Notes under the pieces: generated by a model
The model's database searches: none
What the model saw: only the letters and a program-made list of their open reading frames with translations
What the model was told of the DNA's origin: nothing
Part shown: piece after piece, positions 1 to 64,000 of the stretch
Position numbering within the stretch: the stretch's first letter is position 1
Layout: the number at the start of each line of letters is the position of its first letter
Source: a virus
IMG/VR virus record: IMGVR_UViG_3300050821_020196
Coordinates: 6,527 to 70,526 of that record
Length of the DNA: 64,000 nucleotides
Strand: one strand, 5' to 3'
Position numbers and translations under genes: made by a program

Positions 1-2
1 TC

Positions 3-353
3 GAAGGCGGTATAAGGACCGCTGGCGGTTGTAGTGCCACTAATAATCTTACCATCGAATCGATGATCTTTAACCTTCCTACGAGCCATGGTGCGTTCGG
101 TTCGGGCGGTTCGGGAGTTTCTTTCGACGGTGCGTCTAATTGTCGCGTTAAAAATTGTACCTTTAACGCGGTAAGCACCGATCCCTCCGGAAGTTCCGGA
201 ATAGGGGATAACGATCCGCAAGGGGGCAATAGCTACGAGAACAATACCTTTAACGGCGTCTCGGCCCCCTTTTCCATTACCACCGATTTCGACTGTGGCA
301 TAGACCAGATAGTTCTCGATGCTAAGTACCGTCCGGAAAAACCGAAGCGATAG
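3..353 (+). CDS. 3' end of a beta-helix (pectin lyase-like) protein
   Basis: Frame open from the window start; repeats such as NCRVKNCTFN and NSYENNTFN. Confidence 0.5.
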   Translation, partial: EGGIRTAGGCSATNNLTIESMIFNLPTSHGAFGSGGSGVSFDGASNCRVKNCTFNAVSTDPSGSSGIGDNDPQGGNSYENNTFNGVSAPFSITTDFDCGIDQIVLDAKYRPEKPKR

Positions 354-362
354 TACCCGATA

Positions 363-420
363 AAAGAAACGGCTCTCGATCTAACCTCACCCGAGGAAGC
401 GAGAGCCGCTTTTCGATATA
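363..420. terminator. Hairpin with A/T flanks, likely bidirectional terminator (copy 1)
   Basis: aaacggctctcg...cgagagccgctttt; related copy at 3076-3127. Confidence 0.55.
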
Positions 421-594
421 ATTAATAACTAATAAGGTTCCTTTTTATAGAACGAAACCGCTTCTCGTGCATCTCCTCTTTTTCCTTTTTCTTCTCTTTA
501 TCCTGGCGACGTCCCGGATGCGGAGTTGCGGTTGTTTAATTTTGCTTCTTCTAATCGTTCTCCTATCCGGTATAGTAACCTCGCACTCGCATTT

Positions 595-810
595 ATGAAA
601 GAAGAAAAGGAAAAGGAATCCCCGGAAACCGCCGTTCCGAAAGGGGTAAGCGCTTACATGCGCAAGCTCGCCCGCAAGTCGCACGCCGCCCGTAAAGGCA
701 CCCCGAAGGCGATCGCTCACGCGAAGGACATGGCTTTAAAGAGCGCGGCGGCCCGTAAGAAGCGGGCGGAGGAACGCCGCTTAGCCGGGACGACTCCGGA
801 GGCGGCGTAA
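595..810 (+). CDS. Small basic hypothetical protein
   Basis: ORF; ATG 595 preferred over TTG 526; K/R/A-rich. Confidence 0.6.
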   Translation: MKEEKEKESPETAVPKGVSAYMRKLARKSHAARKGTPKAIAHAKDMALKSAAARKKRAEERRLAGTTPEAA

Positions 811-822
811 TTAAATGCCGGA

Positions 823-1035
823 ATGTATACTTGGGCGAATGCCATGGTCCAATTCGACTACGACCCGGATAGCGGCCTCGTAACTCTTTGCGAGGTTATT
901 AACGGGGAGCGGATTCGAACCATCGAGAGCCGTTACATCGAGCGCAATCTAAGCAAGAAGCAATTCTTCGATAAACTTATAGAGGCGGTAAAATGCACCC
1001 CGGAAGAAGTGACATTGAAGGATTTAAAGGATTAG
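823..1035 (+). CDS. Hypothetical phage protein
   Basis: ORF preceded by GTAATT at 807. Confidence 0.6.
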   Translation: MYTWANAMVQFDYDPDSGLVTLCEVINGERIRTIESRYIERNLSKKQFFDKLIEAVKCTPEEVTLKDLKD

Positions 1036-1264
1036 AGAACCTCGATCCCGGAGAGACCTATTCTTTTACCGGCGAACAGCTGGCCATGTTCATTCGCGGC
1101 TCCGTCGGGATCGCTAATGAGCTTTATACTAAGATGGGGACCGGCAACGACGAGGCGGTTTACCGGGAAACGATCATGATGCAAATGGAGGGCCTCCTCG
1201 TCGAGCGGGAACTCGTCCGGCGCGGCATCGTAAAGAACCCTAAGCACCAACTCTATCCGCTCCC

Positions 1265-2032
1265 TTGAACGCCCAACTTTTTATCGTTACCTACGCGAAG
1301 GATCTCGATTGGCTAGCCGTCTCCTTGCGTTCGGTAGCGAAATATTGGAAGTCGGAGTACCCGCCGCTTATCGTGGCCAATATTGATAGCTGGGGGAAGC
1401 TCCCGCGCATCGTCCGCGAACTAAACGCCCGGGTGCATTGGGTAGACTTATGGTCGGACGGACGCCGGGACCAGGTCTACGTTAAGATGCACGCCGACGA
1501 CTATATCGCCCCGGAGGCGGATTCGGTTCTTTACCTCGATAGCGACTGCCTTTTTTCGCGTCCGGTCGATCCTAGCCTACTCGTAGATCCGTCGGGGCGG
1601 CCCTACGTACGGATGCGATCCTACGCCTCCGCTTTAGACGAGGGGATAAACGGTCGGCGGCTAAACGAGATCGAGAACTGGTCTTATCGCGGCTATCGAG
1701 ACGTTATCCGGGAAATTTTAACCGGGGAGTCTCCGGTCTACGAGTACATGCAAGCTATGCCCTACTTGTACTACAAAGACACGGTTCGGCGCACCCGGGA
1801 AGCGATCGAGAAGCGGTGCGGGAAGAGGTTAAAAGAAGTCATGTTCGATTACCATTCCTCCCTCTTTTCCGAGTTTAATCTCTTCGGGGCTTACGCCGCC
1901 CGTTACGAGCCGGAGCGTTAACGCTTCCTTTTGCCGGAGGAATACGGGCCGAAGTGCGTGCGCGAATTCCATAGCTGGACGCAAAGCCCGGAGGATAAAA
2001 AGAGCGAGATCGAGGAGATCCTATGCCGATAG
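1265..2032 (+). pseudogene. DUF6492-like glycosyltransferase-related protein with internal stop
   Basis: YLDSDCLF (DxD) and FSEFNLFGAY motifs; TAA at 1919-1921, but the frame continues (RFLLPEEY...REFHSW...) to TAG 2032. Confidence 0.55.
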
Positions 2033-2445
2033 TCTATAAGCCTTATTCGTGGTATAAGGAAGGGAAGTACATGGGAGAGGTTTACCTCTCGGAGATGAAG
2101 TTGTTTATTCCTAAGCCGCCTTCTCCGGAAACCGATCCTTTGCGCGATCCTCTACCGCTTCTCGCGAAATTAAGTATGAGTAATAAGCTCTACGGCAAGG
2201 TTTACTTGGATAACCAGTTCCTCGGCATCGCGGAGGTGAGCCTGGAAATGGTAACCCTAGCCGAGATCGCTTTTCCGTTAATGGGGGGGAAGAATGCGGA
2301 TCTTCTTTTTCGCGGGAGTACCGGCGGCAACCCAGCCACGGGGATGGTAGATGTACGGATGCCGGTTTCGCTTTCCGTACTTCGCGATTTAATCCCGGTC
2401 CGGCACGAGCAAGTGCATACGGATAACCCGAACTACGACGAATAA
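2023..2445 (+). CDS. Hypothetical phage protein
   Basis: 140-aa ORF with GAGGAG upstream. Confidence 0.6.
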   Translation: MPIVYKPYSWYKEGKYMGEVYLSEMKLFIPKPPSPETDPLRDPLPLLAKLSMSNKLYGKVYLDNQFLGIAEVSLEMVTLAEIAFPLMGGKNADLLFRGSTGGNPATGMVDVRMPVSLSVLRDLIPVRHEQVHTDNPNYDE

Positions 2446-2657
2446 TTTATCTTTGACGAATTGACCGGATGGATAAGATCGACGGATTAGCCGCTAGCCT
2501 CGAAGAGGAATTAGCCAAGCTCGAAGCGAAGCTAGTGCGCACTTCCTTAGAGCAGAATTATATCTGGGCGATCCGGAGCCTTCTCCGGCAATATTACGCC
2601 GAGATTAAGGGCAAGTAATCTTACCGCCCGCATAGCTTAGCGGTAGTTCTCGGGCGT

Positions 2658-3047
2658 ATGAGAGAGAAGGTTCGCGACATTACCGCAAGTCGGCACGGCG
2701 GGAACGCGGAATCGGCTTTAGCCTTCCGCGATCTCCGCCCGCACCTTGCCGAGCAAACCGCCCGAGTAGCTTCGATTATCCTTCAACATCCGCACGGTCT
2801 AACCGCGCAGGAAATCGAGAGGATCTCCGGCATTCCGTATAATTGTGTCTCCGCCCGTTGCGCGGAGTTAAAGGCGGAGGGTTTAGTCCTTCGCAAGAAA
2901 TTGGGTACCAACCTCGAAGGAAAGCCGTTTTTCGAGCGGCGGAAAACCCGTTCCGGATCGCTAGCCGTCGTCCTAATCTGGAATCCGACGATTAGCCCGT
3001 CGACGATCGGCTGGGTGAAGGAACTCTTCGAAGCTCCCGCCTCCTAA
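2658..3047 (+). CDS. Winged helix-turn-helix protein
   Basis: GLTAQEIERISGIPYNCVSARCAELKAEGLV; GTAGTT at 2643. Confidence 0.7.
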   Translation: MREKVRDITASRHGGNAESALAFRDLRPHLAEQTARVASIILQHPHGLTAQEIERISGIPYNCVSARCAELKAEGLVLRKKLGTNLEGKPFFERRKTRSGSLAVVLIWNPTISPSTIGWVKELFEAPAS

Positions 3048-3075
3048 CCGCTAAAAACCGCTAACCCTGAAAACG

Positions 3076-3127
3076 AAAAACGGCTCTCCTAATCCTCACC
3101 TAAGGTAGGGAGCCGTTTTTCGGTATA
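3076..3127. terminator. Hairpin with A/T flanks (copy 2)
   Basis: aaaaacggctctcct...agggagccgttttt. Confidence 0.55.
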
Positions 3128-3144
3128 TGCCCTGACTTTATTTT

Positions 3145-3489
3145 ATGAGAGAGTTTAACCTATCCGATCTTATAGAACGAGAACGAGCGCGTAGTTTTAA
3201 GCGTATGCCTCGGGCCCGCGTTCAACATCAGGTGAAGTATAGTAAAACGATGGAGCTAGGCAACGGTCAACGCTTCGAAATGTGCGCCAATTCCAAGAAC
3301 GGTTATTTCACTACCATTTCCCGCAACGTTTTAAAGGATGCGCCGGTCGTGGTCGGTCCGACCGATCTAAACCGGGAGCAATGGCTAGAGCTAGCCGAGG
3401 TTTGTACGAAAATCGCGAGTCTAGTAAAAAGCCGGAATATTAAGGAATTTTTTAATCCGAACTCCCCGCTCGATAGCGAGTTGTATTGA
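3145..3489 (+). CDS. Hypothetical phage protein
   Basis: 114-aa ORF. Confidence 0.55.
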   Translation: MREFNLSDLIERERARSFKRMPRARVQHQVKYSKTMELGNGQRFEMCANSKNGYFTTISRNVLKDAPVVVGPTDLNREQWLELAEVCTKIASLVKSRNIKEFFNPNSPLDSELY

Positions 3490-3504
3490 ACGTAATTAAC
3501 CGCG

Positions 3505-3723
3505 ATGAACATGGTAGTTAAAGCGGTCATGGCGGTTAAAACCTTAATTATCGTGGCTTCCGCCGCCGCTTTAATCCTGGAAGCCTTTATCGCGAAGGAG
3601 ACTTTTAAAATTGAAAAAGATACCGATAACCTCGTGAAGATCGAAGGCCAGATCCGGGATCTCCTTTCTATGGCGGATAAATATGGCAAACCGTCCGCCA
3701 CCCCTACCCCGGAGACGAAATAA
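3505..3723 (+). CDS. Small membrane-anchored protein
   Basis: N-terminal hydrophobic helix; GTAATT at 3492. Confidence 0.6.
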   Translation: MNMVVKAVMAVKTLIIVASAAALILEAFIAKETFKIEKDTDNLVKIEGQIRDLLSMADKYGKPSATPTPETK

Positions 3724-3726
3724 TTT

Positions 3727-4101
3727 ATGCCCGATGAGGAAAAGAAGAGCACCGGTAAATCGACCGACTGGACGAAAATCGTCGGAGCGGTCGCCGGGGG
3801 AGTGCTTCTCGCTTTGCAAGGAGCCAATCTTTCCGAGGTTTCTCACGGCAACTCCAATGGCGAGAAGCGTATGGAGACGCTCCAGCAATTGTTAGTAATT
3901 TCGAAGAACATTGACGCTTCGCTTAAAAATCAGACCCAAATGCTAGAGCATGACGAGCAAAGCGCCTCTAATCAAAAAGTTATCCTGGACACGATAAATA
4001 AAGCGATTAGCGAACGGCGTACCCTCCTCCAGCAAAGCATTGACGAGTTAAGGAAAGAAAACCATCCGACGCCTTCCTCTACTCCTTCCCCGACGCCTTA
4101 A
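3727..4101 (+). CDS. Membrane-anchored coiled-coil protein (possible lysis accessory)
   Basis: TM segment IVGAVAGGVLLAL followed by heptad repeats. Confidence 0.55.
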   Translation: MPDEEKKSTGKSTDWTKIVGAVAGGVLLALQGANLSEVSHGNSNGEKRMETLQQLLVISKNIDASLKNQTQMLEHDEQSASNQKVILDTINKAISERRTLLQQSIDELRKENHPTPSSTPSPTP

Positions 4102-4103
4102 AT

Positions 4104-4328
4104 GTGTTTATGGAATTCTGGAAACTATGTCTAGCCTGGGGTTGTTTAACCATGTTTTTCGGAGTTCCGATCGTCCTTTTTACCTTGCATATTTGGAACC
4201 TACAAACGCCCGCCGCTTTTATCCAACATATTCAAGAATTTAAATATATTGGGGAATATCTTCGTACAATAACGGCGATTATCATTTCGCTCGCCGGACT
4301 ACATACCGTCGAATTTTTTAAAAAGTGA
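4104..4328 (+). CDS. Two-TM small protein, holin candidate
   Basis: Two hydrophobic segments, basic C-terminus; function inferred. Confidence 0.45.
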   Translation: MFMEFWKLCLAWGCLTMFFGVPIVLFTLHIWNLQTPAAFIQHIQEFKYIGEYLRTITAIIISLAGLHTVEFFKK

Positions 4329-4606
4329 ACTGGCAACGCTATAAGATCTGTCTTTCGAACGGGTTAAAAGCGTCTTCCGCGCTAATCGCCGCCGTCGATA
4401 TACCGGTCGATATGCAGGTTCTCGGCGATATGGTTTTATATCATTTTCCGGCTTACCGCATCCGTTTCTTTAAAAACTAAGCGAGCCGGGTATTTACGCG
4501 ATAGTACCCCGGTTCGCTCGGATGCCATCGCAAGTCTCTAAGCGGATCGGGGGAAGTGTTAAGATTTCATTTTCACCGCACAAGTTACCGATGCCAATAA
4601 TAATGG

Positions 4607-4987
4607 TTACCGTAGTCCCTCCAATGCGGCAAACGCATCGTGAATAGATAAGCGGCTGTAGTTGAGGAGTTCGAGATCGTTACTCGTCGGACTCGTCTTG
4701 CGAGCATACGGACGCCACTTCATATTGGCCGTACTACCGTTAACGAGATCGTTAAACTTCATGCAAACGCTAGCGTAGTTGCCGCATTTGATATTACATA
4801 TATTCTCTCCGTCGAGCGGCGCGGACGGGTAGCCGTAATTAGGCTCTCCGCAAAGGATGTCCGCTTTTATTATGACGTAAGCGCCCCAGTTGGGCATCAT
4901 GCTCGGGCGCGCGTATAAGTGCCAGCGATTGCGATTCCGAATCAGCTGGTAAGTTCGGTCTTCGATAATTAAATGTGTGGGAAGCAT
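4607..4987 (-). CDS. Hypothetical moron-like protein
   Basis: 126-aa ORF opposite to its neighbours, upstream of the packaging module. Confidence 0.45.
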   Translation of the reverse strand: MLPTHLIIEDRTYQLIRNRNRWHLYARPSMMPNWGAYVIIKADILCGEPNYGYPSAPLDGENICNIKCGNYASVCMKFNDLVNGSTANMKWRPYARKTSPTSNDLELLNYSRLSIHDAFAALEGLR

Positions 4988-5110
4988 TTGAGAAAATTAC
5001 CGCCCGCTTTAACAAGTTGAAGACATTTTACGAAAAATTCCATCTAATAAGCCAATAAGGTCACTAATGACCTAGGGATTGAGGTACTCCGTCGTCAGCC
5101 AATAAGTCAT

Positions 5111-5155
5111 AGGTTCTTTCAAAAAGCGCGATCGTTCAGCGGACGCTGGCGACGT
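5111..5155 (+). other. Candidate cos site (cosQ-like AGGTTCT, cosN-like CGCTGGCGACGT)
   Basis: Resembles lambda GGGTCCT...GGGCGGCGACCT; lies just upstream of terS. Confidence 0.45.
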
Positions 5156-5308
5156 GAATTTCGATTTAGGGTGAATTAATTGTAATGTACGTCTCCAGCC
5201 AAAAATGTGTATTTTTACATTTAATGGTTGATTTGACCCGAAAAACGACGTGAACGTCGTTTTTAAGCGAGCTAGAATGTGCCCGATTTTGCGGGTATAT
5301 ATTTGAGT

Positions 5309-5521
5309 ATGGCTTCTCAAAAAGAGATAAAGGACTTCTTGGATCGGAAGAGATCTCTCCGTATCCAGAGACAAGCGGAGCTAGGCGCATGGCTAGAGCA
5401 GGTAGCCGTTATGCAAGAAGCGCTAGGCCGCAAGCTAGAGGAGAAGGAACTATCCGAGGCTCTAATCCAGTACAATAAAGTAAACCCTCCGGTAATTTAC
5501 GATATTATCCCTAACGAATGA
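5309..5521 (+). CDS. Hypothetical protein
   Basis: ORF whose stop overlaps the terS start (ATGA). Confidence 0.55.
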   Translation: MASQKEIKDFLDRKRSLRIQRQAELGAWLEQVAVMQEALGRKLEEKELSEALIQYNKVNPPVIYDIIPNE

Positions 5522-6093
5522 GTGAGGTACTCGATTTCGGCGACCAGGAGGTAAGCTCCCGAGAACTCGGCAACGTGCTCGGGCTCTCCCGGAGTGCTAT
5601 AAACGCTCTCGTTAAGAGCCGGGTCTTCCAGACGGTACCCGGGCACGGGCGGGCGACTTATCTAAAGCTCGGGCCCTCCGTGCGTTCCTTCGTCATGTTC
5701 AAGGCCAATAACGCCGGGGATACGGAGAACGTAAAAGACATTCACGAAGCCCGCCTCCGCAAGCTCCGGGCGGAAGCGGAGGCGAAGCAACTCCTCGTCG
5801 CCCAACTTAAGCGGCAACTCTTCCGGGAAGAGGACATCCGCCAGATCGTCGGCGATATGTGCATCCGGGTGCGCTCGAAGATCCTCGCCATTCCCTCGAA
5901 TACGACGGTGCTTATTACCGGGAAGACGAACCCGATCGAGGTAAAGACGGTGCTCGAACGAGCGGTGCGGGAAGTGCTCGCCGAGATTACCCCTTACTCC
6001 CCGGATACCTTCGCCGCCCGTAACCCGCTCGCCCTACCGGTAGATCCCTACGATGACGACGGCGGCGAACAAGGATCTACTCCGGGCCCTTAG
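5518..6093 (+). CDS. Terminase small subunit (Nu1-like)
   Basis: N-terminal HTH (ELGNVLGLSRSAINALVK), EARLRKLRAEAE coiled coil, directly before TerL. Confidence 0.85.
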   Translation: MSEVLDFGDQEVSSRELGNVLGLSRSAINALVKSRVFQTVPGHGRATYLKLGPSVRSFVMFKANNAGDTENVKDIHEARLRKLRAEAEAKQLLVAQLKRQLFREEDIRQIVGDMCIRVRSKILAIPSNTTVLITGKTNPIEVKTVLERAVREVLAEITPYSPDTFAARNPLALPVDPYDDDGGEQGSTPGP

Positions 6094-8014
6094 GCTTTTT
6101 CAGGAACTTCATAAGCTTTTCGAGCCTCCGCCCATCCTCGATTTAGTAGCCTGGGCGAACTCGACCCGCCAGCTTACCTCCGAGGGGGCCGTCGAGCGGG
6201 GTTCTTTTAACTACGATAAGGTGCCCTACCTTATCGAGCCCTCCAATTGCTTTACCGATCCCCGGGTCGAACGGATCGTTATTAAAGGTGCGGCGAGAAC
6301 GGGTAAATCCGAGGCTCTTCTCGTTAATCCGCTCGGGTTCATAATCGAGCATGACCCGGGCCCGGTAATGATCGCCTACCCGGGCGAGGATCTTATCGAG
6401 AAGTTTTGCGGCCAGAAGCTCGTCCCCCTCCTCCGGGATAACCCGACGATTAATCCCCGGGTGCATAAGGGAGGCCGGACGGCGGAGGGGGGCACGAATA
6501 AGATGAAGCGGAAGACCTTCGACGGGGGTTCCGTGGAGGTTGTTAACGCCGACATAGGATCTAGCTTCCGTTTGGCGGATGTCCGTTACGCCTTCTTCGA
6601 CGAGGTAGACGCGGCGAAGCCGAATTGCCAGGGGGAAGGTTCTCCGGTAAAGCTCCTAATTAAGCGGACCCAAAATGCCCCGAACCGGAAGATCGTCCTC
6701 ATTAGTAGCCCGACGGTCGCCGGGGGCTCTTTAATCGAGGACGCCTACTTAGATAGCAGCCGGGAGGTCTATACGATCCCTTGCCCGTCCTGCGGTACTT
6801 ACAACGAGCTTCTATGGAACTGGAAGAAGGAGGAAACCGGCTACCCTTCCGAGTGCGAGTTTCGAATGCGCTTTCGCGATGCCGCTATTTGTTGCGTCTC
6901 CTGCTACGAATATTTCAGCCAGTGGCAATGGCTATCGAAATCGCATCTTGGCAAATGGATAGCGACCAATCCGGGTTGGAAGAGCGGGAGGCACCGGGGT
7001 TTCTGGATCACTGGTCTCGTCAGCCCCTGGGTCTCCTGGGAGGTGCTCGTCGAAGAGTACCGGGAAGCCGTCGCTCTCCTAAAAGAAGGAAGACCGGCGG
7101 AGTTTATAACCTTTCTAAATACGGTGCTGGCCGAACTCTACGAGGAGGATCTCGGCGAACGGCTGGACGAGGAGGTCTTCTTCGCCCGGCGGGAAGTGTA
7201 TCTCGACGAGATACCGGAGGGCGTTCTCTTAATAACTTGTGGCGTTGACACGCAAGACTCCTGGCTAGCTTATAGCATCCTCGGTTGGGGAAAAGACCAC
7301 GAGTGCTGGTGCCTAGAGGCGGGGGTTATCGAGGGGGACCCGGCGGATAAGAAAACCTGGGAAACCTTCGACCGGGTTATCTATAACCGGGAGTGGATGC
7401 GGGGGGAAGAGGTGTTAAAGATCGATCGTACCTTTATCGATTCGGGCGGGCATAAGACGGATTTCGTCTACGAAAATTGCCGGGGTAGAGGACCTAGATT
7501 GTACCCTTGCCGGGGGATCGACGGAGAGGGCAAAAGCGTCATTATTAAGCGTTTCGATCCGAAGGAAGGCAAACCATTCCGCTATGAAATTGCCACGGAC
7601 ATGACGAAAAACGAACTAGCTTCCCGCTTGCGGGTGCAAGATCACGGCCCGAGTTATTTTCATTTTCCCCGGGGCGAGGATGGGGAGGAGATACGCGGGT
7701 TCGATCTCAACTTTTTTAAGAGCCTCTGCGGCGAGCGTCAGAAGGAGCTAGTCGACGCGAAGGGCTTCTCCCGCACCATTTGGACCCGCTTTCGGCGCAA
7801 CGAGTACTGGGATACCTACCAGTACGCTTATTCCGCTCTCGTCTCCCTCGGCTCCGGCCACGCTTTAGAGCGGGCTTACGAGGACCGGATCGAGGAGGCA
7901 CGGAAGAAGGCAAAGCCGAAGGAGGAGTTGCAACCGGCTTTCGGCGGTTTCCGCATGATGCCGGGGATGCGGAGCAATCCCGGGCCCAACGTGGACCCCT
8001 GGGGAGCCCGTTAA
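6053..8014 (+). CDS. Terminase large subunit, GpA family
   Basis: Walker A GAARTGKSE, Walker B FFDEVD, SSPT, CPSC, GVDTQD, IDSGG, NEYWD. Confidence 0.95.
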   Translation: MTTAANKDLLRALRLFQELHKLFEPPPILDLVAWANSTRQLTSEGAVERGSFNYDKVPYLIEPSNCFTDPRVERIVIKGAARTGKSEALLVNPLGFIIEHDPGPVMIAYPGEDLIEKFCGQKLVPLLRDNPTINPRVHKGGRTAEGGTNKMKRKTFDGGSVEVVNADIGSSFRLADVRYAFFDEVDAAKPNCQGEGSPVKLLIKRTQNAPNRKIVLISSPTVAGGSLIEDAYLDSSREVYTIPCPSCGTYNELLWNWKKEETGYPSECEFRMRFRDAAICCVSCYEYFSQWQWLSKSHLGKWIATNPGWKSGRHRGFWITGLVSPWVSWEVLVEEYREAVALLKEGRPAEFITFLNTVLAELYEEDLGERLDEEVFFARREVYLDEIPEGVLLITCGVDTQDSWLAYSILGWGKDHECWCLEAGVIEGDPADKKTWETFDRVIYNREWMRGEEVLKIDRTFIDSGGHKTDFVYENCRGRGPRLYPCRGIDGEGKSVIIKRFDPKEGKPFRYEIATDMTKNELASRLRVQDHGPSYFHFPRGEDGEEIRGFDLNFFKSLCGERQKELVDAKGFSRTIWTRFRRNEYWDTYQYAYSALVSLGSGHALERAYEDRIEEARKKAKPKEELQPAFGGFRMMPGMRSNPGPNVDPWGAR

Positions 8015-8027
8015 CGTACTTTTCGGC

Positions 8028-8216
8028 ATGATCTCCGGTTTAATCGCTTGGCTTATTCTGGTTGTCATCGTTTGTCTCCTTTATTGGATCATTACGATGT
8101 TTGCTCCTCCCCCCATCCAACGCATCGTGCTCGTTGTTTGCGTCGTGGTTGTCGTTATCGGTTTAATTTATGAAGTTTTACTCCCGCTAACCGGTTATCA
8201 CCCGGCGGTACGATAG
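8028..8216 (+). CDS. Small two-TM membrane protein
   Basis: Two hydrophobic helices; GTACTT at 8016. Confidence 0.65.
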   Translation: MISGLIAWLILVVIVCLLYWIITMFAPPPIQRIVLVVCVVVVVIGLIYEVLLPLTGYHPAVR

Positions 8217-8244
8217 TTTTCCCCGGCCCGGCGTATTTACCGGC

Positions 8245-8478
8245 ATGGCAAGCGGTATAACCTTAGCGGAAGCTCAAGTTCTCCGGACGACGGCCTTTAA
8301 GGCCTACCAGAAAGCGCTAACGAGCAAAGCGGTGGATGCCGGGCAGCTAAAGACCCAGCGCCAATCGATCGAAGGGCTCCGGGCCGACTTCCAATACTGG
8401 GACCGCTATATGCAATTCCTTATGGGGAACGGCACCTCTATGGAATTCCGTTCCCTGGTTCCCCGAGGTCTTCTCTAA
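8245..8478 (+). CDS. Head completion protein (gpW-like position)
   Basis: Small ORF between TerL and portal. Confidence 0.65.
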   Translation: MASGITLAEAQVLRTTAFKAYQKALTSKAVDAGQLKTQRQSIEGLRADFQYWDRYMQFLMGNGTSMEFRSLVPRGLL

Positions 8479-8481
8479 GCT

Positions 8482-10320
8482 ATGGCTAAACCGCCGGTAA
8501 AGCGCATCTCCGTTCCCCGCCCCCGCAACGCGGTTAATGGTCGTTTCGAGGCGAAGAACGCCTACATACCCGATTTAACTACATCTCCCCCGGGCATGGG
8601 TTTCCGGCGGGGCACCGGTTATGGGGTAGGGGCGGCCAGTTGGGAAACCAATGCTACGAAAGCCTGGTCGAGCCGCCCGGGATCTCCGGATTCGGACATC
8701 GTCCTTAATATCGATCTTATTCGTTCCCGGAGCCGCGAATTATTCATGAATTCGCCGTTGGCGGCGGCGGTAGTTAATACTACGAGGGTCTATACCGTTT
8801 CGACCGGGATAAAACCGCTTCCGAAGATCAACTACAAGCGGTTAAAGATTACGGAGAAGGAGGCGGAGGAGTTTAACGAGGATTGGTCGGAGGAGTTTAA
8901 CCTCTGGGCGAACTCCACGGCTTGCGACTGGTACCGGCGCATGAATTTCTACCAGCTGCAGGATTTAGCCATTGCTTCCATGCTTTTAAACGGTGATGCG
9001 CCCACGCTTTTGCCCTACCTCCAGCGCCCGGGCGATCTCTACGCGCTAAAGATCCGCATGATCGAGGCCGACCGCCTTTGCAACCCACTTTATTGGAATT
9101 ACGACCGCAACATTCTCGGGGGAGTAGAACTCGGGGATACTGGGGAGGTTATTAGCTACCACGTACGGCAAATCCACCCCCACCAGAATTTCTATCCGGC
9201 GGCGGTAGTGGAGAAAATGTTCGATTGGGTAGAGATCGACGCCTACGGCAAGCTTACCGGGCGGCCCAACCTTCTTCTTATCTCCGAATACGAACGATGC
9301 GAGCAGCGGCGGGGGGTGCCGATCCTGGCGAAGATTATCGAAATCCTGGCCGATTTTACTCGTTTCGTTAAGGCGGAGGTAAGCGCCTCGGAGATGACGG
9401 CCCGCTTTATCGCCACCGTGGAAAGCGAATTCCCGGACGAAAATTTCCTCGAAAAACTGACGAAAGAGGAGCGGGACTCCCTCTACCGGGTAGGCCGCTA
9501 CAACGTCATCGTCGACGAGAGCAATATCGTTAATTTCCTCCGCCCGGGCAATAAGCTGAACCTTCTAAAAAGCGAGCGGCCCTCCGGCACCTTCGATCCT
9601 TTCGTTACCGCTATTTCGAAGCTGGTCGGAGCGGCGTGCGGAGTGCCTTACGAGATCCTTTTAAGCTGTTTCTCTTCTTCCTATTCCGCTTCCCGGGCCG
9701 CGTTCAATTTGTTTGAGAAACGGATTAAGGTATTACAGAACATTATCATTTCCCAATTTTGCCAGCCGGTCTACGAGCAGCTCATGGACGAGGCGGTGGA
9801 GGAGGGAATTATTAAGGCTCCCGGCTATTTCGAGGACCCGCGCATCCGGGCGGCTTATACCCGGTGCAAGTGGATCGCCACTCCCATGGGGTCGATCGAC
9901 CCAACTAAAGATATTCAAGCTTCTAAGGATCTTATTATTATCGGGGCCTCCGATTGCGAGGCGGAGGCGGCTAAGCTAACCGGGACGAATTATAAGCACA
10001 ACGTCGCTCAGCTAGGTAAGGAAGTTAAGGAATTCCATGCCGAGGGGCTTAACCACCCCATGATCGAGACCCCGATTACCCGTACGCAAAGGATTATGGA
10101 CGAGTCGGTCGACGATACCGGCGCTCCTACTCCCGGGAAGCCGAAAGCCCCGCCTACCGCTCCGTCGGGGCCTTCTAAATCGCCTCCTCCCGCTCCGACC
10201 GCTCCTTCCCCGCCCCCGAGCCCGACTTCTTCGAAGCGTTACGTAACCTATACCCTCGATTACGACCACGAGCCCGAGCCCGGGGAGGTTCTCCGCTATT
10301 TAGAGTCGACCCGTACTTAA
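8482..10320 (+). CDS. Portal protein, lambda family
   Basis: RSRSREL, IEADRL, QRRGVP, SSYSASRAA, IDPTKD motifs; Pro-rich C-terminal tail. Confidence 0.95.
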   Translation: MAKPPVKRISVPRPRNAVNGRFEAKNAYIPDLTTSPPGMGFRRGTGYGVGAASWETNATKAWSSRPGSPDSDIVLNIDLIRSRSRELFMNSPLAAAVVNTTRVYTVSTGIKPLPKINYKRLKITEKEAEEFNEDWSEEFNLWANSTACDWYRRMNFYQLQDLAIASMLLNGDAPTLLPYLQRPGDLYALKIRMIEADRLCNPLYWNYDRNILGGVELGDTGEVISYHVRQIHPHQNFYPAAVVEKMFDWVEIDAYGKLTGRPNLLLISEYERCEQRRGVPILAKIIEILADFTRFVKAEVSASEMTARFIATVESEFPDENFLEKLTKEERDSLYRVGRYNVIVDESNIVNFLRPGNKLNLLKSERPSGTFDPFVTAISKLVGAACGVPYEILLSCFSSSYSASRAAFNLFEKRIKVLQNIIISQFCQPVYEQLMDEAVEEGIIKAPGYFEDPRIRAAYTRCKWIATPMGSIDPTKDIQASKDLIIIGASDCEAEAAKLTGTNYKHNVAQLGKEVKEFHAEGLNHPMIETPITRTQRIMDESVDDTGAPTPGKPKAPPTAPSGPSKSPPPAPTAPSPPPSPTSSKRYVTYTLDYDHEPEPGEVLRYLESTRT

Positions 10321-10329
10321 GGAGAGAAA

Positions 10330-11859
10330 ATGCCGGTTCCTAAGCCACAAAAAGGGGAGAAGAAAGACGATTTCATGGCCCGTTGTATGCACGAAGTCTC
10401 GCAAAACCCGGACCGGGAAAACGACCAGAATGTGGCTATTTGCCTCGATACTTGGCGGAAGAAAGATACCCAGGATGCCGTTATGAAAAAAGTCTTCGCG
10501 TTTAACGACCCCGAAAAGAAGGGGCTCCGCTGGGAACTCTCCCTTACCTCGGCAAAGGGGAAGAAGGAGGATATGGAGGACGAGGATAAGGAAGACGACT
10601 TCGACGACGAGGAGGACGACGACGAGGATACCTACGACGCGGTAAAGAACGATGACTCGGAGGGCGGGGACGACGAGGGCGGCGACGATAGCGAGATGCA
10701 CGCCTCGGATAAGAGCGATTCCGCGAAGGATAAGAAGGAGGCTGGGGAACTCGGCAACGACGATAGCGCTAACGGCGGCGCGGACCCTCTCGGCGAAAAT
10801 GTTGTCGCTAATCTCTCCATATATGGTGATATCGGCGAGAATTCCGATTCGGAAGCTTCGATTTCCGCCGCCGCATTCCGTTCCGCGTTGGCCGAGGCGG
10901 GGAATATTTCGAAGTTGAATATCCATATTAACTCGGCGGGCGGCAACATGTATGACGGAATTAGCATCTCCAACGCTATTTCCGAGCATCCGGCTCCTTC
11001 CGTAGCTTACGTCGACGGCCTAGCCGCCAGCGCGGCGACCATCGTCGCTCTCGGGGCGGATAAGACGGTTATGCGGGATAACTCGCATTACATGATCCAT
11101 AATTCCTGGGCCGCCGCCGTCGGAGATGCGGATTTAATGACGAAGGCGGCTAACCACTTAAAGATAGCCGACGAGACCATCTCCTCCATGTACGCCAGGA
11201 AGACCGGCCTGGATAAAGAGGTTATCTTGAAAATGATGTCCAACGAGACCTGGATGACGGCCCGGCAAGCGAAAGCGAAGGGTTTCGCCGACTCGGTAAA
11301 GGGCACCGTCGGCAAGGCGGCGAGAGCGAGCGCGAACAACCAATTTATCTTTAACTCCGTCGCCCTCGACCTGTCGCACTTTAAGAATATCCCGGCTAAA
11401 CTTACCCGGATGCGGGTTAAAAAGAGCCCCCCCAATAAAGTTTCTACCCCCGACGTAATTATCTCGGAATTTACTATGACCTCATCCGCCGACATTAAAG
11501 CTAAGGCTCCCGAAGCGTACAACGAGATCTATGCTCTAGGCGCGGAGGAAGGAATTAAGCGCGAACGGGAACGCATCGCCGAGATCGAGGCTTTCGACGC
11601 TCCGGAGTGCAAGGAAATCGTGGCCAAGGCCAAAGCGGACGGCTCTCTCGCTTCCGCCATTGCCGTGGAGTGCTTTAAGGCGGTTAACGCTCGCAAGCCG
11701 CAAGCGGTCTCCCCGGCAAATGCCCGCAAGCTGGACGCTAAGGATGTCAATTCCCTCGGGGCGGACATGAGCGACGTCGATAAGAAGGAAATGAGCGCTC
11801 TCGAAAAGCGGGCGGCAGTAGCCGACCTCATCGCGGGTAAGAACGGCAACCGGAAATAA
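10330..11859 (+). CDS. ClpP-type head maturation protease fused to scaffold
   Basis: INSAGG, GLAASAAT, MIHN, ETWMTA..A...GFAD; C-terminal ERERIAEI scaffold region. Confidence 0.9.
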   Translation: MPVPKPQKGEKKDDFMARCMHEVSQNPDRENDQNVAICLDTWRKKDTQDAVMKKVFAFNDPEKKGLRWELSLTSAKGKKEDMEDEDKEDDFDDEEDDDEDTYDAVKNDDSEGGDDEGGDDSEMHASDKSDSAKDKKEAGELGNDDSANGGADPLGENVVANLSIYGDIGENSDSEASISAAAFRSALAEAGNISKLNIHINSAGGNMYDGISISNAISEHPAPSVAYVDGLAASAATIVALGADKTVMRDNSHYMIHNSWAAAVGDADLMTKAANHLKIADETISSMYARKTGLDKEVILKMMSNETWMTARQAKAKGFADSVKGTVGKAARASANNQFIFNSVALDLSHFKNIPAKLTRMRVKKSPPNKVSTPDVIISEFTMTSSADIKAKAPEAYNEIYALGAEEGIKRERERIAEIEAFDAPECKEIVAKAKADGSLASAIAVECFKAVNARKPQAVSPANARKLDAKDVNSLGADMSDVDKKEMSALEKRAAVADLIAGKNGNRK

Positions 11860-11871
11860 TCCTAAATTTTT

Positions 11872-12309
11872 ATGTCTATAGGTAGCGCAACTTTATACGG
11901 ACCGAGGTCGTTCGCTAATATTTGGGGGGCGCAGGATTTTCCTTCCGAGACGGCGACTTACCTTATTAAAGGCGGCCAGACGGTTAGCATGTCGGGAGCG
12001 CCGACGGCGACTTACATCTTGCCGGGCACTATGATGGGGTTAACCGGAAGCGGTTCCGCTTCGAAAGCGGTTATCCTCGACTCTACGGCGGGCGACGGCT
12101 CTCAGAATCCGGTCGGCGTTCTCCTTAGCGGCACGGAGACGGCGGGGGGAGATACTCCGGCGGCGATCGCCGTTAGCGGCTCCTTTAACGGCAACGCCCT
12201 CCATTTTAAGGGTAGCGATAGTTACGCCACCTTCGCGGCTAAGCTCATTGCCCAAAACATCTATATCGAATCCTCTATTCCCGCGCACGGCACCAACGCA
12301 CCCGCTTAA
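11872..12309 (+). CDS. Head decoration protein (gpD-like)
   Basis: DGSQNPVGVL...SGSFNGNAL, between protease and capsid. Confidence 0.85.
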   Translation: MSIGSATLYGPRSFANIWGAQDFPSETATYLIKGGQTVSMSGAPTATYILPGTMMGLTGSGSASKAVILDSTAGDGSQNPVGVLLSGTETAGGDTPAAIAVSGSFNGNALHFKGSDSYATFAAKLIAQNIYIESSIPAHGTNAPA

Positions 12310-12321
12310 AGGGAAGACTTT

Positions 12322-13398
12322 ATGGCAATAAATCTGATCGATTTGTATGATACGTATTCGATGATCGAGGCGATCAATAAATTGCCTACTCAATCGAGCT
12401 TCCTCCGAGATACGTTCTTCCCGAACCGCCGCTTCTCGCCGACGGAACACGTCCAGTTCGACTTCGCAAAAGAAGGTCGTTACCTGGCCCCGTTCTACGA
12501 CCGGAACTCCAATCCGGCCTTAGCCGAGCGGCAAGGTTTCGAGACGCGGGATTTCGTTGCTCCGCCTTTCGGGGTTACCCGGGTACTGACCGTCGATGAT
12601 ATTGTTCGGCGTTGGATAGGAGAAGCGCCTTATACTTCGAGGACCCCGGTCGAACGGGGGGCCGAGATCCTAAAGCTCGATCTTCTAAAGAGCGACCTTC
12701 AGTGCTCCCGTACGGAGGAGTATTTCGCGGCCACCACGATACTCTACGGGACGATTTCCGGCCAGATCGCTACCCCGAACGGCATGATTAATGCCACGCC
12801 GATCGACTGGAAGTCCCAGCTCGGGCAAACGATTAATAATATCTCGGTTACCTGGACGAATGCGGGCGATCCCTTCGGCGACCTGGCCACTCTCTTTCTA
12901 GAGATCCAGCAACAATCCCTCGTGGTGCCGAATATCGTGGTCATGGACAATACGGCCTTCGGCCTTCTCCGCAAGAATCCGGAGTTGCAAAAGGAGCTGT
13001 ATAGCTTCCGGGGAGATAGCGGCAACACGATCGCGGTTATCGCGCCGGATAGGCTTTCGGACAATGTCAGCTATGCCGGGCGGCTCCGTTACCCGGCTAT
13101 CGATCTTTACATTTACAACGAGTGGTACCTTAATAATAACAACGTTAGTACGCCTTTCTTGCCCCCGGGAACGGTAATCATGGGCAATACAAAATCCAAC
13201 AATATTTTGTATTATGGGGCGATTACCCTCTGGCAGGGTGACCCGGTGGATGGCGCGTTTTCGACCTATACGGATACGCCTAGAGTGCCGAAAGTGTACG
13301 CCGATATTAAAAACAATAGGCGCTACCTAGAGATGCACGCCCGGGCGCTGACCTGCCCGACGGATCTTACCGAGTGGGGGGTTTTAACCGTTTCCTAA
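12322..13398 (+). CDS. Major capsid protein E family
   Basis: FLRDTFFP, LAPFY, IYNEWY, YYGAI motifs. Confidence 0.92.
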   Translation: MAINLIDLYDTYSMIEAINKLPTQSSFLRDTFFPNRRFSPTEHVQFDFAKEGRYLAPFYDRNSNPALAERQGFETRDFVAPPFGVTRVLTVDDIVRRWIGEAPYTSRTPVERGAEILKLDLLKSDLQCSRTEEYFAATTILYGTISGQIATPNGMINATPIDWKSQLGQTINNISVTWTNAGDPFGDLATLFLEIQQQSLVVPNIVVMDNTAFGLLRKNPELQKELYSFRGDSGNTIAVIAPDRLSDNVSYAGRLRYPAIDLYIYNEWYLNNNNVSTPFLPPGTVIMGNTKSNNILYYGAITLWQGDPVDGAFSTYTDTPRVPKVYADIKNNRRYLEMHARALTCPTDLTEWGVLTVS

Positions 13399-13444
13399 AA
13401 ATTTCTTTCGGTTAGCATATACATACATTGATTAGCGACATGGT

Positions 13445-13480
13445 AAAACCCCCGGCGAGCGGTGCCGGGGGTTTTCTTTT
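13445..13480 (+). terminator. Rho-independent terminator after the capsid gene
   Basis: aaaacccccggc-gagcggt-gccgggggttttctttt. Confidence 0.85.
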
Positions 13481-13501
13481 GCCCCGGGGTAGTTATCCGG
13501 C

Positions 13502-13855
13502 ATGAGCTTAATGAGCGATTTCGCCTCGGAGATGGATGACGTCTTCTTCGATACCGAGGAGCTAGCCGAGTGCATGGCCGTCTCGATTAACGATGGGACT
13601 GGGCACGAGAAGACGCTTATGCTCGGGGTAATCTGGCAAGGGGATCTCCTCCGGGACGCGATCGGAGTCGCGCATACGGCGGCGCTCGGCGAATACGAGG
13701 CCGCCTTAACCGTGAACGCCGCCGATCTCCCGCGAAAGCCGACCAATAACGAGACGCTAAAAGTAAACGGAAAGAAGTACCGTATCGCGAAGGTGGTCTT
13801 CGGCCCGCAGGATCTTTTCTACGTTATCTACCTTTGCACCTACGCGACGAATTAA
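13502..13855 (+). CDS. Head-tail joining protein
   Basis: DDVFFDTEELAE N-terminus, VNGKKYRI; position after capsid. Confidence 0.7.
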   Translation: MSLMSDFASEMDDVFFDTEELAECMAVSINDGTGHEKTLMLGVIWQGDLLRDAIGVAHTAALGEYEAALTVNAADLPRKPTNNETLKVNGKKYRIAKVVFGPQDLFYVIYLCTYATN

Positions 13856-13860
13856 ACCCT

Positions 13861-14508
13861 ATGCCGATAATTGTCGATGCCCGCGATTTCGCCCGTTGCC
13901 GGAGTAATCTCTTCGAGATCCCGAAGAAGGTGCCCTCCATCCTTTCCCGCTCGATTAACTATGCCCTCCGGCGGACGAAGACTCTTATTCTATCGGAGAA
14001 GGGGCCGGTACGGAGCGTCTATAACGTTAGCCGGGCCTCTCTTAACAAGAAGGGGATTATTAAGACGAAATGGGCGGAGCCGAGCGATCCCCCCTACGGG
14101 GCGTTAATGATCGCCGGGAAACGGTTGCCGCTCTATGCCTTTCTCGGGAGGAAGATCGTCGGGCAACGCACCGGCTGGGGGCAACAAGTACAGGTAGAGG
14201 TCTTAAAAGGGCAACGGAAGACTCTCCCCCACGCCTTTATCGCCACCATGGAGAGCGGGCATACCGGGATTTGGGAGCGGACCGGAGAGTTCGCGATTAG
14301 TAAGCGCGGGCGTTACGTCGGCAAGCGGCGGGAGAAGATCCGGGAGCTTTTTACGATTAACGTCGCCCAGATGGTCGGGGGAGCCCGGGCAACGGAAACG
14401 GTGCAAGCCTACGCCCGGGCCCAGTACGAAAAGGAGGTCGTCCGGCTCTCCAACGTCGCCTTAAAGGCCTTCGCGGATAAGCAGAATAAGAAGCCCTCCG
14501 GCTTTTAG
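13861..14508 (+). CDS. Minor tail protein Z-like
   Basis: HAFIATMESGHTGIWER motif. Confidence 0.75.
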   Translation: MPIIVDARDFARCRSNLFEIPKKVPSILSRSINYALRRTKTLILSEKGPVRSVYNVSRASLNKKGIIKTKWAEPSDPPYGALMIAGKRLPLYAFLGRKIVGQRTGWGQQVQVEVLKGQRKTLPHAFIATMESGHTGIWERTGEFAISKRGRYVGKRREKIRELFTINVAQMVGGARATETVQAYARAQYEKEVVRLSNVALKAFADKQNKKPSGF

Positions 14509-14521
14509 TAATTAGAGGGGA

Positions 14522-15205
14522 ATGAGTACCCCTTTCGGCATCTATACTCCCGGCTCCTCGATCCCCCTAATCGAGGATCTCCTCGCCGATCATATCCGCC
14601 TCTGGACGAAGGACTCCCGCTATAAGGCGGTCGCCGGGGTGCTGGGAGACATTACCCGCCTTCCGGAGCCGCAAGCCCCGGTCGTTTTCGTGAACGACAT
14701 CCCCATGACGGTTTATGGGGTGCTCGAAGGGTCGCGCAAAGCCAACGTGCCGTGCGTTATCGTCCAGCTCGTTTCTTGGGAAAACGGTCCGAAAGTGGGG
14801 ACCATGACGGTGCATATCGGGGTCTTAACCTACGACGATGCGGAGGACATGCAGGGCCACCGGGACGTTATTTTAATAATGAGCCGGATCTGGTTCCAAC
14901 TTTGGAAGCACCGTTTAATCGGTTACGCCGGGCAAGAGGAGTCGGACCGTTACCGCTATGTGCTAACCGAGCCCTGGATAAGCGCGGAGAGGGTCTGGCC
15001 GGGAGATAAACCGACCTACCCTTTTTATTTCGGCTCCCTAATTACACATTATTCGTTAATAACCCCGACCGCCCATGGGTACGAAGGAGAGCCTTCGGCG
15101 GTGCGCGGGGGCGGCATTCCGGTGGTTACCTACCCCGGGGAACCCATCGTCGGCGGCGAGCCTTCCGAGGTGCCGTTGCTCCCGGATGGTACCCCAATGT
15201 GGTGA
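14522..15205 (+). CDS. Tail completion/terminator-like protein
   Basis: Position; PCVIVQL, GHRDV, YPFYFG. Confidence 0.6.
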   Translation: MSTPFGIYTPGSSIPLIEDLLADHIRLWTKDSRYKAVAGVLGDITRLPEPQAPVVFVNDIPMTVYGVLEGSRKANVPCVIVQLVSWENGPKVGTMTVHIGVLTYDDAEDMQGHRDVILIMSRIWFQLWKHRLIGYAGQEESDRYRYVLTEPWISAERVWPGDKPTYPFYFGSLITHYSLITPTAHGYEGEPSAVRGGGIPVVTYPGEPIVGGEPSEVPLLPDGTPMW

Positions 15206-15266
15206 CACATTAGCGTATTTTCCGAGGGCAAAATAAAGTTTCCCTCTCGCTCGTAATTATCCGGCG

Positions 15267-15575
15267 ATGAGCGAAGCAACCGAAGCGCCGGGACCGATCG
15301 TTTTCGTAGGGCCTAACCAGCCGGGCGGCCTCCTAATGCATGGGCAGATCTTCGAGGCGGGCGTCGGTATTCCGCCTTATCTAGATTCGCTTTTAAAGGC
15401 GAGGCCCATCCTCCGGAACTATTTCGTCCCCGTCGGGAGGTATTCCGAGGCGGTAAAGCGGGTGCCGAACCTCCGTTACTTCCGCTCGGAGCAAATTTCC
15501 GCCGTGCCTAACCGCCGAGCTAACCGCACGGGCCGGGCCAATCTTACCCCTATGGGCGTTCGCAATCCACGGTAA
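15267..15575 (+). CDS. Conserved pre-sheath hypothetical protein
   Basis: IVFVGPN...FVPV pattern; position. Confidence 0.6.
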   Translation: MSEATEAPGPIVFVGPNQPGGLLMHGQIFEAGVGIPPYLDSLLKARPILRNYFVPVGRYSEAVKRVPNLRYFRSEQISAVPNRRANRTGRANLTPMGVRNPR

Positions 15576-15582
15576 CTCTTTT

Positions 15583-17169
15583 ATGTCAACTACCGCTACT
15601 TTCACTCACGGAGTCTATTACGTCCAGGAACCTACGGCGGCGGTGGGCGTCGTCGAGGCGAACGCTAGTCTTCCTTTCGTTTGCGGTCGGGCTCCGGTCC
15701 ACACCTTGCCCCAGTTTCAATGGCAGCCGTACAACGTCTGGGCCGGTTCCGGGAGCGGGATTTCGCCTTACGCGAGCGTGGTTAACCAACCGATTTTTAC
15801 TAATTCCTACCAGGACGTGGTCAACGGTTCCGACGCCGCCGGGCTTACCGCGCTCGGCTATTCGAGCGATTTCGCAACTTGGACTATCTCCGAGCACGTC
15901 GATGCCGCCTACCTAGAGAATAACGTCGCTCCGGCGGTTTACCAGAACGTCTTCGATCCCGCCGGGCAAGGCAATTATACACAAATCGCGGCCACTCCTT
16001 TTACGGTTAGCAATAACCAGGTTACCATTAACGTCCCGAACGTTATCCTGACCTCCGTCGTTATTAAGAACTCCGGGAATACCGTGACGTATATTAACGG
16101 CACGGATTACGTCCTGAACTACGATAGCTCGGGGACCTTCGCTTCCCTTATCGTTACCGTCCTCGCCGCCGGGGCCGCTTCCGGGGCGACCTCCCTCTCC
16201 ATCGCCTACGCTTACGCTCTCCCGCTTCAGGTCGGGGCGAACGCGGTTATCGGCGGTACCGATGCCCAAGGCCGCTATAGCGGCTTGCAAGCGATCGAGA
16301 ACGTCTTCTGGGATTTTCAACAGGTGGTTGGGATTATCCTAGCTCCCGGGTTCTCCTCGAACCCGAATGTCGCGCAAGCCATGCTGGCCAAGGCTACTTC
16401 ATTTAATGGCGTTTTTTCATGCATGGCCTACATCGACGTCGATACCTCACAAGTTACCGGTTACACGGGGGTTAACGCCTGGAAGAATACAAATAATATT
16501 TTTAGTAAGTACCAGATGCTCTTCTGGCCGATGGCGGAACTCGGGAATAAGACCTACCATTTAAGCGTTTTAGCCGCCGTTACCCAGGCCGTAACCGACT
16601 TTAATAATGGGAACGTGCCTTTCGCTTCCTCCTCCAACCAGCCGCTAGCGGCGACCGCTCTCGTCCTCGCTAACGGGGCGCAAGTTACTATGACGAACGT
16701 GCAAGCGAACGTCTTAAACGCTATCGGTTGCACGACCGCGCTTAACTTTATCGGCGGCTTCCGGCTTTGGGGGAACCTAACCGCCGTCGGATTGTCGGAT
16801 ACGGATATTCACGACGAGTTCCAATGCATCCAGAGGATGTTTCAATTTGTAGGCAACTCCCTCGTTTTGACATTGTGGCAATTTTGCGATCGCCCTGGAA
16901 ATAACCGGAACATTGAGGCGATTACGGAGACGATCGTCCTTTTCCTCGACGCGCTTACTTCGCAAGGGGCGCTTATCGACGGCAACGCTAGCTTTAATCC
17001 GGCGGATAACCCGATCGAGAATTTAATGCAGGGAACATTTTCCTGGAATTTACAGATGGCTCCGCCGCCTCCGATGCAGACGATCCGGGCCCTCCTAAAT
17101 TACGACTTGGATATGTTGCAGGAGCTATTCGCGAATAGCGGCATCGCCAACCCGACCTCGCTTACCTAA
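15583..17169 (+). CDS. Tail sheath protein
   Basis: HGVYYVQE, GRAPVH, ILAPGFS, GFRLWGN, PPPPMQTI. Confidence 0.92.
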   Translation: MSTTATFTHGVYYVQEPTAAVGVVEANASLPFVCGRAPVHTLPQFQWQPYNVWAGSGSGISPYASVVNQPIFTNSYQDVVNGSDAAGLTALGYSSDFATWTISEHVDAAYLENNVAPAVYQNVFDPAGQGNYTQIAATPFTVSNNQVTINVPNVILTSVVIKNSGNTVTYINGTDYVLNYDSSGTFASLIVTVLAAGAASGATSLSIAYAYALPLQVGANAVIGGTDAQGRYSGLQAIENVFWDFQQVVGIILAPGFSSNPNVAQAMLAKATSFNGVFSCMAYIDVDTSQVTGYTGVNAWKNTNNIFSKYQMLFWPMAELGNKTYHLSVLAAVTQAVTDFNNGNVPFASSSNQPLAATALVLANGAQVTMTNVQANVLNAIGCTTALNFIGGFRLWGNLTAVGLSDTDIHDEFQCIQRMFQFVGNSLVLTLWQFCDRPGNNRNIEAITETIVLFLDALTSQGALIDGNASFNPADNPIENLMQGTFSWNLQMAPPPPMQTIRALLNYDLDMLQELFANSGIANPTSLT

Positions 17170-17188
17170 CCCTTAGTACTTATCGATT

Positions 17189-17704
17189 ATGCAGATTCCA
17201 GACGCCGTTCACGGGTTTAACGTTTACACGGGTGCCGGTGCGCTCTTTGTGGGGGTGGCAGATTCAACTTTGCCGAATATCCAGTTAATGACTGACAGCA
17301 TCAAAGGGGCTAATATTGCAGGATCGGTAAAATTCCCGATTATGGGATTCGCGAACGACATGGCTTTAGCATTGTCGTTCTATTCGGTAACGGACGGCTA
17401 CTTCTCCCTCTTCGCCCAGACGGGCATCCAGTTGGTCCTCCGGGCCGGTATTCAGTACTCGGACAACTCCAATAATACCCTTTTTGACATCCCCCGCCGG
17501 ATCGTGGCTTTTTGTTATCCGACCGGGTTTAACTTAGGGAAATTCGAACCGGCGGTTAAGCAAGGGACGGTCGTCGATCTCTCGGTTAGCAAGATCGCCA
17601 TCTATTTCCGCAACAACAACAAGGTGGCCGACATCGATCCGCTTAATACGAAGTGGGAGGTTTACGGCACGGATTACCTCGCTCCTTTGCGGAATATGAT
17701 TTAA
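17189..17704 (+). CDS. Tail tube protein (P2 FII-like)
   Basis: FNVY...GVAD.TLP, IDPLN...GTDYLA. Confidence 0.9.
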   Translation: MQIPDAVHGFNVYTGAGALFVGVADSTLPNIQLMTDSIKGANIAGSVKFPIMGFANDMALALSFYSVTDGYFSLFAQTGIQLVLRAGIQYSDNSNNTLFDIPRRIVAFCYPTGFNLGKFEPAVKQGTVVDLSVSKIAIYFRNNNKVADIDPLNTKWEVYGTDYLAPLRNMI

Positions 17705-17792
17705 AAGCTCGCTCCTATAGAGACCATAGTAAAAAGCCCTGGGATGAGAGACCCAAAGCGCCCTCCTGGGCGGATTTAACGATAAGCTGCAA

Positions 17793-20033
17793 ATGACGGT
17801 TAAGCAGTGGGACGCCTTAGGGGACGTCCTCGCCGACCAGACTACCCAGTCGAAGGGCCGGATTAAATCCTTCGCCGCCGAACTAGAGTATCTCGGCTTT
17901 ACCCGCCAGGGGATCGAAACCCTAACCGCTAAGTTCTCCGATTTCGATACCGTATACCATAAGGCCATGGACCCCTCCCAGGCGGAGGCCTTCTACACCG
18001 TGGCCGGGAAGATCGCCCAGGGGCGGGGAGAGAACGTCCGGCTCCAATTCCAGAGGCTAGCCGAACTCGGGATTAGTCTTACCCCGGATCTAGAGCCGGA
18101 ATTACAAGCCGCCCGGCGGAGCAACCGCCCGATGGACGAGGTGCTCCGGGTGCTAACCGAGCACATGCGCACGACGCCGGAACAGGCCCTCGCCGAACGG
18201 GCGAAGCCGGAGGGGCAGATCGAGGTCCTGCAGAACCGGTTAAACGGGGAGGCCACCCGGATTTACAAGATCCTGGTTGATGACTTATTCGGCCCGCTAG
18301 CGACCTTTATTAATACGAAGCTCGGCAATCCGGACGACCCGGGTAGCGGTCTCTACCGGTTTAACCAGTTTATCGATAAAATGGGGACGGAGCTAGAGCC
18401 CAAGATCGAGGGGATGATTACCTTTATCGATCAACATTGGAAGCAAATTTCGGATACCATCGTCGGAACGACCAAGTTCGTCGAGGAGCATTGGAAAGGG
18501 ATCGTCGAAACGATCGTCGGGGTAAAGCTAGGCGTTTGGGTAGCGCATACCTCGGCCATGATCGCGCATACCGTAGCTCTCTTTAAGGCTTCCGGGGTTA
18601 ATATCCCGGGGTTAGGGCTTTTAGGAGGAGCCGGAGCGCCCATCGCCGGGATTACCGGAATAGTGGCGGCGGAGAAGGCCATTCTCGACCCGTTGGTTAA
18701 GAGCCGTCCCGATCTCTATAATAAGGAAAAGGGGATCTATAATTGGAGCCTCATCGCCCCGGAGGGGATGAGCGCGGAGGATCTTAATAAGCCGCCCGGC
18801 ATGGCCGAGGGGGGAGTCGTTACCTCCCCGACCATGATCCTCGCCGGGGAGCGGGGGCGGGAGGCCATCGTCCCCCTGGGGGATACCGACCCCCGCTTAA
18901 CTAGGGCCTTTATCGACCTTCCCGACGTCTTAAAGGATCTCGAAGATACGCTCGCGACCCTAACCGGGGGTGCACCCGGCGGAGGGGGCCCGGGAGGGGG
19001 AGGCGGAGCCCCCGGCGGAGGAGGAGGCGGCGGAGGGGGAGGCATGGGCGGGTACAACCCGGCGACCTGGGATACCTACCTCGAATCGGAGGCGACGAAG
19101 TACGGGATTAGCCCGCTTTTACTTAAAGCGATCGCCCGGCAAGAGGGAGTCGCTCCCGGGGATTTTAACCCGCTCGGCCTTTCTCCTGGAGGGGGAGGGC
19201 CTACCCATTACGGGAGCGTAGAAGCCGGTTCGGCGGGGATCGACGCCTTTATCGCGAAGAACTTATCCCGCTTTAGGGGTGCGACCGGGGATCTAGACTC
19301 CTTTGCTCATTGGTATTCCCCGATCGGGGCCTCTAACGACCCGAACCGGACCAACGCCGGGGAGGCTTCCGGCATCCGTTACTGGATGGATCGCCTTTCT
19401 TCGGCGGGCGGCCCGGGGACGAAGCCCGGGGAGGGGATCGACGAGGACGTGCAATGGAACCGGGTCGACGGTATGACGGGGCAAAAGTGGGGGGTCGCTA
19501 CCTTTCCGGATGGGACGAAGATTCCGGTTACTAGCGGCGGGGCGCGAGGCCGGGGGGCCTTGCCGGACGACGTTTATAGCATGCGGGACTATACGCAACA
19601 GTCCGGGATTACTAACGCTACCCAGTGGGGGAACGCCCGCTACGTTTACCAACTTACCAATAGCCGGGGCGTCGACGATCTCTTTCGCGAGCACCCGGAC
19701 CGCTCCGGGAAGACCATGGGCTGTATCGGGGTTTACGATTCGGAGGGCGACGCTCTTCTTCTCCAGAACGAGGTCATGCAAAGGATGAAGGAGAAAGGCG
19801 GTTTACTTAAGGTGCGCACCCATACCGGGCCGCTAGTAAACGGGGGAGATAGTACCCCGGTCGTTAACGTCGGCGACACTCACGTGCATATTAACGGCGA
19901 CGGGCACGACGCGGCGGCCATCGGGGAGCACGTGGCGAAGGCCATCGCGGTACAAAAGATGCACATCCAGGACGCCTTAGCGAAGGCCATGACCAATCTC
20001 CGCAACCATGAAAAAAGGGTCGCGTTTGCTTGA
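17793..20033 (+). CDS. Tape measure protein with C-terminal peptidoglycan-active domains
   Basis: Helical N-terminus, MAEGGVVTSPT..AGERGREAIVPL, then SLT-like and Tlde1-like segments. Confidence 0.8.
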   Translation: MTVKQWDALGDVLADQTTQSKGRIKSFAAELEYLGFTRQGIETLTAKFSDFDTVYHKAMDPSQAEAFYTVAGKIAQGRGENVRLQFQRLAELGISLTPDLEPELQAARRSNRPMDEVLRVLTEHMRTTPEQALAERAKPEGQIEVLQNRLNGEATRIYKILVDDLFGPLATFINTKLGNPDDPGSGLYRFNQFIDKMGTELEPKIEGMITFIDQHWKQISDTIVGTTKFVEEHWKGIVETIVGVKLGVWVAHTSAMIAHTVALFKASGVNIPGLGLLGGAGAPIAGITGIVAAEKAILDPLVKSRPDLYNKEKGIYNWSLIAPEGMSAEDLNKPPGMAEGGVVTSPTMILAGERGREAIVPLGDTDPRLTRAFIDLPDVLKDLEDTLATLTGGAPGGGGPGGGGGAPGGGGGGGGGGMGGYNPATWDTYLESEATKYGISPLLLKAIARQEGVAPGDFNPLGLSPGGGGPTHYGSVEAGSAGIDAFIAKNLSRFRGATGDLDSFAHWYSPIGASNDPNRTNAGEASGIRYWMDRLSSAGGPGTKPGEGIDEDVQWNRVDGMTGQKWGVATFPDGTKIPVTSGGARGRGALPDDVYSMRDYTQQSGITNATQWGNARYVYQLTNSRGVDDLFREHPDRSGKTMGCIGVYDSEGDALLLQNEVMQRMKEKGGLLKVRTHTGPLVNGGDSTPVVNVGDTHVHINGDGHDAAAIGEHVAKAIAVQKMHIQDALAKAMTNLRNHEKRVAFA

Positions 20034-20039
20034 CGAAGT

Positions 20040-20540
20040 TTAGTGTTCTCCGGGTTGAGAAAGATATTCAGCTACCTTTTTTCTGGCATTGAATTTTTGA
20101 GTTTTAGCGTCGGCCCAACGAACATTCCAAGGGTAATATCCTTCCCAGGGATTAATCCGATCCAGACTCATCCCTTCCGGTTTACTACCAATTAAGTTGG
20201 TAATGCCTAACATAAAGGTTTCGAAGCAATGCCAAGGCTCCCAAACGGTAACCCCGAGAGCGCCGTATATTCTGTACCGGTTAGATTTTGGATTATAACA
20301 ACGATAGAGCATTAAATAGTGACCGTTGAATAATTCATGACCCCAAAATCCATGCTTAACACCATTTTTGTTACCTGTAGATTTAAGTCTTAATTTAGCC
20401 CGGTATTCTTCGGTTCTTTCGAAGACTCCCGCTTTTCCTTTAAGGTAGGATCGGTCGGGATGGCTCTTATTGTAAAGCCGGATAGCCTCGGTTATTTTTG
20501 CTTGGTGCTCGGGAGTACGTTGCAGTTTTCGTTTATCCAT
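20040..20540 (-). CDS. HNH homing endonuclease-like protein with NUMOD3-like repeats
   Basis: RCYNP...YGALGVTV, SLDRINP..GYYPWNVRWA; AT-rich, opposite strand; start moved to ATG 20540. Confidence 0.75.
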   Translation of the reverse strand: MDKRKLQRTPEHQAKITEAIRLYNKSHPDRSYLKGKAGVFERTEEYRAKLRLKSTGNKNGVKHGFWGHELFNGHYLMLYRCYNPKSNRYRIYGALGVTVWEPWHCFETFMLGITNLIGSKPEGMSLDRINPWEGYYPWNVRWADAKTQKFNARKKVAEYLSQPGEH

Positions 20541-20618
20541 TCTTATAATAGAACGGCCTTTGCTTAGATACTCCGATTCGCACGTACGGTCTTTTGCCGA
20601 AGCGTATTTAGACGGGAG

Positions 20619-22382
20619 ATGGCGAATAATTCCGATTTCCCGCAATCGATCGATAATTTCTTCGATCCGGATCCAACCACGCCGTTGGATGACGCGACCA
20701 ATCCGCACCATCTTATCGAAGGGCGGCAAAACGATGCGATAGCCTCTATTCAGACGAAGGTGGGGATTGATAATTCGGGAGACCCGAATTCGCTCGATTT
20801 TATTATCCGCAACCTGAATGCGGTGGTAACGCAAACGACGGCGCTCTTTACCCTCCCTCCGGCGGACGGAACGACGACGGTTACGGTCGCGGTTATCTCC
20901 ACGGCTAACCTAGAGGTCGGCTTCGGGGTCTTTATCCCCAATGCCGGGCTCTTCGCGGTAAATGCCATTGTCGATGGCACCCATGTTACCCTCGTCCTCC
21001 TTCCTTATCCGGGGAACGTTTTTACCGGCAATATCCTACCTAACTCCGAGGTTTATAACGTCGGCGTTTCCTCTCCGGCAACGTCGGGGATGCTCGGCCT
21101 TCTTCCGATTCCTCCCGGGGACCCGGGCAAGATCCTCCTCGGTAACGCGACTTGGGGCACGCCCGCCGGGTCGTTACCGCAACCTCCTCCCTCTAGCGGG
21201 GCGGGGTCGGCAACGACGGTCTGGTTGCAGGGGACGGATAGCTGGCAAACATTGCCCCAGCACGCTTATACGAGCGCTCCCTTTACCGTTCCTTCGGCGG
21301 GGGGTACGGTTAGCGTTTCGATCTATCCGGCGGACTGGCCGATCGTGGGGGGCGATGTCTATTTTTCGGACGGCACTTCCCGGGGCTTCATGGATATTAT
21401 TTCCGCCGCCGGGAGCCCGGTTACCTCCCTAATTCTCGCGAATAATGGTAACGCCGTCCAAGGGGCTAATGTTAATGCCAACGCGGTTATTAAGCTCGCC
21501 GGAGTGCCCCGGGCTTCTTTCGGCAAGGACGGCCTCTTAATCGCTCCCATTAACGACGGGATCTCCTTTCTCCGGAGCGATAACGCCTGGGCGGTTCCGC
21601 CCCAGCCAACCTTGCCCCCGGGAGTTATTCTCCCCTTCGCCGTAGCGACCCCTCCTTCGGGATACCTTCTTTGCGACGGGACGAGTTACGGGACCAATGT
21701 TTACCCCAATTTATTTAACGCCATTGGGTACACTTTCGGCGGTTCGGGCGTTTCGTTTAATGTTCCCGATTTACGGGGAAGAACCCCTATCGGGGCCGGG
21801 CAAGGGACCGGTTTAACTAACCGGGTCTTAGGGGCGACGCTAGGAGAAGAGACGCACCTCTTAACCGTGGCAAAAATGGCTTCTCATACCCACGGCATGG
21901 ATCACAGCCATAATATCGCCGCCGGGCAATTTAGCCATACCCATTCTAAAACCGATCCTGGCCATGTGCATAGCATGGACCATTATCATAATATTTCGGC
22001 GGGGATCTTTACCCATACTCACGTCGATGCCGGGCACGCGCATAGTTATAATCAACCTCTGCATACTTCCGGACCTACGCTAGTAGCCGGTTCCGGTTTT
22101 ACCTATGGGGCGGAAAATACCGGTATCGGGGCCGCCGCTATTCAAAATTGGAATTCTCCCGCTTCGAATACCGTCTACGCTAGCCAAACCAACGCCGCCT
22201 GGGTGAATACGGTAGCGGCGGCGACGGGAATTAGCATCGTAGCGGCTACCCTCCCCGCCGGAGTAACGGCGACGGCGAGCGCGACCAACGCCGCCTACGC
22301 TAATACCGGGAGCCAAGGCGGTGGGACTGGGCATAACACGATGCCCCCCGCCCTCGTCTTAACCTACATAATTAAATATTGA
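20619..22382 (+). CDS. Tail fibre protein with tail-collar domain
   Basis: PSGYLLCDG...FNVPDLRGR, many HxH motifs, HNTMPP...YIIKY. Confidence 0.9.
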   Translation: MANNSDFPQSIDNFFDPDPTTPLDDATNPHHLIEGRQNDAIASIQTKVGIDNSGDPNSLDFIIRNLNAVVTQTTALFTLPPADGTTTVTVAVISTANLEVGFGVFIPNAGLFAVNAIVDGTHVTLVLLPYPGNVFTGNILPNSEVYNVGVSSPATSGMLGLLPIPPGDPGKILLGNATWGTPAGSLPQPPPSSGAGSATTVWLQGTDSWQTLPQHAYTSAPFTVPSAGGTVSVSIYPADWPIVGGDVYFSDGTSRGFMDIISAAGSPVTSLILANNGNAVQGANVNANAVIKLAGVPRASFGKDGLLIAPINDGISFLRSDNAWAVPPQPTLPPGVILPFAVATPPSGYLLCDGTSYGTNVYPNLFNAIGYTFGGSGVSFNVPDLRGRTPIGAGQGTGLTNRVLGATLGEETHLLTVAKMASHTHGMDHSHNIAAGQFSHTHSKTDPGHVHSMDHYHNISAGIFTHTHVDAGHAHSYNQPLHTSGPTLVAGSGFTYGAENTGIGAAAIQNWNSPASNTVYASQTNAAWVNTVAAATGISIVAATLPAGVTATASATNAAYANTGSQGGGTGHNTMPPALVLTYIIKY

Positions 22383-22391
22383 TTCCCCCCC

Positions 22392-23228
22392 CTAGAACGT
22401 CCAGACCGAGGGCGAGCAGATAAAGTTCGGGTTGCCGAAGCTCCCGTAGGGAAGAAGGGAGCTATCCGCGAAGTAGATTAACCCGGTAAGGAAGCTGGTA
22501 GCGGTAAAGAAGGAAGAGGCGATCGAGAGCGCGTTAGCTATCCAGTTATTTTTATAAGCGAAGTCGCCGAAAACCCCCGCCGCTCCCATCTCGCAAACGA
22601 AAACATTTTTCGTGGCGTCGGCGGTAGCGGCGGCGTTGAACTTCGCGCTTACGATGTCGCTAAAGGCTTGCGGGTTTCCGTAAACGAAGGTGTCGTAGGG
22701 GGCGTAGGAGTAGGCGGAGATCCCGATAATGTCTACCACGTCTCCGAGGGGGTAGTAGAGGAAGGCGTTAGCCGCCCCGTCCGGGCTCCAGATGTAAGTC
22801 GCCGGGAAGGCCGAGGGAAGGAGGATCTTAAGCCGGTTTACGACGTAGCGGTAGGCGGCGATATAGCCGTTCGGGTCATTGGTCGCCCAGTCGTAGACCC
22901 CCCGATTAGCCGGTAGCTCCATCCCCGGCCCCCAACGGAAGTAGACGCTTACCCGGGCGGAAGCGAGATCGGCGGCGAGCGCGTTAATCGTCGCGTCGTA
23001 GAGCCCGGCGGCGATGTCGGATAAGAGGGTCGCGCTCGACGAGGCGAGGGCGAAATCGGTAAAGGGGAGAACGGTTAAAAGAAGGGTGCGCCCCCGGTTG
23101 GTAGCCCCTAAGGCGGCGTTGTAAGCCGTGCCGGGGGTATAGCCGCTCCAATTGAGGAAGACGTGTTCGTAAGTAAGGTTAGTCGCGTTGCGAAAAAGGC
23201 CCCGAGGATCGTAGACGCCGAGTTGCAT
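22392..23228 (-). CDS. Glycoside hydrolase family 26-like protein
   Basis: GLYDATI, YFRWG, YIAAYRYVV, IWSP, YYP..VVDIIGISAY, VCEMG. Confidence 0.75.
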   Translation of the reverse strand: MQLGVYDPRGLFRNATNLTYEHVFLNWSGYTPGTAYNAALGATNRGRTLLLTVLPFTDFALASSSATLLSDIAAGLYDATINALAADLASARVSVYFRWGPGMELPANRGVYDWATNDPNGYIAAYRYVVNRLKILLPSAFPATYIWSPDGAANAFLYYPLGDVVDIIGISAYSYAPYDTFVYGNPQAFSDIVSAKFNAAATADATKNVFVCEMGAAGVFGDFAYKNNWIANALSIASSFFTATSFLTGLIYFADSSLLPYGSFGNPNFICSPSVWTF

Positions 23229-23248
23229 CGACCGTTAAATACTTCTAG

Positions 23249-24241
23249 ATGGGTAATTCAGTTCGAGCGGATGGCTTAAGTCTTACCCCGGAGGGGAAAG
23301 TGCGCACCGTCTTCCATCCGGAGGGGGTTTCCGAAAAGGAGCTTTTCTTTAATGAGGAAAAGGTGGCCGCCCTTATCGTCGAGTACCAACGGGGGAAAGA
23401 GGAACGGGTCTGGCAGGAGATCGTGCTCGAAAGCCTCTCCGCCATCGAGGCCTTAATTAAGCATTACCGCTTTCACCAGTACGACGAGGTGGAGGCCATC
23501 CGGGGAGATTGCATTATAAAGCTCCGCCGAATAATCGAGGTTTACGATCCGGCCCGGGGGCGGGCTTTCTCGCATATTTTTTGGTCGTTAAAAAATTTCC
23601 TGATAAGCTTCGCCCGCAATTCCCGCCGCCGGAGCGAAACTTTTAGCGGCTTAGAGGAGTTTGGGGATACGCTTGCCGCCTCGACGCTTTATGGGTTAGA
23701 GCTAAGCGAACACTTTAAAACCCGGGTGCTCCGGATCGAGACCCGTTTTTCGCTCCCGATCGAGAAGGAGGCCATCCGCTTCTTAATCGTCTATTTCCTT
23801 CTAGAGGGCCTAGGCAATGCCCGGCCCCGTCTTCTCCCTTTCCTTTGCGGGCATTATGGCTTCCCCCGGGGAGAGGCGGAGCTACTCTACGCCTACGCCT
23901 CCGTTCTCCTCCGGGGAGCCCTTTTCGAGGAGTACCCGACCCAACTCGGTTTCGATTTCGAAGAGCTAAGGCATAGCCGCAAAGGAAAACGCTTTTTCGA
24001 AATCGCCCGCATCGTAGGCCGGGAGAATTTCTTGAAGTTGATCTACATTTTCGGGGGGGTTACCGTCCGTCTCCCGGAAAAGGGGGAAGAAGCTCGTTTA
24101 AAGGCCGCCGCCCGCTTTCTCGCTTCGTTAGGAACGGTTTCGAAGGAGCCTCCGCTAAAGAGGGGAGAGGCGGAGGAAACCCTCCTCTCCGGGGCGCTAA
24201 AGGGCTTCGATCGCACCGGGCCGCTCTTCGAGGAAACTTAA
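23249..24241 (+). CDS. Sigma-region-2 (gp55-like) protein with Mor-like C-terminal segment
   Basis: YDPARGRAFSHIFWSLKNFLISFAR (sigma 2.3-2.4); IVGRENFLKLIYIFGGVTVRLP (Mor-like). Confidence 0.7.
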   Translation: MGNSVRADGLSLTPEGKVRTVFHPEGVSEKELFFNEEKVAALIVEYQRGKEERVWQEIVLESLSAIEALIKHYRFHQYDEVEAIRGDCIIKLRRIIEVYDPARGRAFSHIFWSLKNFLISFARNSRRRSETFSGLEEFGDTLAASTLYGLELSEHFKTRVLRIETRFSLPIEKEAIRFLIVYFLLEGLGNARPRLLPFLCGHYGFPRGEAELLYAYASVLLRGALFEEYPTQLGFDFEELRHSRKGKRFFEIARIVGRENFLKLIYIFGGVTVRLPEKGEEARLKAAARFLASLGTVSKEPPLKRGEAEETLLSGALKGFDRTGPLFEET

Positions 24242-24268
24242 AAAGAGGGGAATTAGTATTTTAGGGGG

Positions 24269-24634
24269 ATGGCAAACGACGTTCTCCTGGATAACCCGGG
24301 CACTCTTTTCGATTGGCCGAACGAGCCCTTCGATTCGGGCCCTTGGCCCGCGCCCTACTCCGGACCGACTTCCGCTCCTCTTCTAGAGGACGCTACCGGT
24401 TACCCTTTTAGCGTCGCTTCGCTTTACCGGTGCGTTGCCGGGGATACCCCGGACCTAGTTTCCTTTAAGTGCTACGCCTCGGAGTGGTACTCCAACGTCA
24501 TCTTGGACGCCAATCCCGGCTATAACGCGACGACCATCTTCGACGGCGGCTCCATTCTTTATATCCCGCCGATCTACCAGGCCCGCTCGCTCCCGTTGCC
24601 GCCCTGGTTAACCGGGCAGGTCTTAACCTCATGA
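24269..24634 (+). CDS. Tail protein X (LysM-like)
   Basis: GDTPDLVSFKCY...ILDANPG...GSILYIP...LPPW. Confidence 0.85.
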   Translation: MANDVLLDNPGTLFDWPNEPFDSGPWPAPYSGPTSAPLLEDATGYPFSVASLYRCVAGDTPDLVSFKCYASEWYSNVILDANPGYNATTIFDGGSILYIPPIYQARSLPLPPWLTGQVLTS

Positions 24635-25659
24635 ATCTCGGCTCGGCAGTTCTCGGTGCTCTTTCCGTCTTTAATAAACCGGCTTGCACCGGTCGGGTCA
24701 TTCTGGTCTACACCCCGAAGGCGGCGGGGGCGGTAGGAGTGGATATAAGCTCGCTAATCTCTAATAACTTAATCGAATTTAGTTATAAGGATTACCTCTC
24801 CTTCCATAACGACCCGATCGAGATTATTATTTCCGACCCGGACCGGCGTTTCTCGACGGAATGGACCTTCGACATCGGGGGAAGGTTAGACGTTACCCTC
24901 GAACAGGATAATTGGGGGACCATCGGTACCACCCAGGTCCAGCTAGGCATCTTCTTTATCGACGAGATCCAGATCGACGGCCCTCCCAATCTCGTCCACG
25001 TGCGGGCGACCACCTACGACCCGGCGCTCATCCTAAAGTACCAGCCGAATACTACTCGCATGGAGGCCAGTCAACCGGCCAATACGCAAGGGGGAAATTT
25101 CCTTCTCCAGGAACCGGCCACCGGCACCGGCACGACCTTAAAGGATTTCGCGGCTAAGGTGGCAAAGGAAGGCAATTACTCTCTTCAGTACATCGCCCCG
25201 ATTAACCCGGCGATTAATACCATCGGGCAAACGGAACTCTCCGATTTCGTCGCTCTAGAGAAGCATTGTCGCTCCTTTAACCTGATCTGTAAGCCGAATA
25301 AAGGCATCCTTTTTATCGCCGACGAATTGCAATTAGAGCAACTGGCCCCCTCCTATACGATAATGGCTCCTACCTCTACGGCGGCGGGAGGAATTAATAA
25401 CGGGGGGATCGAACACTGGTCTCTCGTGGTAAGCGTGCAGGATACCTACTACGCGGCGGTGCTCCGGAAATTGAATCCCAATACCGGTTCGGTTACCTCG
25501 GCGACTTATTCCGACCCGAATAGCAAATCGGGAGCGGCTTTAAAGAATACGAAATCGGATACCACGGTTAAGGGCACGGCGGACGTTATCCCCCTCGTCG
25601 GCCCGGATACGACGACCGGCGACCCGACGGCGAATAATCCCTTCGGAACTACGGCTTAA
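24631..25659 (+). CDS. Baseplate hub (P2 gpD-like), N-terminal part
   Basis: LGIFFIDEI...GPP, QTELSDFVAL. Confidence 0.8.
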   Translation: MNLGSAVLGALSVFNKPACTGRVILVYTPKAAGAVGVDISSLISNNLIEFSYKDYLSFHNDPIEIIISDPDRRFSTEWTFDIGGRLDVTLEQDNWGTIGTTQVQLGIFFIDEIQIDGPPNLVHVRATTYDPALILKYQPNTTRMEASQPANTQGGNFLLQEPATGTGTTLKDFAAKVAKEGNYSLQYIAPINPAINTIGQTELSDFVALEKHCRSFNLICKPNKGILFIADELQLEQLAPSYTIMAPTSTAAGGINNGGIEHWSLVVSVQDTYYAAVLRKLNPNTGSVTSATYSDPNSKSGAALKNTKSDTTVKGTADVIPLVGPDTTTGDPTANNPFGTTA

Positions 25660-25666
25660 TTTTTTT

Positions 25667-26221
25667 ATGGCAGATCCAGCCCCCGTCAGCGGCAATTTTC
25701 TTATTCAGGAACCGGTTAGCGCTAACACGAATAACCTAGATCTTAAGCGTCAACAGGCATTACTCCACGAGAAAAATAAAAGCGCCCATAAAACGCATAT
25801 CGTGCTTCCGCTCGACATCCGGCTCGCCTCCGGGATCGTCGTTTACCTCGATCCGGGCTGGGGGCCGGAGTTCTCCGGCAATTGGTTAATCGAGGAGTGC
25901 ACTCACCGGATCGGCTCCGCCGGGGAAACCATGCTCGAAATGCATAAGTGCATGGGCTGGTCGCCCGACCCGCCGGTGAACTCCGCCGGGCCGAATGCCT
26001 CTCCTACCGCCGCCGCCGTGGCAACCCCGGAAAGCGGTTCTCCGACTCCGCTAAACGTCCAGCTAGGGACCAACGTAAGCGCGGTGCCTCCGGGAAGCGT
26101 TTATAACCCGTTGCCCGCTTCCCCGCTCGCTCCGGCGGCCTCCGCCCAGATCCCGACTTTTACGGAGACGGTAAACGAAGAGCTACTCGCCCCGAGCGGC
26201 ACCGGTCTCGGCGGTACCTAA
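25667..26221 (+). CDS. Baseplate hub C-terminal part as a separate ORF
   Basis: GWGPEFSGNWLIEECTHRI...TMLEMHK, typical of the gpD C-terminus. Confidence 0.7.
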   Translation: MADPAPVSGNFLIQEPVSANTNNLDLKRQQALLHEKNKSAHKTHIVLPLDIRLASGIVVYLDPGWGPEFSGNWLIEECTHRIGSAGETMLEMHKCMGWSPDPPVNSAGPNASPTAAAVATPESGSPTPLNVQLGTNVSAVPPGSVYNPLPASPLAPAASAQIPTFTETVNEELLAPSGTGLGGT

Positions 26222-26230
26222 AACTTATCA

Positions 26231-26977
26231 ATGTCGGACCCCATCTTTAACGACTTCGGGACGCGGGGAGAGCTGCCTAATATCCGGCAGATTTACCGCG
26301 TGGGACTGGTCGTCGCCCAAGATCCGGTCCATTGCATGGTTCGGGTAAATTATCCGGACCGGGACGATATGGTATCCCCTTGGCTCCCGATCATGCAGAA
26401 AAGCACGGCGGGCACGCAGGATTTTTGGCTCCCCCGAATCGGGGAGCAAGTGCACGTCTTGCACACCATGGACGGGGATAGCCAAGGGGTCGTGCTCGGC
26501 GCTTCCTATTCGAGCGGTAATCCGACGACTTACGACGCCCGGGTAGCCTCGACTTCGCCCAATGCTCCGGGAAAAGGTCCTAACCCGGCGACTGGCGGTC
26601 CGAGTACCCGATCTCCGAGTAGCCCGAATGCCCGGCATCTCGTTTTCGAGGATGGCGCTATTTTCGAGCACAACCCGGATAACGGGACGACGACGGCGAA
26701 TACCCAGGGGCCTTTCCAGATCGCCACTACCGGCTACGTGCACGTTTATGCCGGGGCGACGATCGACGTTACCGCCGGGAGTACCATTACCATTAAGGGC
26801 GGGGGGACGGTCTTGATAACCGCCCCGCTTATTAACGCCAATGGAGTGCTTATCGACGCCAATGGCAACGTTACTATTCCCGGGACTTTGCATGTTACGG
26901 GGGCTTCAACTTTCGCCCGGGGCGGTTCGGCCACGCCAAACATTACCAATACCTCCGGGAGCGGTGGGGGCTCTTAA
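26231..26977 (+). CDS. Baseplate spike (gpV-like)
   Basis: VRVNYPDRD..SPWLP, WLPRIGEQV, GVVLG, FEDG. Confidence 0.9.
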   Translation: MSDPIFNDFGTRGELPNIRQIYRVGLVVAQDPVHCMVRVNYPDRDDMVSPWLPIMQKSTAGTQDFWLPRIGEQVHVLHTMDGDSQGVVLGASYSSGNPTTYDARVASTSPNAPGKGPNPATGGPSTRSPSSPNARHLVFEDGAIFEHNPDNGTTTANTQGPFQIATTGYVHVYAGATIDVTAGSTITIKGGGTVLITAPLINANGVLIDANGNVTIPGTLHVTGASTFARGGSATPNITNTSGSGGGS

Positions 26978-27001
26978 AATGCCTTCCTCGTATTTCTTAG
27001 C

Positions 27002-27913
27002 ATGTCGATCGCGTTTTGGGGTCCGATTCCGTTAAGCTGGTCCGGCCTAGGGGGGCCCGCCCCGACGCAAAACATTTCCCGCAAAAGTTCGATTAAGTAC
27101 CACGACCACCCGATCGCCCTAAGCTATCCTCTAACCGAGTTCGTCGGTTACGAACTCCGGCAAGTGCGGTTAACCTGCCACCTTTGGTACCCATACACGA
27201 TCGCCCCTAATCTCGCTTACGCCGCCCTAGCTCAACTCCTCGATCTCCGGGTGCCGATGCCGCTCTTTATTAATGGCTCCTTACAGGGGCGAGGCGGCTC
27301 CCTCTTTACCCTCCGGGGAATAAACGAAACCTGGGAAGTACACGGGATTAAGGCTAAGTTCGAGCTGGAGTTCACGGAGTACATGACGACGGTCTCCGGC
27401 AACCAGTTCCTGGCTATTGCCTCGACCGCTCTCTCGCTTATCCCCGGCCTCGGGAACGCGGCGGGAATCGTCGGCAGAATAAGTGCTCTTCCGGCGCTCG
27501 GGAACGCCTTAGGCGGGACGGTCGGCCCCTTAAGCGGGATCGTAAACGCCGTCTCCGGCACGGTTAACGCCGTCTCCGGCACCCTCTCTAGCGTAGCCGG
27601 GCAGATTTCCGGCGGCCTGGCGGCGAGCGTTTTCGGCGGCGGGGGTCTCGGGGGATTAATCCCGGCGGGAGTAGCGGCTATTGCCGGAGGGCCGGGAGCG
27701 GCTATCGGCACTCTCGTTTCGAACGCCGTCGGGGTCGTCTCTTCCCCGGCGGTCGCTTCCGTTGCCGGAGCGGCGGCGACCTCGGTTATTAATTCTTCCG
27801 GCACGGCGGGGGAAGCCTTCCATGGCGATCTCGCTAGCGGCACCGGCTTACCGGGGGCGGTCGGCAATGCCGTTTCCGGAGCGGTCAAGGCCTCCGTAAC
27901 GAGTATTACTTAA
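27002..27913 (+). CDS. Tail tube initiator (gpU-like) with Gly/Ala/Ser-rich extension
   Basis: EFVGYELRQVRL...LEFTEY. Confidence 0.75.
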   Translation: MSIAFWGPIPLSWSGLGGPAPTQNISRKSSIKYHDHPIALSYPLTEFVGYELRQVRLTCHLWYPYTIAPNLAYAALAQLLDLRVPMPLFINGSLQGRGGSLFTLRGINETWEVHGIKAKFELEFTEYMTTVSGNQFLAIASTALSLIPGLGNAAGIVGRISALPALGNALGGTVGPLSGIVNAVSGTVNAVSGTLSSVAGQISGGLAASVFGGGGLGGLIPAGVAAIAGGPGAAIGTLVSNAVGVVSSPAVASVAGAAATSVINSSGTAGEAFHGDLASGTGLPGAVGNAVSGAVKASVTSIT

Positions 27914-27925
27914 ACTTTTTACGTT

Positions 27926-28393
27926 ATGGCCTTTAATCTGGCGATCAATATTCAAGTAAAAGGGAAGCAAATGGGCATCGCTTCCGGCCCGATTAATTGG
28001 AATCCGGATCAGGGGAGCGCGGAGGAGATCGTCCAATGCGTAAAGATGATTCTTTTTACCCCCATCTTTAGTCAGGTGCTCGACCGGCGGCTGGGAGTGA
28101 ATATGAACTTCCTCGACCTCCCGCAAAATAAGGGCATGGCGCTCATGCGCTTCGCCATGTCGATGGCTATCCAGGTTTTCGAGCCCCGCTTCGTCGTCGA
28201 GCAAATCCTCTTTAGCGGGGGCGACCCGAGCGACCCGGGCACCGTAGTAGCCAATATCCTCGGGCACCTTAATACCTCCGCCCCGGTGCCCTCGACGGCG
28301 AATGCCGTGCTCGGGAGCGGTCTCCTAACCTACGTCTGTACGACGGATGTTAATGGTAACCCTCTCGTTAATACGGCGCTGGTAAGCTCCTAA
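27926..28393 (+). CDS. Baseplate gpW/gp25-like protein
   Basis: EIVQCVKMILFT..LDRRLG..LDLP..AIQVFEPR. Confidence 0.85.
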   Translation: MAFNLAINIQVKGKQMGIASGPINWNPDQGSAEEIVQCVKMILFTPIFSQVLDRRLGVNMNFLDLPQNKGMALMRFAMSMAIQVFEPRFVVEQILFSGGDPSDPGTVVANILGHLNTSAPVPSTANAVLGSGLLTYVCTTDVNGNPLVNTALVSS

Positions 28394-28408
28394 CGTACTT
28401 ATTCCGCA

Positions 28409-29685
28409 ATGGCCGATATTTCTCCGCTTCCCGCCTTCTCCGGTCTCCCGCCGCTGGCCTTCGCGGTCAAGGACCCCACGCTGATAGTGACGAATATTAT
28501 CGCCGCCACGGAAGCCTTCTATCTCCAGAATACCGGCAAGGCCATCTCTCTCGCCGAGGCCGATCCCCGCCGTCTCTTCCAGCTAGTTAACGCCGCCCTC
28601 TTTTCCCAACAGAGGGTGCTCATGGATTTTTGCAATAAGCAAAATTTGGTTGCCTTTAGCCAAGCCCCCTTCCTCGACGCCCTAGCCGGAAACTGGGGCT
28701 ACGATCATAATGGCAATCTAATCGCCGAGCGCAAGGCGGCCACGTCGGCGCAGACGACGATGCAATTTAGCGTCCCGGCCCCGCTGACCACTGTCTTAAC
28801 CATTCCGGCGAGCACCCAGATCGGAGCGGCTAGCGGAGCGGTCTTCCTTACCGACGCCGACGCCAATATACCGCTCGGGAGTACGACGATTATAGTCTCG
28901 GCCAGTTGTAGCGTGCCGGGATCGGTCGGCAACGGCTTCCTAGCCGGACAGGTTATCCAACCGGTCAACTGGCCGCAAACGCTTACGGTTAACAACGTTA
29001 GCGCAACGAATATCGATACTTCCGTCGGCGGTTTCGACGCGGAGAACGATTTCGATTTCGCTAACCGCCAGCTTCTATCCCGGACGGCTTCGGGGGCGCG
29101 GGTCCGATCGGCCCTTATAAGCGGGCCATTGCCGGAACGAAGACGGCCATTCTCGACTCGGCGATTATCGGCCCCCAGGTGCCGCAACTTCTCTCCCCGA
29201 CCTATAACGGCGGTCCTCCCTTCCCGGCGGGCACGGTCAATATTTACGTTATCGAGCAAGGGGCGAACGGCCCAGGGATGCCCAACGCCTCCACCCTCGC
29301 CGCCGTGCAAGCGGCGTGCGATGACGACTGGACGCGACCGACGACGGATTACGTCTTCTGCCAGGCCCCCTCCGGAGTTCCCTTTAGCGTAAGTGTGCAA
29401 TGGTTTTGCGACGTCGATAACCTCCCCAACCAGACGAACATCGCCCAGGCCATGCTCAATACGGCGAATAGCTACGCTCTTTGGCAATCGTCGAAGATCG
29501 GGCGCTCGCTTAACCCCTCCTACGCTACCCAACAATTTATGGCCACCGGAGCCTCTTCGGTAAAGGTGATCTCCCCCGTCTATACCGATCTTCAACCGTA
29601 TCAGGTCCCCGTTCTAGCCGCTACTTCCGGGGTGCCCAATATCTCGGTCGCCTTTATGGGACTGGCCTCCGACCTAGTAAATTAG
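28409..29685 (+). pseudogene. Baseplate J-like protein, frameshifted near 29079
   Basis: ADPRRL, VPGSVGNG, GGFDAE in frame 1; GAGP..PY, PAGTVNIY, RPTTDYV in frame 2; one extra C in tcccgg joins them. Confidence 0.8.
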
Positions 29686-29687
29686 CA

Positions 29688-30272
29688 ATGGCCACCTTCC
29701 TCCCTAACGTTAGCTTTACCGATCTCCTTAGCCCGGCCTTAGCCGGAGATCCGGTCGCCTATGCCATGGCGCAAGCGCTCGACGCGGAGATGCAGGACAT
29801 TTCCCGGGCCATCCGTACCGGGCTAACCCTTTGCAATCTGGAAGAACAACCGGATCTTGTCCTCGATTACCTAGCCGTCCAGTTCGCCGTCTGGGGGTAC
29901 TCGACGACCTTCCCCCTCGACCAGAAAGTGAGCATGATCCGCAATTCCGTTTATTGGAATTCCTTTAAAGGCACGGCGGGCTTAATGAAGTCGGCGATTA
30001 CCCTTATCTTTGCCAATGTCACGATAATCCCTTGGTTCCAGTACGATCTAACGCAACCTTACCATTTTCGCATCGCCTGTGCGACTCCGCCCACTTCCGA
30101 CCAGATCGAGGTCATGAACATTTACGTTAACCAGCTAAAGAGCGTCCGGGATTACTTCGAGGGCTTTTTCGAAACCTTTTTCTCGACCAGCTCCCTCTTC
30201 GTGGGGATCTCCGAGTACACGATTATTGGAAGTTACATCGGTCCCGTGCCCCGGGGCTTCCCGTCCATTTAG
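29688..30272 (+). CDS. Tail protein I-like baseplate wedge
   Basis: VLDYLAVQF, KGTAG, PWFQY..PYHF, KSVR. Confidence 0.85.
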   Translation: MATFLPNVSFTDLLSPALAGDPVAYAMAQALDAEMQDISRAIRTGLTLCNLEEQPDLVLDYLAVQFAVWGYSTTFPLDQKVSMIRNSVYWNSFKGTAGLMKSAITLIFANVTIIPWFQYDLTQPYHFRIACATPPTSDQIEVMNIYVNQLKSVRDYFEGFFETFFSTSSLFVGISEYTIIGSYIGPVPRGFPSI

Positions 30273-30288
30273 TACTTAGAAAATAACG

Positions 30289-32130
30289 ATGCCTGTCTAT
30301 ACCCAGACCACGACGAACAACGGGTTAACCGCTCTCGCCGCCACTTTTACCTCGGCGTTGCTCAATATTACCCGGGTAGCGGTCGGTAGTGGCCTCCAAA
30401 ATAATCCAGCGACGGCGAACGCGCTGGCCATGGAACAGATCCACTCCGTTATCGTGGCCGGAAAGACGGTAACCACGACCGGGAATATCGAGATCTCGGT
30501 TATTATTTCCAACGCCTCGGTAACCTCCGGTTTCAACATAACCGAGATCGGCATTTTCGGTACCTCCGGCACCGGGCCGGAGCAAATGCTTATCTACGTT
30601 ACCGATTCCTCCCCGGTACCGCTTCCGCCCTTCTCCGCCGGAACGACCAACATCTACGACTACTTCGGGATCGGCATCGCCAATACGGATAACGTGACGG
30701 TGACCGTGGCGACGAATGCCTACGCCCTCCAGTCCCAATTCGTTACCCATCTCGGCGATCCGGCGGCGCACCCGCAAGCCTTTTTAAATCCCTTCAATTT
30801 AAGCACGACTTCTAAGCAAGGGATGATCCGGTCGCTTAACGGATCGATTAATTATTACCTCGCCGGGGACGGAAGCTGGCAGCCCATCGTCCCGCTAATA
30901 ACCTCCTTTACCAATTTATTCGTCGACCCCTCTTACAATAATATTGCTCCCAATTTTAGCTCCCTACCTAACGCCATGAATTATCTCCGGGGGTTTTCTA
31001 TCGCCTCCGGGGTCGGCGTTAATATTAACATGAACGCGGCGGTCTATAGTACCCCCGCTTCCATTAACCTCGACCACATTAACGGGACCCAGATTCAAAT
31101 CCTGGGCCCTCTCAATCCGGACGGCTCCTTCTCCGGCATCGGGGCGATTAGTGGAAGTCAGTATAATTGGAGCGTTCAGTTAACCGGATGTACGAATGCG
31201 GCGACGACGAAAGTGGGCAATTATATAACCTGCTGGAACGCCAATTCGAGTACCAGCGCGGGTCTCGCCCTAACCGGTTGCTTCCGGGTTATCGCCGTAA
31301 GCGGGTCGAACATTACCGTCTATATCCCTTCGAAGTTTACCTCCTGGCCCGCCATGGGGAGCGTCTCCGGGAGTTTCTCCGTGCAAAGCGTCGTCTTAAG
31401 CATGGGGAAAAACCAGGAAGTTGTTATCGGCACTCACGGCCTCGGCCTAATGCGCTCGATCGCCATCGTAGCCGGAGTCCTTCCTAGTCAATTCCTCGGC
31501 ATGGGCGGCCTTACCTGTAGCGGCCCTTTCTACTTTAACCGGGTAGGGGTAGCCGGGTTTATTCCCGGGCCCGGGTTCGTAGCTAACGGCGAATACATCG
31601 GTTTTAACTTCGGGCCGGGAGCGGCGGGAACGATGTTCTTTTGCGCCTCCTCCGGTAACATGCACGGGATAACTTCCTCCGGTGCGCAGGTAAATACGAT
31701 CTGGTGCGCCTTCTCGCATAATACCGTCTACGGCATGTGGATGCAGAGCGGGAACATTGCCCCTTGTTACGATTACGTTAGCCCGGGGGGCAACGCTTAT
31801 ACCTTTTCCGTGGATAACGGGAATATCGGGATTATCGTCAATGCCAATTCCGTCTTTACCCTCCAGGCCGGTTGGGAATCGAGCGTAGAGGTCTACGGCC
31901 TAGCTATCTCTTTCTATAACGGAAGCTGGGGGGTCTGGGTAGGGGAGAAGTCGCTTACGAATGCCTCCTCCGGCACCTTAGATTACATCTATTCCGGGAA
32001 TAACGTTAACGGGGATCTCGCCGTCTCCGGGATTAGCGTTGCCGATGCGGCTATGGCCGGGTCGCACATCCTTAACCAGCCGGTGGGCACCTTTAACGCT
32101 AACGGAGTAATTAACGCCGCCATGGTTTAA
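30289..32130 (+). CDS. Tail fibre protein (gpH-like N-terminus, beta-helix-like C-terminus)
   Basis: TNNG..ITRVAVGSG..GFNITEIGIF, H..DPAAH. Confidence 0.85.
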   Translation: MPVYTQTTTNNGLTALAATFTSALLNITRVAVGSGLQNNPATANALAMEQIHSVIVAGKTVTTTGNIEISVIISNASVTSGFNITEIGIFGTSGTGPEQMLIYVTDSSPVPLPPFSAGTTNIYDYFGIGIANTDNVTVTVATNAYALQSQFVTHLGDPAAHPQAFLNPFNLSTTSKQGMIRSLNGSINYYLAGDGSWQPIVPLITSFTNLFVDPSYNNIAPNFSSLPNAMNYLRGFSIASGVGVNINMNAAVYSTPASINLDHINGTQIQILGPLNPDGSFSGIGAISGSQYNWSVQLTGCTNAATTKVGNYITCWNANSSTSAGLALTGCFRVIAVSGSNITVYIPSKFTSWPAMGSVSGSFSVQSVVLSMGKNQEVVIGTHGLGLMRSIAIVAGVLPSQFLGMGGLTCSGPFYFNRVGVAGFIPGPGFVANGEYIGFNFGPGAAGTMFFCASSGNMHGITSSGAQVNTIWCAFSHNTVYGMWMQSGNIAPCYDYVSPGGNAYTFSVDNGNIGIIVNANSVFTLQAGWESSVEVYGLAISFYNGSWGVWVGEKSLTNASSGTLDYIYSGNNVNGDLAVSGISVADAAMAGSHILNQPVGTFNANGVINAAMV

Positions 32131-32332
32131 AAATAGAGATATATGGATACTTCAGCCGAAAAAGCTCGCATTGCAAATATCGAGACCCGGGTAACGATTA
32201 ATGGCGCTCCGAGCGGGGCGGTTTCGTCGAATGCCCCGGTAACCCTCGCCTCTCCTCCGAAACCGGCCCTCCCGAATATTTCCCCGACGATCGTCGAGGA
32301 GTTCGCACCGATTACGGTCGGAAGAGCGTAAA

Positions 32333-32716
32333 ATGATCGATCCCTTCCAGGTAACCCAGAAGGTTTGGCGAAACCAGATCTTCGAGCTAGTCGTTCAGAT
32401 CCCGACCCCCTCTTCCCGGATCGGTTGCCTAGATCTATCCCTTTACGACGTGCGGGCGGTTATCTCCCGGGTTAATCCGCTCCAGTGTTGCGGCTTCGGG
32501 GCTCCGTTATATACCTCGGTTAACCCGCCCCTTAGCGTAAAGAATACGGCGGCGACTTTCGTCTTCTCCGCGGCCGAGACGGCAAGTCTAACCCTCGGCA
32601 ATTCGTCCCACCGTTACCAGGTCCAATACGCTCCCTCCGGGGATCTAACCGCGAGCACCGTCGCCCTCGCCGGACCGCTCGACGTAAGCGACTCGCCGCC
32701 TTTTCTAAGTTTATGA
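32333..32716 (+). CDS. Hypothetical virion accessory protein
   Basis: ORF within the fibre cluster. Confidence 0.6.
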   Translation: MIDPFQVTQKVWRNQIFELVVQIPTPSSRIGCLDLSLYDVRAVISRVNPLQCCGFGAPLYTSVNPPLSVKNTAATFVFSAAETASLTLGNSSHRYQVQYAPSGDLTASTVALAGPLDVSDSPPFLSL

Positions 32717-33240
32717 GTAATTGTAGCGCCAGTGCTAACGCGGCGGCGAACGCCAACCCGAACCTGCCCTACCGGGTGAACGATTTCTCGACTTACCCGA
32801 TTGCCTTCTTTGCCTCCATTTTCCAAGGGGACGACTTCCTTCTCCCGATTAGTTTTTATTCGACGAACGGGGGCGGGGAGGATCTTACCGGGCAAACCTT
32901 CGCCCTGAGCGTGGACTGGAAATTCTACCAGCGTGATTGGGGGTGGAGAGAGTACATGAATAAGCCTTTCCTCCTCTATAGCCAGGTGCTAGTGGGAGAT
33001 CCGTCGGGCAATCTTTTCTTTAATATCCCCGGTTACGGGGGAAGCGGCTTGCCCTATCTCCCGGGCTGGTGTGGGTGCTTCGGGACCCCTTGCGCGACGC
33101 TTCCGATCGGTACCTTAGCCCTCGAAGTAAAGCGCTGGTTCCCGGTTAGCGGGGTGCGGGTTACTACGCTTAAGGGAAACCTCGTCGTTAAGCGCTCGGT
33201 AAATTATATGGCGACTCCGGTCTATCCGGCTCCGGCGTAA
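32713..33240 (+). CDS. Hypothetical virion accessory protein (BppU-like adaptor?)
   Basis: IFQGDDF..DLTG..LKGNLVV. Confidence 0.55.
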   Translation: MSNCSASANAAANANPNLPYRVNDFSTYPIAFFASIFQGDDFLLPISFYSTNGGGEDLTGQTFALSVDWKFYQRDWGWREYMNKPFLLYSQVLVGDPSGNLFFNIPGYGGSGLPYLPGWCGCFGTPCATLPIGTLALEVKRWFPVSGVRVTTLKGNLVVKRSVNYMATPVYPAPA

Positions 33241-33250
33241 TTAACGAGCG

Positions 33251-36200
33251 ATGGCTGGCGTTAACATAACCGAAATCGTCCCCAGTACCCCTTTAGCCGT
33301 CGTCGAAAGTAGCGGCGTCCAGGGGCCGGTCGGCCCCCCCCGGCCCGACCGGACCGAAAGGAGTTCCCGGGAGCACCGCCTCCGTTTCGGAAGACCCGAA
33401 CAACATCGCCATCCTGGGCACGGACGCCCTCCTTTATGTTCCGGGGCCGAGCAACGGAAATGCCTCGAACGGGGAAGTGGTTACCGGGAACGATACCCGG
33501 TTAAGCGACTCCCGGAATCCCCTCCCGCATCGTGCTACGCACGAGCACGGCGGTTCCGATCCGGTAACGGTTACCTATGCCGATCTCGCCGGAATCCCCG
33601 CTTCCTTCGCCCCTTCCGCTCACGCCTCCTCCCACGAAAGTGCCGGGAGCGATCCGATCGGGCTCGATACGCTCGCCTCTCCTTCGGATAACTCGAATCT
33701 TAACGCGACCGCGAACGCTCACGGGCTCCTCCGCAAGCTGGATAATAACGCTAGTCATTATTTAGACGGGACGGGATCGTGGAGTCTCCCCCCGGTTAAT
33801 ACCGGCCCTACGGGTCCCTCGGGAGTTACGGGCCCGACGGGAGCGGTAGGGCCGACGGGCCCGGTCGGACCGGCGGGAAATCCGGGTCCGACGGGGCCGA
33901 CGGGCGCTACCGGGGCCACTGGAGCCGCTTCGACCGTTCCCGGACCGACCGGAGCCGCCGGGGTAACCGGCCCGGCGGGCCCGGCGGGAACGACCGGCCC
34001 GGCGGGCGTTACCGGTCCGACCGGTCCGACCGGAGTTGCCGGGCAATCGTTTACTTTTCGCGGAAGTTGGTCGTCTTCGACCGCCTATTCCCTCCTGGAT
34101 ACCGTTACCCGTTCCGGGTCGAGTTACGTTTGCATTTTAGCCAATACGAATGTCGACCCGGCCCTCGATCCGAGTCGCTGGTCATTAATGGCGGCGATGG
34201 GTGTTACGGGTCCGAGCGGGGCCACCGGTCCGGCGGGGGCGACCGGAAGCACCGGTCCCCAAGGCGTTGCCGGGCCAACGGGCTCCCAAGGGATTCAAGG
34301 TTCTACGGGCCCGGCGGGGCCGACCGGGCCGACCGGCACGAGCGTTAGCTTAAAAGGATCGGTCGCGACTTCCTCCGCCTTACCGCCGACCGGGAATACC
34401 TTCGGGGACCTATGGATCGCTACCGATACCGGGGAAGGCTGGGTTTGGAGCCCGCCCGGGCAATGGGAAAACGTCGGCCACATTCAAGGGCCTCCCGGCC
34501 CTACCGGGGGTACGGGCCCGACGGGGCCGCAGGGGATCGCCGGGGCAACCGGCCCGCAAGGCATTCAGGGCACCCCGGGAATGACGGGGGCAACCGGCCC
34601 GGCGGGAACGAGCGTGCTCCTTAAGGGCACCGTTGCCACTTCTTCTAGTCTTCCGTCGAGCGGGAATAGCTTCGGGGACTTATGGATAACGGCGGATACC
34701 GGGCACGGCTGGGTTTGGACGAGCCCGGGCACCTGGGTAGACGTCGGCCCCATTCAGGGACCGGCGGGCGCAACGGGGGCAACGGGAAGTACGGGTCCGC
34801 AAGGAGTCGCGGGCACTCCGGGAACGCAAGGCCCGGTGGGAAATACGGGCCCGGCGGGGCCGACCGGGCCGACCGGCCCGCAAGGGAATCAGGGGCCGAC
34901 CGGGGCGGCGGGCACCCCCGGTGCGACCGGCCCAACCGGTCCGGCGGGCGTAACGGGCGCAACGGGTGCGACGGGAGGTGCGGGAAATCCGGGCCCCAAT
35001 GGCCCAACCGGTCCGGCGGGAGCGACCGGGGCCACGGGCCCGGCGGGCACCCCCGGTGCCACGGGCCCGGCGGGCGCATCGTTCGTTTGGCGGGGGATTT
35101 GGTCGAGCGCGGTGGCATACGTCCCTTTCGATAGCGTTTCGCAAAATGGTTCGACTTACGTCGCCGTTTTAGCTTCGACGAATAGCGATCCCAGCTCCGA
35201 CGGCGGCGTGCACTGGCAGTTAATGGCTAGCGCCGGAATTACCGGGGCAACCGGCCCGACCGGGCCGACCGGCCCCCAAGGCGTTGCCGGGGCCACGGGA
35301 CCGACGGGAAACCAAGGGCCGATCGGGAATACCGGGCCGACCGGGCCGACCGGCACGGGTACCCCCGGTGCGTCGGGGCCGACGGGCCCGACCGGGGCAA
35401 CCGGCCCGGCGGGGCCGAACGTCGTTAGTACCGACGCGAATAATAAAGCTATCCTCGGCTCGGATAGCCATGTCTTCGTTTTAGGCACGGCTCCGGGAGT
35501 AGGTGCGACCGGCCATAGCCAAGTCGTAAGTGGTGATGATCCGGCGCTAACCAATTCTAGAACGCCTCTTCCGCACGCGATTACTCACCGGGCGGGTTCG
35601 GGGGACGCGCTCGCGATCGACGTACTCGCCGCCCCGAGCGACAATGCGAATTTAAACGTCTCGACGTCGGCCCACGGGCTCGCTCCGAAGCTCTCCGGCA
35701 ACTCCGGTCAGTATCTCGACGGCACGGGGGCCTGGTCGGTGCCCGCCGGAACGGGAGGAGGCGGAGGCGGAGGAACGGTTATTACCCTTCCTTCTTCGGC
35801 TCCGCCGATTACTCCGCCGCGAGTAGCGACTTATTTCGTTGCCCAGGCCAGCGCCGGAAGCGGAAGCGGGCTTAGCATCGGCAATCCCGTCTCGGTCTCT
35901 ACCTTTAACGCGAATAGCGCCCTGGCCGCCGGAACGGTCGTTCAATTTAATGGCACGCTAACCACCGGGATTAACCCCAGTTGTAGCGGGGCCGCCGCCA
36001 ACCCGATCTACCTGGATTTCCGGCTAGCCACGGTTACGACGACGGTAACGATTAATAACCGGAGCTACCTTACCCTCCTCGGCGGTACCACGAGCCCCTC
36101 TTCGGCGAACGATATTTTCGGTATGTCCGGTTGCACCGGGATTACCATCGATAGTTGGACTTATCTCGGCACTAGCCTCAGCAATTATCTTAATGCCGGG

Positions 36201-38363
36201 CTAATCGGCACCTGCACGAATACCATTATCTCGAATTGTGTTCTTCACAATTTCGCCATGGGATTCGCCGGGGATAACAATAATGGCTTCCTCATTATTG
36301 GCAACGATCTCCTAACCAATACCAACGCGGGTGGTCAGTGCGATATTATTCACCTCGGTAGCGCGCTTAACATCACCATTGAGCGAAATAAGATCGTCCA
36401 GCGGGCTCCGGGCAACCCGACGACGAGGCATAACGATTGCATCCAGACGTATACGACCGGCACGGCCAATCCCAATAACTGGATTGTCCGCTATAACTGG
36501 ATAGAAAATCAACAAACGACGGCCAATAGCTCCGGGGATTGTTCCTGGCATATTATGCAGGATATGCAGGACGCGGGAAGTCTCCCGGCCTTAAAGATCT
36601 ACGGCAACGTCTATGTCGGGAGCGGCAACGCCTCTAACAATGGTATCCTTTGCAACCGCAACGGGGCCTCCGGGGGAACTTTTTATCTCTACGGGAATAC
36701 CTTCGCGATTACCCCGAACGACTCCCCGGTTAATACCGTCCGCTTCTTAAACGATGCCGGGCCGGGCACTCTTTACGCCCGGAATAATGCCGGGCAGAGG
36801 GCCGCCCAACGGGGAACGGATCTCGAATGGGACCTTACCCCCGGGGGAAGCGGGTTCGATTATAACTTCTGGTACAACTGGTTCGGATCCAATACCGAGC
36901 CCGACTCCCTTTTCTCCGGGCCGCACGGTTTCTTTTCCGGAAGCCCGCCGACCACTTCTCCTTTTAACAATTTTAGCGGAGGCGACTTTAGCCCGGCCAC
37001 CGGGAGCCCGCTTATCGGAGCGGGCGACATCACCATCGGCTCCGAGTTCCAATACGGTCTCCAGCCGGGGACGACTTTCCCGAATCCGACGGTTATCCAG
37101 CGGGCAGCTTCCGCTTACGACGTCGGCGCGTTCGTCGCCACTCCGGCCCTTACCGGAGGCGGAGGCACCGGAGGAGGAGGTACTGGCGCTCCAGGCGAAA
37201 ACGCTTTTACGGTTACCGCAAGCGACTCGACCGGCACTTTTACCGTGCCTCAGGTTGGCTCCTCGACGACGGTTAACGTAACCAACGCCGACTTTATAGT
37301 TCCTGGCCAGATTGTTTACATCGCCGGAGCGGGCGGACCGGGAACCGCTGGAGCGCTTCAAGTACAGGCCGTCGTGGGCAAAACGCTTACTTTATATAAC
37401 CCCATTCCCCCTCCTTCCGGGTCTTCCCCGGGAAGCGGCGGGATAGTTTATTCCGGGGTTAGCTCGGTAAGCGTCGTCGGCAATACCATCTCCCTCGTTA
37501 ACGATCTCGCTAACCCGGGCAATTTAAAAGTCTACGGGACCAATCCCTCCGGAGTACTCGGTTGGAGTGCCATCTCCGGGCTACCGGTAAATTATGCCTC
37601 TCTCGTCGGTACGCAACCGGCTCCCCCGCCGCACGCCGCTTCGCACGAAAGCGGAGGGGTCGACGTTATCCCGCTCGATACCCTCGGCTCGCCGACCGAC
37701 ATTACCACGCTCAATGCTTCGACGAGCGCTCACGGTCTTCTCCGCAAACTAGACGGAACGGCGACCCATTATTTAGACGGCACCGGAGCCTGGAGCACCC
37801 CCGCCGGAGGTGCGACGGGAGCTACGGGCCCGACTGGGCCGACGGGAAAGAATTGTTATACAACGACCAGTGGGCCCTTTACCGTCCCCAGCTCGGGGAC
37901 GGTAACGGTTTCCGTCGTCGATGCCGGATGGGCCGTTCCCGGGGAGATGGCCTATTTTAGTGGTGCGGGCGGATCGGGTTTAGCCGGGGCGCTAGAGATC
38001 GTTTCTATCGCCGGAAATACCCTAACCCTCGGATTGCCGACGCCGCCGAGCTACGCGCCTCCGGCGGTCGACCTTACCGTTTTTATCGAGAGCCCGACGA
38101 ATAAGACTTACGTCCTCGACCTCGGCCTTCCCGCTCCTTGTACGATTACTTCGATTTTAATTAAGACCGTCTCCGGTACCTGCACGGCGGCTTTAAACCG
38201 CAACGGCTCGGCCATTACCGGAGCGAGCGCTCTTTCCGTTAGTAGCACGCTAACCTCGGTAACTCTAGGCCAAGCTTGCTCCGCCGGGGATACGATAACC
38301 CTAGTTATAAGCGCGAACTCTAGCTCCGTCGATCTAGCCGCTTCCGTCCACATGCAACCGTAG
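33251..38363 (+). CDS. Giant collagen-repeat fibre with beta-helix domain, frameshift at C8 run 33334-33341
   Basis: GPT/GAT triplets, His-rich modules, central beta-helix (HNDCIQ); removing one C fuses the 33251 start to the 1628-aa ORF. Confidence 0.85.
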
Positions 38364-38375
38364 AACGAATGTCGA

Positions 38376-38906
38376 ATGTCGAATAGCCTGATCATGGTTG
38401 GCATGCGCCCGCGCTACTCGCTTTTCCTCCCCTCCGAGGTTCCGGCGGGTAATGGCCCGCTTGCCGGATCGCTCAATGCCGGGATCGCTTTCTTCGTTTC
38501 CGTCGCGTGCAACCTCCTCGCCATGCGGTTTTATAAGCGGTCCGACGATACCGATACTAGCCACACGGTAAACCTTTGGGACGTGTCCGGTCGGACTAGT
38601 TTAGCTTCGCAAGCCTCCTCCGGAGAACCGGCCTCCGGCTGGGTGGAAGTTCCGTTAACCACTCCCGTTCCGTTGACGGCGAATAAGGCCTACTACGTTA
38701 CCTTCTTCATGCCGGGCGGCTTCTATAGCTATACGGACGGTTACTTCACCTCGGCGGTTACCCGGGGGCCGATTACCGGGTATGCGGACGGGACGGTGCC
38801 GGGAGGGATCGTAAATAATACTGGCATTTATCATTTCGGTTCCGTTCCGACCTTCCCGGATTCCGGATATGCAGCCAACTATTGGGCGGACGTGGTGGTC
38901 GATTAA
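38376..38906 (+). CDS. DUF4082-like protein
   Basis: RFYK, SGWVEVPL.TPV, NYWADVV. Confidence 0.8.
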   Translation: MSNSLIMVGMRPRYSLFLPSEVPAGNGPLAGSLNAGIAFFVSVACNLLAMRFYKRSDDTDTSHTVNLWDVSGRTSLASQASSGEPASGWVEVPLTTPVPLTANKAYYVTFFMPGGFYSYTDGYFTSAVTRGPITGYADGTVPGGIVNNTGIYHFGSVPTFPDSGYAANYWADVVVD

Positions 38907-38942
38907 ATAAGAAAAATTTTCCTTTTCCGTAATTAAAGGTAT

Positions 38943-39551
38943 ATGGCAAACATTCCCGGCGTAGCAATTCCCGGTTCGGTCGTGGTAAGCGGAAGCGGCG
39001 TTTCGCCTGGAGGTGCTCAAGGTATCCAAGGACCTGCCGGGGCAAGCGGAGGCGGAAGCGGTTCCGGAGGGACGAAAACTTGGTCGAAATTTAATGCCAA
39101 TGATGGCCAACCTCCGGCGACCAATTATGCCGTTTGGGGAACTCGTAATTCTACATCTTTTCTAGCTTTTAACGACACGACCGCCTGGGCGACGGTCTTT
39201 ATCGGCATCGTGCCCGAATCCGCCGTCGTTAGTAGCGGCGTCCTCATCCGGATTTTTTGGATATCAGCATCGAGTTCTTCCGGCGCGGTGCAATGGGGAG
39301 CGCAAATCGATTCCATGACCGCCGGGAGCAATCCGACGAGCGATAGTTTCGATACGGCGGCGACGGTCTTTACTACGACGTCGGGGAGCAACGGCGTTAT
39401 TACGATCTCCTCGATTACCTTAACCTCGATCGACGGGATCGGGATCGGCGACGGTTACCGGCTTAAAATTTATCGCGACGCGTCGAACTCGAACGACAGC
39501 ATGGCTGGCGACGCCCAGGTTCTCGCGGTAGAGATCCGAAGCGCCAACTAA
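38943..39551 (+). CDS. Hypothetical virion protein (beta-sandwich)
   Basis: ORF with short collagen-like linker; GTAATT at 38929. Confidence 0.6.
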   Translation: MANIPGVAIPGSVVVSGSGVSPGGAQGIQGPAGASGGGSGSGGTKTWSKFNANDGQPPATNYAVWGTRNSTSFLAFNDTTAWATVFIGIVPESAVVSSGVLIRIFWISASSSSGAVQWGAQIDSMTAGSNPTSDSFDTAATVFTTTSGSNGVITISSITLTSIDGIGIGDGYRLKIYRDASNSNDSMAGDAQVLAVEIRSAN

Positions 39552-39558
39552 TCGCACT

Positions 39559-40230
39559 ATGGCCCGCTCTTTAGTTAAGACTAACTCCCAGCGGATCCAG
39601 ATCGCGACCTCCCTTATCGGGGCGACCGGAGTTCCGGTCTCCATGTCGATGTGGTACAACCAACCGGCGGCCATCGCCGCCGATCAGGTTCTCGCCGCTC
39701 TCTCTAATTCGGGAGTCGGGGCGGCTAGCTTAGACATTGTCGTTTACAACTCCGATAAGTTAGTGCGAGCCGAGGCACAAGAAGGGGGGACGGACGACGA
39801 TACGGCCAAGTCCTCGACGACGGTCGGCTCGGTGGCCAATACCTGGTTCCATATACTGGGCGTTTACGGAGCGAACAATGCGAGAACCTGCTACGTTAAC
39901 GGCGCTAATCCCGGGAGTTCCTCCGTTACGGTAAACGTTACCGGGCTTAATACCTCGACGATCGGGGGCACGAATAATACCGGAGGGCCCTTCTCCTCGA
40001 ATGCCACCTTCGCTTTTTTTGCGTTCTACAACATTGCTTTGATCGCACAAGATGCGCTTTCGCTCGCCTCCGGGGCACATCCGAGGAAAGTGCGCCCGGG
40101 AAATTTGCTCTCGATCGTTAATCTTACCGGGAGCAATAATCCCGAGCCGGATTATGTCGCGAATACGACCTGGGCTTTCGTCGGGACCGGCGTTCCTAGC
40201 GAAGTAGCTAATCCCCGAATTTATTGGTAG
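39559..40230 (+). CDS. LamG/concanavalin A-like domain protein
   Basis: SMSMWY, NTWFHILGVY, YVNG, FYNIAL. Confidence 0.75.
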   Translation: MARSLVKTNSQRIQIATSLIGATGVPVSMSMWYNQPAAIAADQVLAALSNSGVGAASLDIVVYNSDKLVRAEAQEGGTDDDTAKSSTTVGSVANTWFHILGVYGANNARTCYVNGANPGSSSVTVNVTGLNTSTIGGTNNTGGPFSSNATFAFFAFYNIALIAQDALSLASGAHPRKVRPGNLLSIVNLTGSNNPEPDYVANTTWAFVGTGVPSEVANPRIYW

Positions 40231-40233
40231 CGG

Positions 40234-41397
40234 TTAAATAATCGCGAAGTACGCCTCCGCCGTCTCCCGGTCGACGACCTCCCAGTAGTGCTCGCGGAGC
40301 ATGCGCTCGGAGTGGTCGGCTTGTCCCGCCGTCCAGGTTAAACCCTTTAACGCGACGCCGTAGGAGCAAAAGGAATGCCGGAGCACGTTCTGTGGCCAGG
40401 GGGAGATACCGGCTTTCCCCGCCGCCTTCGTCATTACGATCTGCAAGCCGGGCCGGGGAGGGAGAACAGGACCCGAGCATGTCTCGGGAATTCCCGAGAC
40501 ATCCTTAGGAATTCCTAAAGATGAAGCGAGGATCGTCGCCAGATTTTCCGGGATTTCGATAAGCTTGCGCTTGCCGTTCTTCGACTTGCCGAAGGGGAGG
40601 TCGATAAGCCGCCGGTCGAGCTTTATCTCGCTCCAATCGAGCCGCTCGGCCTCCGCTCGCCGCAAGCCGGTAAAGGCGGAGATCGCGAAGAAAGGAACGA
40701 ACTCCGGGCGGAGGGCGAGAAGGAACTTTGCCAGTTGCTCCGGGGTAAGCACCGAAACTTGCCGTCCCCGCTTTGCCGGATCGTTAAAGGGAACCACTTC
40801 GGCGAGGGGGTTGCTCGGGAGAAGGTGCCAGCTTTTGGCCATGTTAAGCGCGTTTTGTATGTAGCCCAGGTGCCGGTTTCTGGTTTTTATCGCCAGGTCG
40901 AGGCCGGAGAGCCAGCTCTTTATCCCGTTCTCGGTAAGGAGGGAGAGGGTCTCCTCGCCGAAACGGCCCTCGAATTTGCGCAAGGTCTCCCGCATCGATT
41001 CGGCGTGGCGCTCGGAAATCTCTTTCGTCGCGAGGCGACGCTCGAATTCATTGGCTACCCGTGCGCAGAGGGCCCGTACGCTGCCCGAAGAGGAAAGCCG
41101 GTCTAAATGATTCCGGTAGAAGTGCACCGCCTCGTAGAGGGTTTTATCGTAGGGCCGGAGCATTTCAATGCACTCGGCGGCCATGACCCGTTGCGTGTCG
41201 GTAAGGGAGGTACGGGTGCCGAAGGCGGCGATCTGATCGTTTAGATTGCGGGCGGCGGCTTTCGCTTCCTTTTCGGTAACGAAGTAGTACCGTTCCCGCT
41301 TGCCGGTAGGGCGGCCCTCGATTTTCCATTCCTTTTTCCCGTTGGGGGAAGAGAGTTTAAAAACGCGGAAAGACTTGGACGACGGCGGGCGCGGCAT
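40234..41397 (-). CDS. Tyrosine integrase of the prophage
   Basis: GLRRAE, SKNG, LRHSF, H...HY catalytic residues; adjacent to tRNA. Confidence 0.93.
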   Translation of the reverse strand: MPRPPSSKSFRVFKLSSPNGKKEWKIEGRPTGKRERYYFVTEKEAKAAARNLNDQIAAFGTRTSLTDTQRVMAAECIEMLRPYDKTLYEAVHFYRNHLDRLSSSGSVRALCARVANEFERRLATKEISERHAESMRETLRKFEGRFGEETLSLLTENGIKSWLSGLDLAIKTRNRHLGYIQNALNMAKSWHLLPSNPLAEVVPFNDPAKRGRQVSVLTPEQLAKFLLALRPEFVPFFAISAFTGLRRAEAERLDWSEIKLDRRLIDLPFGKSKNGKRKLIEIPENLATILASSLGIPKDVSGIPETCSGPVLPPRPGLQIVMTKAAGKAGISPWPQNVLRHSFCSYGVALKGLTWTAGQADHSERMLREHYWEVVDRETAEAYFAII

Positions 41398-41500
41398 AGG
41401 TTATTCAACCTACGCCCGTTTACGCCCATAATTAAGGTTTTTCCAGTCTTTTCGCGTCGCTTCCCGTCGCTTCGCCCCTGGGGAAGGGTTACATCCCAAG

Positions 41501-41573
41501 CGACCCTAACGGGATTCGAACCCGTGTTACCGCCGTGAAAGGGCGGTGTCCTGGGCCACTGGACGATAGGGTC
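41501..41573 (-). tRNA. tRNA-Glu (TTC), no encoded CCA
   Basis: Cloverleaf GACCCTA...CTTTCAC...GGTTCGAATCC...TAGGGTC G. Confidence 0.97.
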
Positions 41574-41732
41574 GTTCAGGGAGAGCGGAATATGGCAGTA
41601 AGAGCAGGGTGCGCAAGCGAAAAGTGCGCCGGCACCCTGCAGGCCGCGCCGGAGCGACAAACCCGAACTTGCATTCACGATCCGTTAACTCTGCTGCTCC
41701 CAAACTCCTGACTCCCGGCTCCTGACTCCTGA

Positions 41733-43034
41733 TCACTGCTTTGCCCGTTTCGCAATGATCATGGACGCAGTACGTCGTATCGCCCCCTGGTGTTGAGCCA
41801 TTGCTCTAGAGGCGCGTGCCACCAAGGCGGAGGCAGCCGATGGATTTCGCAGCAAATCCGCGAGCGTCGAGACAAGAGCGTCGGCAGAATGCAGCTGAAC
41901 TATCCCTCCGGCTTTTCGCAGTTCATCTACGATGTATTGAAAATTCTCCATGTGTGGGCCCACCACCACCGGCTTGCTGGCCAGGATCGGTTCAACCGGA
42001 TTCTGTCCCCCTTTGCCGTAGAAGCTTTTGCCAACGACCACCACCGTCGCCGTGGAATACCAATCCCGGAGTTCTCCGGTCGTGTTGACCAGTAAGACAG
42101 ACGGATCATGCCGGAAATCCGGTTCGGAACGCAGAGTGAAGCGGACGTTTCGGGCTCGCAGGAGTTGCGCGATCTCAGGGGTTCGTTCGACGTGGCGTGG
42201 AACCAGGATGAGAAAGAGTTGAGGGAATTCAGTCAAAAGCAATTGAAACCCTGAGAGCAGCAGATCCTCTTCGCCGGGATGCAGACTGCCACCCAGCAGG
42301 ATCGGGCGGGCCGCTTTCACCCCGTGTTGTTCCAGCCAGCGAGAAAAGCGCAAGTCGATTCCGGCCGCCAAATTTTCCGTGTCATATTTCATGCTCCCGG
42401 TCACGGTGATGCGACTGGCAGGCACGCCAACCCGTTTCCAGCGTTCGGCGTCGACTGGATCTTGCGCACAGAGGGTCGTCAGATTCTGCCAGAAAAGAGT
42501 CTGCGCGATATTTCGTAGCTTGATGTAGCGCTGTTCTGACCGTCGCGAAAGTCGGGCATTTGCCAGGTATACAGGGGATCGGTGCTCCTTGGCCAAAGCC
42601 AGAAATGAAGGCCATAAATCGGAGTCAATCAGGATCGCTTCATGCGGCCGGATCTTTTGCCAGCAGGCTTTTACAATAGGGTAGAAGTCGATCGGATTAT
42701 AAATGATTTCGATCCATGGCCGGTTTTCGCTTCGCTGTTGTCCCAGTGCGAATCCCGTCGAAGTGGTGGTTGAAATGACCGCCTTAAAATCGGGAAATTG
42801 CCGCTTAAGTTCTTCAATCAGGCGAAGCGCCATCACGATTTCTCCGACACTGACGGCGCGAATCCAGGTCCATCCGCCTTCAGCAAATCGGTCAGCCAAT
42901 CCTTTCGGGTAAACGCCGAACCGTTGCGTAAAGCTCCGGAGGTAGCCGCCGCGCCTGAGCATCCGTCTCAGGTAGAATGGGAAGGAAACGAGGAGCGCAA
43001 GCGGCAGCAGAATATTGTAGAGGATTAACAGCAT
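41733..43034 (-). CDS. waaA: 3-deoxy-D-manno-octulosonic acid transferase
   Basis: AVSVGE, NARLS, VPRHVER, GGQNPVEP, GPHMENF; ATG overlaps the rsmD stop. Confidence 0.92.
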   Translation of the reverse strand: MLLILYNILLPLALLVSFPFYLRRMLRRGGYLRSFTQRFGVYPKGLADRFAEGGWTWIRAVSVGEIVMALRLIEELKRQFPDFKAVISTTTSTGFALGQQRSENRPWIEIIYNPIDFYPIVKACWQKIRPHEAILIDSDLWPSFLALAKEHRSPVYLANARLSRRSEQRYIKLRNIAQTLFWQNLTTLCAQDPVDAERWKRVGVPASRITVTGSMKYDTENLAAGIDLRFSRWLEQHGVKAARPILLGGSLHPGEEDLLLSGFQLLLTEFPQLFLILVPRHVERTPEIAQLLRARNVRFTLRSEPDFRHDPSVLLVNTTGELRDWYSTATVVVVGKSFYGKGGQNPVEPILASKPVVVGPHMENFQYIVDELRKAGGIVQLHSADALVSTLADLLRNPSAASALVARASRAMAQHQGAIRRTASMIIAKRAKQ

Positions 43035-43591
43035 CAGCCGGGGAGTTTCTTGTGAATACAAAATAGCAGTTTGGTGGCGCCGTATTTTTTGGCTCGAATA
43101 ATCTCCCAAAACCGTGAAGCGCTGACTTCCTTGATCGGTGAACATTCAAGGACCACAAGACCTTCGGGTTCGACGGCGGCCACCAGAAATTTGTCTTCTA
43201 AAAGTTCTCCGGCAATATCTCGGTCACCGGCTTTTTTGGCATAGGGCGGATCAGCAAACACCAACCGATATCGTTCCTGATGCTTTTCTAGAAACCGAAA
43301 AGCGTCGTCCCGAAACACTTTGCCGTCGAGTTTTGTTCTGGCAAGGTTTGATCGAATCGCTTCGATGGACTTCGGGTGGTCATCCACGAAAACAGCATCA
43401 GCGGCGCCTCGGCTCAATGCTTCAATTCCGTACCCGCCGCTTCCGGCGAAAAGATCAAGAACGTGTGCGCCAATAACGAAGTCTCCGAGGGCCGAAAAAG
43501 CGGCTTCTCGCACCCTATCCATGGTCGGACGCAAATCGTGGGCCGGAGTTTTTAACAGGATACCGCCAGCCGACCCGGCAATGACTCTCAT
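43034..43591 (-). CDS. rsmD: 16S rRNA m2G966 methyltransferase
   Basis: MRVIAG, RPTMDRVRE, LDLFAGSG, DPPY. Confidence 0.93.
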   Translation of the reverse strand: MRVIAGSAGGILLKTPAHDLRPTMDRVREAAFSALGDFVIGAHVLDLFAGSGGYGIEALSRGAADAVFVDDHPKSIEAIRSNLARTKLDGKVFRDDAFRFLEKHQERYRLVFADPPYAKKAGDRDIAGELLEDKFLVAAVEPEGLVVLECSPIKEVSASRFWEIIRAKKYGATKLLFCIHKKLPG

Positions 43592-43848
43592 AAGGAGCCA
43601 CGGAACGCAATCCGTTGTCGTCCTCCGGCGCACGGATACCTTGGCTTGTGTGCGAGAAAAAATCGCAATGTAGAAAGCATGGCACAGAGGTCACAGAGGG
43701 GGGATGTGATCGCCGGCCCGAGAATTCTGTTGATAACACCGTGACCTCCGGACGAGATCGCCAGTGAAACGACCTGATTTGTTGCGTCGATCACAGCGGG
43801 AACGATCAGCTTCGCAGACGACGAGCACAAGAATGAACTGCGGCCACG

Positions 43849-45501
43849 TCAACCGTTTGAGGGTCTTCCGGCTCGCTCGGGACCAGATGGCACCCGATCA
43901 CGCCGCTTCTCTTTGTGGTCCGGGTGGAAAAGCTTTTTCATTAGTTTGCTTTTGTCGCCGATGATCCTCTCAAAGAGATCGGTCTGCGGCTTCAGCACCG
44001 ATCCAGTGACCTGAAAATCGAGATACCGCCCATCCCCATCCTTTGATTTTGCAAAATTTTCTTCCAGTTCATTCGGAATTTTCTGGCTGAGAAATTGGCT
44101 GACCGTTAAACGACCGTTCAGGTCAAGTTTTTGCGCAGATTCGACTTTTCCCCAGAGGTTCACTTGAACGTTTTTTGAGATCAACTGCAACGAATCGACT
44201 TTGATGTCTTGCCCGACCACGCTGAATTTCGAGAGAGCCTGTTCGAGCTCAAGTCGTTGCAATTCGTCGATCCGAGTCCACCGTCCGAGCTCTTTCAGTA
44301 CCGGGTATTGATCGAGGTAGCCCGTTTTGATCTCCAGACTGCCATCGCCCGAGGCGAGCGACGGATTTTTCATGAACCCTGCCAGCTGAAAATTCCCTTG
44401 CAGAGTACCGTGCGCCCGATCAAGGATCCCTCCGGCCCGGCTGCTAATTTCATTGATATTCACATCAGCCACCTGAGCGTGCAGCTGATACGGTATTTGG
44501 GAGTTGGTCAGATCCGCATGAAAACTCCCGTGGATTTCGCCTCCGGAAATTTGTGCGGTGATGTCCTCCAAATCGAGGGCCCCGTTGGAACACTTCACCG
44601 GCGAGGCTACATCTTCCACATTAATCGAATCTCCAATGGCCGCGCTCGAAATCCGCACTTTCCCGACATATTCCCCTTTGTGCGATTGCACGAATCCTTC
44701 GACGTCGCGTAGGGTTGCTGCCGGAACGCCTTTCGCCCCTAATAAGTAAATCGTGATATTCCGAATCTTAAACTTCCGAATCTCCACCCAAAAGCTTCCC
44801 GGGATGCCATTCTCGGCGGGCGAGGCCTTTCCGGGTCGAGCAGCCCCAGTGACCAGGTCCGCTTTGGTGGGAGACGATTTGCCGGAATTCGCTGGAGGGA
44901 TCGGCCGGACCACAGGGGCTTCCTCCGCTTCTTCATTTGACTCGGGCCGGCCGGCGGTCGGAATTCGGAACTCCGCTCCGCTCAAAATTACTTGGCGGAC
45001 GATCAGTTTGCGCCGGAAAAGCGGCAGATAATTGCACTGGATCCAAAGGTCTTGCGCTTTCATGACCGGATAGTCCGCAGACGGATCCTGAACCGAAACA
45101 TCCTCCAGATGAAAGCCGCTCCAGGGCGTGAAACTGATGCGAAAAACGGAAACCGGATAGCCGAGATTTTCGCTAACGATTTCTCGCAGTCTTAGCTGAG
45201 TGTCGGGAGATTGAACATAAAGGTTAATGGCCAGCAATCCTAGTCCGACCAGGCCGCCTATCGCGACAACAACAATCAGCACCGGCTGGACAATGCGTTT
45301 CACTCCACCGTGGAAAACGCCCGCGGTAGAGCTCGAGAGAAATTCCCTAATCGACGAGAACAAGGTCTGGATTCTTTTGAATCCAATCGGTTCGGCCGTC
45401 AGGGACGCGAATCTTTCACGCAGCGCCCAAAACCAGTCACGGAGCTGACCGAGGACTTTTCTACCGAATATAGATTGAAAGCGCAAGAGACAGAATGTCA
45501 A
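43849..45501 (-). CDS. AsmA-like family protein (start uncertain)
   Basis: N-terminal TM, beta-rich body, C-terminal DFQVTGSVLKP. Confidence 0.7.
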   Translation of the reverse strand: MTFCLLRFQSIFGRKVLGQLRDWFWALRERFASLTAEPIGFKRIQTLFSSIREFLSSSTAGVFHGGVKRIVQPVLIVVVAIGGLVGLGLLAINLYVQSPDTQLRLREIVSENLGYPVSVFRISFTPWSGFHLEDVSVQDPSADYPVMKAQDLWIQCNYLPLFRRKLIVRQVILSGAEFRIPTAGRPESNEEAEEAPVVRPIPPANSGKSSPTKADLVTGAARPGKASPAENGIPGSFWVEIRKFKIRNITIYLLGAKGVPAATLRDVEGFVQSHKGEYVGKVRISSAAIGDSINVEDVASPVKCSNGALDLEDITAQISGGEIHGSFHADLTNSQIPYQLHAQVADVNINEISSRAGGILDRAHGTLQGNFQLAGFMKNPSLASGDGSLEIKTGYLDQYPVLKELGRWTRIDELQRLELEQALSKFSVVGQDIKVDSLQLISKNVQVNLWGKVESAQKLDLNGRLTVSQFLSQKIPNELEENFAKSKDGDGRYLDFQVTGSVLKPQTDLFERIIGDKSKLMKKLFHPDHKEKRRDRVPSGPERAGRPSNG

Positions 45502-45754
45502 TCAGTTAGCCGCGATTTTACGCTAAAATTCCAGCGATATCGGAAAGGTTTGTCCATCAGGCATTCTAAATAACTTCGGCCGGTTGAGGTTACTTTCGGT
45601 GCTGATAAAGTAGTCTGCGGGCGCAGCGCTGTCTCGAATAGTTTTTAAGGCCGGTTAGACATAAGTCTCAAGCCTGTTTTCGGTGCACCTAGCGCCAATG
45701 TTCCCTGGACCCCGAGGAAGACAGCTTGGCCTCAAGAAGCTATCTTTCGTCTCG

Positions 45755-48445
45755 ATGGCCGAAATTGATGCCCCCAAGTTAGTGGAAGACCTTTGGGATC
45801 CGTCCGCAGGGCGCAAGGTATGGGGAAGACTGGTTTCCGCAAATCAAGACATGGCGCAAGCGCTGATCGCTTCTCCCGACCGCGCTAGTGCGATCTTGAA
45901 CTTTTTGATTTTTTCTCCGATCTCGGTGGAGAAAATCTGCCGGCGGCCAGAGCTATTGGATTGGTTGAGTCACTCTGACGTGAAAAATCCGAAGGCGACT
46001 TCCCGGCCAAGCTGGCAGGGTGACAGGTCGGATCTTTCGTTTCGCGATCTCAGGCTCTGGAAATCTCAGGAAATGCTTCGAATCGCTTTTCGGGATATCA
46101 GCGGGCTGGCCGGGTTTGCCGAAACGACGCGAGATATCACGGCGGTCGCCGAGCGTTGCGTCTCCGAGGTCTATGCGACCTGTTTCGAAAACCTGGCCGG
46201 CAAACGAGGCCGGCCGGAGACTGGTTTCTGCATTTTAGCCATGGGCAAATTTGGCGGTACTGAGCTGAACTACAGCTCGGATATCGATGTTATTTTCTTT
46301 TACGGCGACGAAGGAAATGTCAGTTCCCGATTGACCCACCACGAGTTTTTTACGCGTTTGGCCGAGAGCATCATTCGGATTTTCTCGGCCACGGCGGATC
46401 CTTTGTTTCGGATTGACGTCCGCCTTCGGCCCGAAGGTGGAAACGGACCGCTGGTTCGATCGCTGGCCAGCATGGAGAATTATTACGCCGGATACGGTGA
46501 GACGTGGGAACGGATGGCTTTGATCAAGGCGCGGGGTGTGGCTGGAGACAATGAACTGCTCTACGAGTTCAACCAACGATTGCAGCCTTTTATTTTTCCA
46601 CGAATCGTTTCTGCCGATCTGTTGGACGAAATTGCGGCGGTCAAAGTTCGGATCGAAAGAGACGTTGTCGGTCCTGCGGAGCTCCACCGTAACGTGAAAC
46701 TAGGATTTGGAGGCATTCGGGAAATTGAGTTTATCTTGCAAACCTTGCAGCTTTTGCACGGAGCTAGAAATGCCTTCCTGCAGGAGCGAAACAGTCTCAA
46801 AACTCTGGTTGCGTTGGAGCAGTTGAATATCCTTCCGCCGAACGAAGTGCGCCTGCTCCGTGACGCTTACATTTTTCTGCGGTCGGTCGAGCATCGTTTG
46901 CAAATCCAAAACGAGCAACAGACGCACACCTTGCCGGCTCGCAGAGAGGCCTGGCTCGGAATTGTCCGTACTCTTGGGTATGACCAGGCGCCCCCTTTCG
47001 CAGAAGCCTTGCAATCGCATACCTCAGCGGTGCGGTCGGTTTTTGACCGGTTGCTGAAAAGTAGCGAAGCGAGATCGAAAGAATCATCGCGTGATCTTTC
47101 CGGCTTTCGCGATCCCGAACGCGCTGTGCGCGCATTGACGGCGTTGCGCGAAGGACCTTCCGCCGTCCATGTGGCACCTCGAACTCGGCGTCTCTTTGCA
47201 AAGCTTGAGCCGGAATTGCTGGCCTGGTGTGCGCGGGTGGCTGAACCGGATGCCGCGTTGAATCGTTTGGTTCGTTTTGTCGAGGCCTACGGCACTCGAG
47301 GGCTGCTTTTTGAAACGATGCTGGCCAACCCAAAATTGCTGGAGTTGCTGGTACGCCTTTTTGACGCCAGCGCCATTTTCAGCGACGTAGTGATCCGGCG
47401 CCCCCAGCTGATTGAGGAGATAACGCGTGGCAAGACGCTTGGATTGTCGATTTCCAAAGAGCAGTTTCTGGAGGATCTCAGACGCAACGAAGAGAAATTG
47501 GCGCCGCTCGTCTGGGTCCGCGTCTATCGAAGCAGCGCGGTGGTCCGAATTCTTCTGCGGGATATCCTCGGAATGGCTTCTCAGGAAGAGCTGCAGTTTG
47601 AGATGACGAACCTGGCCGAGGCCTGCTTGGTTTATTGTTGCCGGCAACTGGCCAGACCAGACCAGATTTCGGTGCTCGCCTTGGGAAAATTTGGAGGTCG
47701 CGAACTGCTCTATGGAGCCGACCTGGATCTGGTTTTCGTTGGAAATGAGGTCAGCGCCGGTGAGCAATTGATTCAAGCGATGGGAGCAAAAACGGCGGAA
47801 GGCGTCGCCTTTCCGCTGGACGGACGTCTGCGACCAGACGGTGAAAAAGGCGTGCTGGTCACGCCGCTGGCCGCATATCGAGAATATTTCGATCAACGGG
47901 CGCACTTTTGGGAAGCGCAAGCCCTGACCAGGGCTCGTGCCGTGTACGGACCCGAAGCGTCATCCCTGAATGCATCCGTCGGGGAAATCTGGACCCGCTG
48001 GAGCAGACAAGCCGATTTGAAATCGGAAGTTCAAAAAATGTATCGAAGGATCGTCAAGGAACGCGCCAAAGGGGACGATCTTCAACACTTCAAAACGGGA
48101 AAAGGTGGTCTGATTGGAATTGAATTCCTGGTTCAATATCTCCAGATGAAGCATCAGGTGCAGGAGACGAATACCCTTCGAGCCGTTGAGAAACTGACGG
48201 GTATTCTGGATCCACAAGAAAGTGTGCTCCTGCGTACCACCTACGGTTTTTTGCGCCGCATCGAATCAGTGTTGCGACGTGTTTCAAATAGCCCGATCTC
48301 TCAACTTCCCTCCGGTGCCGACGATCTGCGGGTATTGGCTATCCGGATGGGGTTTGCCAGTCAGGAGGAGTTTCTGGGCCAGTACGCCGCGCGACGGCGC
48401 GAAGTCGAGACAATCATCGAGAATCATTTTCAACCGCTGTCATAA
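45755..48445 (+). CDS. glnE: Glutamine synthetase adenylyltransferase
   Basis: Duplicated GKFGG.EL.Y.SD.D and RLRP.G domains; GGIREIEF. Confidence 0.93.
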   Translation: MAEIDAPKLVEDLWDPSAGRKVWGRLVSANQDMAQALIASPDRASAILNFLIFSPISVEKICRRPELLDWLSHSDVKNPKATSRPSWQGDRSDLSFRDLRLWKSQEMLRIAFRDISGLAGFAETTRDITAVAERCVSEVYATCFENLAGKRGRPETGFCILAMGKFGGTELNYSSDIDVIFFYGDEGNVSSRLTHHEFFTRLAESIIRIFSATADPLFRIDVRLRPEGGNGPLVRSLASMENYYAGYGETWERMALIKARGVAGDNELLYEFNQRLQPFIFPRIVSADLLDEIAAVKVRIERDVVGPAELHRNVKLGFGGIREIEFILQTLQLLHGARNAFLQERNSLKTLVALEQLNILPPNEVRLLRDAYIFLRSVEHRLQIQNEQQTHTLPARREAWLGIVRTLGYDQAPPFAEALQSHTSAVRSVFDRLLKSSEARSKESSRDLSGFRDPERAVRALTALREGPSAVHVAPRTRRLFAKLEPELLAWCARVAEPDAALNRLVRFVEAYGTRGLLFETMLANPKLLELLVRLFDASAIFSDVVIRRPQLIEEITRGKTLGLSISKEQFLEDLRRNEEKLAPLVWVRVYRSSAVVRILLRDILGMASQEELQFEMTNLAEACLVYCCRQLARPDQISVLALGKFGGRELLYGADLDLVFVGNEVSAGEQLIQAMGAKTAEGVAFPLDGRLRPDGEKGVLVTPLAAYREYFDQRAHFWEAQALTRARAVYGPEASSLNASVGEIWTRWSRQADLKSEVQKMYRRIVKERAKGDDLQHFKTGKGGLIGIEFLVQYLQMKHQVQETNTLRAVEKLTGILDPQESVLLRTTYGFLRRIESVLRRVSNSPISQLPSGADDLRVLAIRMGFASQEEFLGQYAARRREVETIIENHFQPLS

Positions 48446-48561
48446 ACGCGAGAAGCTTCTTGTGTTCGACTCGTGACTCTTCTGCCTAAACCTGAGAAAC
48501 CGGTGGAATCTGTGGTTCCAACTTCTTTGACTAAATCCGCTCTGCCTACCATTCTACACTT

Positions 48562-49548
48562 ATGAAATCCCCAGTGAAAGTTGCTGTGACCGGGGCTGCC
48601 GGTCAGATTGGTTATTCGCTCCTGTTTCGCATCGCTTCCGGTTCAATGTTCGGTCCGGATCAACCGGTTGAATTGAAGTTGATCGAAATTCCGGAAGCCT
48701 TGAAAGCTCTTGAGGGCGTCGTGATGGAGTTACAAGACTGTGCGTTTCCATTGATCACGAAACTCTCCCCGACCTCTGATCTCTCGGAAGGTTTTGGCGG
48801 TGTGGACTGGGCTTTGCTGGTCGGAAGCGTGCCTCGTAAGCAGGGGATGGAACGCAAGGATCTCCTGGGGATCAACGGGAAAATATTTATTGGTCAAGGG
48901 CGCGCCATCGAAAAGAACGCGGCTCCCGACGTCCGTGTCCTGGTGGTTGGAAATCCGTGCAACACCAATTGCCTGATCGCGATGAACAATGCGAAAGGCG
49001 TACCAGCCGACCGCTGGTTTGCCATGACCCGGCTAGATGAAAATCGCGCGAAATCACAGTTGGCGGCCAAGGCTGGGACCCACGTAACGGCGGTCACGAA
49101 TCTGGCGATTTGGGGGAACCATTCCGCGACTCAGTACCCGGATTTCTACAACGCGAAGATCAACGGCAAGCCGGTGCCCTCCGTCATTCCGGACGAGAAC
49201 TGGTTGCAAAACACCTTTATTCCCGTTGTCCAGCAGCGTGGAGCCGCCATTATCAAGGCAAGAGGCGCTTCTTCCGCAGCCTCCGCCGCCAATGCCGTGG
49301 TTGACACCGTTCATTCTCTGGTAACGCCGACACCCGAGGGTGATTGGCACAGTGTGGGAATCTGTTCAGATGGCAGCTACGGAGTGGAGGAGGGGATCAT
49401 CAGCTCTTTCCCGATCCGCACCGCCGGTAACAACGGCCGCGAAGTGGTGCAGAACGTGATGTTGAATAATTTCAGTCGCCACAAGATCGACGCCACGGTT
49501 GGCGAGCTCCTGGAAGAAAAAGCCCTGGTTGCAGAGCTTCTTGGATAG
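48562..49548 (+). CDS. mdh: Malate dehydrogenase
   Basis: [34 protein letters not shown]. Confidence 0.97.
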
Positions 49549-49825
49549 CCTCGAGATCGTGATTGTGCTCGTGCTGTTATCAGGCTTGATCGAGGCCGGT
49601 CGGAGGCGCCGCTAAAGGAAGCAATCGAGCACGCACGACTGACAAGGGAGAATTAACGTTCCTCCGCAACACACCTTCGGGTGAAGGACAACCAGAAACG
49701 GAGACCCCTGATTTCCCCTTTCTGCGAGGAAGCCGACGGCATCATCCCACTGAAAACTGGCAACTGACACTGACAACTTTGATTGACTCCTCCCGAACTC
49801 GTAATATCTTCCGCTCTCTCGAAAC

Positions 49826-49898
49826 GCACCGCTAGCTCAATTGGCAGAGCAAGTGACTCTTAATCACTGGGTTGTTGGTTCGATTCCAACGCGGTGCA
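49826..49898 (+). tRNA. tRNA-Lys (CTT)
   Basis: Cloverleaf GCACCGC...CTCTTAA...GGTTCGATTCC...GCGGTGC A. Confidence 0.97.
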
Positions 49899-50011
49899 GT
49901 TCGGCCTCCAGAGCCGATTCGCGGTCTATCAAGACCGCTGACTGATCATCCAATCAAGGGCATTCAGTGCCCCTTTAGTGCCTCAACATTGAGCGTCAAG
50001 GGGGAGGCACC

Positions 50012-50725
50012 ATGAAGCCGATCCCCACGCTATCCGAACTGGAAAGCGCAGTCGAGCGACACAATCTGTCGTTTGTCGAAGCTGGCGAGGCCTTGGCCGA
50101 GATCCGAGCTTTCCGCTTTACCGAAATGGAAGGGTCGGAGGCCGAGGAACGGTTTGAGCAGGTGACCAGTTTTAGCAGCTTCCGCAACTATTGCCTGGCC
50201 AAGTGGGGTCTACCCTTCCAGCGAGTCAGGCAGTTGATCAACGCAGCGGAAGTCTTCCGCCTTCTGGAAGCCAAGAGGTCAACGCCCGTTGACCCCCTCC
50301 CCAAGACCGAGTTCACCATTCGACCGTTGACCGCTTTACGAATGCCAAGCGGCGAATTCGATGCCGAAGGTGCGCATGCCGTCTGGAACAAGGTGGTGGC
50401 CATCTTTCTCGGTAACCCCAGCGCCAAGCAAGTCGGCTTGGCCGTTCAAGCTTACAAGGCAGGTCGGCTGGACGGCCTCAAGGAGGAGCCAGCGGAGCCC
50501 GAGCTAAAACAGGAACCCGCTCCAACACCCGAGATAGAGGAGCCCGAGCAGGAGGAGGAGCCGGAACCCGAATCCGAATATACGGAGGCGCAGACCAAAT
50601 TACGCGAGACGCTAGCTAGCACCTTAGCTAAGGTAGTTGCTAGAATACAAAAATCTGGGGAGCTAACTGACGCGCAGATCCGCAGGGTAGTGCGAGATGT
50701 TCTGGAGGAGATGGGAGCCGGCTAA
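50012..50725 (+). CDS. Phage DNA-binding-type hypothetical protein (DUF3102-like)
   Basis: GEALAEIR...FRNYC..KWG...RQLINAAEV. Confidence 0.6.
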   Translation: MKPIPTLSELESAVERHNLSFVEAGEALAEIRAFRFTEMEGSEAEERFEQVTSFSSFRNYCLAKWGLPFQRVRQLINAAEVFRLLEAKRSTPVDPLPKTEFTIRPLTALRMPSGEFDAEGAHAVWNKVVAIFLGNPSAKQVGLAVQAYKAGRLDGLKEEPAEPELKQEPAPTPEIEEPEQEEEPEPESEYTEAQTKLRETLASTLAKVVARIQKSGELTDAQIRRVVRDVLEEMGAG

Positions 50726-50789
50726 CATAGGTTAGGCGGTCACACAACGCGAGCGCTGAGAGGAGGGGAAGGAGATCTCCTTGGGCGCA

Positions 50790-50818
50790 TTGACAACAGA
50801 CTCAGACTATGTTATAGT
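50790..50818 (+). promoter_or_regulatory. Sigma70-type promoter, probably leaderless
   Basis: TTGACA-17 nt-TATAGT, 5 nt before ATG 50824. Confidence 0.75.
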
Positions 50819-50823
50819 ATTAG

Positions 50824-51051
50824 ATGGACCAACGATACCTAGACACTAGCGATTGGCCGAAACAGGCTAATCTGACCGACTGGGCTCGCCTCTTAGGGCT
50901 CTCCAAGAATACAATGTATAAATATGTGGGCAACGGGAAGCTGCACACTAGCAAGCAGTTTAATGGCATTCGCCTGGCCACCCGCGAGGCGATTATGGCC
51001 TGCTGGAACATCAAGCATCGGGAGGTTAAGTCAGCGGAGGCGCGGCGGTGA
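50824..51051 (+). CDS. Excisionase/AlpA-like HTH protein
   Basis: WARLLGLSKNTMYKYVGNGKL. Confidence 0.75.
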   Translation: MDQRYLDTSDWPKQANLTDWARLLGLSKNTMYKYVGNGKLHTSKQFNGIRLATREAIMACWNIKHREVKSAEARR

Positions 51052-51321
51052 AGACTCCCAAGGGGAAACTACAAGCAGCGCCCGTTCCCAGCAAGAATAA
51101 GCCTATTAGGGCAAAGAAGCGCGGGAGGCGAAAATGAAGGCCAAGCCCAGCGTTAATACCGTAATCCACAGGCTGGTTAGGGACCTAGGGCGCATTCCGG
51201 AGGAGGCTTGCGAGGGCCAGGCCTACTTTTACATCGAATGGGAGCAAGTCAGACATAGCCTACGCGAGAGGCTCCGAGAGCGTCTCGTGGAAGTATGGTG
51301 CTCGGATTCAGAGGATTAGCT

Positions 51322-51820
51322 ATGAATGAAAAGTGGCTACCGGTCGTAGGCTATGAAGAACTATACCTAGTTAGTAACTTAGGGAGGGTTATGAGAATAG
51401 CCAGCGACACGAGCAGGACTAAAAGGCCTATCGCTAGGCTCAAAACAAGGCAGGCTGCTGAAACCGACTCTCCATCGGAGATACCTAGTAGTGACTCTAT
51501 TTAAAGAGACCAAAAGGAGGCAGCGTTTTATTCACCACATAGTAGGAGACGCATTTATCGGTCCAAGGCCTGCGGGTTGCCTACTGCATCACAGAGATGA
51601 GGATAGAATGAATAACAATGTGGGAAACCTTAAATACCTAACACCAGCAAAGCACAGTCTGCTTCACAACGCAATAATCTCACAGGAGGAAGTGACAGAA
51701 ATCAGGACACTAGCAGCGGAAGGCGTGCGACAGTGTGACCTAGCCAAGTATTTTGGGATTAGCGGCGGACACATTCACAGTATCGTCAGAAATAAACGGC
51801 GACGGGGAGGACGAGGATGA
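51322..51820 (+). pseudogene. NUMOD4-HNH endonuclease, frameshifted near 51450
   Basis: WLPVVGYEELYLVSNLGRV, then in another frame IHHIV..AF...HRDEDRMNN..NL. Confidence 0.75.
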
Positions 51821-51920
51821 GAAACTATGACCGGTTCCCTTATCATTACTGGCTAATAGCTATAATAGCCTATGCCCTGGCATTAACGGCAGTTATAATC
51901 AGCCTAACCAAGGCGAAACT

Positions 51921-52901
51921 ATGAGCAGGATTAGTAGGGCGTTTGATGAGCCGCTAGAAAAGCCCCCCTATTGGCCGATTAGGGACTATTGCGAGGCCGT
52001 ATTAGGGAGGCGATTCGGCGGTTGGGGCAGAGTCTTCGCTCATTGCCCCTTCACTTCGCCGGTGGACGAGGGAGGAGGCAAAGCCTTTGTGATAGACGAG
52101 GCCTTCAACAACGCCACTTGCTTCGGACAGTGTGACAGGAAGACTTGGACCCCTTTTGACCTACATCGGGAGGTGTTTCAGTTCCCGAACTGGAAAGCCG
52201 CACTAGCGGACTTTAAGGCGCGGCTGGGGCATAATGTAGCCACAAATCCCTCTCCCCTGCCTGAACTAACTAGGAGGCCTCCTCCGGAGAGCAAAGCCGA
52301 CAGGGGACTAATAGCGAAGAAATTGGCGGAGCAGGCAAACATAACAGCGGTCAAGATAAGGAACATCGGGGAGGACGGAAGAGCAGAGAGAGAATTAGTG
52401 GCATTATGGGGAGAGGCGCGATTGGCGATCGCCCAGAGTTACCAGAGCGTGTTTGTCGGTGAAACCGCCAAACGGTGGCTGAGAAATGAGCGATTAGCGA
52501 GGCGAGTTCAATTCCTCTGCTGCTGGTCGATTAAGGAGGGGCATAACTGGGTGACCAATCGGACGGTGGAGGAGCCGATTATGCTAGACATAGAGTTTGA
52601 CGACGAACCGGAGCCGGACAACCAGTTGCGACTAATCTGGGCGCTACGGAAGAGTTGGAGGATGTGGAAGATACCGCTATTTAGCATCTGCTGGTCGGCT
52701 GGTAAGAGTTACCACGCGCTCTTTTATGTTAGAGGTTGTAGCGACAGTGACTTGGAGTTGTTAAGGGGAGGAGCGGCTAGGTTAGGAGCCTGCGAGGCCT
52801 CTATGAGGCCTCACCAATGGGTTAGGTTTCCGGGGGGCTGGCGACCGGGGAAGGGTAGGCAATCAGTGTTATACTTGAAGGGGGACTTGCTAGGAGGCTG
52901 A
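51921..52901 (+). CDS. Primase-like protein (Zn finger plus AEP/RepB-like domain)
   Basis: CPF...CFGQC; IEFDD, SAGKSYH, VRFPG. Confidence 0.75.
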   Translation: MSRISRAFDEPLEKPPYWPIRDYCEAVLGRRFGGWGRVFAHCPFTSPVDEGGGKAFVIDEAFNNATCFGQCDRKTWTPFDLHREVFQFPNWKAALADFKARLGHNVATNPSPLPELTRRPPPESKADRGLIAKKLAEQANITAVKIRNIGEDGRAERELVALWGEARLAIAQSYQSVFVGETAKRWLRNERLARRVQFLCCWSIKEGHNWVTNRTVEEPIMLDIEFDDEPEPDNQLRLIWALRKSWRMWKIPLFSICWSAGKSYHALFYVRGCSDSDLELLRGGAARLGACEASMRPHQWVRFPGGWRPGKGRQSVLYLKGDLLGG

Positions 52902-52979
52902 GAGTGTGTTAGATTAGCTGCGGCTATGACAGGCAACGACCAACTAACGAAAGGAACTAGTAAACGATGAAGGAGAACT

Positions 52980-54203
52980 ATGAAAGATGGAAAAAGTGGA
53001 GCGCCGGGGGCTATACCCGACGCCCACGACAATGAAGGCAACTATGACGGCCCCAATGTACCATACAAAAAAGCGTCTGTCAAGTTAGGCCGAAGGGAGG
53101 CCTCCTCAGGGGGTCTTAACAGCCACTCGGACTCGTTCCGAGTAGTAGGGGAAGTGTTAGCAAGCGAGAAGCAACTAGCGGAACAGTTTCGCCAGGAATT
53201 CGGCGCTAGGCACCCGAGCGAGATGGAGGACGAGATGCCTGAGCAGGCTCTGGAAGGCTTGCTCTACCGGCAGCAAGTAATGATGATTAGCGGGGGAGCC
53301 AAGCGTTATAAGTCCTGGGTGCTGGCTCAACTAATTGTGTGCGTGGCGACAGGGGCAGACTTCCTAGGCTTCCCGGTAAATAAAGGCAAAGCGCTATACA
53401 TTAATCTTGAACTGTTTGAAGCTGAAGCGAAGAACCGGCTGAGGCTAATTAGCAAGGCGATGGGTTTCGCTAAGATACCGGAAAATAACATCGATGTGGT
53501 TAGTTTCAAGGGTAAGAAACTAACAACCGCCAAGTTGATGAAATACGCAGAGGGAATGCGAGCCGCTGGCTATGTGCTAGTCGTGGTTGACCCCATCTAT
53601 AAACCTTACATAGGAAGGGATGAGAACTCCATAGAGGGCGTGTCGGGTATCTTACACGAGTTTGAAGTGCTAGCGATGGCTATCAACGCATCGGCTGTCT
53701 TTGCTCATCACTTCTCCAAGGGGCCACAAGCCTATAAGGAAGCGATGGACCGAGCGTCAGGGAGTGGCGGGTTCAGCCGTAGTCCTGACACACTGCTAGC
53801 ACTAACCAAGAACGAGGCGGAGAAGGGAATAACCGTGGAAATAGACTTACGCAGTTTCCCGCCGATTAAGCCATTCGGCATCAGGCATAGGTTCCCTATC
53901 TTTGAGCGGGACGACACCATAGACCCTGCGAAGGTAGTGGACCGGGAGAAGAAGCCACGAAAGCACCCTGACGAGTTAATGTTGATACCGCTGAGGGTAA
54001 AGCCGGAAGGCCTACGCTATACCGAGTGGTTTAAGGCTATCAACGGCGGGAAGAAAGTCATCTCCGATTCACAGTTTGAGCGTCGAGTGAAAGAATTGAA
54101 GCAAGAGAAGAAAGTCGTCGTTGGGATTAACAAGTGTTACAAAGAGGCGGAGGCGGTGGAAGTCGCACAGTTTGTTGAGGGTCTTGGGGGTGACCAGTCG
54201 TGA
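52980..54203 (+). CDS. AAA_25/RepA-like replicative helicase
   Basis: GGAKRYKS, YINLE, VVVDPIYK..DEN, HHFSKG, DRASGSG. Confidence 0.9.
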   Translation: MKDGKSGAPGAIPDAHDNEGNYDGPNVPYKKASVKLGRREASSGGLNSHSDSFRVVGEVLASEKQLAEQFRQEFGARHPSEMEDEMPEQALEGLLYRQQVMMISGGAKRYKSWVLAQLIVCVATGADFLGFPVNKGKALYINLELFEAEAKNRLRLISKAMGFAKIPENNIDVVSFKGKKLTTAKLMKYAEGMRAAGYVLVVVDPIYKPYIGRDENSIEGVSGILHEFEVLAMAINASAVFAHHFSKGPQAYKEAMDRASGSGGFSRSPDTLLALTKNEAEKGITVEIDLRSFPPIKPFGIRHRFPIFERDDTIDPAKVVDREKKPRKHPDELMLIPLRVKPEGLRYTEWFKAINGGKKVISDSQFERRVKELKQEKKVVVGINKCYKEAEAVEVAQFVEGLGGDQS

Positions 54204-54240
54204 TACGTATTATTAAGAAAGCGAAATACGTGGCACGATT

Positions 54241-54366
54241 CACCCCCAGCACCCCCAGCACCCCCAGAGAACCCCCAGGGGGTCCACTAAGTAAACTAAG
54301 CGCTGCTGGGGTGGGGGGTGAAACTTCCGTTCACCCCCAGCACCCCCAACGCCTTAGAGGGGGTGG
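54241..54366. repeat. CACCCCCAG iteron cluster, candidate replication origin
   Basis: Direct copies at 54241, 54250, 54259, 54332; variants at 54270, 54341; inverted GGGGGTG copies; directly after the helicase. Confidence 0.7.
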
Positions 54367-54393
54367 TGGTAAAGAGGGTAGACGGAGACAGTT

Positions 54394-54808
54394 TATGATA
54401 AAGAAAAGCAGAAGACAACAAGCAACGGTTCCCGACAACTGCCACATCTGGGGCAATGACGAGGAGGAAGCCGCACGGCCAGTGGAGAAGCAACTAGACC
54501 CCAAGGTGAGGGAGGCACTAGGGGTAATGGCGGATAAGGTAAGGGGTAGGGCCAGGGAGCGAACCGATGAGTTAAAGGAGGAACTGGCAGGGATAATAGG
54601 GGTATTTATGGAAGATTACCCTAATTGCAGCCGACACGATTACTTGCGGGGACTGGGGACCAGTTGGGACGGACTGCTGAGTAAACTGTGTGAGGCTCTT
54701 TATCAGCACATCGGTGATGTTGATGTGGAGCGCTCAGCCAGAAACCTAAGCGATAAGATACTGGCCTTGGAGAAGCCGGTGCGCATCAAGCGTCAAGGGA
54801 GAGATTAG
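54394..54808 (+). CDS. Hypothetical protein
   Basis: C-terminal part of the 54200-54808 ORF, from ATG 54394 with GGAG upstream. Confidence 0.5.
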
Positions 54809-55114
54809 TGGCGTGGCGCAAACTGCGGGGGAGACAGGAAGGACCCGAGCAGCGACTTGCGGGAATAAAGGGTCCTGCCCCGCATTGGGCTACGAATCAC
54901 GCTGCGACGCGGCCACTGCTCTGGCCTATTCCGTAACCAAAAAGCGAATTATGAAGAAACGAGATAAGAGGAAGCGGGAGCACGGCACGCACCCAGAGAC
55001 GGCTCGCCGTCGAAAGGCCAGAAGCGAGAGGTGGAGGAAGGCTCTGGCCCCTGAGCCTGAAAGAGAGGACAAGCCATAAAACTATTAATGTAGCACCGGT
55101 CTAACATAAATATT

Positions 55115-55633
55115 ATGAAACCACAAGCACGCGAGATTGAAGAGTTCAGACGCAGCCTGCTATCGGCGGAGTCGTTTCGCGCCTTAGCGAATGATGAATG
55201 GCCTCCTGACCTACGGAAGGCTCTTAATAATAGCGAGGCTTCGGGGCTGGATGTTGATAAATATATAACGATGGTTCGCATCGTCGCGATGAATAGATTT
55301 CTGCTGAACCATAGCAGCATCGCCTTTCTAGTCCATACTAATGTCGGCTCTCACGGGAAGGAGAGTCTCGTCCATCCGATTAAACCCTTGGTCGACAAGA
55401 CCATATACCAGCGCGGTCAGTCAATGACCGGGGTCAACTTTGACCTAGCAGCCGTGCGGCTGCACCCTGAGAGCGGAGACTACCTGCTGGTCTGTTCATA
55501 TAGAGAGGACATTAACCTGATTGAAGCCGCTCCTGCTGAGCCTTGGTTGGGAGGCGAAATAAGGGAGCCAGGCACTCCTGAGGGCTTCGTGCGGCTGGCG
55601 CTGGCCCTTTGCGAGATAGATGCTGCCGGTTAG
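55115..55633 (+). CDS. Hypothetical protein
   Basis: 172-aa ORF downstream of the cos-like site. Confidence 0.6.
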   Translation: MKPQAREIEEFRRSLLSAESFRALANDEWPPDLRKALNNSEASGLDVDKYITMVRIVAMNRFLLNHSSIAFLVHTNVGSHGKESLVHPIKPLVDKTIYQRGQSMTGVNFDLAAVRLHPESGDYLLVCSYREDINLIEAAPAEPWLGGEIREPGTPEGFVRLALALCEIDAAG

Positions 55634-55742
55634 GGCTTTCCGAGGGGGAGGGCCAAGAGGAGAGCAGGCCTCTTGGCCCCAAGCAGGAACTAACTGTTTA
55701 ACAGCGAAAGAGTCAGCTTATGAGTTTGACTCACCCACACTT

Positions 55743-55816
55743 TAACATTGGCCTAGCCTTTTGTCAAGGGTCCGTGGAAGCGCAGGCTTGACAAAAGGCT
55801 AGGCCAATGTTAGATT
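55743..55816. promoter_or_regulatory. Perfect 26-bp inverted repeat forming back-to-back sigma70-type promoters
   Basis: Arms 55743-55768 and 55787-55812; TTGACA-17-TAGATT (+) and TTGACA-17-TAAAGT (-). Confidence 0.75.
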
Positions 55817-55952
55817 GTGGGTTGCCACTCTCTGTTAAGTAACTGGTGGCGTTCCTTCTTGGGAGGAGGGGCGCTGCCGGTAAGAGAGACCGGGGAGGGG
55901 GCAGAGCAGGAATAGAAGACTAACATTAAACATATGAAAGACGATTGCGCTT

Positions 55953-57140
55953 ATGAGAAAGCAGACAGTTAGGAGAACGGAAAGCGGCTGGCAAGAGTTC
56001 GCCCAACAGCAGCAGCAGGAGAACGGAGTCCAAGCCGGTCAGCGACCGCGAGTGGGCCAGAGAGCAGACAATGGCGCTCCGCGTTATACTAATGCGGATA
56101 TGGTAGTGCTAGGCAATTCCTTTGACACTAATAGCATCATCGAGGCGATTCAGCGCTGGATACCGCCAGCGCACTGGTTTATGGACCAGTTCTTCCCCTT
56201 CGACCGGATTAGTGACAGTGACCTAATAACCCTGGATTATTATAAACAGGGGCGGTTAGTCGGGGGTCACATCCATCCGGCTAAGAGAGGGTTGGCCAGA
56301 CCGCGAAAGCCCTATTTCACCAGCACCTACTCGCCTCCTCCCATCAAACTGGTTAGGGACTTGGATGCCCAGAGCCTCGCGAAAAGACGGATAGGCCGTA
56401 ATGCCTTTGAGGGCTCCCCCGATGACGGGGCTATTCTGGCCGAAGATACCACGGAACTGCTCAACGAAATCATTAATGCCCACGAACTAATGTGTGCTCA
56501 GTTAATGATGACCGGCCAACTAATTATTGAGGACTGGGACGATAGAACAGTCATTGATACTATAACCCTGCCGGGAGTGCCTAATAGCGTGGTGGTAGCA
56601 GACGCGGATAAATGGGACAGGCCTAACAGCCCTTCGCCCTTCCTGCTCATCAAGGCTCTTCAAAGAATGATTAGCGGCTCGATGGGCGACTCCGCCGACA
56701 TTATCTGTATGGGGAGCGCAGCGGCTGATGCTTTTGAAGAACATCCGGAAGTCAAGGCAGCCTATAATTTGCTATTTTTCCGCCAAGGGATGCTTCGAGC
56801 TACTGAGACGGAGAATACGGCGGTTTACTCGCTAGGGGACTACCGGGGGGTTCCTATTTATGTCAACGAGCAGAGTTATCTGGACCGGGACGGTAACACC
56901 AAGCCGTTTTTCCCGCCGGACACGCTGCTGGTGGCTAGCCGCAAGCAGTTTGGACTAATGGCCTTCGCCGCTTGTTATCAGACGGAGCCCGAGACTAATA
57001 GTGTAGAAGCGATTGCTGCGAAGTATGCGCCACAATACTGGCTCGACCACGGAGCCGACTGTCGCCGCTTCCGACTTCAATCAAGGGGTTTACCCTGCCT
57101 TCACGATGCTGAGTCGTTTGTCGTCGCCAAAGTGGTTTAG
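55953..57140 (+). CDS. Major capsid protein E family (satellite)
   Basis: DTNSIIEAI..FMDQFFP..RRIG; aligns by eye with the prophage capsid. Confidence 0.9.
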   Translation: MRKQTVRRTESGWQEFAQQQQQENGVQAGQRPRVGQRADNGAPRYTNADMVVLGNSFDTNSIIEAIQRWIPPAHWFMDQFFPFDRISDSDLITLDYYKQGRLVGGHIHPAKRGLARPRKPYFTSTYSPPPIKLVRDLDAQSLAKRRIGRNAFEGSPDDGAILAEDTTELLNEIINAHELMCAQLMMTGQLIIEDWDDRTVIDTITLPGVPNSVVVADADKWDRPNSPSPFLLIKALQRMISGSMGDSADIICMGSAAADAFEEHPEVKAAYNLLFFRQGMLRATETENTAVYSLGDYRGVPIYVNEQSYLDRDGNTKPFFPPDTLLVASRKQFGLMAFAACYQTEPETNSVEAIAAKYAPQYWLDHGADCRRFRLQSRGLPCLHDAESFVVAKVV

Positions 57141-57170
57141 GAGCAGAACTAACAACAATAGAGAAAGGTA

Positions 57171-57635
57171 ATGTTTATTATGAGTGTTACACCGAGGAAC
57201 GCGGAGAACCCGCAAGCGCGGATGTGGACCGGCTGGCAAGGCGCAGCCGCTAGTCCTACCCCTGACCAAGACATCTGGGGAGCGCAGATAGTAGGGAAAG
57301 TCATCAAATCGGCCACAGTTAGCCAGGACATTGAAGGGGTGATGCCGCGAGGCTCTATCCTGACGGTAGACCCCGCTAGCAGCAAGTGCGTCTTAGCGAC
57401 TGACGCCGCTGACCCTAACCTAGTAGGGGTGCTGGTCCACGACCTAGTGTTTACCGCTGACGAAACTGGCAATAACATTATTGACCAGACGGGGGCTATT
57501 GCTAAAAGTGGCGTCTTCCGGATGGACGCGCTAGTCTGTGGCGCTCCTGCTACGGTCCCGCAGTTTGAAGCGCCTCTTAGGATAAAAGGCATTTACTGCG
57601 AGGGCGCCTCCATTTACCCAGCGACCGGACCATAG
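57171..57635 (+). CDS. Head decoration protein (satellite)
   Basis: MPRGSIL, VGVL, SGVFRMDAL, LRIKGIY. Confidence 0.8.
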   Translation: MFIMSVTPRNAENPQARMWTGWQGAAASPTPDQDIWGAQIVGKVIKSATVSQDIEGVMPRGSILTVDPASSKCVLATDAADPNLVGVLVHDLVFTADETGNNIIDQTGAIAKSGVFRMDALVCGAPATVPQFEAPLRIKGIYCEGASIYPATGP

Positions 57636-57646
57636 GAGGAACGATT

Positions 57647-57985
57647 ATGGACCTTGAAGAATTAGAGCGCTATAACTCGGACTTAGTGGCGGAGATTAGG
57701 GCTGATGCTGCCCTAGCGGAGCGCGAGCGTCAACAGCAGTTAGATGAGATGTTAGCCCCCGGCTGCGAGGCGATTATTGCCAAGGCGCGGAAAGACCCCT
57801 CGGTTAGCCCAGAGTCAATCGCCTTGGACTGCTTGAAGGCTTTTCAGGCGACCAGCGACTCTGACCAGCGGCTTAATGCGCTTAAACGCGATGCTGCTAG
57901 CGCCAGCAAACCGCCAGCCGGTGACGCTCCCCGATGGAAAGCCATTGTGGCTCAGGCTAACGCGAACGGTCGTCGCAGCAGATAG
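57647..57985 (+). CDS. Stand-alone capsid scaffold-like protein
   Basis: ERER..APGCEAIIAKARKD..IALDCLKA matches the C-terminus of the prophage ClpP-scaffold. Confidence 0.75.
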   Translation: MDLEELERYNSDLVAEIRADAALAERERQQQLDEMLAPGCEAIIAKARKDPSVSPESIALDCLKAFQATSDSDQRLNALKRDAASASKPPAGDAPRWKAIVAQANANGRRSR

Positions 57986-57992
57986 GAGTTTT

Positions 57993-58289
57993 ATGCCTTA
58001 TAAAGTGATTAAGGCCTTCTGGACCGGGAGCCGCATAGTAAGAGCGGGGGTTCTCTTGGAAGAGCCTCCGGAGGATGAAGCCTTTGGGGACTGCGTTCAG
58101 GAAATAGGCGAGCCGGAGGCCAGCGCGGAGGAAGCCGGGGTCGGCCTCTCTGAGGCGGAGGCTGAACCGGAGCCGGAAGAACCGGCTCCTGTGGCCAAGA
58201 CTTGGCAAAAACCCTCGCCTAAGCCTTCGTTCAAGCCAGCGGCTATCGGGAGCGTCTCCAAGCACAAGCACAAGTTAAGGGCCAGATGA
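57993..58289 (+). CDS. Small acidic/Pro-rich head-associated protein
   Basis: GGAG RBS and ATG 57993 (MPYKVIKAFW); follows the capsid cluster. Confidence 0.55.
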   Translation: MPYKVIKAFWTGSRIVRAGVLLEEPPEDEAFGDCVQEIGEPEASAEEAGVGLSEAEAEPEPEEPAPVAKTWQKPSPKPSFKPAAIGSVSKHKHKLRAR

Positions 58290-58892
58290 GCGATTGCGCT
58301 GTATATGCCGGGTGTGATGACGCACTAAGTTGGCCGTATGGCTTAGTGCGTAGGTATCAAGAGGGCTGCTCTGAGCCGCTGACCCCAGCCACGAGGAGGG
58401 GTCGTCGTAATGTCCGTCTGCCTTCCGGTTGCGCTTTGGGGGGTCAGCCGGTAGGGTCAGACCCTTCGGACAGCAGAGGCGTTCTTCTTGGCTCCTTCTT
58501 GGGGGTCGGCTGGCGGATACAGCATAGAGCGTGCCACACACAAGTTGGTGCGGCGCATTACTAACATTCGAAAAGCGTGTTAGGTATTAAAGCAATGGCC
58601 TACCGGCGAGGGCGAAGCAAATACAAGCGCTCCAAGCGCCCACGCCAGCCGCAGCACGCGTGGAAGGCTGCGAAGGAGAGCCGGATGCCCCGCGTAAGGA
58701 ACGGCCAGCCGCTAGAAAAGCAGAACCTATTCTATGTCTAGAATAACCATTAACACCAGTTAATAAATATGAACAAAAAAACCCAAACTAACCTGCCGGT
58801 TAAACTCGCTAAGCCTAACATCAAGGAACTGGAAAGGATGCGGAGGGAGGCTCCCTTACCAAGCAAGAAAAAATGACGCCTACCCAGATGTT

Positions 58893-59159
58893 ATGAACGA
58901 GATAATAGGCAGGTTAACGCCAGTTATCGAAGCGACGGTTGACGAAGGCCTAGTCATCCACGACGCGGCTATTCGGGGAGTCCTCCGCCTGAGAGCGCTA
59001 GGAGGCGACCGCTATGAAGTCGACCTAACGGGCTGCTTGCTCCTTCCGTTGAGCGCAGAGCAGCGCTATGTCGAGCACCCAGCGGCTAGGCCTGGGAGTC
59101 AGCCGGTCTTCCTTGCTGCGCAGCCGGTCCCGGTTAAGCCGCTTGCTGTGAAGGCTTAA
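58893..59159 (+). CDS. Hypothetical protein
   Basis: 88-aa ORF. Confidence 0.45.
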   Translation: MNEIIGRLTPVIEATVDEGLVIHDAAIRGVLRLRALGGDRYEVDLTGCLLLPLSAEQRYVEHPAARPGSQPVFLAAQPVPVKPLAVKA

Positions 59160-59255
59160 CATCAGCTTAAGGCTAAGGCTTGCTCCCAAGTCATCGGTCG
59201 GGTAAAGCCCTGACCGATTTCATTATACTAACCAACCCTAACTAGCGAGCAATCC

Positions 59256-59504
59256 TTACAGTTCGACATCAGGATAGCCATCGCTAACAAAGTGGTGCCT
59301 ATAGTGCGCAATACAGATACGCTTCGCCTCCTCTAAAGAGGAGCAACCGTCTGAAATTCCAAGACCAGACATGCTGCTAACTGGCCAATACTGGCCACCA
59401 TTTTCAGAAATTGTGTACTCATACTCTTCAGAGAACTTCCACGTCCACGCCTTCTGGTATTTCCCATCTCGCCAGCCAAACGAGTCTTGCCAATCAACTT
59501 TCAT
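59256..59504 (-). CDS. Hypothetical protein
   Basis: SLEEAKRIC..H motif, common in small phage proteins. Confidence 0.5.
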   Translation of the reverse strand: MKVDWQDSFGWRDGKYQKAWTWKFSEEYEYTISENGGQYWPVSSMSGLGISDGCSSLEEAKRICIAHYRHHFVSDGYPDVEL

Positions 59505-59544
59505 TTCTTCGATCCAAGCAATTCGTTACCCCACACCTCGGTTT

Positions 59545-60519
59545 TCAGAGGTCTTCCGTCGGAGGAAACAGCTGGGACTGTTCCGCCCTATGACCTGGAA
59601 TAAACTCCAAGACTTCTTTGACCTTATAATGCGTTACATATTCCCCCTTGGAATTTTTGCGTTCAATCATTTCAAGTCTTACTTTGTAGGTGTCGCCAAC
59701 AGACACCCCTCCACGGGCCATAACATCCGCAGCGATGGTACTCTCTCCTATGTCAATAATTTCTACCCTGTTGTTAAATTTAAACTTCCATTTTTTAGGC
59801 TTTGTAGCCAGTGTGCAATTGTGAACAACGATGTGCGCGGTGACAATTTGTGGCTCTACGGTGTCTGTGTCGGTAGTGGATACACGCAATGCCCTTGCGC
59901 TCGCAGCGTCTATCGTTAACTGACGTTTGTTCTCATAAATAAAAGACTGCTCGGTTATTCCATAGGATTCCGATACAGGATTCGTCATTGTCTTTACACT
60001 CTCGATTACTTTGGGATCTTTCGAAAGCTTGTATACCGGTTCCGGGATATTCATGTTGATGATGGTAGTGTTGTTATCACCCTTAACACGAACGTTAACC
60101 GTGGGGCCGTTAACACTAGTTTTAGTCTCGGCTGATTCCTCTTTGCGATTTCCTTTCCACCAAAGGTATGGGATAAGGCCTCCGCCAATCGTTTTAATAA
60201 ATCCAAGAAATTCTAGGATGTGTTTGGCGTTTTCTACATTTAGTTGCGGGAGCAAAGCGGCGGCGGCATCCCATGCCATTTGAACCACCGATAGTTGCAG
60301 CGTCACGCAACTAGCGTCTACATCCGCGCTCAAGAGAACCGTTACTTGCGCCTTTTCGCCATTCAAGACAAAGTTCGCTTGCTTGCAGAGTTCTCCAAAA
60401 GCAAGCAAAGAAGGAGCCAAAAGCGTCACGTCCATTTGATGGGACTTCAACTCTGGGCCATCAAATTTTATCATTAACACCGATTCAACCGCTTTGGCAT
60501 GCTCGGGAAGGGGAGCCAT
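59545..60519 (-). CDS. Accessory protein of unknown function
   Basis: 324-aa AT-richer ORF next to the integrase; DGP...HQMDV..LAPSLLA.GEL. Confidence 0.8.
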   Translation of the reverse strand: MAPLPEHAKAVESVLMIKFDGPELKSHQMDVTLLAPSLLAFGELCKQANFVLNGEKAQVTVLLSADVDASCVTLQLSVVQMAWDAAAALLPQLNVENAKHILEFLGFIKTIGGGLIPYLWWKGNRKEESAETKTSVNGPTVNVRVKGDNNTTIINMNIPEPVYKLSKDPKVIESVKTMTNPVSESYGITEQSFIYENKRQLTIDAASARALRVSTTDTDTVEPQIVTAHIVVHNCTLATKPKKWKFKFNNRVEIIDIGESTIAADVMARGGVSVGDTYKVRLEMIERKNSKGEYVTHYKVKEVLEFIPGHRAEQSQLFPPTEDL

Positions 60520-60593
60520 CTCACAGGATTTATGACTTTTGAAAACCTCATGTCAACCAAAATTGAGCTTGATGTGGCGAATGTTGGTTTCAT

Positions 60594-61802
60594 CTAGGTT
60601 AAGGGCAGACAAGGCGGGGTCTTTTGCTCGGCTGGCGAGAGCGGAGGCGGATAAATAGCCCAATAGTGTTCCGCTTCAGAGTACGGCGTGCCACCGACAT
60701 AATGCTTGAAGCTGACCACTGTGGAGGTATGGCCCAAGATGAGGGCCAATTGATCCAGGCGCTGGTGATAGTTAACCCAGTTAGTCGCAAAGCTATGGCG
60801 CAAAGCATTCTGTGGGTATTTCAGCTGATGCGGAGCTGTCGCTGCTGCCCAATTAGCCTCGCGGGCGGATCGCAGGGTCTGAGGGGTAAAAGGTACTAAT
60901 TGTCCCGATCGATGAGGCTGGCAGCGTTCTAACCAAGCGAGGGCATTATCGCTAATCGGCGGAAAACGCTTAACACCGGTTTTGCTAATAGCTGCCGGTA
61001 CGATGATCTCCTTTCGGTCCAGATTGAGGTGATCCCAAGATAGCCTCTTCATCTCGGCTATGCGAATGCCGGTAAAGAAGCCGACCGTGAGAATTGGGAG
61101 AAGCTCGAGCCGATGATTAAGCGCGTCTAATAGCATCGCTTCCACCACAGGGTTCGAGATAATCTCAGGCTCCTTGGAGCGGCGATGGCGGAATTCGAGG
61201 CGAAGCGCAGGATTAGCCTTCAGCCAACCTTTCTTGGCTAGGCCCCAATTTAGGACCGCTCGTAGGTAGCGCAAATCAGCATTATATTGAGCGTCTGGGA
61301 GGGGTTGTAAGACGACTGCGCAATCCTCAGCAGTTAAGTCACAAGCGGCTTTGCGCAGCAGGCCTGCAGCTTCGAAGCGACGCTTGCAGTAGGTTATTTT
61401 CAGCAGATAATCGTCCGTCTTGTGATCTCGCGCTTGGATGTACTCCTCAAAAAGTCGCCCGAGCGGAACGCTTGAGGATCGATCGCGCACGGCAGCGATG
61501 TATTGTTCAATGATGCTGAGGGGCGAGGTTTTGATCCCGGCTTCGCGGAGGAGTTCCAAGGCGGTATCCGCCTCGGCCATTTCATGCGGCGTGAGGGCAT
61601 TGAGACCTCGGCCATGCCAGTGAATCCGCTTCTTCATTTGCTTGGAAGCTTTCAAGGCCTCCTCGCGGCTGGCGAAGATCAGTCGAGAGCGCTTCCCGGT
61701 CTTACTGACCGCAGGCGGAATATTCAAGATCCAGCGCTGGCGCTTGGCGTCGAAGTGCGGCGAAAGATTAAATCGGAAGCTCATTGGTTTTTTCTTTGAC
61801 AA
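60594..61802 (-). CDS. Tyrosine integrase of the satellite
   Basis: GIRIAE, SKTG, LRHSFAT, LGH...HY. Confidence 0.93.
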   Translation of the reverse strand: MSKKKPMSFRFNLSPHFDAKRQRWILNIPPAVSKTGKRSRLIFASREEALKASKQMKKRIHWHGRGLNALTPHEMAEADTALELLREAGIKTSPLSIIEQYIAAVRDRSSSVPLGRLFEEYIQARDHKTDDYLLKITYCKRRFEAAGLLRKAACDLTAEDCAVVLQPLPDAQYNADLRYLRAVLNWGLAKKGWLKANPALRLEFRHRRSKEPEIISNPVVEAMLLDALNHRLELLPILTVGFFTGIRIAEMKRLSWDHLNLDRKEIIVPAAISKTGVKRFPPISDNALAWLERCQPHRSGQLVPFTPQTLRSAREANWAAATAPHQLKYPQNALRHSFATNWVNYHQRLDQLALILGHTSTVVSFKHYVGGTPYSEAEHYWAIYPPPLSPAEQKTPPCLPLT

Positions 61803-61906
61803 GTGCCCTCAGTGCCCTCATTTTTAACACACGCTGACCTGTAACACAAGTTAGCGCGTGCTAAAGCTCCTTGGAAACGAGGGAAATGCGAAATATGACC
61901 ACGTAT

Positions 61907-61948
61907 CTCTTAATCACTGGGTTGTTGGTTCGATTCCAACGCGGTGCA
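61907..61948 (+). repeat. att direct repeat (3' half of tRNA-Lys)
   Basis: ctcttaatcactgggttgttggttcgattccaacgcggtgca, identical to 49857-49898. Confidence 0.97.
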
Positions 61949-62432
61949 TCCCTCAACGCCAACGACTTATCAGAATGGAGCGGTTGATGGGCAACATCGT
62001 TATTGGCGTCTTCTTGGCTTAAAAGCGAAGTTCCGAAAACCGCGCCGGTTATTGATGCGATCATGGCCTCCATCCTCAAGAGCCGCTCCATCGAACCTAC
62101 ATGGACTACGACGACAATCCATCCGTTGAAATGCTGTTTCGACAGGCTTCAATGACGGCACACACTTACTTTCACGAAGCAATTGAAGCTATTGATAGTT
62201 GCTTCGGTGAAGGATACGCCCAAGAACATCCAGAATTAATCGGCGCTTTTATGCAGACTACCGCGCTCGATCGTGGTCGCGGGACTGTCCGCAATAGGGT
62301 TTACTACAAGAAGTCCGGGTGCACCTGGAACCGCTTGCGAAAATTACTTGCCCCGAGTCGGATCCGCAAGTCGTGATCCGGCCCTTCCACGGCACACTTG
62401 AAAGCGAGAACACCTTTGCTACTGGTGGCAAG

Positions 62433-62991
62433 TCATTCGGTATAGCCAAAGACCTGGGCGTCGGGCCGTTTAAGGAGGAATTCATTCGCAAACTTCTGGA
62501 CGAACGAATCGTCCATCGGCGAGTTAACGCCGCTCTGGCAAATGAACAACTTGACTTTCCCGTTGAAATCCAAGGGGAGGGCTTCCTTCTCAACATTCAG
62601 CAGCATTTGCTCCACCTCATAAGGCTTCAAGTAGCTCGCTGAGTTCGCAACCACACCTTCTGGGTAGATTCTTACTACCGGCGTGTTTGTTGGGATCACA
62701 GTGGCCCACGACGTAAGAGTTGATGAAGCTCGCCTTCTTCCTCCTTGTGGAGGTCTTGAAGTTGCTTCTTGCCCGCGCCATCCCAAAAAACGACTTCAAA
62801 TGTCTGCTTGGCCGCCTTTTCCTGCTCCACCTGAGCCGGATTGAACGGCGGCTTCAGATCCTTGGCCGTGTTTTAGAGGTCTTCGACGCTTTATGGGTTC
62901 TTTTCCCATAGGAGTCGGCCCACTCCTCGACATCTTTGGCCGTAACTGGGCACGCACTCTTCGGCCAGGGGACGTAGATGATTCTTCTCAT
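62433..62991 (-). pseudogene. Fragmented C80-like cysteine peptidase domain protein
   Basis: IIYVPW, YVVGHC and KLFICQSG..SFVQKFA..VFGY lie in different frames. Confidence 0.4.
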
Positions 62992-63589
62992 GGGATCCCT
63001 CGTTGAACTTGGGCCATCTGGCAGAAGGACAGTCATTCTTGCGGCCTTGACTCTGCCGAGGTTGAGCGCATCAAGGTCGAAAATGGCCGGGGATCAGCCG
63101 CCCGTCCCGATAGATGGAACCCTAAGGGAGTGAAAGGACAGGGGCCAAGAATAATCCACCCTGCCGGAACCGACTTGGCCGGGTTGCTGGAGCAGCTCCA
63201 GGCCGATCAGGGAGAACGATTCCACTGGCCGCTGTTCTCCTACGATGAGTCTTACCCCACCTATGCGTGGACTAGGGCGGCTGAGGCTTTTTACGATGAC
63301 CGGCATAAGGACCGGTTGCGTTGCGAGGAGGAATTGAATCGGAGACGGAGAGTAGCTTCAACCACCCCATGATCGGCATTGACAAGCTCACCTCGGCTGA
63401 CGTTGGCAAATGGATTGTCTACTCGATCCTGCCGCCCTGCCGCGATCGCGGACGGCTCAAGAGCTGGACCAAGCAATTCGTCTACGTGGTCTTCCGCTGC
63501 GGTGGGAACTGGGCCGATTACACCGATTACACCGCAGCGCCTACGTTGCCGGAATATCTGGATTTCCTCTCCCCAACGGTCTCGGAGAA

Positions 63590-63935
63590 ACTCGCACTTT
63601 ACGGTTGCACAGCAGCGTTATCCGGGCGCGAACATCTAACGCTACTTGTCGGAAAGGAAGAGATCGCCTTGGCTTTCATCCGTCACTTCGGCTCCATAAA
63701 AGCGTTGTCCCGCGCTTCCCTTTACCAGCTCCGCCAATTCCTGCCCGCCGTAAAGCCAAGGCGGTAATGGCTGCCTTCTCTGTGTCTATGATCGCAGAGA
63801 GTGAGCATGCTCGTTCTCAAATCTTCGATAATCCGGAATCGGTGTATCGCGCCTGCGCCGATATGAAACTTTTTAGTCAGGAAGTCCTTCGATGTGTGCT
63901 CTTCGATACAAGACAACGCTTGATCTCCTGCGATA
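63590..63935 (+). pseudogene. radC: RadC-like fragment
   Basis: IRHFGSIKALSRAS..L, then after a frameshift FDNPESVY..QEVLRCVLFDTRQRLI. Confidence 0.6.
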
Positions 63936-64000
63936 TGGACGGGGCTTTGGTTGACTACAATAAGCCCTCGTCCATCATAGATAGAAAAGGACTAACGATA

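Follow-up and report, generated by a model that had tools for sequence, protein, structure and literature searches.

A short box, GTANTTA, stands just in front of the ATG of about 20 genes of the myovirus-like prophage in the 64,000-nucleotide stretch of DNA analysed here (IMGVR_UViG_3300050821_020196:6527-70526, hereafter the window). Since the same phage also encodes a putative, divergent sigma factor of its own (ORF 23249-24241), the box most likely serves the phage as a private promoter and gives messages with little or no leader. In the form that we consider probable, GTANTTA marks a set of -10-only promoters that are read by the phage sigma factor, and transcripts start at the ATG or 1 to 4 nt before it.

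Occurrence of the box

The initial annotation had paired 18 copies of GTANTT with a following ATG, and all 18 pairs were found where it had placed them (Table 1). Those starts were not hand-picked, because a mechanical ORF list gives every one of these ATGs as the first start codon of an ORF at least 60 amino acids long. Two copies were added, one on the minus strand (position 5000) and one left of the window (L161:1388), which brings to 20 the genes with GTANTT 12 to 17 nt upstream of their first ATG. The promoter proposal had been put forward for virion genes; the motif is not restricted to these and also precedes small genes left of the terminase (ATGs 823, 2658, 3505 and, on the minus strand, 4987) and a glycosyltransferase/TPR gene (L161:1402).

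Table 1. GTANTT boxes and the candidate cognate sigma factor; distances run from the G of the box to the ATG.
Feature	Position	Strand	Distance (nt)	ATG, gene and remarks
GTAATTA	807..813	+	16	823 (70-aa ORF); box and stop of ORF 526-810 overlap
GTAGTTC	2643..2649	+	15	2658 (129 aa, weak MarR/wHTH)
GTAGTTT, extra site	3191..3197	+	14	3205, in frame in ORF 3145-3489 and its probable true start
GTAATTA	3492..3498	+	13	3505
GTAGTTA, extra site	3514..3520	+	15	3529, in frame; tandem with the 3492 copy
GTAATTT, newly added	4994..5000	-	13	4987 (126 aa)
GTAATTT	5492..5498	+	26	5518 (terS); predicted leader ~13 nt
GTACTTT	8016..8022	+	12	8028
GTATTTA	8233..8239	+	12	8245 (77 aa)
GTACTTA	10313..10319	+	17	10330 (protease/scaffold); AGGAG in between
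GTAATTA	11455..11461	+	21	11476, in frame within protease/scaffold gene; possible nested scaffold start
GTAGTTA	13489..13495	+	13	13502; box immediately 3' of G+C hairpin
GTAATTA	14508..14514	+	14	14522
GTAATTA	15253..15259	+	14	15267; top PWM score, 17.3
GTACTTA	17176..17182	+	13	17189; gene next after sheath
GTATTTA	20604..20610	+	15	20619 (587 aa, tail-fibre-like)
GTATTTA	23236..23242	-	14	23228 (GH26-like); in 20-bp divergent gap
Candidate cognate factor, divergent sigma, 330 aa	23249..24241	+		predicted region-2 fold, residues ~34-131; no motif before own ATG
GTATTTT	24256..24262	+	13	24269
GTATTTC	26990..26996	+	12	27002
GTACTTA	28395..28401	+	14	28409
GTACTTA	30272..30278	+	17	30289 (613-aa fibre)
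GTAATTA	32107..32113	+	36	32143; box in last codons of fibre gene
GTAATTA	33237..33243	+	14	33251
GTAATTA	38929..38935	+	14	38943
Box, newly added, left of window	L161:1388		14	L161:1402 (glycosyltransferase/TPR gene)

The expected positional enrichment over shuffled and host controls was borne out. In a scan of gapped hexamers from -24 to -4 of 53 greedy ORFs, GTANTT came first, with 18 occurrences against 0.67 expected (p 3e-21). The window holds 31 copies of GTANTTA, against 19.45 +/- 5.13 in shuffled sequences, a number reached in 1 of 100 shuffles, and 29 of the 31 lie within the prophage. The 47.9-kb prophage part has 980 ATG triplets on its two strands, and 27 of them have GTANTT at -17 to -12; 20 of these are the first ATG of an ORF of at least 55 amino acids and 2 are in frame near such starts (3205 and 3529). 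Of the other five, 1 begins an ORF of 57 amino acids and 4 begin ORFs of 1 to 9 codons. Canonical sigma-70-type promoters are not enriched between 1 and 40 kb (7 versus 11.7 and 6 versus 8.6 expected).

The box is also conserved. One close relative (L081; portal 58% identical) keeps it before three orthologous genes: that of the protease (45% identity; box at 16 nt, Shine-Dalgarno [SD] sequence not kept), that of the 77-aa gene (51%; 13 nt) and terS (35%; 14 nt, versus 26 nt in the window). The spacer sequence flanking the box differs between these orthologs, and a divergent gap of 45 bp in the relative contains two copies placed back to back. This bears on the idea that composition alone produces the box, through stop codons and A+T-rich intergenic spacers. 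It had been noted that a few copies overlap the upstream stop codon, which is true for 5 of the 20 (807, 10313, 14508, 30272 and 33237), and genes without a box frequently show TAA...TTTTT-ATG. However, the phase of the box to the stop varies, C or T at its fourth place gives no stop codon, and the spacers of host and satellite genes lack it. The hexamer ranking and the conservation in the relative bring this extremely improbable explanation close to refuted.

Restriction to the phage

The box is restricted to the phage. The initial annotation had not seen it before host genes, and of the 16 GTANTT copies that the contig has in its host flank and satellite, none lies 10 to 19 nt before a start. 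Among 80 loci from Verrucomicrobiota genomes the motif is found at -19 to -10 of 3 of 540 ORFs, and among 80 loci of distant portal relatives at 13 of 1683. The density of GTANTTA in the prophage is about nine times that in host-type DNA (31 copies in 48 kb versus 43 in 587 kb); of the 43, none is 10 to 19 nt before a start and 5 are within 200 nt upstream.

These counts also bear on a reading in which the box is a promoter for the host holoenzyme, with its primary or an alternative sigma factor and perhaps a phage activator, and ORF 23249-24241 has another role. The ORF is linked to the motif by co-residence only and is a candidate reader; the form TANNNT fits 4 of the 20 boxes, and the Thermus phage precedents involve host RNA polymerase with phage modifiers. 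Yet the density in the prophage and the lack of host-type copies near starts count against a host reader. The adjoining satellite, expected to use host promoters, has no box near any start, and a strong host-read box before virion genes would break lysogenic silence. We therefore regard a host reader as quite unlikely.

Spacing and sequence context

The G of the box lies 12, 13, 14, 15, 16 and 17 nt before the ATG at three, five, seven, two, one and two of the 20 sites, which leaves gaps of 5, 6, 7, 8, 9 and 10 bp, respectively, between TANTTA and ATG (6 to 7 bp at 12 of 20). The extended consensus is c-GTAnTTA-w-c-g-G. Its fourth base is unread (A at seven sites, T at six, C at five, G at two). 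Three good copies are farther away, at 21, 26 and 36 nt, and would therefore give short leaders. The base after TANTT is A at 14, T at 4 and C at 2 of the 20 sites; the box is thus not TANNNT, an observation that counts against the promoter reading, as does the gap of 5 to 10 nt, which is equally expected of a ribosome-binding element.

Most motif genes were said to lack an SD sequence, and there is indeed no SD core between box and ATG at 15 of the 20 sites; GGAG, GAGG or AGGA is present at three (10313, 14508 and 20604) and a partial core at two. A leaderless transcript would not contain these three cores, which speaks against strict leaderlessness at those sites. TAANTAC is absent throughout the 16S genes of four of four host relatives, whose 3' end is canonical (GGATCACCTCCTTT). 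The box cannot pair with host-type 16S rRNA and so lacks Shine-Dalgarno complementarity.

Could the box nevertheless act in the mRNA, as a translation-initiation element of another kind? A ribosomal or phage protein would then bind GUAnUUA near the exit channel of the ribosome, with the AUG 5 to 10 nt downstream, in transcripts of long operons. The gap equals SD spacing, the majority of box genes have no SD core, each gene requires some signal for initiation, and the genes on either side of the box are tightly packed. In addition, the host lineage looks SD-scarce: an SD core is present in 22 of 187 ORFs of host-type loci, and a published list of SD-scarce genomes includes Akkermansia and a second member of the Verrucomicrobia (PMC10783764). 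Some non-SD initiation signal is for that reason to be expected anyway. Against such an element stand the missing complementarity to 16S rRNA and the rarity of the box in host-type genes (the 3 of 540 above), because of which its use by the host ribosome is not known. Good copies occur at 21 to 36 nt, the distance at terS shifts between orthologs, a scan of 40 proteins gave no phage ribosomal or RNA-binding protein, and the phage encodes a sigma candidate. We consider a translation element unlikely.

It is very unlikely that the box is an RNA processing site, where an endonuclease of host or phage origin would cleave the long late transcripts into monocistronic RNAs starting near the AUG. The box is A/U-rich and looks single-stranded, it often lies directly 3' of G+C hairpins (13489, 14508 and 30272), and the outcome, short leaders, would be the same. 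However, no nuclease candidate was found, the box in the 20-bp divergent gap (23229-23248) is left unexplained, as a promoter is needed there anyway, and no promoter set would be visible for the phage sigma factor.

The unread fourth base, the missing 16S complementarity, the variable distances and the copies in divergent gaps make the box look promoter-like rather than like a ribosome-binding site. The absence of a shared -35, reported in the initial annotation, was confirmed: over positions -45 to -2 relative to the box, no column or k-mer stays significant once corrected, and the best k-mer, AATAA, occurs at 5 of 24 sites (not significant over 1024 tests). Promoters of ECF sigma factors combine a short -10 with a conserved AAC-type -35 at constant spacing; AAC at -45 to -25 is not enriched here (9 of 24 versus 5.8 expected). 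The earlier proposal of a private promoter is thus supported in part, by the unread base, the lack of 16S pairing, the lack of a -35 and the leaderless-type spacing, but it needs amendment in that the genes are not virion genes only, three sites have SD cores and three good copies would give short leaders.

The candidate sigma factor

The 330-aa product of ORF 23249-24241 matches no Pfam family even at E 10, neither Sigma70_r2 nor Mor, and the best Sigma70_r2 score among its 10 closest relatives is 19.4 bits, below the cut-off of 24. In its wider family, 20 of 44 members match Sigma70_r2 at E 0.01 or better (best E 7e-12), and the family profile has sigma factors as its top matches in the PDB (E 1.8e-5). 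In the AF2 model (pLDDT 86.3), residues 37-131 superpose on region 2 of E. coli sigmaE with its -10 strand (4lup_A; Z 11.1, rmsd 2.1 Å, 91/91 aligned) and the model also matches 2o7g_A (Z 10.7, rmsd 1.8 Å, 85/88); the best 50 structure matches listed are all sigma factors. Look-alikes in the Atlas are sigma clusters, which we take as a lead only. Judged by these models, the protein has a sigma region-2 fold.

A complex model of residues 25-140 with residues 200-360 of beta' from a host relative scored 0.83, against 0.01 for the best of three controls; among solved complexes, 58 of 80 attain this mark, as do 2 of 110 mismatched pairs. Contacts agree between the runs to at least 98%, with a partner pLDDT of at least 84. 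The model thus places sigma-2 on the beta' clamp helices, a result that shows likeness and may reflect memory of solved sigma-RNAP complexes, because this is a much-solved pair.

The C-terminal 190 residues are predicted to be folded without a clear fold match (best Z 5.5); region 4 of sigmaE (2h27_D) gives Z 5.1 (rmsd 3.4 Å, 67/69), tied with unrelated helical proteins. The Mor model (PF08765) is matched by 6 of the 44 family members (best E 7e-8), a likeness at the family level only. Mor and C of phage Mu are free-standing activators that bind upstream of the -35 of sigma-70 promoters. Here, in contrast, the likeness concerns a domain fused to a sigma-2 domain, and the -45 to -2 interval before the box shows no conserved Mor/C-type activator site. 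A C-terminal half that reads DNA would lead one to expect an upstream element, and none is seen. The suggestion that this ORF is the sigma factor is supported by the region-2 fold and by the absence of the motif before the ORF itself, whereas the size of the protein and of its C-terminal half does not fit a gp55-like architecture.

Comparison with known systems

The strategy is already known from the Thermus phages phiYS40 and Lalka27a, and -10-only late promoters are known from T4 gp55. In the Thermus phages, about sixteen late promoters have a conserved -10-type box right before late genes; the box is TAGGGT, a variant of TANNNT, and a C is conserved at -25. Transcription starts 6 bp 3' of the box in Lalka27a, start sites were mapped for half of the promoters, most transcripts are leaderless, and a phage factor is thought to alter the specificity of host RNA polymerase (bioRxiv 10.64898/2026.04.20.719267). 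The prophage resembles them, as they are described there, in its dense putative promoters, the lack of terminators between collinear genes and the divergent promoter pairs in short gaps. It differs in its box, GTAnTT(A), in having no conserved upstream position and in its starts, which are predicted from sequence; moreover, the host is a verrucomicrobium and the phage is temperate and encodes a sigma candidate.

The T4 late promoter consensus is TATAAATA, and T4 late mRNAs carry leaders with an SD sequence. With gp33 and the sliding clamp gp45, gp55 uses a -10 box alone; it is described as the smallest member of the sigma family, with sigma-70 likeness only in domain 2 (PMC2988020). As in that account, the prophage has a putative -10 box alone, many copies before presumed late genes and a highly diverged phage sigma as the proposed reader; the 330-aa factor with its folded C-terminal half and the box consensus are different. 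For phiEco32, gp36 (with gp79) is described as a two-domain sigma factor whose sigma-2-like N-terminal domain contacts the clamp helices and recognises the -10 region and whose sigma-4-like C-terminal domain makes the sequence-specific -35 contacts that it needs (PMC12276001). The prophage protein is likewise modelled as a two-domain protein with a sigma-2-like N-terminal part, but the boxes share no -35 and the sigma-4 match is the weak one above. In Deinococcus-Thermus, a -10-type box 6 to 7 bp before the ORF replaces the ribosome-binding site and is read as a promoter of leaderless mRNA (PMC12340547). The most frequent gaps of the prophage are the same, within a wider range; the Deinococcus-Thermus box, unlike that of the prophage, is host-wide, TANNNT and read by the primary sigma factor, whereas ours is phage-only and has another consensus.

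Proposed mechanism

GTAnTTA would be a single recognition box, a non-canonical -10 element private to this prophage of what may be a soil Chthoniobacterales-type verrucomicrobium. The host RNA polymerase core with the phage sigma factor would melt the DNA at the box, and transcription would begin 5 to 8 bp 3' of it, at most of the 20 sites on the A of the ATG or 1 to 4 nt earlier, presumably late in infection. With such starts, many genes for packaging, head, tail and fibres, and accessory genes as well, would be expressed from mRNAs with no leader or almost none, in a host lineage that itself seems to make little use of Shine-Dalgarno pairing.

RESULTS

The initial annotation described 18 pairs of a GTANTT motif and a nearby ATG in the prophage, and all 18 are present as it gave them. 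In a mechanical ORF list, each of these ATGs is the earliest start codon of its ORF. A greedy ORF set added two further clean sites, one in the part of the record left of the window (L161:1388, ATG 1402) and one on the minus strand of the window (5000, ATG 4987). Two in-frame ATGs slightly inside longest ORFs of that set, 3205 and 3529, also lie behind a box, and their position suggests that they are real or alternative starts. Over the 20 sites, the distance from the box G to the ATG is 12 nt (three sites), 13 nt (five), 14 nt (seven), 15 nt (two), 16 nt (one), or 17 nt (two). In the prophage part, 27 of 980 ATG triplets have the motif at -17 to -12, and 20 of these 27 are first ATGs of long ORFs. 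In a scan that used no prior motif, GTANTT was the most enriched of all gapped hexamers upstream of 53 ORFs (18 seen versus 0.67 expected; p = 3e-21). The host flank and satellite hold 16 copies, all of them away from gene starts; the annotation had likewise noticed none before the host genes. The motif is at the start position in only 3 of 540 ORFs of a verrucomicrobial control (507 kb) and in 13 of 1,683 ORFs across 80 distantly related portal loci. The longer form GTANTTA occurs 31 times in 48 kb of prophage and 43 times in 587 kb of host-type DNA, making it about 9 times denser in the prophage. Several controls concur: the box-before-start pattern is not chance, and the original observation is confirmed.

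The core of the box consists, at all 20 sites, of an invariant G, T, and A, a free base (A in 7, T in 6, C in 5, and G in 2), and an invariant T and T. It is preceded by c (11 sites), a (5), or g (4) and followed by A in 14 of 20 sites and then by w, c, and g, with a G at +10 in 14 of 20. No position from -40 to -2 upstream of the box is conserved across the 20 aligned sites. A flexible-spacing k-mer search of 24 sites likewise left no -35-like word after correction, in agreement with the earlier view that there is no shared -35. That most motif genes lack a Shine-Dalgarno (SD) sequence was borne out as well, with no SD core at 15 of 20 sites; a core is present at 10313, 14508, and 20604 (3 of 20), the last one abutting the ATG. 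One reading of the G at +10 is that it is left over from an SD. This was rejected, as the G is only 1 to 2 nt from the ATG where the spacing is 12 nt. Its distance is constant from the box but varies from the ATG, and therefore it is part of the box rather than a weak SD. A hairpin with the box in its loop was also dropped, as the arms pair at few sites only.

Genes that lack a box either overlap the previous gene or have a TAA...TTTTT-ATG context. At 11872, 15583, 25667, 27926, and 32713, the upstream stop codon TAA is followed by a T run against the ATG (for example, taaatttttATG and taatttttttATG). Where SDs are scarce, as here, this context may act as a distinct, internal signal for initiation.

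Further copies of the box were found at other distances or before other starts (see the table). The ATG behind the copy at 11455 opens a 127-aa C-terminal product of the protease/scaffold gene, which by analogy looks like a nested scaffold gene with its own box; Nu3 within C of phage lambda is such a nested scaffold gene. To the left of the window, a box on the minus strand (L161 3156-3168; PWM 14.7) is 12 nt upstream of an in-frame GTG that lies 48 nt inside the longest ORF, 2509-3204(-), and this GTG may be a real, non-ATG start. The 146-aa ORF 33251-33691, which is behind a box, overlaps the fibre ORF 33477-38363 (1628 aa, collagen-like) by 215 nt in a different frame, and the first possible start of the fibre ORF is a GTG without a signal. 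The two may be joined by a frameshift, whether programmed or due to an assembly error, and the fibre start would then be 33251.

Features of the prophage, additional box copies, and flanking host genes (window coordinates)
Feature	Position	Strand	Context	Region or source
Extra box copy	5492		26 nt before terS	position-weight scan
Extra box copy	32107		36 nt before ATG 32143	position-weight scan
Extra box copy, perfect (cGTAATTA)	11455 (span 11455-11478)		21 nt before in-frame ATG 11476, inside protease/scaffold; from the position-weight scan	
terS	5518			prophage
terL	6053			prophage
portal	8482			prophage
protease/scaffold	10330			prophage
major head	12322			prophage
sheath	15583			prophage
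tape measure	17793			prophage
fibre genes	several			prophage
integrase	40234-41397	minus		prophage
Kdo transferase, AsmA, GlnE, malate dehydrogenase			right of prophage	host genes

The window covers positions 6527-70526 of a 70.5-kb virus record, and its prophage is myovirus-like, extending from window position 1 to about 41400 and taking in some or all of the 6.5 kb on the left. The malate dehydrogenase of the host flank is 69 to 84% identical to homologues from Verrucomicrobiota MAGs, mostly Chthoniobacterales. Apart from the prophage there is a 12-kb satellite, which carries a capsid gene, at about 50 to 62 kb. The satellite genes (49900-62000) have ordinary SDs upstream and no start near a box, and the satellite thus appears to show no sign of borrowing the private promoter of its neighbor. 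The sole minus-strand gene within the tail region (22392-23228), with a weak Pfam match to GH26-like glycoside hydrolases (E = 2.3e-4), has its own box and is 20 bp from the facing gene of the candidate sigma. Several soil metagenomes contain the same DNA as the window; for window positions 8000-17900, a look-up of matching runs gave none of RNA. The contigs from four soil DNA runs on window positions 1-20000 are short, identical, and of low depth with zero variant letters, and therefore they allow no statement on conservation within populations.

Searching IMG/VR with the terminase gave no relative of the phage, and terminase identity to cultured phages is at most 35%. A portal profile gave 80 loci, among which only L081, a 7.3-kb IMG/VR contig, is close (58% portal identity; the next is 40%); a metagenome scan added one distant locus, L162. 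In L081, the box is 16 nt before the start of the protease ortholog (45% identity), 13 nt before that of the 77-aa gene (51%), and 14 nt before that of terS (35%), compared to 26 nt for terS in the window. The remainder of all three spacers differs, the protease SD of the window is replaced by a T run, and terS-terL is inverted relative to the portal operon. The box is therefore conserved at gene starts while gene order, spacing, and flanks vary. The 45-bp divergent gap between terS and a 76-aa gene in L081 (3433-3477) contains two boxes back to back, flanking the inverted repeat GAGC-N8-GCTC, and may be a common control point of both operons.

The candidate sigma, encoded by ORF 23249-24241 (330 aa), has no Pfam or PHROG match with its own sequence. 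Its family comprises 99 cluster representatives. A Sigma70_r2 match is present in 20 of the 44 aligned members (best, 7e-12) and a Mor match in 6 (best, 7e-8). The best PDB matches of the family profile are sigma factors (E = 1.8e-5). In the AlphaFold model (mean pLDDT, 86.3), residues 37 to 131 superpose on region 2 of sigmaE with a bound -10 strand (Z = 11.1; rmsd, 2.1 A; 91/91), and sigma factors occupy all of the best 50 structural matches; Foldseek alone gave weak E-values (best, 0.019). A complex model with residues 200 to 360 of beta' from the host relative G001 scored 0.83, compared to 0.01 for the best control, with contact agreement of at least 98% and a partner pLDDT of at least 84. 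Of the solved complexes, 58 of 80 attain this mark, as do 2 of 110 mismatched pairs. This result shows likeness, and its source may be memory of the textbook interface. The C-terminal 190 residues form a confident fold (pLDDT, 88.1) with no clear fold match, region 4 of sigmaE appearing at Z = 5.1 amid unrelated helical proteins. The gene has no box upstream of its own ATG. It is 870 bp downstream, on the same strand, of a gene that the box would drive, so read-through could give positive feedback.

A second genome with the sigma was also sought. There was no tblastn match among 50,697 phage records, and IMG/VR scans with two family proteins (P0122 and P0123) gave no relative. A four-row profile scan of IMG/VR found one distant AT-rich phage (L165), which has ordinary SDs. 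Searches around the host relative G001 gave weak partial matches in 2 of 401 class genomes and 2 of 401 order genomes. Two of these matches (G614 and G417), taken with about 20 kb of flank on each side, showed no phage layout in their unannotated ORF lists and no enriched start-proximal motif; the other two places (L163 and L164) were scanned only. A word-index search returned only P0122 (61% identity; a 12.4-kb JGI contig) and one other protein.

DISCUSSION

The spacing of the box suits both a ribosome-binding site and the -10 box of a leaderless start, and therefore other features must decide. It may be that some unknown non-SD mechanism underlies the box, as the host lineage apparently makes little use of SDs (PMC10783764). 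In host-type loci (L001-L080 and L172-L175), an SD core precedes 22 of 187 long ATG-started ORFs, a rough figure based on longest-ORF starts, despite the canonical anti-SD in 16S rRNA. Several features speak for a promoter. In four host relatives, the 16S rRNA has the canonical 3' end GGATCACCTCCTTT, and none of the four contains the complement of the box at any position. The box is also absent from host-type genes, so it has no known use by the host ribosome. A free middle base in an invariant G-T-A/T-T frame favors reading of a melted strand by a protein over RNA pairing. Copies at 21 to 36 nt and the shift at terS from 26 to 14 nt could be tolerated by a promoter and not by a ribosome-binding site. 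The minus-strand box at 23242 is within a 20-bp gap between divergent start codons, which needs a promoter and has room for little else. Canonical sigma-70-type promoters and intrinsic terminators are not above shuffles across 40 kb, which also favors the promoter reading. RfaH ops-like and RNase E-like signals were considered and dropped, as the invariant bases do not match those of their consensus sequences. When 40 phage proteins were scanned against Pfam or PHROG, with both libraries used for 20 of the proteins, no further sigma turned up, nor did an RNA polymerase, a ribosomal protein, or a nuclease.

Taken as a promoter, the box has a gap between TAnTTA and ATG of 6 to 7 bp at 12 of 20 sites, the same gap as that given for Deinococcus -10 boxes adjoining ORFs (PMC12340547). 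It also agrees with the transcription start 6 bp downstream of the box reported for Thermus phage Lalka27a (bioRxiv 10.64898/2026.04.20.719267). The box here differs from TANNNT. We consider it probable that the box is a promoter read by the phage sigma. The sigma is linked to the motif by inference, from their co-presence in one genome and from the match between a -10-only box and a sigma that has no proven region 4. The interpretation of the initial annotation is partly supported: the promoter and a private sigma are likely, and the leaderless starts and late timing are features that we infer.

This kind of system is already known. In Thermus phages phiYS40 and Lalka27a there are many late promoters, each with one conserved -10-type box before late genes, together with leaderless transcripts and few terminators (bioRxiv 10.64898/2026.04.20.719267). 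T4 has a -10-only box read by gp55, a sigma with domain 2 only (PMC2988020), and phiEco32 has its own two-domain sigma (PMC12276001). What we describe is a variant that differs in its consensus, its verrucomicrobial SD-scarce host, its temperate lifestyle, and the architecture of its candidate sigma. A bolder and rather doubtful proposal is that ORF 23249-24241 is the founding member of a phage sigma class that has not been described before, with a sigma-2 domain and a Mor-like or otherwise new C-terminal module (99 cluster representatives, none in cultured phages), that reads a single 7-bp box without a -35. With such private sigmas, phages of SD-scarce PVC bacteria would set promoters directly on start codons, and in most of the virion regulon one short DNA signal would stand in for the promoter as well as the ribosome-binding site.

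If the reading of the box as a promoter for the phage sigma is right, a single 7-bp box together with a single phage protein would drive most late expression in a phage whose host phylum has hardly been studied, and the mRNAs would need no ribosome-binding site. The leaderless late-promoter strategy, mapped so far in Thermus phages, would then reach temperate phages of Verrucomicrobiota, and the box and its sigma would make a compact orthogonal promoter/sigma pair. Start codon and operon calls in such phages would also improve, for example, start 3205 over 3145, and the box would point to the nested scaffold start at 11476. The box can serve as a sequence-only marker for the late regulon in uncultured relatives.

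What the first reader, a model, noticed from the sequence alone, without database searches (positions are those of the whole stretch)
23249..24241. gp55-like sigma-2 protein fused to a Mor-like domain, inside the tail operon
Seen: FFNEEKVAALIVEYQ...YRFHQY...YDPARGRAFSHIFWSLKNFLI follows the sigma region 1.2-2 pattern of T4 gp55-type late sigmas. No region-4 HTH is apparent, which fits promoters lacking a -35. The C-terminus has IVGRENFLKLIYIFGGVTVRLP, resembling Mu Mor/C activators. Inference: this is the cognate factor for GTANTT, and the Mor-like domain may replace separate co-activators. Such a factor in a temperate, lambda-headed phage is unexpected.
Basis: partly seen in the sequence, partly recalled or inferred. 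Interest (0 to 1): 0.8.

Follow-up and report, generated by a model that had tools for sequence, protein, structure and literature searches.

The report
Phage sigma factor fused to Mor
A prophage of a soil bacterium encodes a protein that joins a complete but very divergent sigma factor (the part that aims RNA polymerase at promoters) to half of a phage Mu-type activator; it is probably the switch for the virus's late genes, and this design does not seem to have been described.

Summary
The ORF is real (23249-24241, +, 330 aa). It is a divergent sigma-70-family factor, not a gp55-type sigma2-only protein. Likeness to gp55 is real but partial: Z 11.0, tied with ECF sigma2 domains; hhalign 70%; a shared N-terminal aromatic segment.

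The Mor call holds through the family. There are 406 relatives; 10 of 61 scanned hit Pfam Mor, 22 of 61 hit Sigma70_r2, and one member passes both thresholds. P0001 itself keeps only Mor's N-terminal half.

New here:
- A conserved C-terminal [E/D]xPL[Y/F]-acidic peptide (36 of 60 tails; shuffles at most 10) resembles the clamp-binding ends of gp55 and Mu C. Binding is untested.
- Sixteen relatives carry an intein at one site in region 2.3-2.4.
- GTANTT is real and prophage-specific, and sits 12-17 nt before 13 of 35 start codons. Whether it is a promoter or a translation signal is undecided.

Most likely this is the prophage's late sigma. The scan noted sigma-Mor fusions before on other DNA (e1-5950153, e1-6206238). 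My searches found no paper describing the design.

The parts
23249..24241 (+). Whole ORF, 330 aa (P0001): sigma2 + sigma4-like + Mor-derived C-terminal module
23249..23332 (+). aa 1-28: N-terminal segment conserved only in the closest relatives (HPEG motif); function unknown
   Evidence: alignments A1 and A4; pLDDT about 90 from residue 11
23333..23665 (+). aa 29-139: gp55 'segment 1'-like start (F33, Y46) followed by the sigma region 2 domain (helices 36-49, 52-72, 81-97, 106-139)
   Evidence: VIA Z 8-12 to many sigma2 domains, including gp55 at 11.0; profile hits to solved sigmas; hhalign to ECF sigmas and to gp55
23582..23587 (+). Codons W112-S113: the site at which 16 relatives carry an intein; two residues before K115-N116, which align with the ECF 'RN' of region 2.3-2.4
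23666..23707 (+). aa 140-153: flexible linker between the sigma domains (pLDDT below 50 at 142-149)
23708..23932 (+). aa 154-228: divergent sigma region 4 (4.1-4.2 HTH fold); R222 invariant in 89 of 90 family rows; P0001's recognition helix is poor in basic residues
   Evidence: hhalign to ECF profile through region 4.2; 2h27_D Z 5.7 and two-domain alignments to AlgU, SigH, SigL and sigma28; column counts
23957..24130 (+). aa 237-294: Mor-derived module: two helices, the F-GG-V-V-LP strand (aa 268-276, nt 24050-24076) and one further helix. This corresponds to Mor's N-terminal (dimerisation) half, as I recall the Mor structure
   Evidence: phrog_836 E 0.008 at aa 251-285; family members pass Pfam Mor; coordinates mapped onto P0001; weak Atlas leads
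24131..24238 (+). aa 295-330: shortened remnant of the Mor HTH region plus a tail ending in the conserved peptide T-G-P-L-F-E-E-T (PLF = aa 325-327, nt 24221-24229)
23237..23242 (-). GTATTT on the minus strand in the 20-bp spacer, 17 nt before the start of the divergent GH26-like gene
24256..24261 (+). GTATTT 13 nt before the start of the next gene (24269); one of 13 such sites before + strand prophage genes

Best explanation
The gene encodes a phage sigma factor of the sigma-70 family with the two-domain (sigma2-linker-sigma4) build of ECF sigmas. Its N-terminal start resembles T4 gp55, and a C-terminal module derived from a Mu Mor/C-type activator has been added.

Shown: the folds and homologies of the three parts; a family of about 400 mostly metagenomic relatives; phage-type neighbours in the two related loci long enough to read.

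Inferred: after induction the protein replaces the host sigma on the host core RNA polymerase. Sigma2 docks on the beta-prime clamp helices and opens a -10-like element, and the sigma4-like domain holds the beta flap. The enzyme then transcribes the prophage's structural genes. The gene itself lacks the prophage-specific GTANTT(A) element that precedes many structural genes, as expected of a regulator made earlier by the host enzyme.

In this protein the Mor module has lost part of its DNA-binding HTH. What the family conserves is the Mor N-terminal hairpin with its strand and, after a variable linker, a terminal hydrophobic-acidic peptide. By analogy with gp55 and Mu C, that peptide most likely tethers the holoenzyme to a partner, with the host beta sliding clamp the leading candidate. 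This last step is analogy only.
For: Sigma identity:
- 22 of 61 family members hit Pfam Sigma70_r2 on their own, best E 8.6e-13.
- The family profile finds solved sigma factors (sigma N-terminal domain 8b3z E 2.3e-4, SigH, FliA, RpoS).
- The model has pLDDT 88.8.
- In the VIA search, 31 of the top 33 rows are sigma factors, Z 12.1 to 6.0.
- hhalign to 7 cellular ECF sigmas gives 98.6%, E 8.8e-16, over 181 columns spanning regions 2 to 4.2. Of those 7, all pass Sigma70_r2 and 5 pass Sigma70_r4_2.
- The same profile picks up only the ordinary sigma genes in 5 of 5 Verrucomicrobiota genomes, over region 2.

Functional importance of region 2.3-2.4: 16 relatives carry an intein, most with a LAGLIDADG endonuclease, at one and the same site.

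Mor:
- P0016 passes both Sigma70_r2 (29.7 bits, cutoff 24) and Mor (27.2, cutoff 24.9).
- P0024's Mor hit scores 32.9 bits over profile positions 26-106 of 107.
- 10 of 61 members hit Mor.

Tail:
- [DEQ]xx[LVIM][FYW] lies in the last 30 residues of 36 of 60 tails, against a shuffled mean of 4.0 and maximum of 10 in 500 shuffles.
- gp55 ends in SLDFLYEAND, described as its hydrophobic-acidic clamp-binding epitope behind a variable linker (PMC2988020, passages).
- Mu C needs clamp-binding motifs for late transcription, and Mor/C proteins share them (PMC12867686, abstract and sections 8 and 11).

Context:
- The element is a prophage with lambda-type head and contractile-tail genes and an integrase-like gene.
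- This is the only sigma-like gene in the 70.5-kb record.
- GTANTT precedes 13 of 35 + strand and 2 minus-strand prophage genes, and precedes none of the 4 host genes, the integrase-like gene or the 13 other genes examined beyond 50 kb.
Against: - P0001 itself passes no curated threshold: no Pfam hit at E<=10, and TIGR02937 scores 12.6 bits against a cutoff of 42.9.
- No family member hit a Pfam region-4 model at E<=0.01, so sigma4 rests on profile-profile and structural alignment.
- P0001's sigma4 recognition helix has 1 K/R where the ECF set has several, so -35 reading is doubtful.
- No binding, transcription or expression data exist; no RNA run holds the element.
- A gene placed among tail genes is an odd position for a regulator that must act before them.
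- GTANTT sits at a nearly fixed 12-17 nt from start codons, often with a purine-rich stretch in between. That suits a translation-linked signal at least as well as a promoter.
- 0 of 6 ORFs in two homologue loci have the motif (small sample).
- Three of the four strongest Mor-scoring members (P0024, P0045, P0053) lack the tail peptide.
Confidence: 0.65

Rival explanations
1. The protein is a sigma factor, but GTANTT(A) is not its promoter. The motif is an RNA-level or translation-initiation signal of the prophage (a non-Shine-Dalgarno leader element), and the sigma reads one or a few promoters not yet identified.
For: In 13 of 35 + strand genes the motif starts 12-17 nt before the start codon. 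It also occurs at junctions where the previous gene ends only 10-20 nt upstream, and several sites have a purine-rich stretch between motif and ATG. No conserved -35-like partner was found. Homologue loci show 0 of 6 ORFs with it.
Against: The motif is absent before all 4 host genes, the integrase-like gene and the 13 other genes examined beyond 50 kb, so it is not the host's general translation signal. A phage-specific cis element fits a phage-specific factor, and this is the only sigma-like gene in the record. ECF sigma2 domains read -10 elements that begin GT: the solved sigmaE region 2 complex 5or5 is titled with GTAAAA. A hexamer ending 6-9 nt before the ATG would give leaderless or near-leaderless transcripts, which is possible.
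Confidence: 0.35
2. The conserved C-terminal peptide does not bind the sliding clamp. It docks in cis on the protein itself (a latch), or on RNA polymerase or another phage protein.
For: The consensus has E/D, not the Q of the bacterial consensus QL[SD]LF quoted in PMC12867686, and has P where that consensus has S/D. The monomer model gives the tail high confidence (pLDDT 87-88 for the last 20 residues) and a short strand at 324-325, which suggests packing against the body. The record has no clamp gene of its own.
Against: The position (a few residues from the C-terminus, median 8 after the aromatic), the variable linker and the hydrophobic-then-acidic make-up match the clamp epitopes of gp55 and the C-terminal motif of Mu C. 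[quoted passage not shown]
Confidence: 0.4
3. The protein binds RNA polymerase through its sigma-like domains but is not itself a promoter-recognising sigma. It acts as an inhibitor, appropriator or decoy of host transcription.
For: P0001 passes no curated sigma model, and its sigma4 recognition helix is depleted of basic residues. Phages are known to encode sigma mimics and appropriators (general knowledge).
Against: The region 2.3-2.4 helix is conserved (FS..S..KN). It aligns with the ECF motif and is the single intein insertion site in 16 relatives, which points to a functionally critical DNA-melting and recognition surface, not merely a docking one.
Confidence: 0.12
4. A decaying or accessory 'moron' gene with no role in the phage cycle.
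For: It follows an opposite-strand accessory-looking gene (GH26-like), and its Mor HTH is shortened.
Against: The frame is full-length and open; a relative at 61% identity keeps the same length; 406 relatives exist; the fold is confident; identical fragments occur in four soil runs of four studies.
Confidence: 0.03

Closest known systems
ECF (group 4) sigma factors, including those with C-terminal extensions (ECF41/42-type)
   Same: Two-domain sigma2-linker-sigma4 build. One continuous profile-profile alignment over regions 2 to 4.2. Two-domain structural alignments to AlgU, SigH, SigL and SigW. An extra C-terminal domain, as in 19 ECF groups (PMC7826278, passages).
   Different: P0001 passes no curated ECF or sigma model. 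Its recognition helix lacks most basic residues. The extension is Mor-derived, a type not named among the extensions in the passages I saw of PMC7826278 (SnoaL-like, TPR, Cys-rich, DUF1835, transmembrane). That paper says phage ECFs were not captured; its supplements were not seen.
T4 gp55 late sigma (with gp33 and the gp45 clamp; PDB 7d7c/7d7d)
   Same: The sigma2 fold matches (Z 11.0, rmsd 4.0, 108 aligned). hhalign gives 70%, E 4e-5 over residues 29-129, including gp55 segment 1, whose conserved aromatics Y10 and W23 align with F33 and Y46. Both have a variable linker and then a short hydrophobic-acidic C-terminal peptide. Both are phage-encoded regulators of a contractile-tailed phage.
   Different: gp55 has no sigma4 and works with gp33 as a split sigma, whereas this protein carries its own sigma4-like domain and a Mor-derived module. 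No gp55 family appears among its PHROG hits. T4 brings its own clamp, and this record has none. The phage is temperate with a lambda-type head.
Phage Mu Mor and C (Pfam PF08765), activators that use the host beta clamp
   Same: Family members carry a near-complete Mor domain above Pfam's threshold. P0001 keeps the two N-terminal helices and the GG..V..P strand. A conserved peptide lies near the C-terminus, where Mu C has its QPDLF clamp motif.
   Different: Mor and C are free-standing proteins of 129 and 140 aa that work with sigma-70, whereas here the module is fused to a sigma. P0001's HTH is cut down, and Pfam Mor does not detect it. hhalign to Mu Mor and Mu C alone is weak (E 0.022 and 0.28). 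The tail peptide lacks the Q of the published consensus.
Sigma-Mor fusions noted earlier in this scan on other DNA (e1-5950153, e1-6206238)
   Same: The same idea of one chain joining a sigma region 2 domain and a Mor domain, in uncultured phages. One of those notes also mentions an extein, that is, an intein-bearing form.
   Different: Those are AI notes on other genomes that I did not re-examine. No look-alike stretch of P0001 is indexed. The notes as shown describe a sigma2-Mor design without sigma4, or with Mor replacing it, whereas this family has a sigma4-like domain.

Membership tests
Sigma-70 family, ECF-like (group 4) | Sigma region 2 domain (core-binding and -10 recognition helices) | tested here: met
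   22 of 61 members pass or hit Pfam Sigma70_r2. The profile finds solved sigmas. VIA Z is 8-12 with rmsd 2-4 over 84-108 residues. hhalign to ECF sigmas 98.6%.
Sigma-70 family, ECF-like (group 4) | Sigma region 4 domain (4.1-4.2 HTH) | tested here: met
   The hhalign alignment runs on through region 4.2 (P0001 155-227). 2h27_D gives Z 5.7 over 151-230, and two-domain alignments to AlgU cover 147 of 168 residues. Caveat: no member hits a Pfam r4 model at E<=0.01.
Sigma-70 family, ECF-like (group 4) | The protein itself passes a curated sigma model threshold | tested here: not met
   Pfam: no family at E<=10. TIGR02937: 12.6 bits against a cutoff of 42.9.
Sigma-70 family, ECF-like (group 4) | Basic DNA-reading face of the region 4.2 recognition helix (-35 recognition) | tested here: inconclusive
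   P0001 has 1 K/R in 207-221 where the 7 ECF sigmas have K/R in most rows at four or five positions. In the family, position 211 is K/R in 49%, and R222 is invariant in 89 of 90 rows.
Sigma-70 family, ECF-like (group 4) | Binds core RNA polymerase and directs promoter-specific initiation | not testable with these tools
   Needs biochemistry. No RNA run holds the element.
T4 gp55 family | gp55-like sigma2 with the N-terminal segment 1 and its two conserved aromatics | tested here: met
   7d7d_F = gp55, Z 11.0. hhalign 70%, E 4e-5; gp55 Y10 and W23 align with F33 and Y46. The aromatics are described in PMC2988020.
T4 gp55 family | No sigma4 domain; a split sigma with a separate gp33-type co-activator | tested here: not met
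   A sigma4-like domain is present in the same chain.
T4 gp55 family | Sequence membership in the gp55 family model | tested here: not met
   PHROG scan at E<=10 gave only phrog_836 and phrog_27067. tblastn of P0001 against 50,697 phage records, T4 included, gave no match.
T4 gp55 family | C-terminal hydrophobic-acidic sliding-clamp epitope behind a variable linker | tested here: inconclusive
   A conserved [E/D]xPL[Y/F]-acidic peptide is present (36 of 60 tails) and resembles gp55's SLDFLYEAND. Binding is not shown.
Mor/C family (PF08765) | Pfam Mor domain detected in the protein itself | tested here: not met
   No Pfam hit. PF08765 finds nothing in the whole record at E<=1. Only phrog_836 at E 0.008 over aa 251-285.
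Mor/C family (PF08765) | Mor domain in homologous family members | tested here: met
   10 of 61 members. P0024 32.9, P0045 30.1, P0016 27.2 and P0053 27.0 bits, against a cutoff of 24.9.
Mor/C family (PF08765) | C-terminal helix-turn-helix DNA-binding domain | tested here: not met
   In the family alignment P0001 lacks about 13 residues where Mor-positive members have the first HTH helix. The model shows only two helices after the strand.
Mor/C family (PF08765) | Free-standing small activator that works with sigma-70 | tested here: not met
   It is fused to sigma2 and sigma4 in one 330-aa chain.

The most novel reading that the evidence does not exclude
A single-chain, clamp-coupled late sigma. 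One protein combines what T4 spreads over gp55 and gp33 (sigma2 and a flap-binding sigma4 equivalent) with the Mor/C module that Mu uses to enlist the host beta clamp. Its conserved C-terminal PL[Y/F]-acidic peptide tethers the holoenzyme to the host sliding clamp. Late genes, each preceded by a -10-only GTANTTA element giving near-leaderless transcripts, are then switched on only on replicating prophage DNA. This would link the T4 and Mu systems, which the 2026 Mu paper calls alike in mechanism but 'nothing alike' in protein players, and would show that replication-coupled late transcription is widespread in uncultured temperate phages.
Probability: 0.2. Interest if true: 0.85.

Novelty: new variant of a known kind. 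Interest (0 to 1): 0.66.

Why it matters
Phage-encoded sigma factors are the simplest way for a virus to reprogram the host polymerase, yet the phage branch of the family is poorly charted. The ECF re-classification explicitly could not capture phage sigmas (PMC7826278).

This family has about 400 representatives at 50% identity. I found no cultured member with four queries against 50,697 phage records. It joins three modules that were known only separately: an ECF-type sigma2-sigma4 core, a gp55-like N-terminal segment, and a Mor/C module.

Its conserved terminal peptide makes a recent open question testable: is use of the replication clamp for late transcription, shown for T4 and in 2026 for Mu, a general strategy? 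The intein hot spot in region 2.3-2.4 marks the residues that matter. It is also, as far as my one search listing shows, an unreported intein host. Finally, the prophage-specific GTANTT element gives a concrete candidate target for in vitro work.

Tried and rejected
- Shallow model. The first AlphaFold run, with only 3 sequences, was poor (pLDDT 47.7) and was not used.
- PDB by single sequence. This gave only P450-like proteins at E 0.06-0.25 over residues 12-67, taken as chance.
- Foldseek with the whole model. No match at E<=1e-3 in PDB or BFVD, although both lists are dominated by sigma factors. The multi-domain query probably explains this.
- Mu references alone. hhalign of the family profile gave E 0.022 (probability 2%) against Mu Mor and E 0.28 against Mu C. 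phmmer of Mor and C against the 152 stored proteins gave nothing below E 0.027. Single-sequence templates were too weak, so the Mor link rests on Pfam hits of family members.
- Complex prediction. The tail (residues 291-330, alignment A4) with DnaN of a close host relative (alignment A6) returned 'no answer' (score 0.02, mark 0.32, controls not run). This is no evidence either way.
- RNA evidence. No RNA holder was listed among 24 runs, so expression and transcript starts could not be examined.
- DNA contigs. Contigs of four soil runs laid on 22300-24700 were identical to the window, low in depth and fragmentary. There was no variation from which to read selection.
- Genomic context of relatives.
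  - Viral contigs gave no relative with A1, A5, P0016, P0024 or P0116. Genome contigs gave none with P0001.
- Only five short metagenome loci were obtained.
  - tblastn of P0001, P0116, P0024 and P0062 against GenBank phages gave no match.
  - A phylum sample of 401 Verrucomicrobiota genomes gave 2 genomes at E<=1e-12, both matching region 2 only.
- Clamp gene. A phage clamp of the T4 type was sought with PF02916, but that control rang nowhere, so the blank says nothing.
- Promoter and terminator scan. No sigma-70-type promoter was found in 22200-24400. Four terminator-like sites were found, no more than in shuffles.
- N-terminal E-L-F-F as a clamp motif. I considered this as a Mor-type N-terminal clamp motif and rejected it, because it aligns with gp55 segment 1 at the start of the sigma2 fold.
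- Literature.
  - The five-term search led to the Mu clamp paper.
  - One search gave nothing relevant.
  - The phrase pair 'Mor transcription activator' plus 'sigma-70 region 2' is in 0 papers.
  - For 'intein' plus 'sigma factor' plus 'phage' I saw only the listing of 12 of 75 papers, and none of those titles concerns an intein in a sigma factor.
  - Supplements of PMC12867686 (its family alignment, Fig. S3F) and of PMC7826278 could not be seen and may bear on the motif comparison and on ECF extensions.
Full report
**What is there.** The ORF 23249..24241 (+) is open, starts with ATG and encodes 330 residues.

The window is part of a 70.5-kb viral record that CheckV rates complete. It holds a prophage with these genes:
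- small and large terminase (5518, 6053)
- portal (8482), head protease (10330), decoration protein (11872), lambda E-type capsid protein (12322)
- neck proteins, sheath (15583), tube-like protein (17189), tape measure (17793), a fibre-like protein (20619)
- the target gene
- baseplate hub-like (24269), gpD-like (24631) and gpV-like (26231) genes and further tail genes
- an integrase-like gene at 40234..41397 on the minus strand (24.5 bits, below Pfam's 27.1)

Host genes follow: Kdo transferase, AsmA, GlnE and Mdh. The host's Mdh is 84% identical to that of an uncultured Verrucomicrobiae genome, and the next best matches are Chthoniobacterales. The gene directly upstream of the target (22392..23228, weak GH26 match) is on the opposite strand, with its start codon 20 bp away.

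**The protein alone says little; its family says a lot.** P0001 has no Pfam hit at E<=10. It has a weak match to a PHROG of late transcriptional activators (phrog_836, E 0.008, residues 251-285) and a weak match to the ECF sigma superfamily model (12.6 bits against a cutoff of 42.9).

The word-indexed search found only two relatives (61% and 31% identity). An exhaustive HMMER search with the profile of these three found 406 representatives at E<=1e-3, 112 at E<=1e-10 and 18 at E<=1e-30.

I aligned 61 near-full-length members (A2) and scanned each against Pfam. Twenty-two hit Sigma70_r2 (best 8.6e-13) and 10 hit Mor (best 7.1e-8); the only other family was a single weak hydrolase hit. One member, P0016 (E 3.3e-33 to the profile), passes both curated thresholds: Sigma70_r2 at residues 49-103 (29.7 bits, cutoff 24) and Mor at 226-304 (27.2 bits, cutoff 24.9). 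P0024's Mor match scores 32.9 bits and spans profile positions 26-106 of 107.

**Structure.** With 3 sequences the model was poor (pLDDT 47.7). With 92 sequences it is confident (pLDDT 88.8, pTM 0.64). It has:
- four helices at 36-139
- a low-confidence linker around 142-149
- four helices at 154-228
- helices 237-242, 244-256 and 258-268, the strand GGVTVRLP, then helices 278-294 and 307-317
- a short strand at 324-325

Foldseek found nothing at E<=1e-3 for the whole model, though its list is mostly sigma factors.

The exhaustive VIA search over 48,161 chains gave S. aureus SigB first (Z 12.1, residues 36-227). T4 gp55 came second (7d7d_F: Z 11.0, rmsd 4.0, 108 aligned, residues 33-151). Next came M. 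tuberculosis SigC sigma2 (10.8), SigK (10.4), RpoS region 2 (9.6), sigmaE region 2 (9.5) and many more. Two-domain alignments to ECF sigmas cover both halves: AlgU 147 residues over 37-229, SigL 150 over 48-231, SigH 140 over 48-226. Residues 151-230 align to sigmaE region 4 bound to -35 DNA (2h27_D, Z 5.7, 66 residues). I confirmed that chain F of 7d7c/7d7d is gp55 by searching the T4 gene 55 product against the PDB sequences (E 9e-124).

**Region 4 is present.** To test the middle domain by sequence, I took seven cellular sigma genes that the family profile had found in Verrucomicrobiota genomes and aligned them (A7). All 7 pass Sigma70_r2, and 5 pass Sigma70_r4_2, Sigma70_r4 and Sigma70_ECF.

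hhalign of the family profile against this ECF profile gives 98.6% probability and E 8.8e-16 over 181 aligned columns. It covers P0001 residues 40-227 and positions 14-196 of 203 in the ECF profile, in one alignment that runs through the region 4.2 helix-turn-helix. The protein has the sigma2-linker-sigma4 build of ECF sigmas.

The DNA-reading helix is unusual, however. Where the ECF set has G-T-V-K-x-R-x-R-R, P0001 has G-E-A-E-L-L-Y-A-Y, with one K/R in 207-221. In the wider family position 211 is K/R in 49% of rows, and R222 is invariant in 89 of 90. Whether this domain still reads a -35 element cannot be decided here. Holding the beta flap is its minimal expected role (inference from established sigma biology).

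**How gp55-like is it?** Structurally gp55 is tied with ECF sigma2 domains. By sequence, hhalign of the family profile against the single gp55 sequence gives 70% and E 4e-5 over P0001 residues 29-129. That alignment begins before the point where the ECF alignment begins. It pairs F33 and Y46 (family consensus F and W) with gp55 Y10 and W23. The T4 review singles out aromatic residues at positions 10 and 23 of gp55 segment 1 as absolutely conserved, in a segment with no counterpart in sigma-70 (PMC2988020, passages).

Against membership, no gp55 family is among P0001's PHROG hits, and gp55's defining lack of sigma4 is not shared.

**The Mor module, and what this protein has lost.** I mapped the Pfam Mor coordinates of seven Mor-positive members onto P0001 through the family alignment. 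The Mor-equivalent region falls at about residues 244-323.

P0001 and its closest relatives keep the two helices, the strand F-GG-V-V-LP and the next helix. They lack about 13 residues where the others have the first HTH helix (pattern P-x-P-E-x-I-x-x-L-A-K-x-Y). The last helix and the terminal peptide are kept. The model accordingly shows two helices after the strand, where (from recall) the Mor HTH region has three. Pfam Mor finds nothing in the whole record even at E<=1, so there is also no free-standing Mor. Atlas leads for residues 236-285 are Mor clusters but weak (TM 0.37-0.41, feature score 0.77).

Twelve of the 72 stored proteins that have the strand motif end at or within 7 residues of it. 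Eleven of them form a subfamily of about 225-241 aa. So the hairpin plus strand is a unit that the family keeps even without the rest. In Mu Mor this part is the dimerisation domain (recalled from the Mor crystal structure paper, not re-read here).

**A conserved terminal peptide.** In 60 stored proteins with at least 30 residues after the strand, the last 30 residues contain [DEQ]xx[LVIM][FYW] in 36, against a shuffled-tail mean of 4.0 and a maximum of 10 in 500 shuffles. They contain P[LVIM][FYW] in 23, against a mean of 1.0 and a maximum of 5. The consensus is [E/D]-x-P-L-[Y/F] followed by three or four acidic residues, with a median of 8 residues after the aromatic. In P0001 it reads T-G-P-L-F-E-E-T at the very end.

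The linker before the peptide varies in length and sequence. [quoted passage not shown]

It also recalls a 2026 paper showing that Mu C binds the host beta clamp through QHDLF and QPDLF motifs, that this binding is required for late transcription, and that Mor/C proteins share an N-terminal Qx[D/E][L/M]F and a C-terminal QPDLF (PMC12867686; abstract and sections 8 and 11 read). The resemblance is suggestive, not proof. The peptide here lacks the Q, three of the four best Mor-scoring members lack the peptide, and the record has no bacterial-type clamp gene, so any clamp would be the host's.

**Inteins.** Sixteen of the 152 stored proteins are 491-778 aa long and match the profile in two pieces, with the break always at P0001 residues 110-116. 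Seven were scanned: six hit the intein splicing domain and five a LAGLIDADG endonuclease. The junctions read ...F-S-x-x-S-x-x, then the intein ending in H-N (or S-N, A-Q), then C-[IAS]-[KR]-[NH].... The +1 cysteine corresponds to S113, two residues before K115-N116, which align with the conserved R-N of ECF region 2.3-2.4. Inteins typically sit in the most constrained sites of essential proteins (general knowledge). This supports a working, important sigma2 surface.

**The GTANTT claim.** In the prophage part (1-41,400) the pattern occurs 36 times on the + strand and 32 on the minus strand, with about 26 expected from base composition. Twelve of the + strand hits and 2 of the minus-strand hits lie in the 10.7% of sequence that is intergenic.

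Thirteen of 35 + strand genes have it starting 12-17 nt before the start codon, within the -22..-8 window that I scored. Random ATGs give a mean of 2.2 and a maximum of 7 in 1000 samples. Two minus-strand prophage genes have it at -16 and -17, one of them the GH26-like gene, whose copy lies in the 20-bp spacer next to the target.

An A follows in 10 of 14 aligned sites, and no -35-like column is conserved. The target gene has no copy upstream.

The motif is therefore real and phage-specific, and a phage-encoded sigma is the obvious candidate reader. ECF sigma2 domains do read -10 elements beginning GT (title of 5or5). But the fixed distance to the ATG, the occurrence at nearly every junction of 10 nt or more, and the purine-rich stretches between motif and ATG at several sites fit a translation-linked element equally well. 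If it is a -10 element, transcripts would be leaderless or nearly so.

Only five short homologue loci were obtained, and 0 of 6 ORFs in two of them carry the motif. Two of those loci do show a phage context: an SbcCD-like nuclease beside one homologue, and tail-fibre-like genes divergent from another.

**Distribution and novelty.** Four divergent members (P0001, P0116, P0024, P0062) find nothing in 50,697 GenBank phage records. Five queries find nothing in IMG/VR. In 401 sampled Verrucomicrobiota genomes only 2 have matches at E<=1e-12, both over region 2 only. Identical fragments of this prophage occur in contigs of four soil-metagenome runs from four studies.

My literature searches found no description of a sigma-Mor fusion. 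The ECF re-classification lists other C-terminal extensions and states that phage ECFs were not captured. This scan had already noted sigma-Mor fusions on other DNA (e1-5950153, e1-6206238). Those are unchecked AI notes, and I use them only as a sign that the design recurs.

**Verdict.** The protein is a new architectural variant of a known kind: an ECF-like phage sigma with a gp55-like start, a Mor-derived C-terminal module (here without an intact HTH) and a conserved terminal peptide. It is most likely the late-gene sigma of this temperate phage (confidence 0.65). The link to GTANTT and the clamp-tether idea are open and testable.

Noticed in passing
relatives P0047, P0049, P0050, P0054, P0059, P0065, P0083, P0089, P0091, P0107, P0108, P0114, P0120, P0131, P0137, P0147 (site equivalent to window 23582-23587): Sixteen relatives carry an intein at one conserved site in sigma region 2.3-2.4. 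Of seven scanned, six hit the splicing domain and five a LAGLIDADG endonuclease. I saw no report of inteins in sigma factors in the one search listing I looked at.
   Followed up: partly
window 2643, 10313, 13489, 14508, 15253, 17176, 20604, 24256, 26990, 28395, 30272, 33237, 38929 (+); minus-strand copies before the genes 4607-4987 and 22392-23228 (23237-23242): GTANTT, usually followed by A, sits 12-17 nt before the start codons of 13 of 35 + strand and 2 minus-strand prophage genes, and before none of the host or satellite genes. Several sites are preceded by a hairpin with a T run (13489, 14508, 30272).
   Followed up: partly
window 22392-23228 (-): A 278-aa gene with a weak GH26 glycoside-hydrolase match (21.1 bits, cutoff 20.2) lies on the opposite strand between the fibre-like gene and the sigma gene. 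It is convergent with the fibre gene (9 bp between stops) and has no PHROG match. It may be a depolymerase or moron.
   Followed up: no
proteins P0082, P0088, P0106, P0112, P0116, P0119, P0124, P0132, P0139, P0140, P0142: A subfamily of about 225-241 aa ends exactly at the F-G-x-x-x-K/R-F/I-P strand: sigma2 + sigma4-like + Mor hairpin, with no HTH and no tail. I could not check whether the missing part is encoded by a following gene.
   Followed up: no
window 33477-38363 (+): A 1628-aa ORF in a G+C-rich stretch (0.67 at 34-36 kb) lies near the end of the tail module. It was not annotated here.
   Followed up: no
window 23253-23258 (+): A GTAATT copy lies inside codons 2-4 of the sigma gene itself, 5 nt after its ATG. 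Its meaning, if any, is unknown.
   Followed up: no
L105 (record bases 1-7800, upstream of the window) and window 1-5400: The region left of the terminase holds few recognisable early genes: a glycosyltransferase-like gene, a topoisomerase-like gene and one HTH protein at window 2658-3047, which carries a GTANTT site. No repressor, replication module or clamp was recognised.
   Followed up: partly
window 23470-23508, run X3: A contig in one soil run matches only this conserved stretch of region 2 and runs on into unlike sequence. This suggests a second, diverged member of the family in the same sample.
   Followed up: no

What the first reader, a model, noticed from the sequence alone, without database searches (positions are those of the whole stretch)
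49857..61948. Shell-only satellite: own capsid E, decoration D and scaffold, but no terminase, portal, protease or tail
Seen: a 12,050-bp att-bounded element with integrase, Xis-like HTH, primase, helicase and iterons (PICI-like), plus capsid, decoration and scaffold genes in the reverse of the prophage order (protease-scaffold, D, E). Known: P4 and SaPIs use scaffolds, some cos PICIs use one capsid homologue (Ccm), and cf-PICIs encode a full HK97-type head with portal and terminase. A lambda-E-type three-gene shell kit fits none of these. Inference: it builds small capsids and borrows portal, terminase and tail from a GpA-type helper, possibly the prophage 8 kb away. The capsid ORF also has a ~45-aa Gln/Arg-rich N-terminal extension that the prophage capsid lacks.
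Basis: partly seen in the sequence, partly recalled or inferred. Interest (0 to 1): 0.87.

Follow-up and report, generated by a model that had tools for sequence, protein, structure and literature searches.

The report
PICI-like satellite with capsid, decoration, scaffold
A 12-kb mobile island in a soil verrucomicrobial genome carries its own phage capsid, capsid-decoration and scaffold-like genes but no DNA-packaging motor, portal or tail, which makes it a probable phage parasite of a type already known from E. coli, with some new features.

Summary
A 12,050-bp island lies between a 42-nt exact repeat of the tRNA-Lys 3' end. It has an integrase, a weak HTH gene, an AAA_25 helicase with iterons behind it, a lambda-E-type capsid gene, a D-like decoration gene and a 112-aa ORF that aligns with the C-terminal part of the neighbouring prophage's ClpP protease. 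No portal, large terminase, protease or tail gene was found. The 'primase' label could not be confirmed.

The novelty claim does not hold. The prototype Gram-negative PICI, EcCICFT073, carries capsid then head-decoration genes in the same order, also without portal or terminase (Fillol-Salom 2018; CFT073 annotation). There, deleting either gene changed neither transfer nor interference, and the DNA was packaged in phage-sized heads. 'Builds small capsids' is therefore unproven.

What looks new is the host phylum (Verrucomicrobiota, Chthoniobacterales), the free-standing scaffold-like gene, a conserved ~55-aa N-terminal capsid extension, and capsid-then-decoration loci of a second clade in 5 of 401 related genomes. 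One of those has a replication gene and an integrase; one has a GpA terminase.

This scan noted capsid-plus-decoration islands before, on other DNA (Dehalococcoidia, E. coli thrW). Nothing specific ties the element to the prophage 8 kb away.

The parts
49826..49898 (+). tRNA-Lys(CTT); its last 42 nt (49857-49898) are the left att core
   Evidence: ARAGORN; Rfam tRNA 68.6 bits; repeat
50012..50725 (+). 237-aa ORF of unknown function with an acidic Pro/Glu-rich linker
   Evidence: No family at E<=0.01 except a low-complexity hit. ESM Atlas feature hits of 0.94-0.96 go to unnamed clusters; one carries DUF3102 in 16% of members, which is a lead only.
50790..50818 (+). sigma-70-like promoter (TTGACA-17-TATAGT, 11 of 12) in front of the HTH gene
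   Evidence: a consensus match only
50824..51051 (+). 75-aa HTH protein (AlpA/Xis-like, weak)
   Evidence: HTH_17 E 4.4e-5, 24.1 bits, below the cut-off of 27
51295..51820 (+). HNH endonuclease gene of homing type, split into two overlapping frames (51295-51504 NUMOD4; 51491-51820 HNH_3)
   Evidence: phrog_59 profile positions 135-168 and 180-273 fall in the two ORFs.
51921..52901 (+). 326-aa ORF upstream of the helicase; the 'primase' label is unverified
   Evidence: No family hit. One homologue, P0155, at 63%. AF2 pLDDT 38.
52980..54203 (+). AAA_25 (RepA/DnaB-like) replicative helicase
   Evidence: PF13481 5.7e-20; phrog_2597 1.9e-52
54239..54353 (.). iteron cluster (CACCCCCAG units, direct and inverted); probable origin
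54395..55633 (+). three unassigned ORFs (54395-54808, 54813-55079 basic, 55115-55633)
   Evidence: No family hit. For the 172-aa ORF, Atlas features give 0.91 to clusters with PF27228, a lead only.
55733..55822 (.). 36-nt inverted repeat (94%, 18 nt apart) holding two divergent sigma-70-like promoters; the rightward one faces the capsid operon
55953..57140 (+). major capsid protein, lambda gpE family, with a ~55-aa N-terminal extension
57171..57635 (+). head decoration protein (gpD-like)
57647..57985 (+). 112-aa scaffold-like protein, homologous to the C-terminal part of the prophage ClpP protease
   Evidence: the gene position is conserved in L003 and L005
57993..59159 (+). small unassigned ORFs at the end of the rightward operon (57993-58289 acidic/Pro-rich, 58286-58564, 58577-58741, 58893-59159)
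   Evidence: no family
59193..59218 (+). terminator-like hairpin (10 pairs) ending the rightward operon
   Evidence: a consensus match only
59545..60519 (-). 324-aa accessory gene. PADLOC names the family a defence candidate (PDC-S42); NCBIfam names it a LAPAL-motif putative phage structural protein
   Evidence: PDC-S42 1.9e-36; NF053583 1.9e-35, over the cut-off; phrog_3243 7.7e-27
60594..61802 (-). tyrosine integrase
61907..61948 (+). right att core, an exact copy of the tRNA-Lys 3' 42 nt

Best explanation
The element is an integrated phage satellite of the PICI type in a soil bacterium of the order Chthoniobacterales (Verrucomicrobiota).

Shown:
- It sits in the 3' end of tRNA-Lys between exact 42-nt att cores.
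- It has its own tyrosine integrase.
- It has a helicase with an iteron cluster directly behind it.
- It has a separate rightward operon, preceded by a promoter-bearing inverted repeat and ended by a hairpin. The operon encodes a lambda-gpE-type capsid protein, a gpD-like decoration protein and a 112-aa protein that matches the scaffold-like C-terminal part of a ClpP-type head protease.
- It has no portal, large terminase, protease, tail or lysis gene.

Inferred:
- After induction by a helper phage it excises, replicates from the iterons and is packaged by the helper's terminase through the helper's portal into a head that gets a helper tail.
- The shell genes either build or co-build that head, or reshape the helper's head. 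The capsid gene needs its own decoration and scaffold partners because it is only about 22% identical to phage capsids of the same family.
- The helper should have a lambda-type head and packaging module. The prophage 8 kb away is one candidate, not a demonstrated one.

The architecture is that of the E. coli PICI EcCICFT073 (capsid, then decoration, no portal or terminase). The element adds a scaffold-like gene and an N-terminal capsid extension.
For: - att repeats, tRNA and integrase.
- Helicase and iterons.
- Capsid, decoration and scaffold-like genes.
- No portal, large terminase or protease in six frames outside the prophage. No such family among the 20 ORFs.
- The three-gene order E, D, scaffold-like recurs at 58-66% capsid identity on metagenome contigs whose other genes differ. 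All three genes are seen in L003 and L005, the only 2 of the 6 contigs that reach past D. The order is therefore a conserved module, not a random deletion product.
- In 5 of 401 genomes of the host's order, a second clade of E-type capsid genes (27-33% identity) occurs at 11 places. In 6 of the 11, tblastn found a decoration gene just behind the capsid gene.
- One of these loci (L100) has a DUF3854/DUF3631 replication protein, capsid, decoration and an integrase.
- None of the 5 genomes has a PF05136 portal. Only 1 has GpA terminase over the cut-off.
- Printed precedent: EcCICFT073 is a proven, lambda- and phi80-mobilised PICI with capsid and head-decoration genes (PMC6092414 passages and section 13; record annotation). 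PmCI172 has a capsid homologue and makes small heads.
Against: - No excised or circular form, and no empty site, was seen. The runs hold only short contigs.
- No cos or pac site shared with the neighbouring prophage was found.
- No small terminase subunit or Rpp-like gene was recognised.
- The HTH regulator hit is below Pfam's cut-off.
- An HNH gene inside the element is frameshifted, so some decay is present.
- In the second clade, 5 of 11 capsid places carry stop codons, 2 more are fragments, and one is flanked by IS elements. Such modules often decay.
[quoted passage not shown] That speaks against the shell genes being needed for transfer.
- 4 of the 5 genomes with second-clade loci show no lambda-type portal or GpA terminase, so no resident helper is visible there. 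These are genomes of unknown completeness.
Confidence: 0.62

Rival explanations
1. It is a satellite, but the shell genes do not build its heads. They are dispensable or serve another end, such as interference with helper capsid assembly (as Ccm does in SaPIbov5) or a decoy. The element would then be packaged as multimers in full-size helper heads.
For: - In EcCICFT073, all packaged DNA was phage-sized, and deleting c1499 or c1500 changed neither interference nor transfer (PMC6092414 section 13; PMC6893505 passage).
- Four copies of 12,050 bp make 48.2 kb, close to a lambda-sized genome. This is arithmetic; the helper's genome size was not determined.
- Ccm is a capsid homologue that redirects helper capsid shape (PMC8569155, abstract in the listing).
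Against: - Three cognate shell genes, kept intact and in the same order at 58-66% capsid identity across different backbones, suggest selection on a working assembly unit rather than a single poison subunit.
- At 22% identity to the only candidate helper's capsid, co-assembly with that capsid seems unlikely.
Confidence: 0.2
2. It is a decayed remnant of a lambda-like prophage that lost its portal, terminase, protease and tail genes by deletion and kept an integrase and some head genes.
For: - The frameshifted HNH gene.
- Many unassigned small ORFs.
- Second-clade capsid loci in related genomes are often broken or IS-flanked. L102 is a 7-kb att-bounded piece with a capsid gene and no integrase found.
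Against: - The att cores are exact and the integrase, helicase, capsid, decoration and scaffold-like ORFs are intact.
- The gene order E, D, scaffold-like is the reverse of the prophage order, and it recurs in relatives preceded by non-structural genes. A deletion would not produce that.
- The element has a plasmid-like helicase-iteron replicon typical of satellites.
- The layout matches a proven PICI.
Confidence: 0.12
3. It is a self-sufficient portal-less mini-virus or an encapsulin-like compartment system, like the 'twilight' mini genomes with only a capsid protein and a scaffold.
For: Aguilar et al. 2026 (PMC13669383; abstract, sections 8 and 9, and passages of 14 read) describe 5-11.6-kb entities with integrase, RepA or helicase, an HK97-fold capsid protein and a scaffold, and no portal, terminase or tail. 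They leave open a non-satellite way of life.
Against: - The capsid here is a plain lambda-E-family protein (PF03864 is the only Pfam family hit) with a gpD-like partner, as in tailed phages.
- No cargo-like or rolling-circle Rep gene was found.
- No way to pack or deliver dsDNA without a portal is known for this capsid family (established knowledge).
Confidence: 0.05

Closest known systems
EcCICFT073-type Gram-negative PICIs (E. coli CFT073; Fillol-Salom et al. 2018, PMC6092414; Fillol-Salom et al. 2019, PMC6739421)
   Same: - An island of about 11-12 kb with integrase, small HTH regulator, primase/helicase-type replication gene with the origin behind it, then major capsid protein followed by head decoration protein and a few small ORFs.
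- No portal, terminase, protease or tail.
- The capsid belongs to the same family: BLASTP 1e-10, 22% identity. 3bqw from CFT073 is the best PDB sequence hit.
- A lambda-like prophage lies about 10 kb away in CFT073 too.
   Different: - No sequence relation beyond the capsid family.
- The decoration protein and the ORF behind it are not detectably related.
- This element has a scaffold-like gene related to a ClpP-protease C-terminus and a conserved N-terminal capsid extension.
- The integrase lies at the far end on the opposite strand.
- The host is a verrucomicrobium.
- No Rpp or cos site was recognised.
- For EcCICFT073 the shell genes were shown to be dispensable for transfer. Nothing has been tested here.
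PmCI172 (Pasteurella multocida PICI; PMC6092414, PMC6893505 passages)
   Same: It encodes a major capsid protein homologue and lacks a full head module. Small heads were seen by EM.
   Different: Its helper is a Mu-like myovirus. The role of its capsid homologue is untested. No sequence was compared here.
cf-PICIs (capsid-forming PICIs)
   Same: The satellite encodes its own capsid protein.
   Different: cf-PICIs also encode a portal, head maturation protease, head-tail connectors, large and small terminase and HNH, and steal only tails (PMC10690885 passage; PMC10085698 passages). Here portal, protease and large terminase were sought and not found.
SaPIbov5 Ccm
   Same: A satellite-encoded homologue of the helper's capsid protein.
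   Different: It is a single gene of the HK97 type, with no decoration or scaffold partner. It acts by co-assembling with the helper capsid protein (abstract in the listing).
'Twilight' mini genomes with only capsid protein and scaffold (Aguilar et al. 2026, PMC13669383)
   Same: Integrase, helicase or Rep, capsid protein plus scaffold, and no portal, terminase or tail.
   Different: Those are 5-11.6 kb, mostly from human gut, with encapsulin-like capsid domains, and no decoration protein is mentioned. Their supplements could not be seen, so overlap with E-type elements is unknown.

Membership tests
PICI (as defined in PMC10085698 and PMC6092414) | Integrase and att sites; size about 10-15 kb | tested here: met
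   12,050 bp, 42-nt exact cores, PF00589 integrase
PICI | Regulation module (alpA, merR or stl homologue) | tested here: inconclusive
   HTH_17 24.1 bits, below the cut-off of 27
PICI | Primase-replicase module with the origin directly 3' of it | tested here: met
   AAA_25 helicase matching the helicase part of phrog_2597; iterons at 54239-54353. The separate 'primase' ORF is unverified.
PICI | Capsid morphogenesis gene | tested here: met
   E-type capsid homologue, as in EcCICFT073
PICI | Small terminase subunit, Rpp, or a copy of the helper's cos site | tested here: not met
   No such family among the 20 ORFs. No DNA match to the prophage above chance. Small divergent proteins could be missed.
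PICI | No tail, holin or portal genes | tested here: met
PICI | Induction by a helper phage and high-frequency transfer in phage particles | not testable with these tools
   Needs culture or virion data. Contigs of 4 runs showed no joint across att, which is not informative.
cf-PICI | Own portal, head-tail adaptor or connector, and large terminase | tested here: not met
   Six-frame PF05136, PF04860, PF05876 and PF03354 found only prophage copies or nothing. No ORF is long enough apart from the helicase, capsid and integrase.
P4-like satellites | Psu-Delta-Sid operon | tested here: not met
   No hit to such families in Pfam or PHROGs for any ORF
Lambda gpE capsid family (PF03864) | Full-length match over Pfam's cut-off, and the fold | tested here: met
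   102 bits against a cut-off of 22.9, profile positions 1-329 of 329; Foldseek hit to lambda capsid, TM 0.79 by target
Lambda gpD head decoration family | Family-model match | tested here: inconclusive
   phrog_49 7.2e-8, and a profile of 8 relatives hits gpD chains at E 0.0011. Pfam HDPD gave no hit for this ORF.
Nu3-like or protease-C-terminal scaffold | Homology to the C-terminal, scaffold-like part of a head protease; action as a scaffold | tested here: inconclusive
   Homology to the prophage protease C-terminus is shown. That this part is a scaffold, as Nu3 is in lambda, rests on recalled knowledge. No model hit was found.

The most novel reading that the evidence does not exclude
Chthoniobacterales carry a graded series of lambda-E-type satellites that own different shares of the head. 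Some have capsid plus decoration only (L100). This element has capsid, decoration and a free-standing scaffold. One has capsid, decoration and a GpA terminase but no recognised portal (L104). On this reading, the element assembles its own small shell around a stolen portal. It would be an intermediate between classical PICIs, which reshape helper capsids, and cf-PICIs, which steal only tails. The conserved basic and Gln-rich N-terminal extension of the capsid protein would act inside the shell, for example as a built-in scaffold or size determinant.
Probability: 0.22. Interest if true: 0.7.

Novelty: new variant of a known kind. Interest (0 to 1): 0.45.

Why it matters
PICIs with a capsid and a decoration gene have been in print since 2018, yet what those genes do is unknown. 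In E. coli they were dispensable with the helpers tried. Here the capsid gene is kept with cognate decoration and scaffold partners in a distant phylum. Related loci carry less or more of the head-packaging set. Together these give a comparative handle on an open question: do such satellites make their own shells, and with which helpers? The element would also extend phage satellites to soil Verrucomicrobiota; my searches found no paper describing one there. Its DNA occurs in soil metagenome runs.

Tried and rejected
The longer contigs that hold the closest capsid (P0002, 8,264 bases) and the only homologue of the 326-aa ORF (P0155, 11,268 bases) could not be fetched. A viral-contig scan with P0155 found nothing.
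- **Scans with the capsid.** The viral-contig scan found nothing. The genome-contig scan with alignment A4 found nothing.
- **Mdh loci.** None of the 80 loci of related genomes holds any protein of the element. Only 3 of the 80 have the same tRNA-Lys nearby, and the right flank is not conserved, so no empty site could be shown.
blastn of the element against the prophage gave only chance-level matches; the best was 37 nt at 78%, E 0.018, inside coding regions. I treat the cos reading as unsupported, not as refuted.
- **The 112-aa ORF.** The 'longer' protein search gave no hit. PHROGs at E up to 5 gave nothing useful.
- **Complex prediction**, capsid with the 112-aa protein: no answer, score 0.00. 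This is not evidence either way.
- **AF2 of the 326-aa ORF** without an alignment gave pLDDT 38, so no fold search was made.
- **ESM Atlas** for the 172-aa and 237-aa ORFs gave leads only.
- **Sequencing runs.** No RNA holder is listed. In contigs of runs X1-X4 laid on 47000-64000, the listed pieces on the element had 0 other letters. No joint across att, no circle junction and no empty site was seen. The contigs are a few hundred bases long and break at the repeat, so this says nothing about excision. X1 (share 0.91) may be the source sample.
- **L102**, Pfam on 10 ORFs: only a SnoaL-like protein.
- **EcCICFT073.** hhalign of the decoration and scaffold profiles to the EcCICFT073 neighbours gave no relation. 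tblastn of all the element's proteins against the island at E<=0.1 gave no real hit, not even the capsid. BLASTP of the pair gave 1e-10.
- **Supplementary files** of papers were not opened. Those of PMC13669383 and PMC10085698 may list E-type elements.

Full report
**What is there.** The window is part of a 70.5-kb IMG/VR record. ARAGORN finds tRNA-Lys(CTT) at 49826-49898. The last 42 nt of that tRNA recur exactly at 61907-61948, within a 52-nt repeat of 92% identity and 12,050 spacing. Between the two copies I read these features:
- a 237-aa ORF of unknown function;
- a strong sigma-70-like promoter match at 50790;
- a 75-aa HTH protein (HTH_17, below the cut-off);
- an HNH endonuclease gene of homing type, split over two frames (NUMOD4 at 51295-51504, HNH_3 at 51491-51820);
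- a 326-aa ORF without any family;
- an AAA_25 helicase (5.7e-20; it matches the helicase part of phrog_2597 at 1.9e-52);
- an iteron cluster of CACCCCCAG units in both orientations at 54239-54353, directly behind the helicase gene;
- three unassigned ORFs;
- a 36-nt inverted repeat at 55733-55822 whose arms each hold a promoter-like site;
- a capsid gene (55953-57140), a decoration gene (57171-57635), a 112-aa ORF (57647-57985) and some small ORFs;
- a terminator-like hairpin at 59193;
- on the other strand, an 82-aa ORF, a 324-aa gene and the integrase (60594-61802).

**The shell genes.** The capsid protein matches PF03864 over the whole profile (102 bits) and phrog_29 (3.1e-40). Its AF2 model, built from a 46-row alignment, has pLDDT 84.4. 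Its best PDB fold matches are the capsid proteins of YSD1, Chi and lambda.

The decoration protein hits phrog_49 (7.2e-8) and the prophage's D (3e-5). A profile of eight such proteins finds lambda gpD first in the PDB (E 0.0011). Pfam's HDPD model did not hit it.

The 112-aa ORF has no family model. It does align from its first to its last residue with the last 127 residues of the prophage's 509-aa ClpP-type protease, counted from an internal Met. Identity is 32% overall, and 43% over 44 residues with E 2e-8. By analogy with lambda, where Nu3 is nested in gene C (recalled knowledge), this is a free-standing scaffold-like domain.

**What is absent.** No ORF hits a portal, terminase, protease, connector, tail or lysis family. 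Six-frame searches of the whole record with PF05136, PF05876 and PF00574 find one place each, all in the prophage. PF04860 and PF03354 find none. Only the helicase, capsid and integrase exceed 326 aa. A small terminase subunit or another small packaging factor among the unassigned ORFs cannot be ruled out.

**The N-terminal extension.** The family domain starts at residue 58. The 55-57 residues before it are Gln-, Arg- and Gly-rich. They are conserved at protein level in all 4 related contigs that include the gene's start, so they are very likely translated. AF2 gives them low confidence, with one short helix. The prophage capsid and the second-clade capsids lack the extension. Other E-family proteins with long N-termini look like signal or membrane segments and are unrelated.

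**Host and neighbours.** Malate dehydrogenase next to the element is 69-84% identical to that of Verrucomicrobiota MAGs, mostly Chthoniobacterales. Upstream lies a prophage with GpA terminase, lambda-type portal, ClpP protease, D and E in the usual order, an integrase and tRNA-Glu. The two capsid proteins share 22% identity. The two elements share no DNA above chance.

**Relatives.** HMMER against 1.8 billion representatives finds 792 proteins at E<=0.001, but only 12 at E<=1e-30. Close relatives (58-66% identity) were found on six short metagenome contigs only. On the two contigs that reach far enough, the order is capsid, decoration, scaffold-like ORF. Upstream genes differ from those of the window and include a family-A-polymerase-like fragment read by eye on L004.

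In 401 genomes of the host's order, 5 have capsid matches, at 11 places and 27-33% identity.
- At 6 of the 11 places, tblastn finds a decoration gene right behind the capsid gene.
- 5 of the 11 have stop codons and 2 are fragments.
- L100 has a DUF3854/DUF3631 replication protein, small ORFs, capsid, decoration, cargo and an integrase. Only 4 of its ORFs were scanned.
- L101 is flanked by IS21 and DUF772 transposases.
- L102 is a 7,072-bp piece bounded by a tRNA-Ala repeat, and no integrase was found in it.
- L104 has an integrase, HTH, AAA_25 helicase, capsid, a weak HDPD match, a 185-aa ORF and a GpA terminase next to tRNA-Leu.
- None of the 5 genomes has a PF05136 portal. Only the genome of L104 has GpA over the cut-off. 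The completeness of these genomes is not known.

**Prior art.** A note of this scan on Dehalococcoidia elements (e1-2145547) pointed to 'an island with capsid and decoration genes (2018)'. I read the paper. Fillol-Salom et al. [quoted passage not shown] They also report that all packaged DNA was phage-sized, and that deleting either gene changed neither interference with lambda nor transfer by the resident prophages (section 13).

The CFT073 record shows the island as integrase, HTH, small ORFs, DNA primase family protein, SSB, PerC, a small ORF, major capsid protein (351 aa), head decoration protein and three hypothetical ORFs, then phoQ. A lambda-like prophage lies about 10 kb further on.

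The window's capsid matches the CFT073 one at 22% identity, E 1e-10. PDB 3bqw, from the same strain and of the same length, is its best solved relative by sequence. I did not check letter by letter that 3bqw is c1499.

Other papers bear on this:
- Dokland's review notes that PmCI172 also has a capsid-like protein and makes small heads, and that EcCICFT073 has a capsid homologue but is packaged in large heads with lambda (PMC6893505 passages).
- De Sousa et al. 2023 list 'capsid morphogenesis' as a PICI core component, and define cf-PICIs by portal, connectors and terL (passages).
- Aguilar et al. 2026 describe portal-less mini genomes with only a capsid protein and a scaffold.

**Reading.** The element is best read as a PICI-type satellite with EcCICFT073-like architecture. 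Its claim of a category without precedent is not.

What differs from the printed cases:
- the third shell gene;
- the extended capsid N-terminus;
- the position of the integrase;
- the lack of any sequence kinship beyond family level;
- the host phylum.

Whether the shell genes build small heads is open. The conserved three-gene unit argues for a working assembly module. The E. coli deletions argue that such genes can be dispensable with the helpers tried. The neighbouring prophage has the right kind of head and packaging genes, but no specific tie to the element was found.

**Scores.** Interest is 0.45. This is a credible, intact satellite in a phylum without described satellites, and it offers a useful comparative series. 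Its kind is already in print, and no mechanism is shown here.

Noticed in passing
L104 (G212:C5:86000-105999), about 3900-13870: A roughly 10-kb stretch has an integrase, HTH repressor, AAA_25 helicase, E-type capsid, a weak gpD-like ORF, a 185-aa ORF and a GpA large terminase, ending at tRNA-Leu. No portal was recognised. The same genome has 5 GpA places but no PF05136 portal. It may be a satellite that owns capsid and terminase but not portal.
   Followed up: partly
window 51295-51820: A homing-type HNH endonuclease (NUMOD4 plus HNH_3) is split over two overlapping frames. This is a frameshift or an assembly error. The laid contigs showed no indel there.
   Followed up: partly
window 59545-60519 (-): Two libraries name this accessory gene in conflicting ways. 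PADLOC calls the family defence candidate PDC-S42 (1.9e-36). NCBIfam calls it 'LAPAL motif-containing putative phage structural protein' (1.9e-35).
   Followed up: no
window 55733-55822: A 36-nt inverted repeat (94%) has arms that each carry a TTGACA-17-TAnnnT promoter-like site, facing outward, just upstream of the capsid operon.
   Followed up: partly
L102 5370-12823: A tRNA-Ala and a 27-nt copy of its 3' end 7,072 bp away enclose an intact E-type capsid gene and a SnoaL-like gene. No integrase was found. Two ~190-bp tandem units that repeat the att region follow.
   Followed up: partly
L008 1-1607; protein P0004: One relative's capsid gene starts only at about residue 210, right behind helicase-like and zinc-finger-like ORFs. 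P0004 joins a metallo-beta-lactamase-fold N-terminus to a capsid N-terminal part. These are truncated or chimeric copies, or assembly artefacts.
   Followed up: no
L111/L112 (E. coli CFT073, NC_004431.1 1377930-1430000): EcCICFT073 lies about 10 kb from a lambda-like prophage at icd that has terminase, portal and an S49 protease. This mirrors the satellite-next-to-prophage layout of the window.
   Followed up: no
window 10330-11859: The prophage's ClpP protease has a long acidic N-terminal region of about 180 aa before the protease domain. It also has an internal Met at 11476 from which a Nu3-like nested product could start.
   Followed up: no
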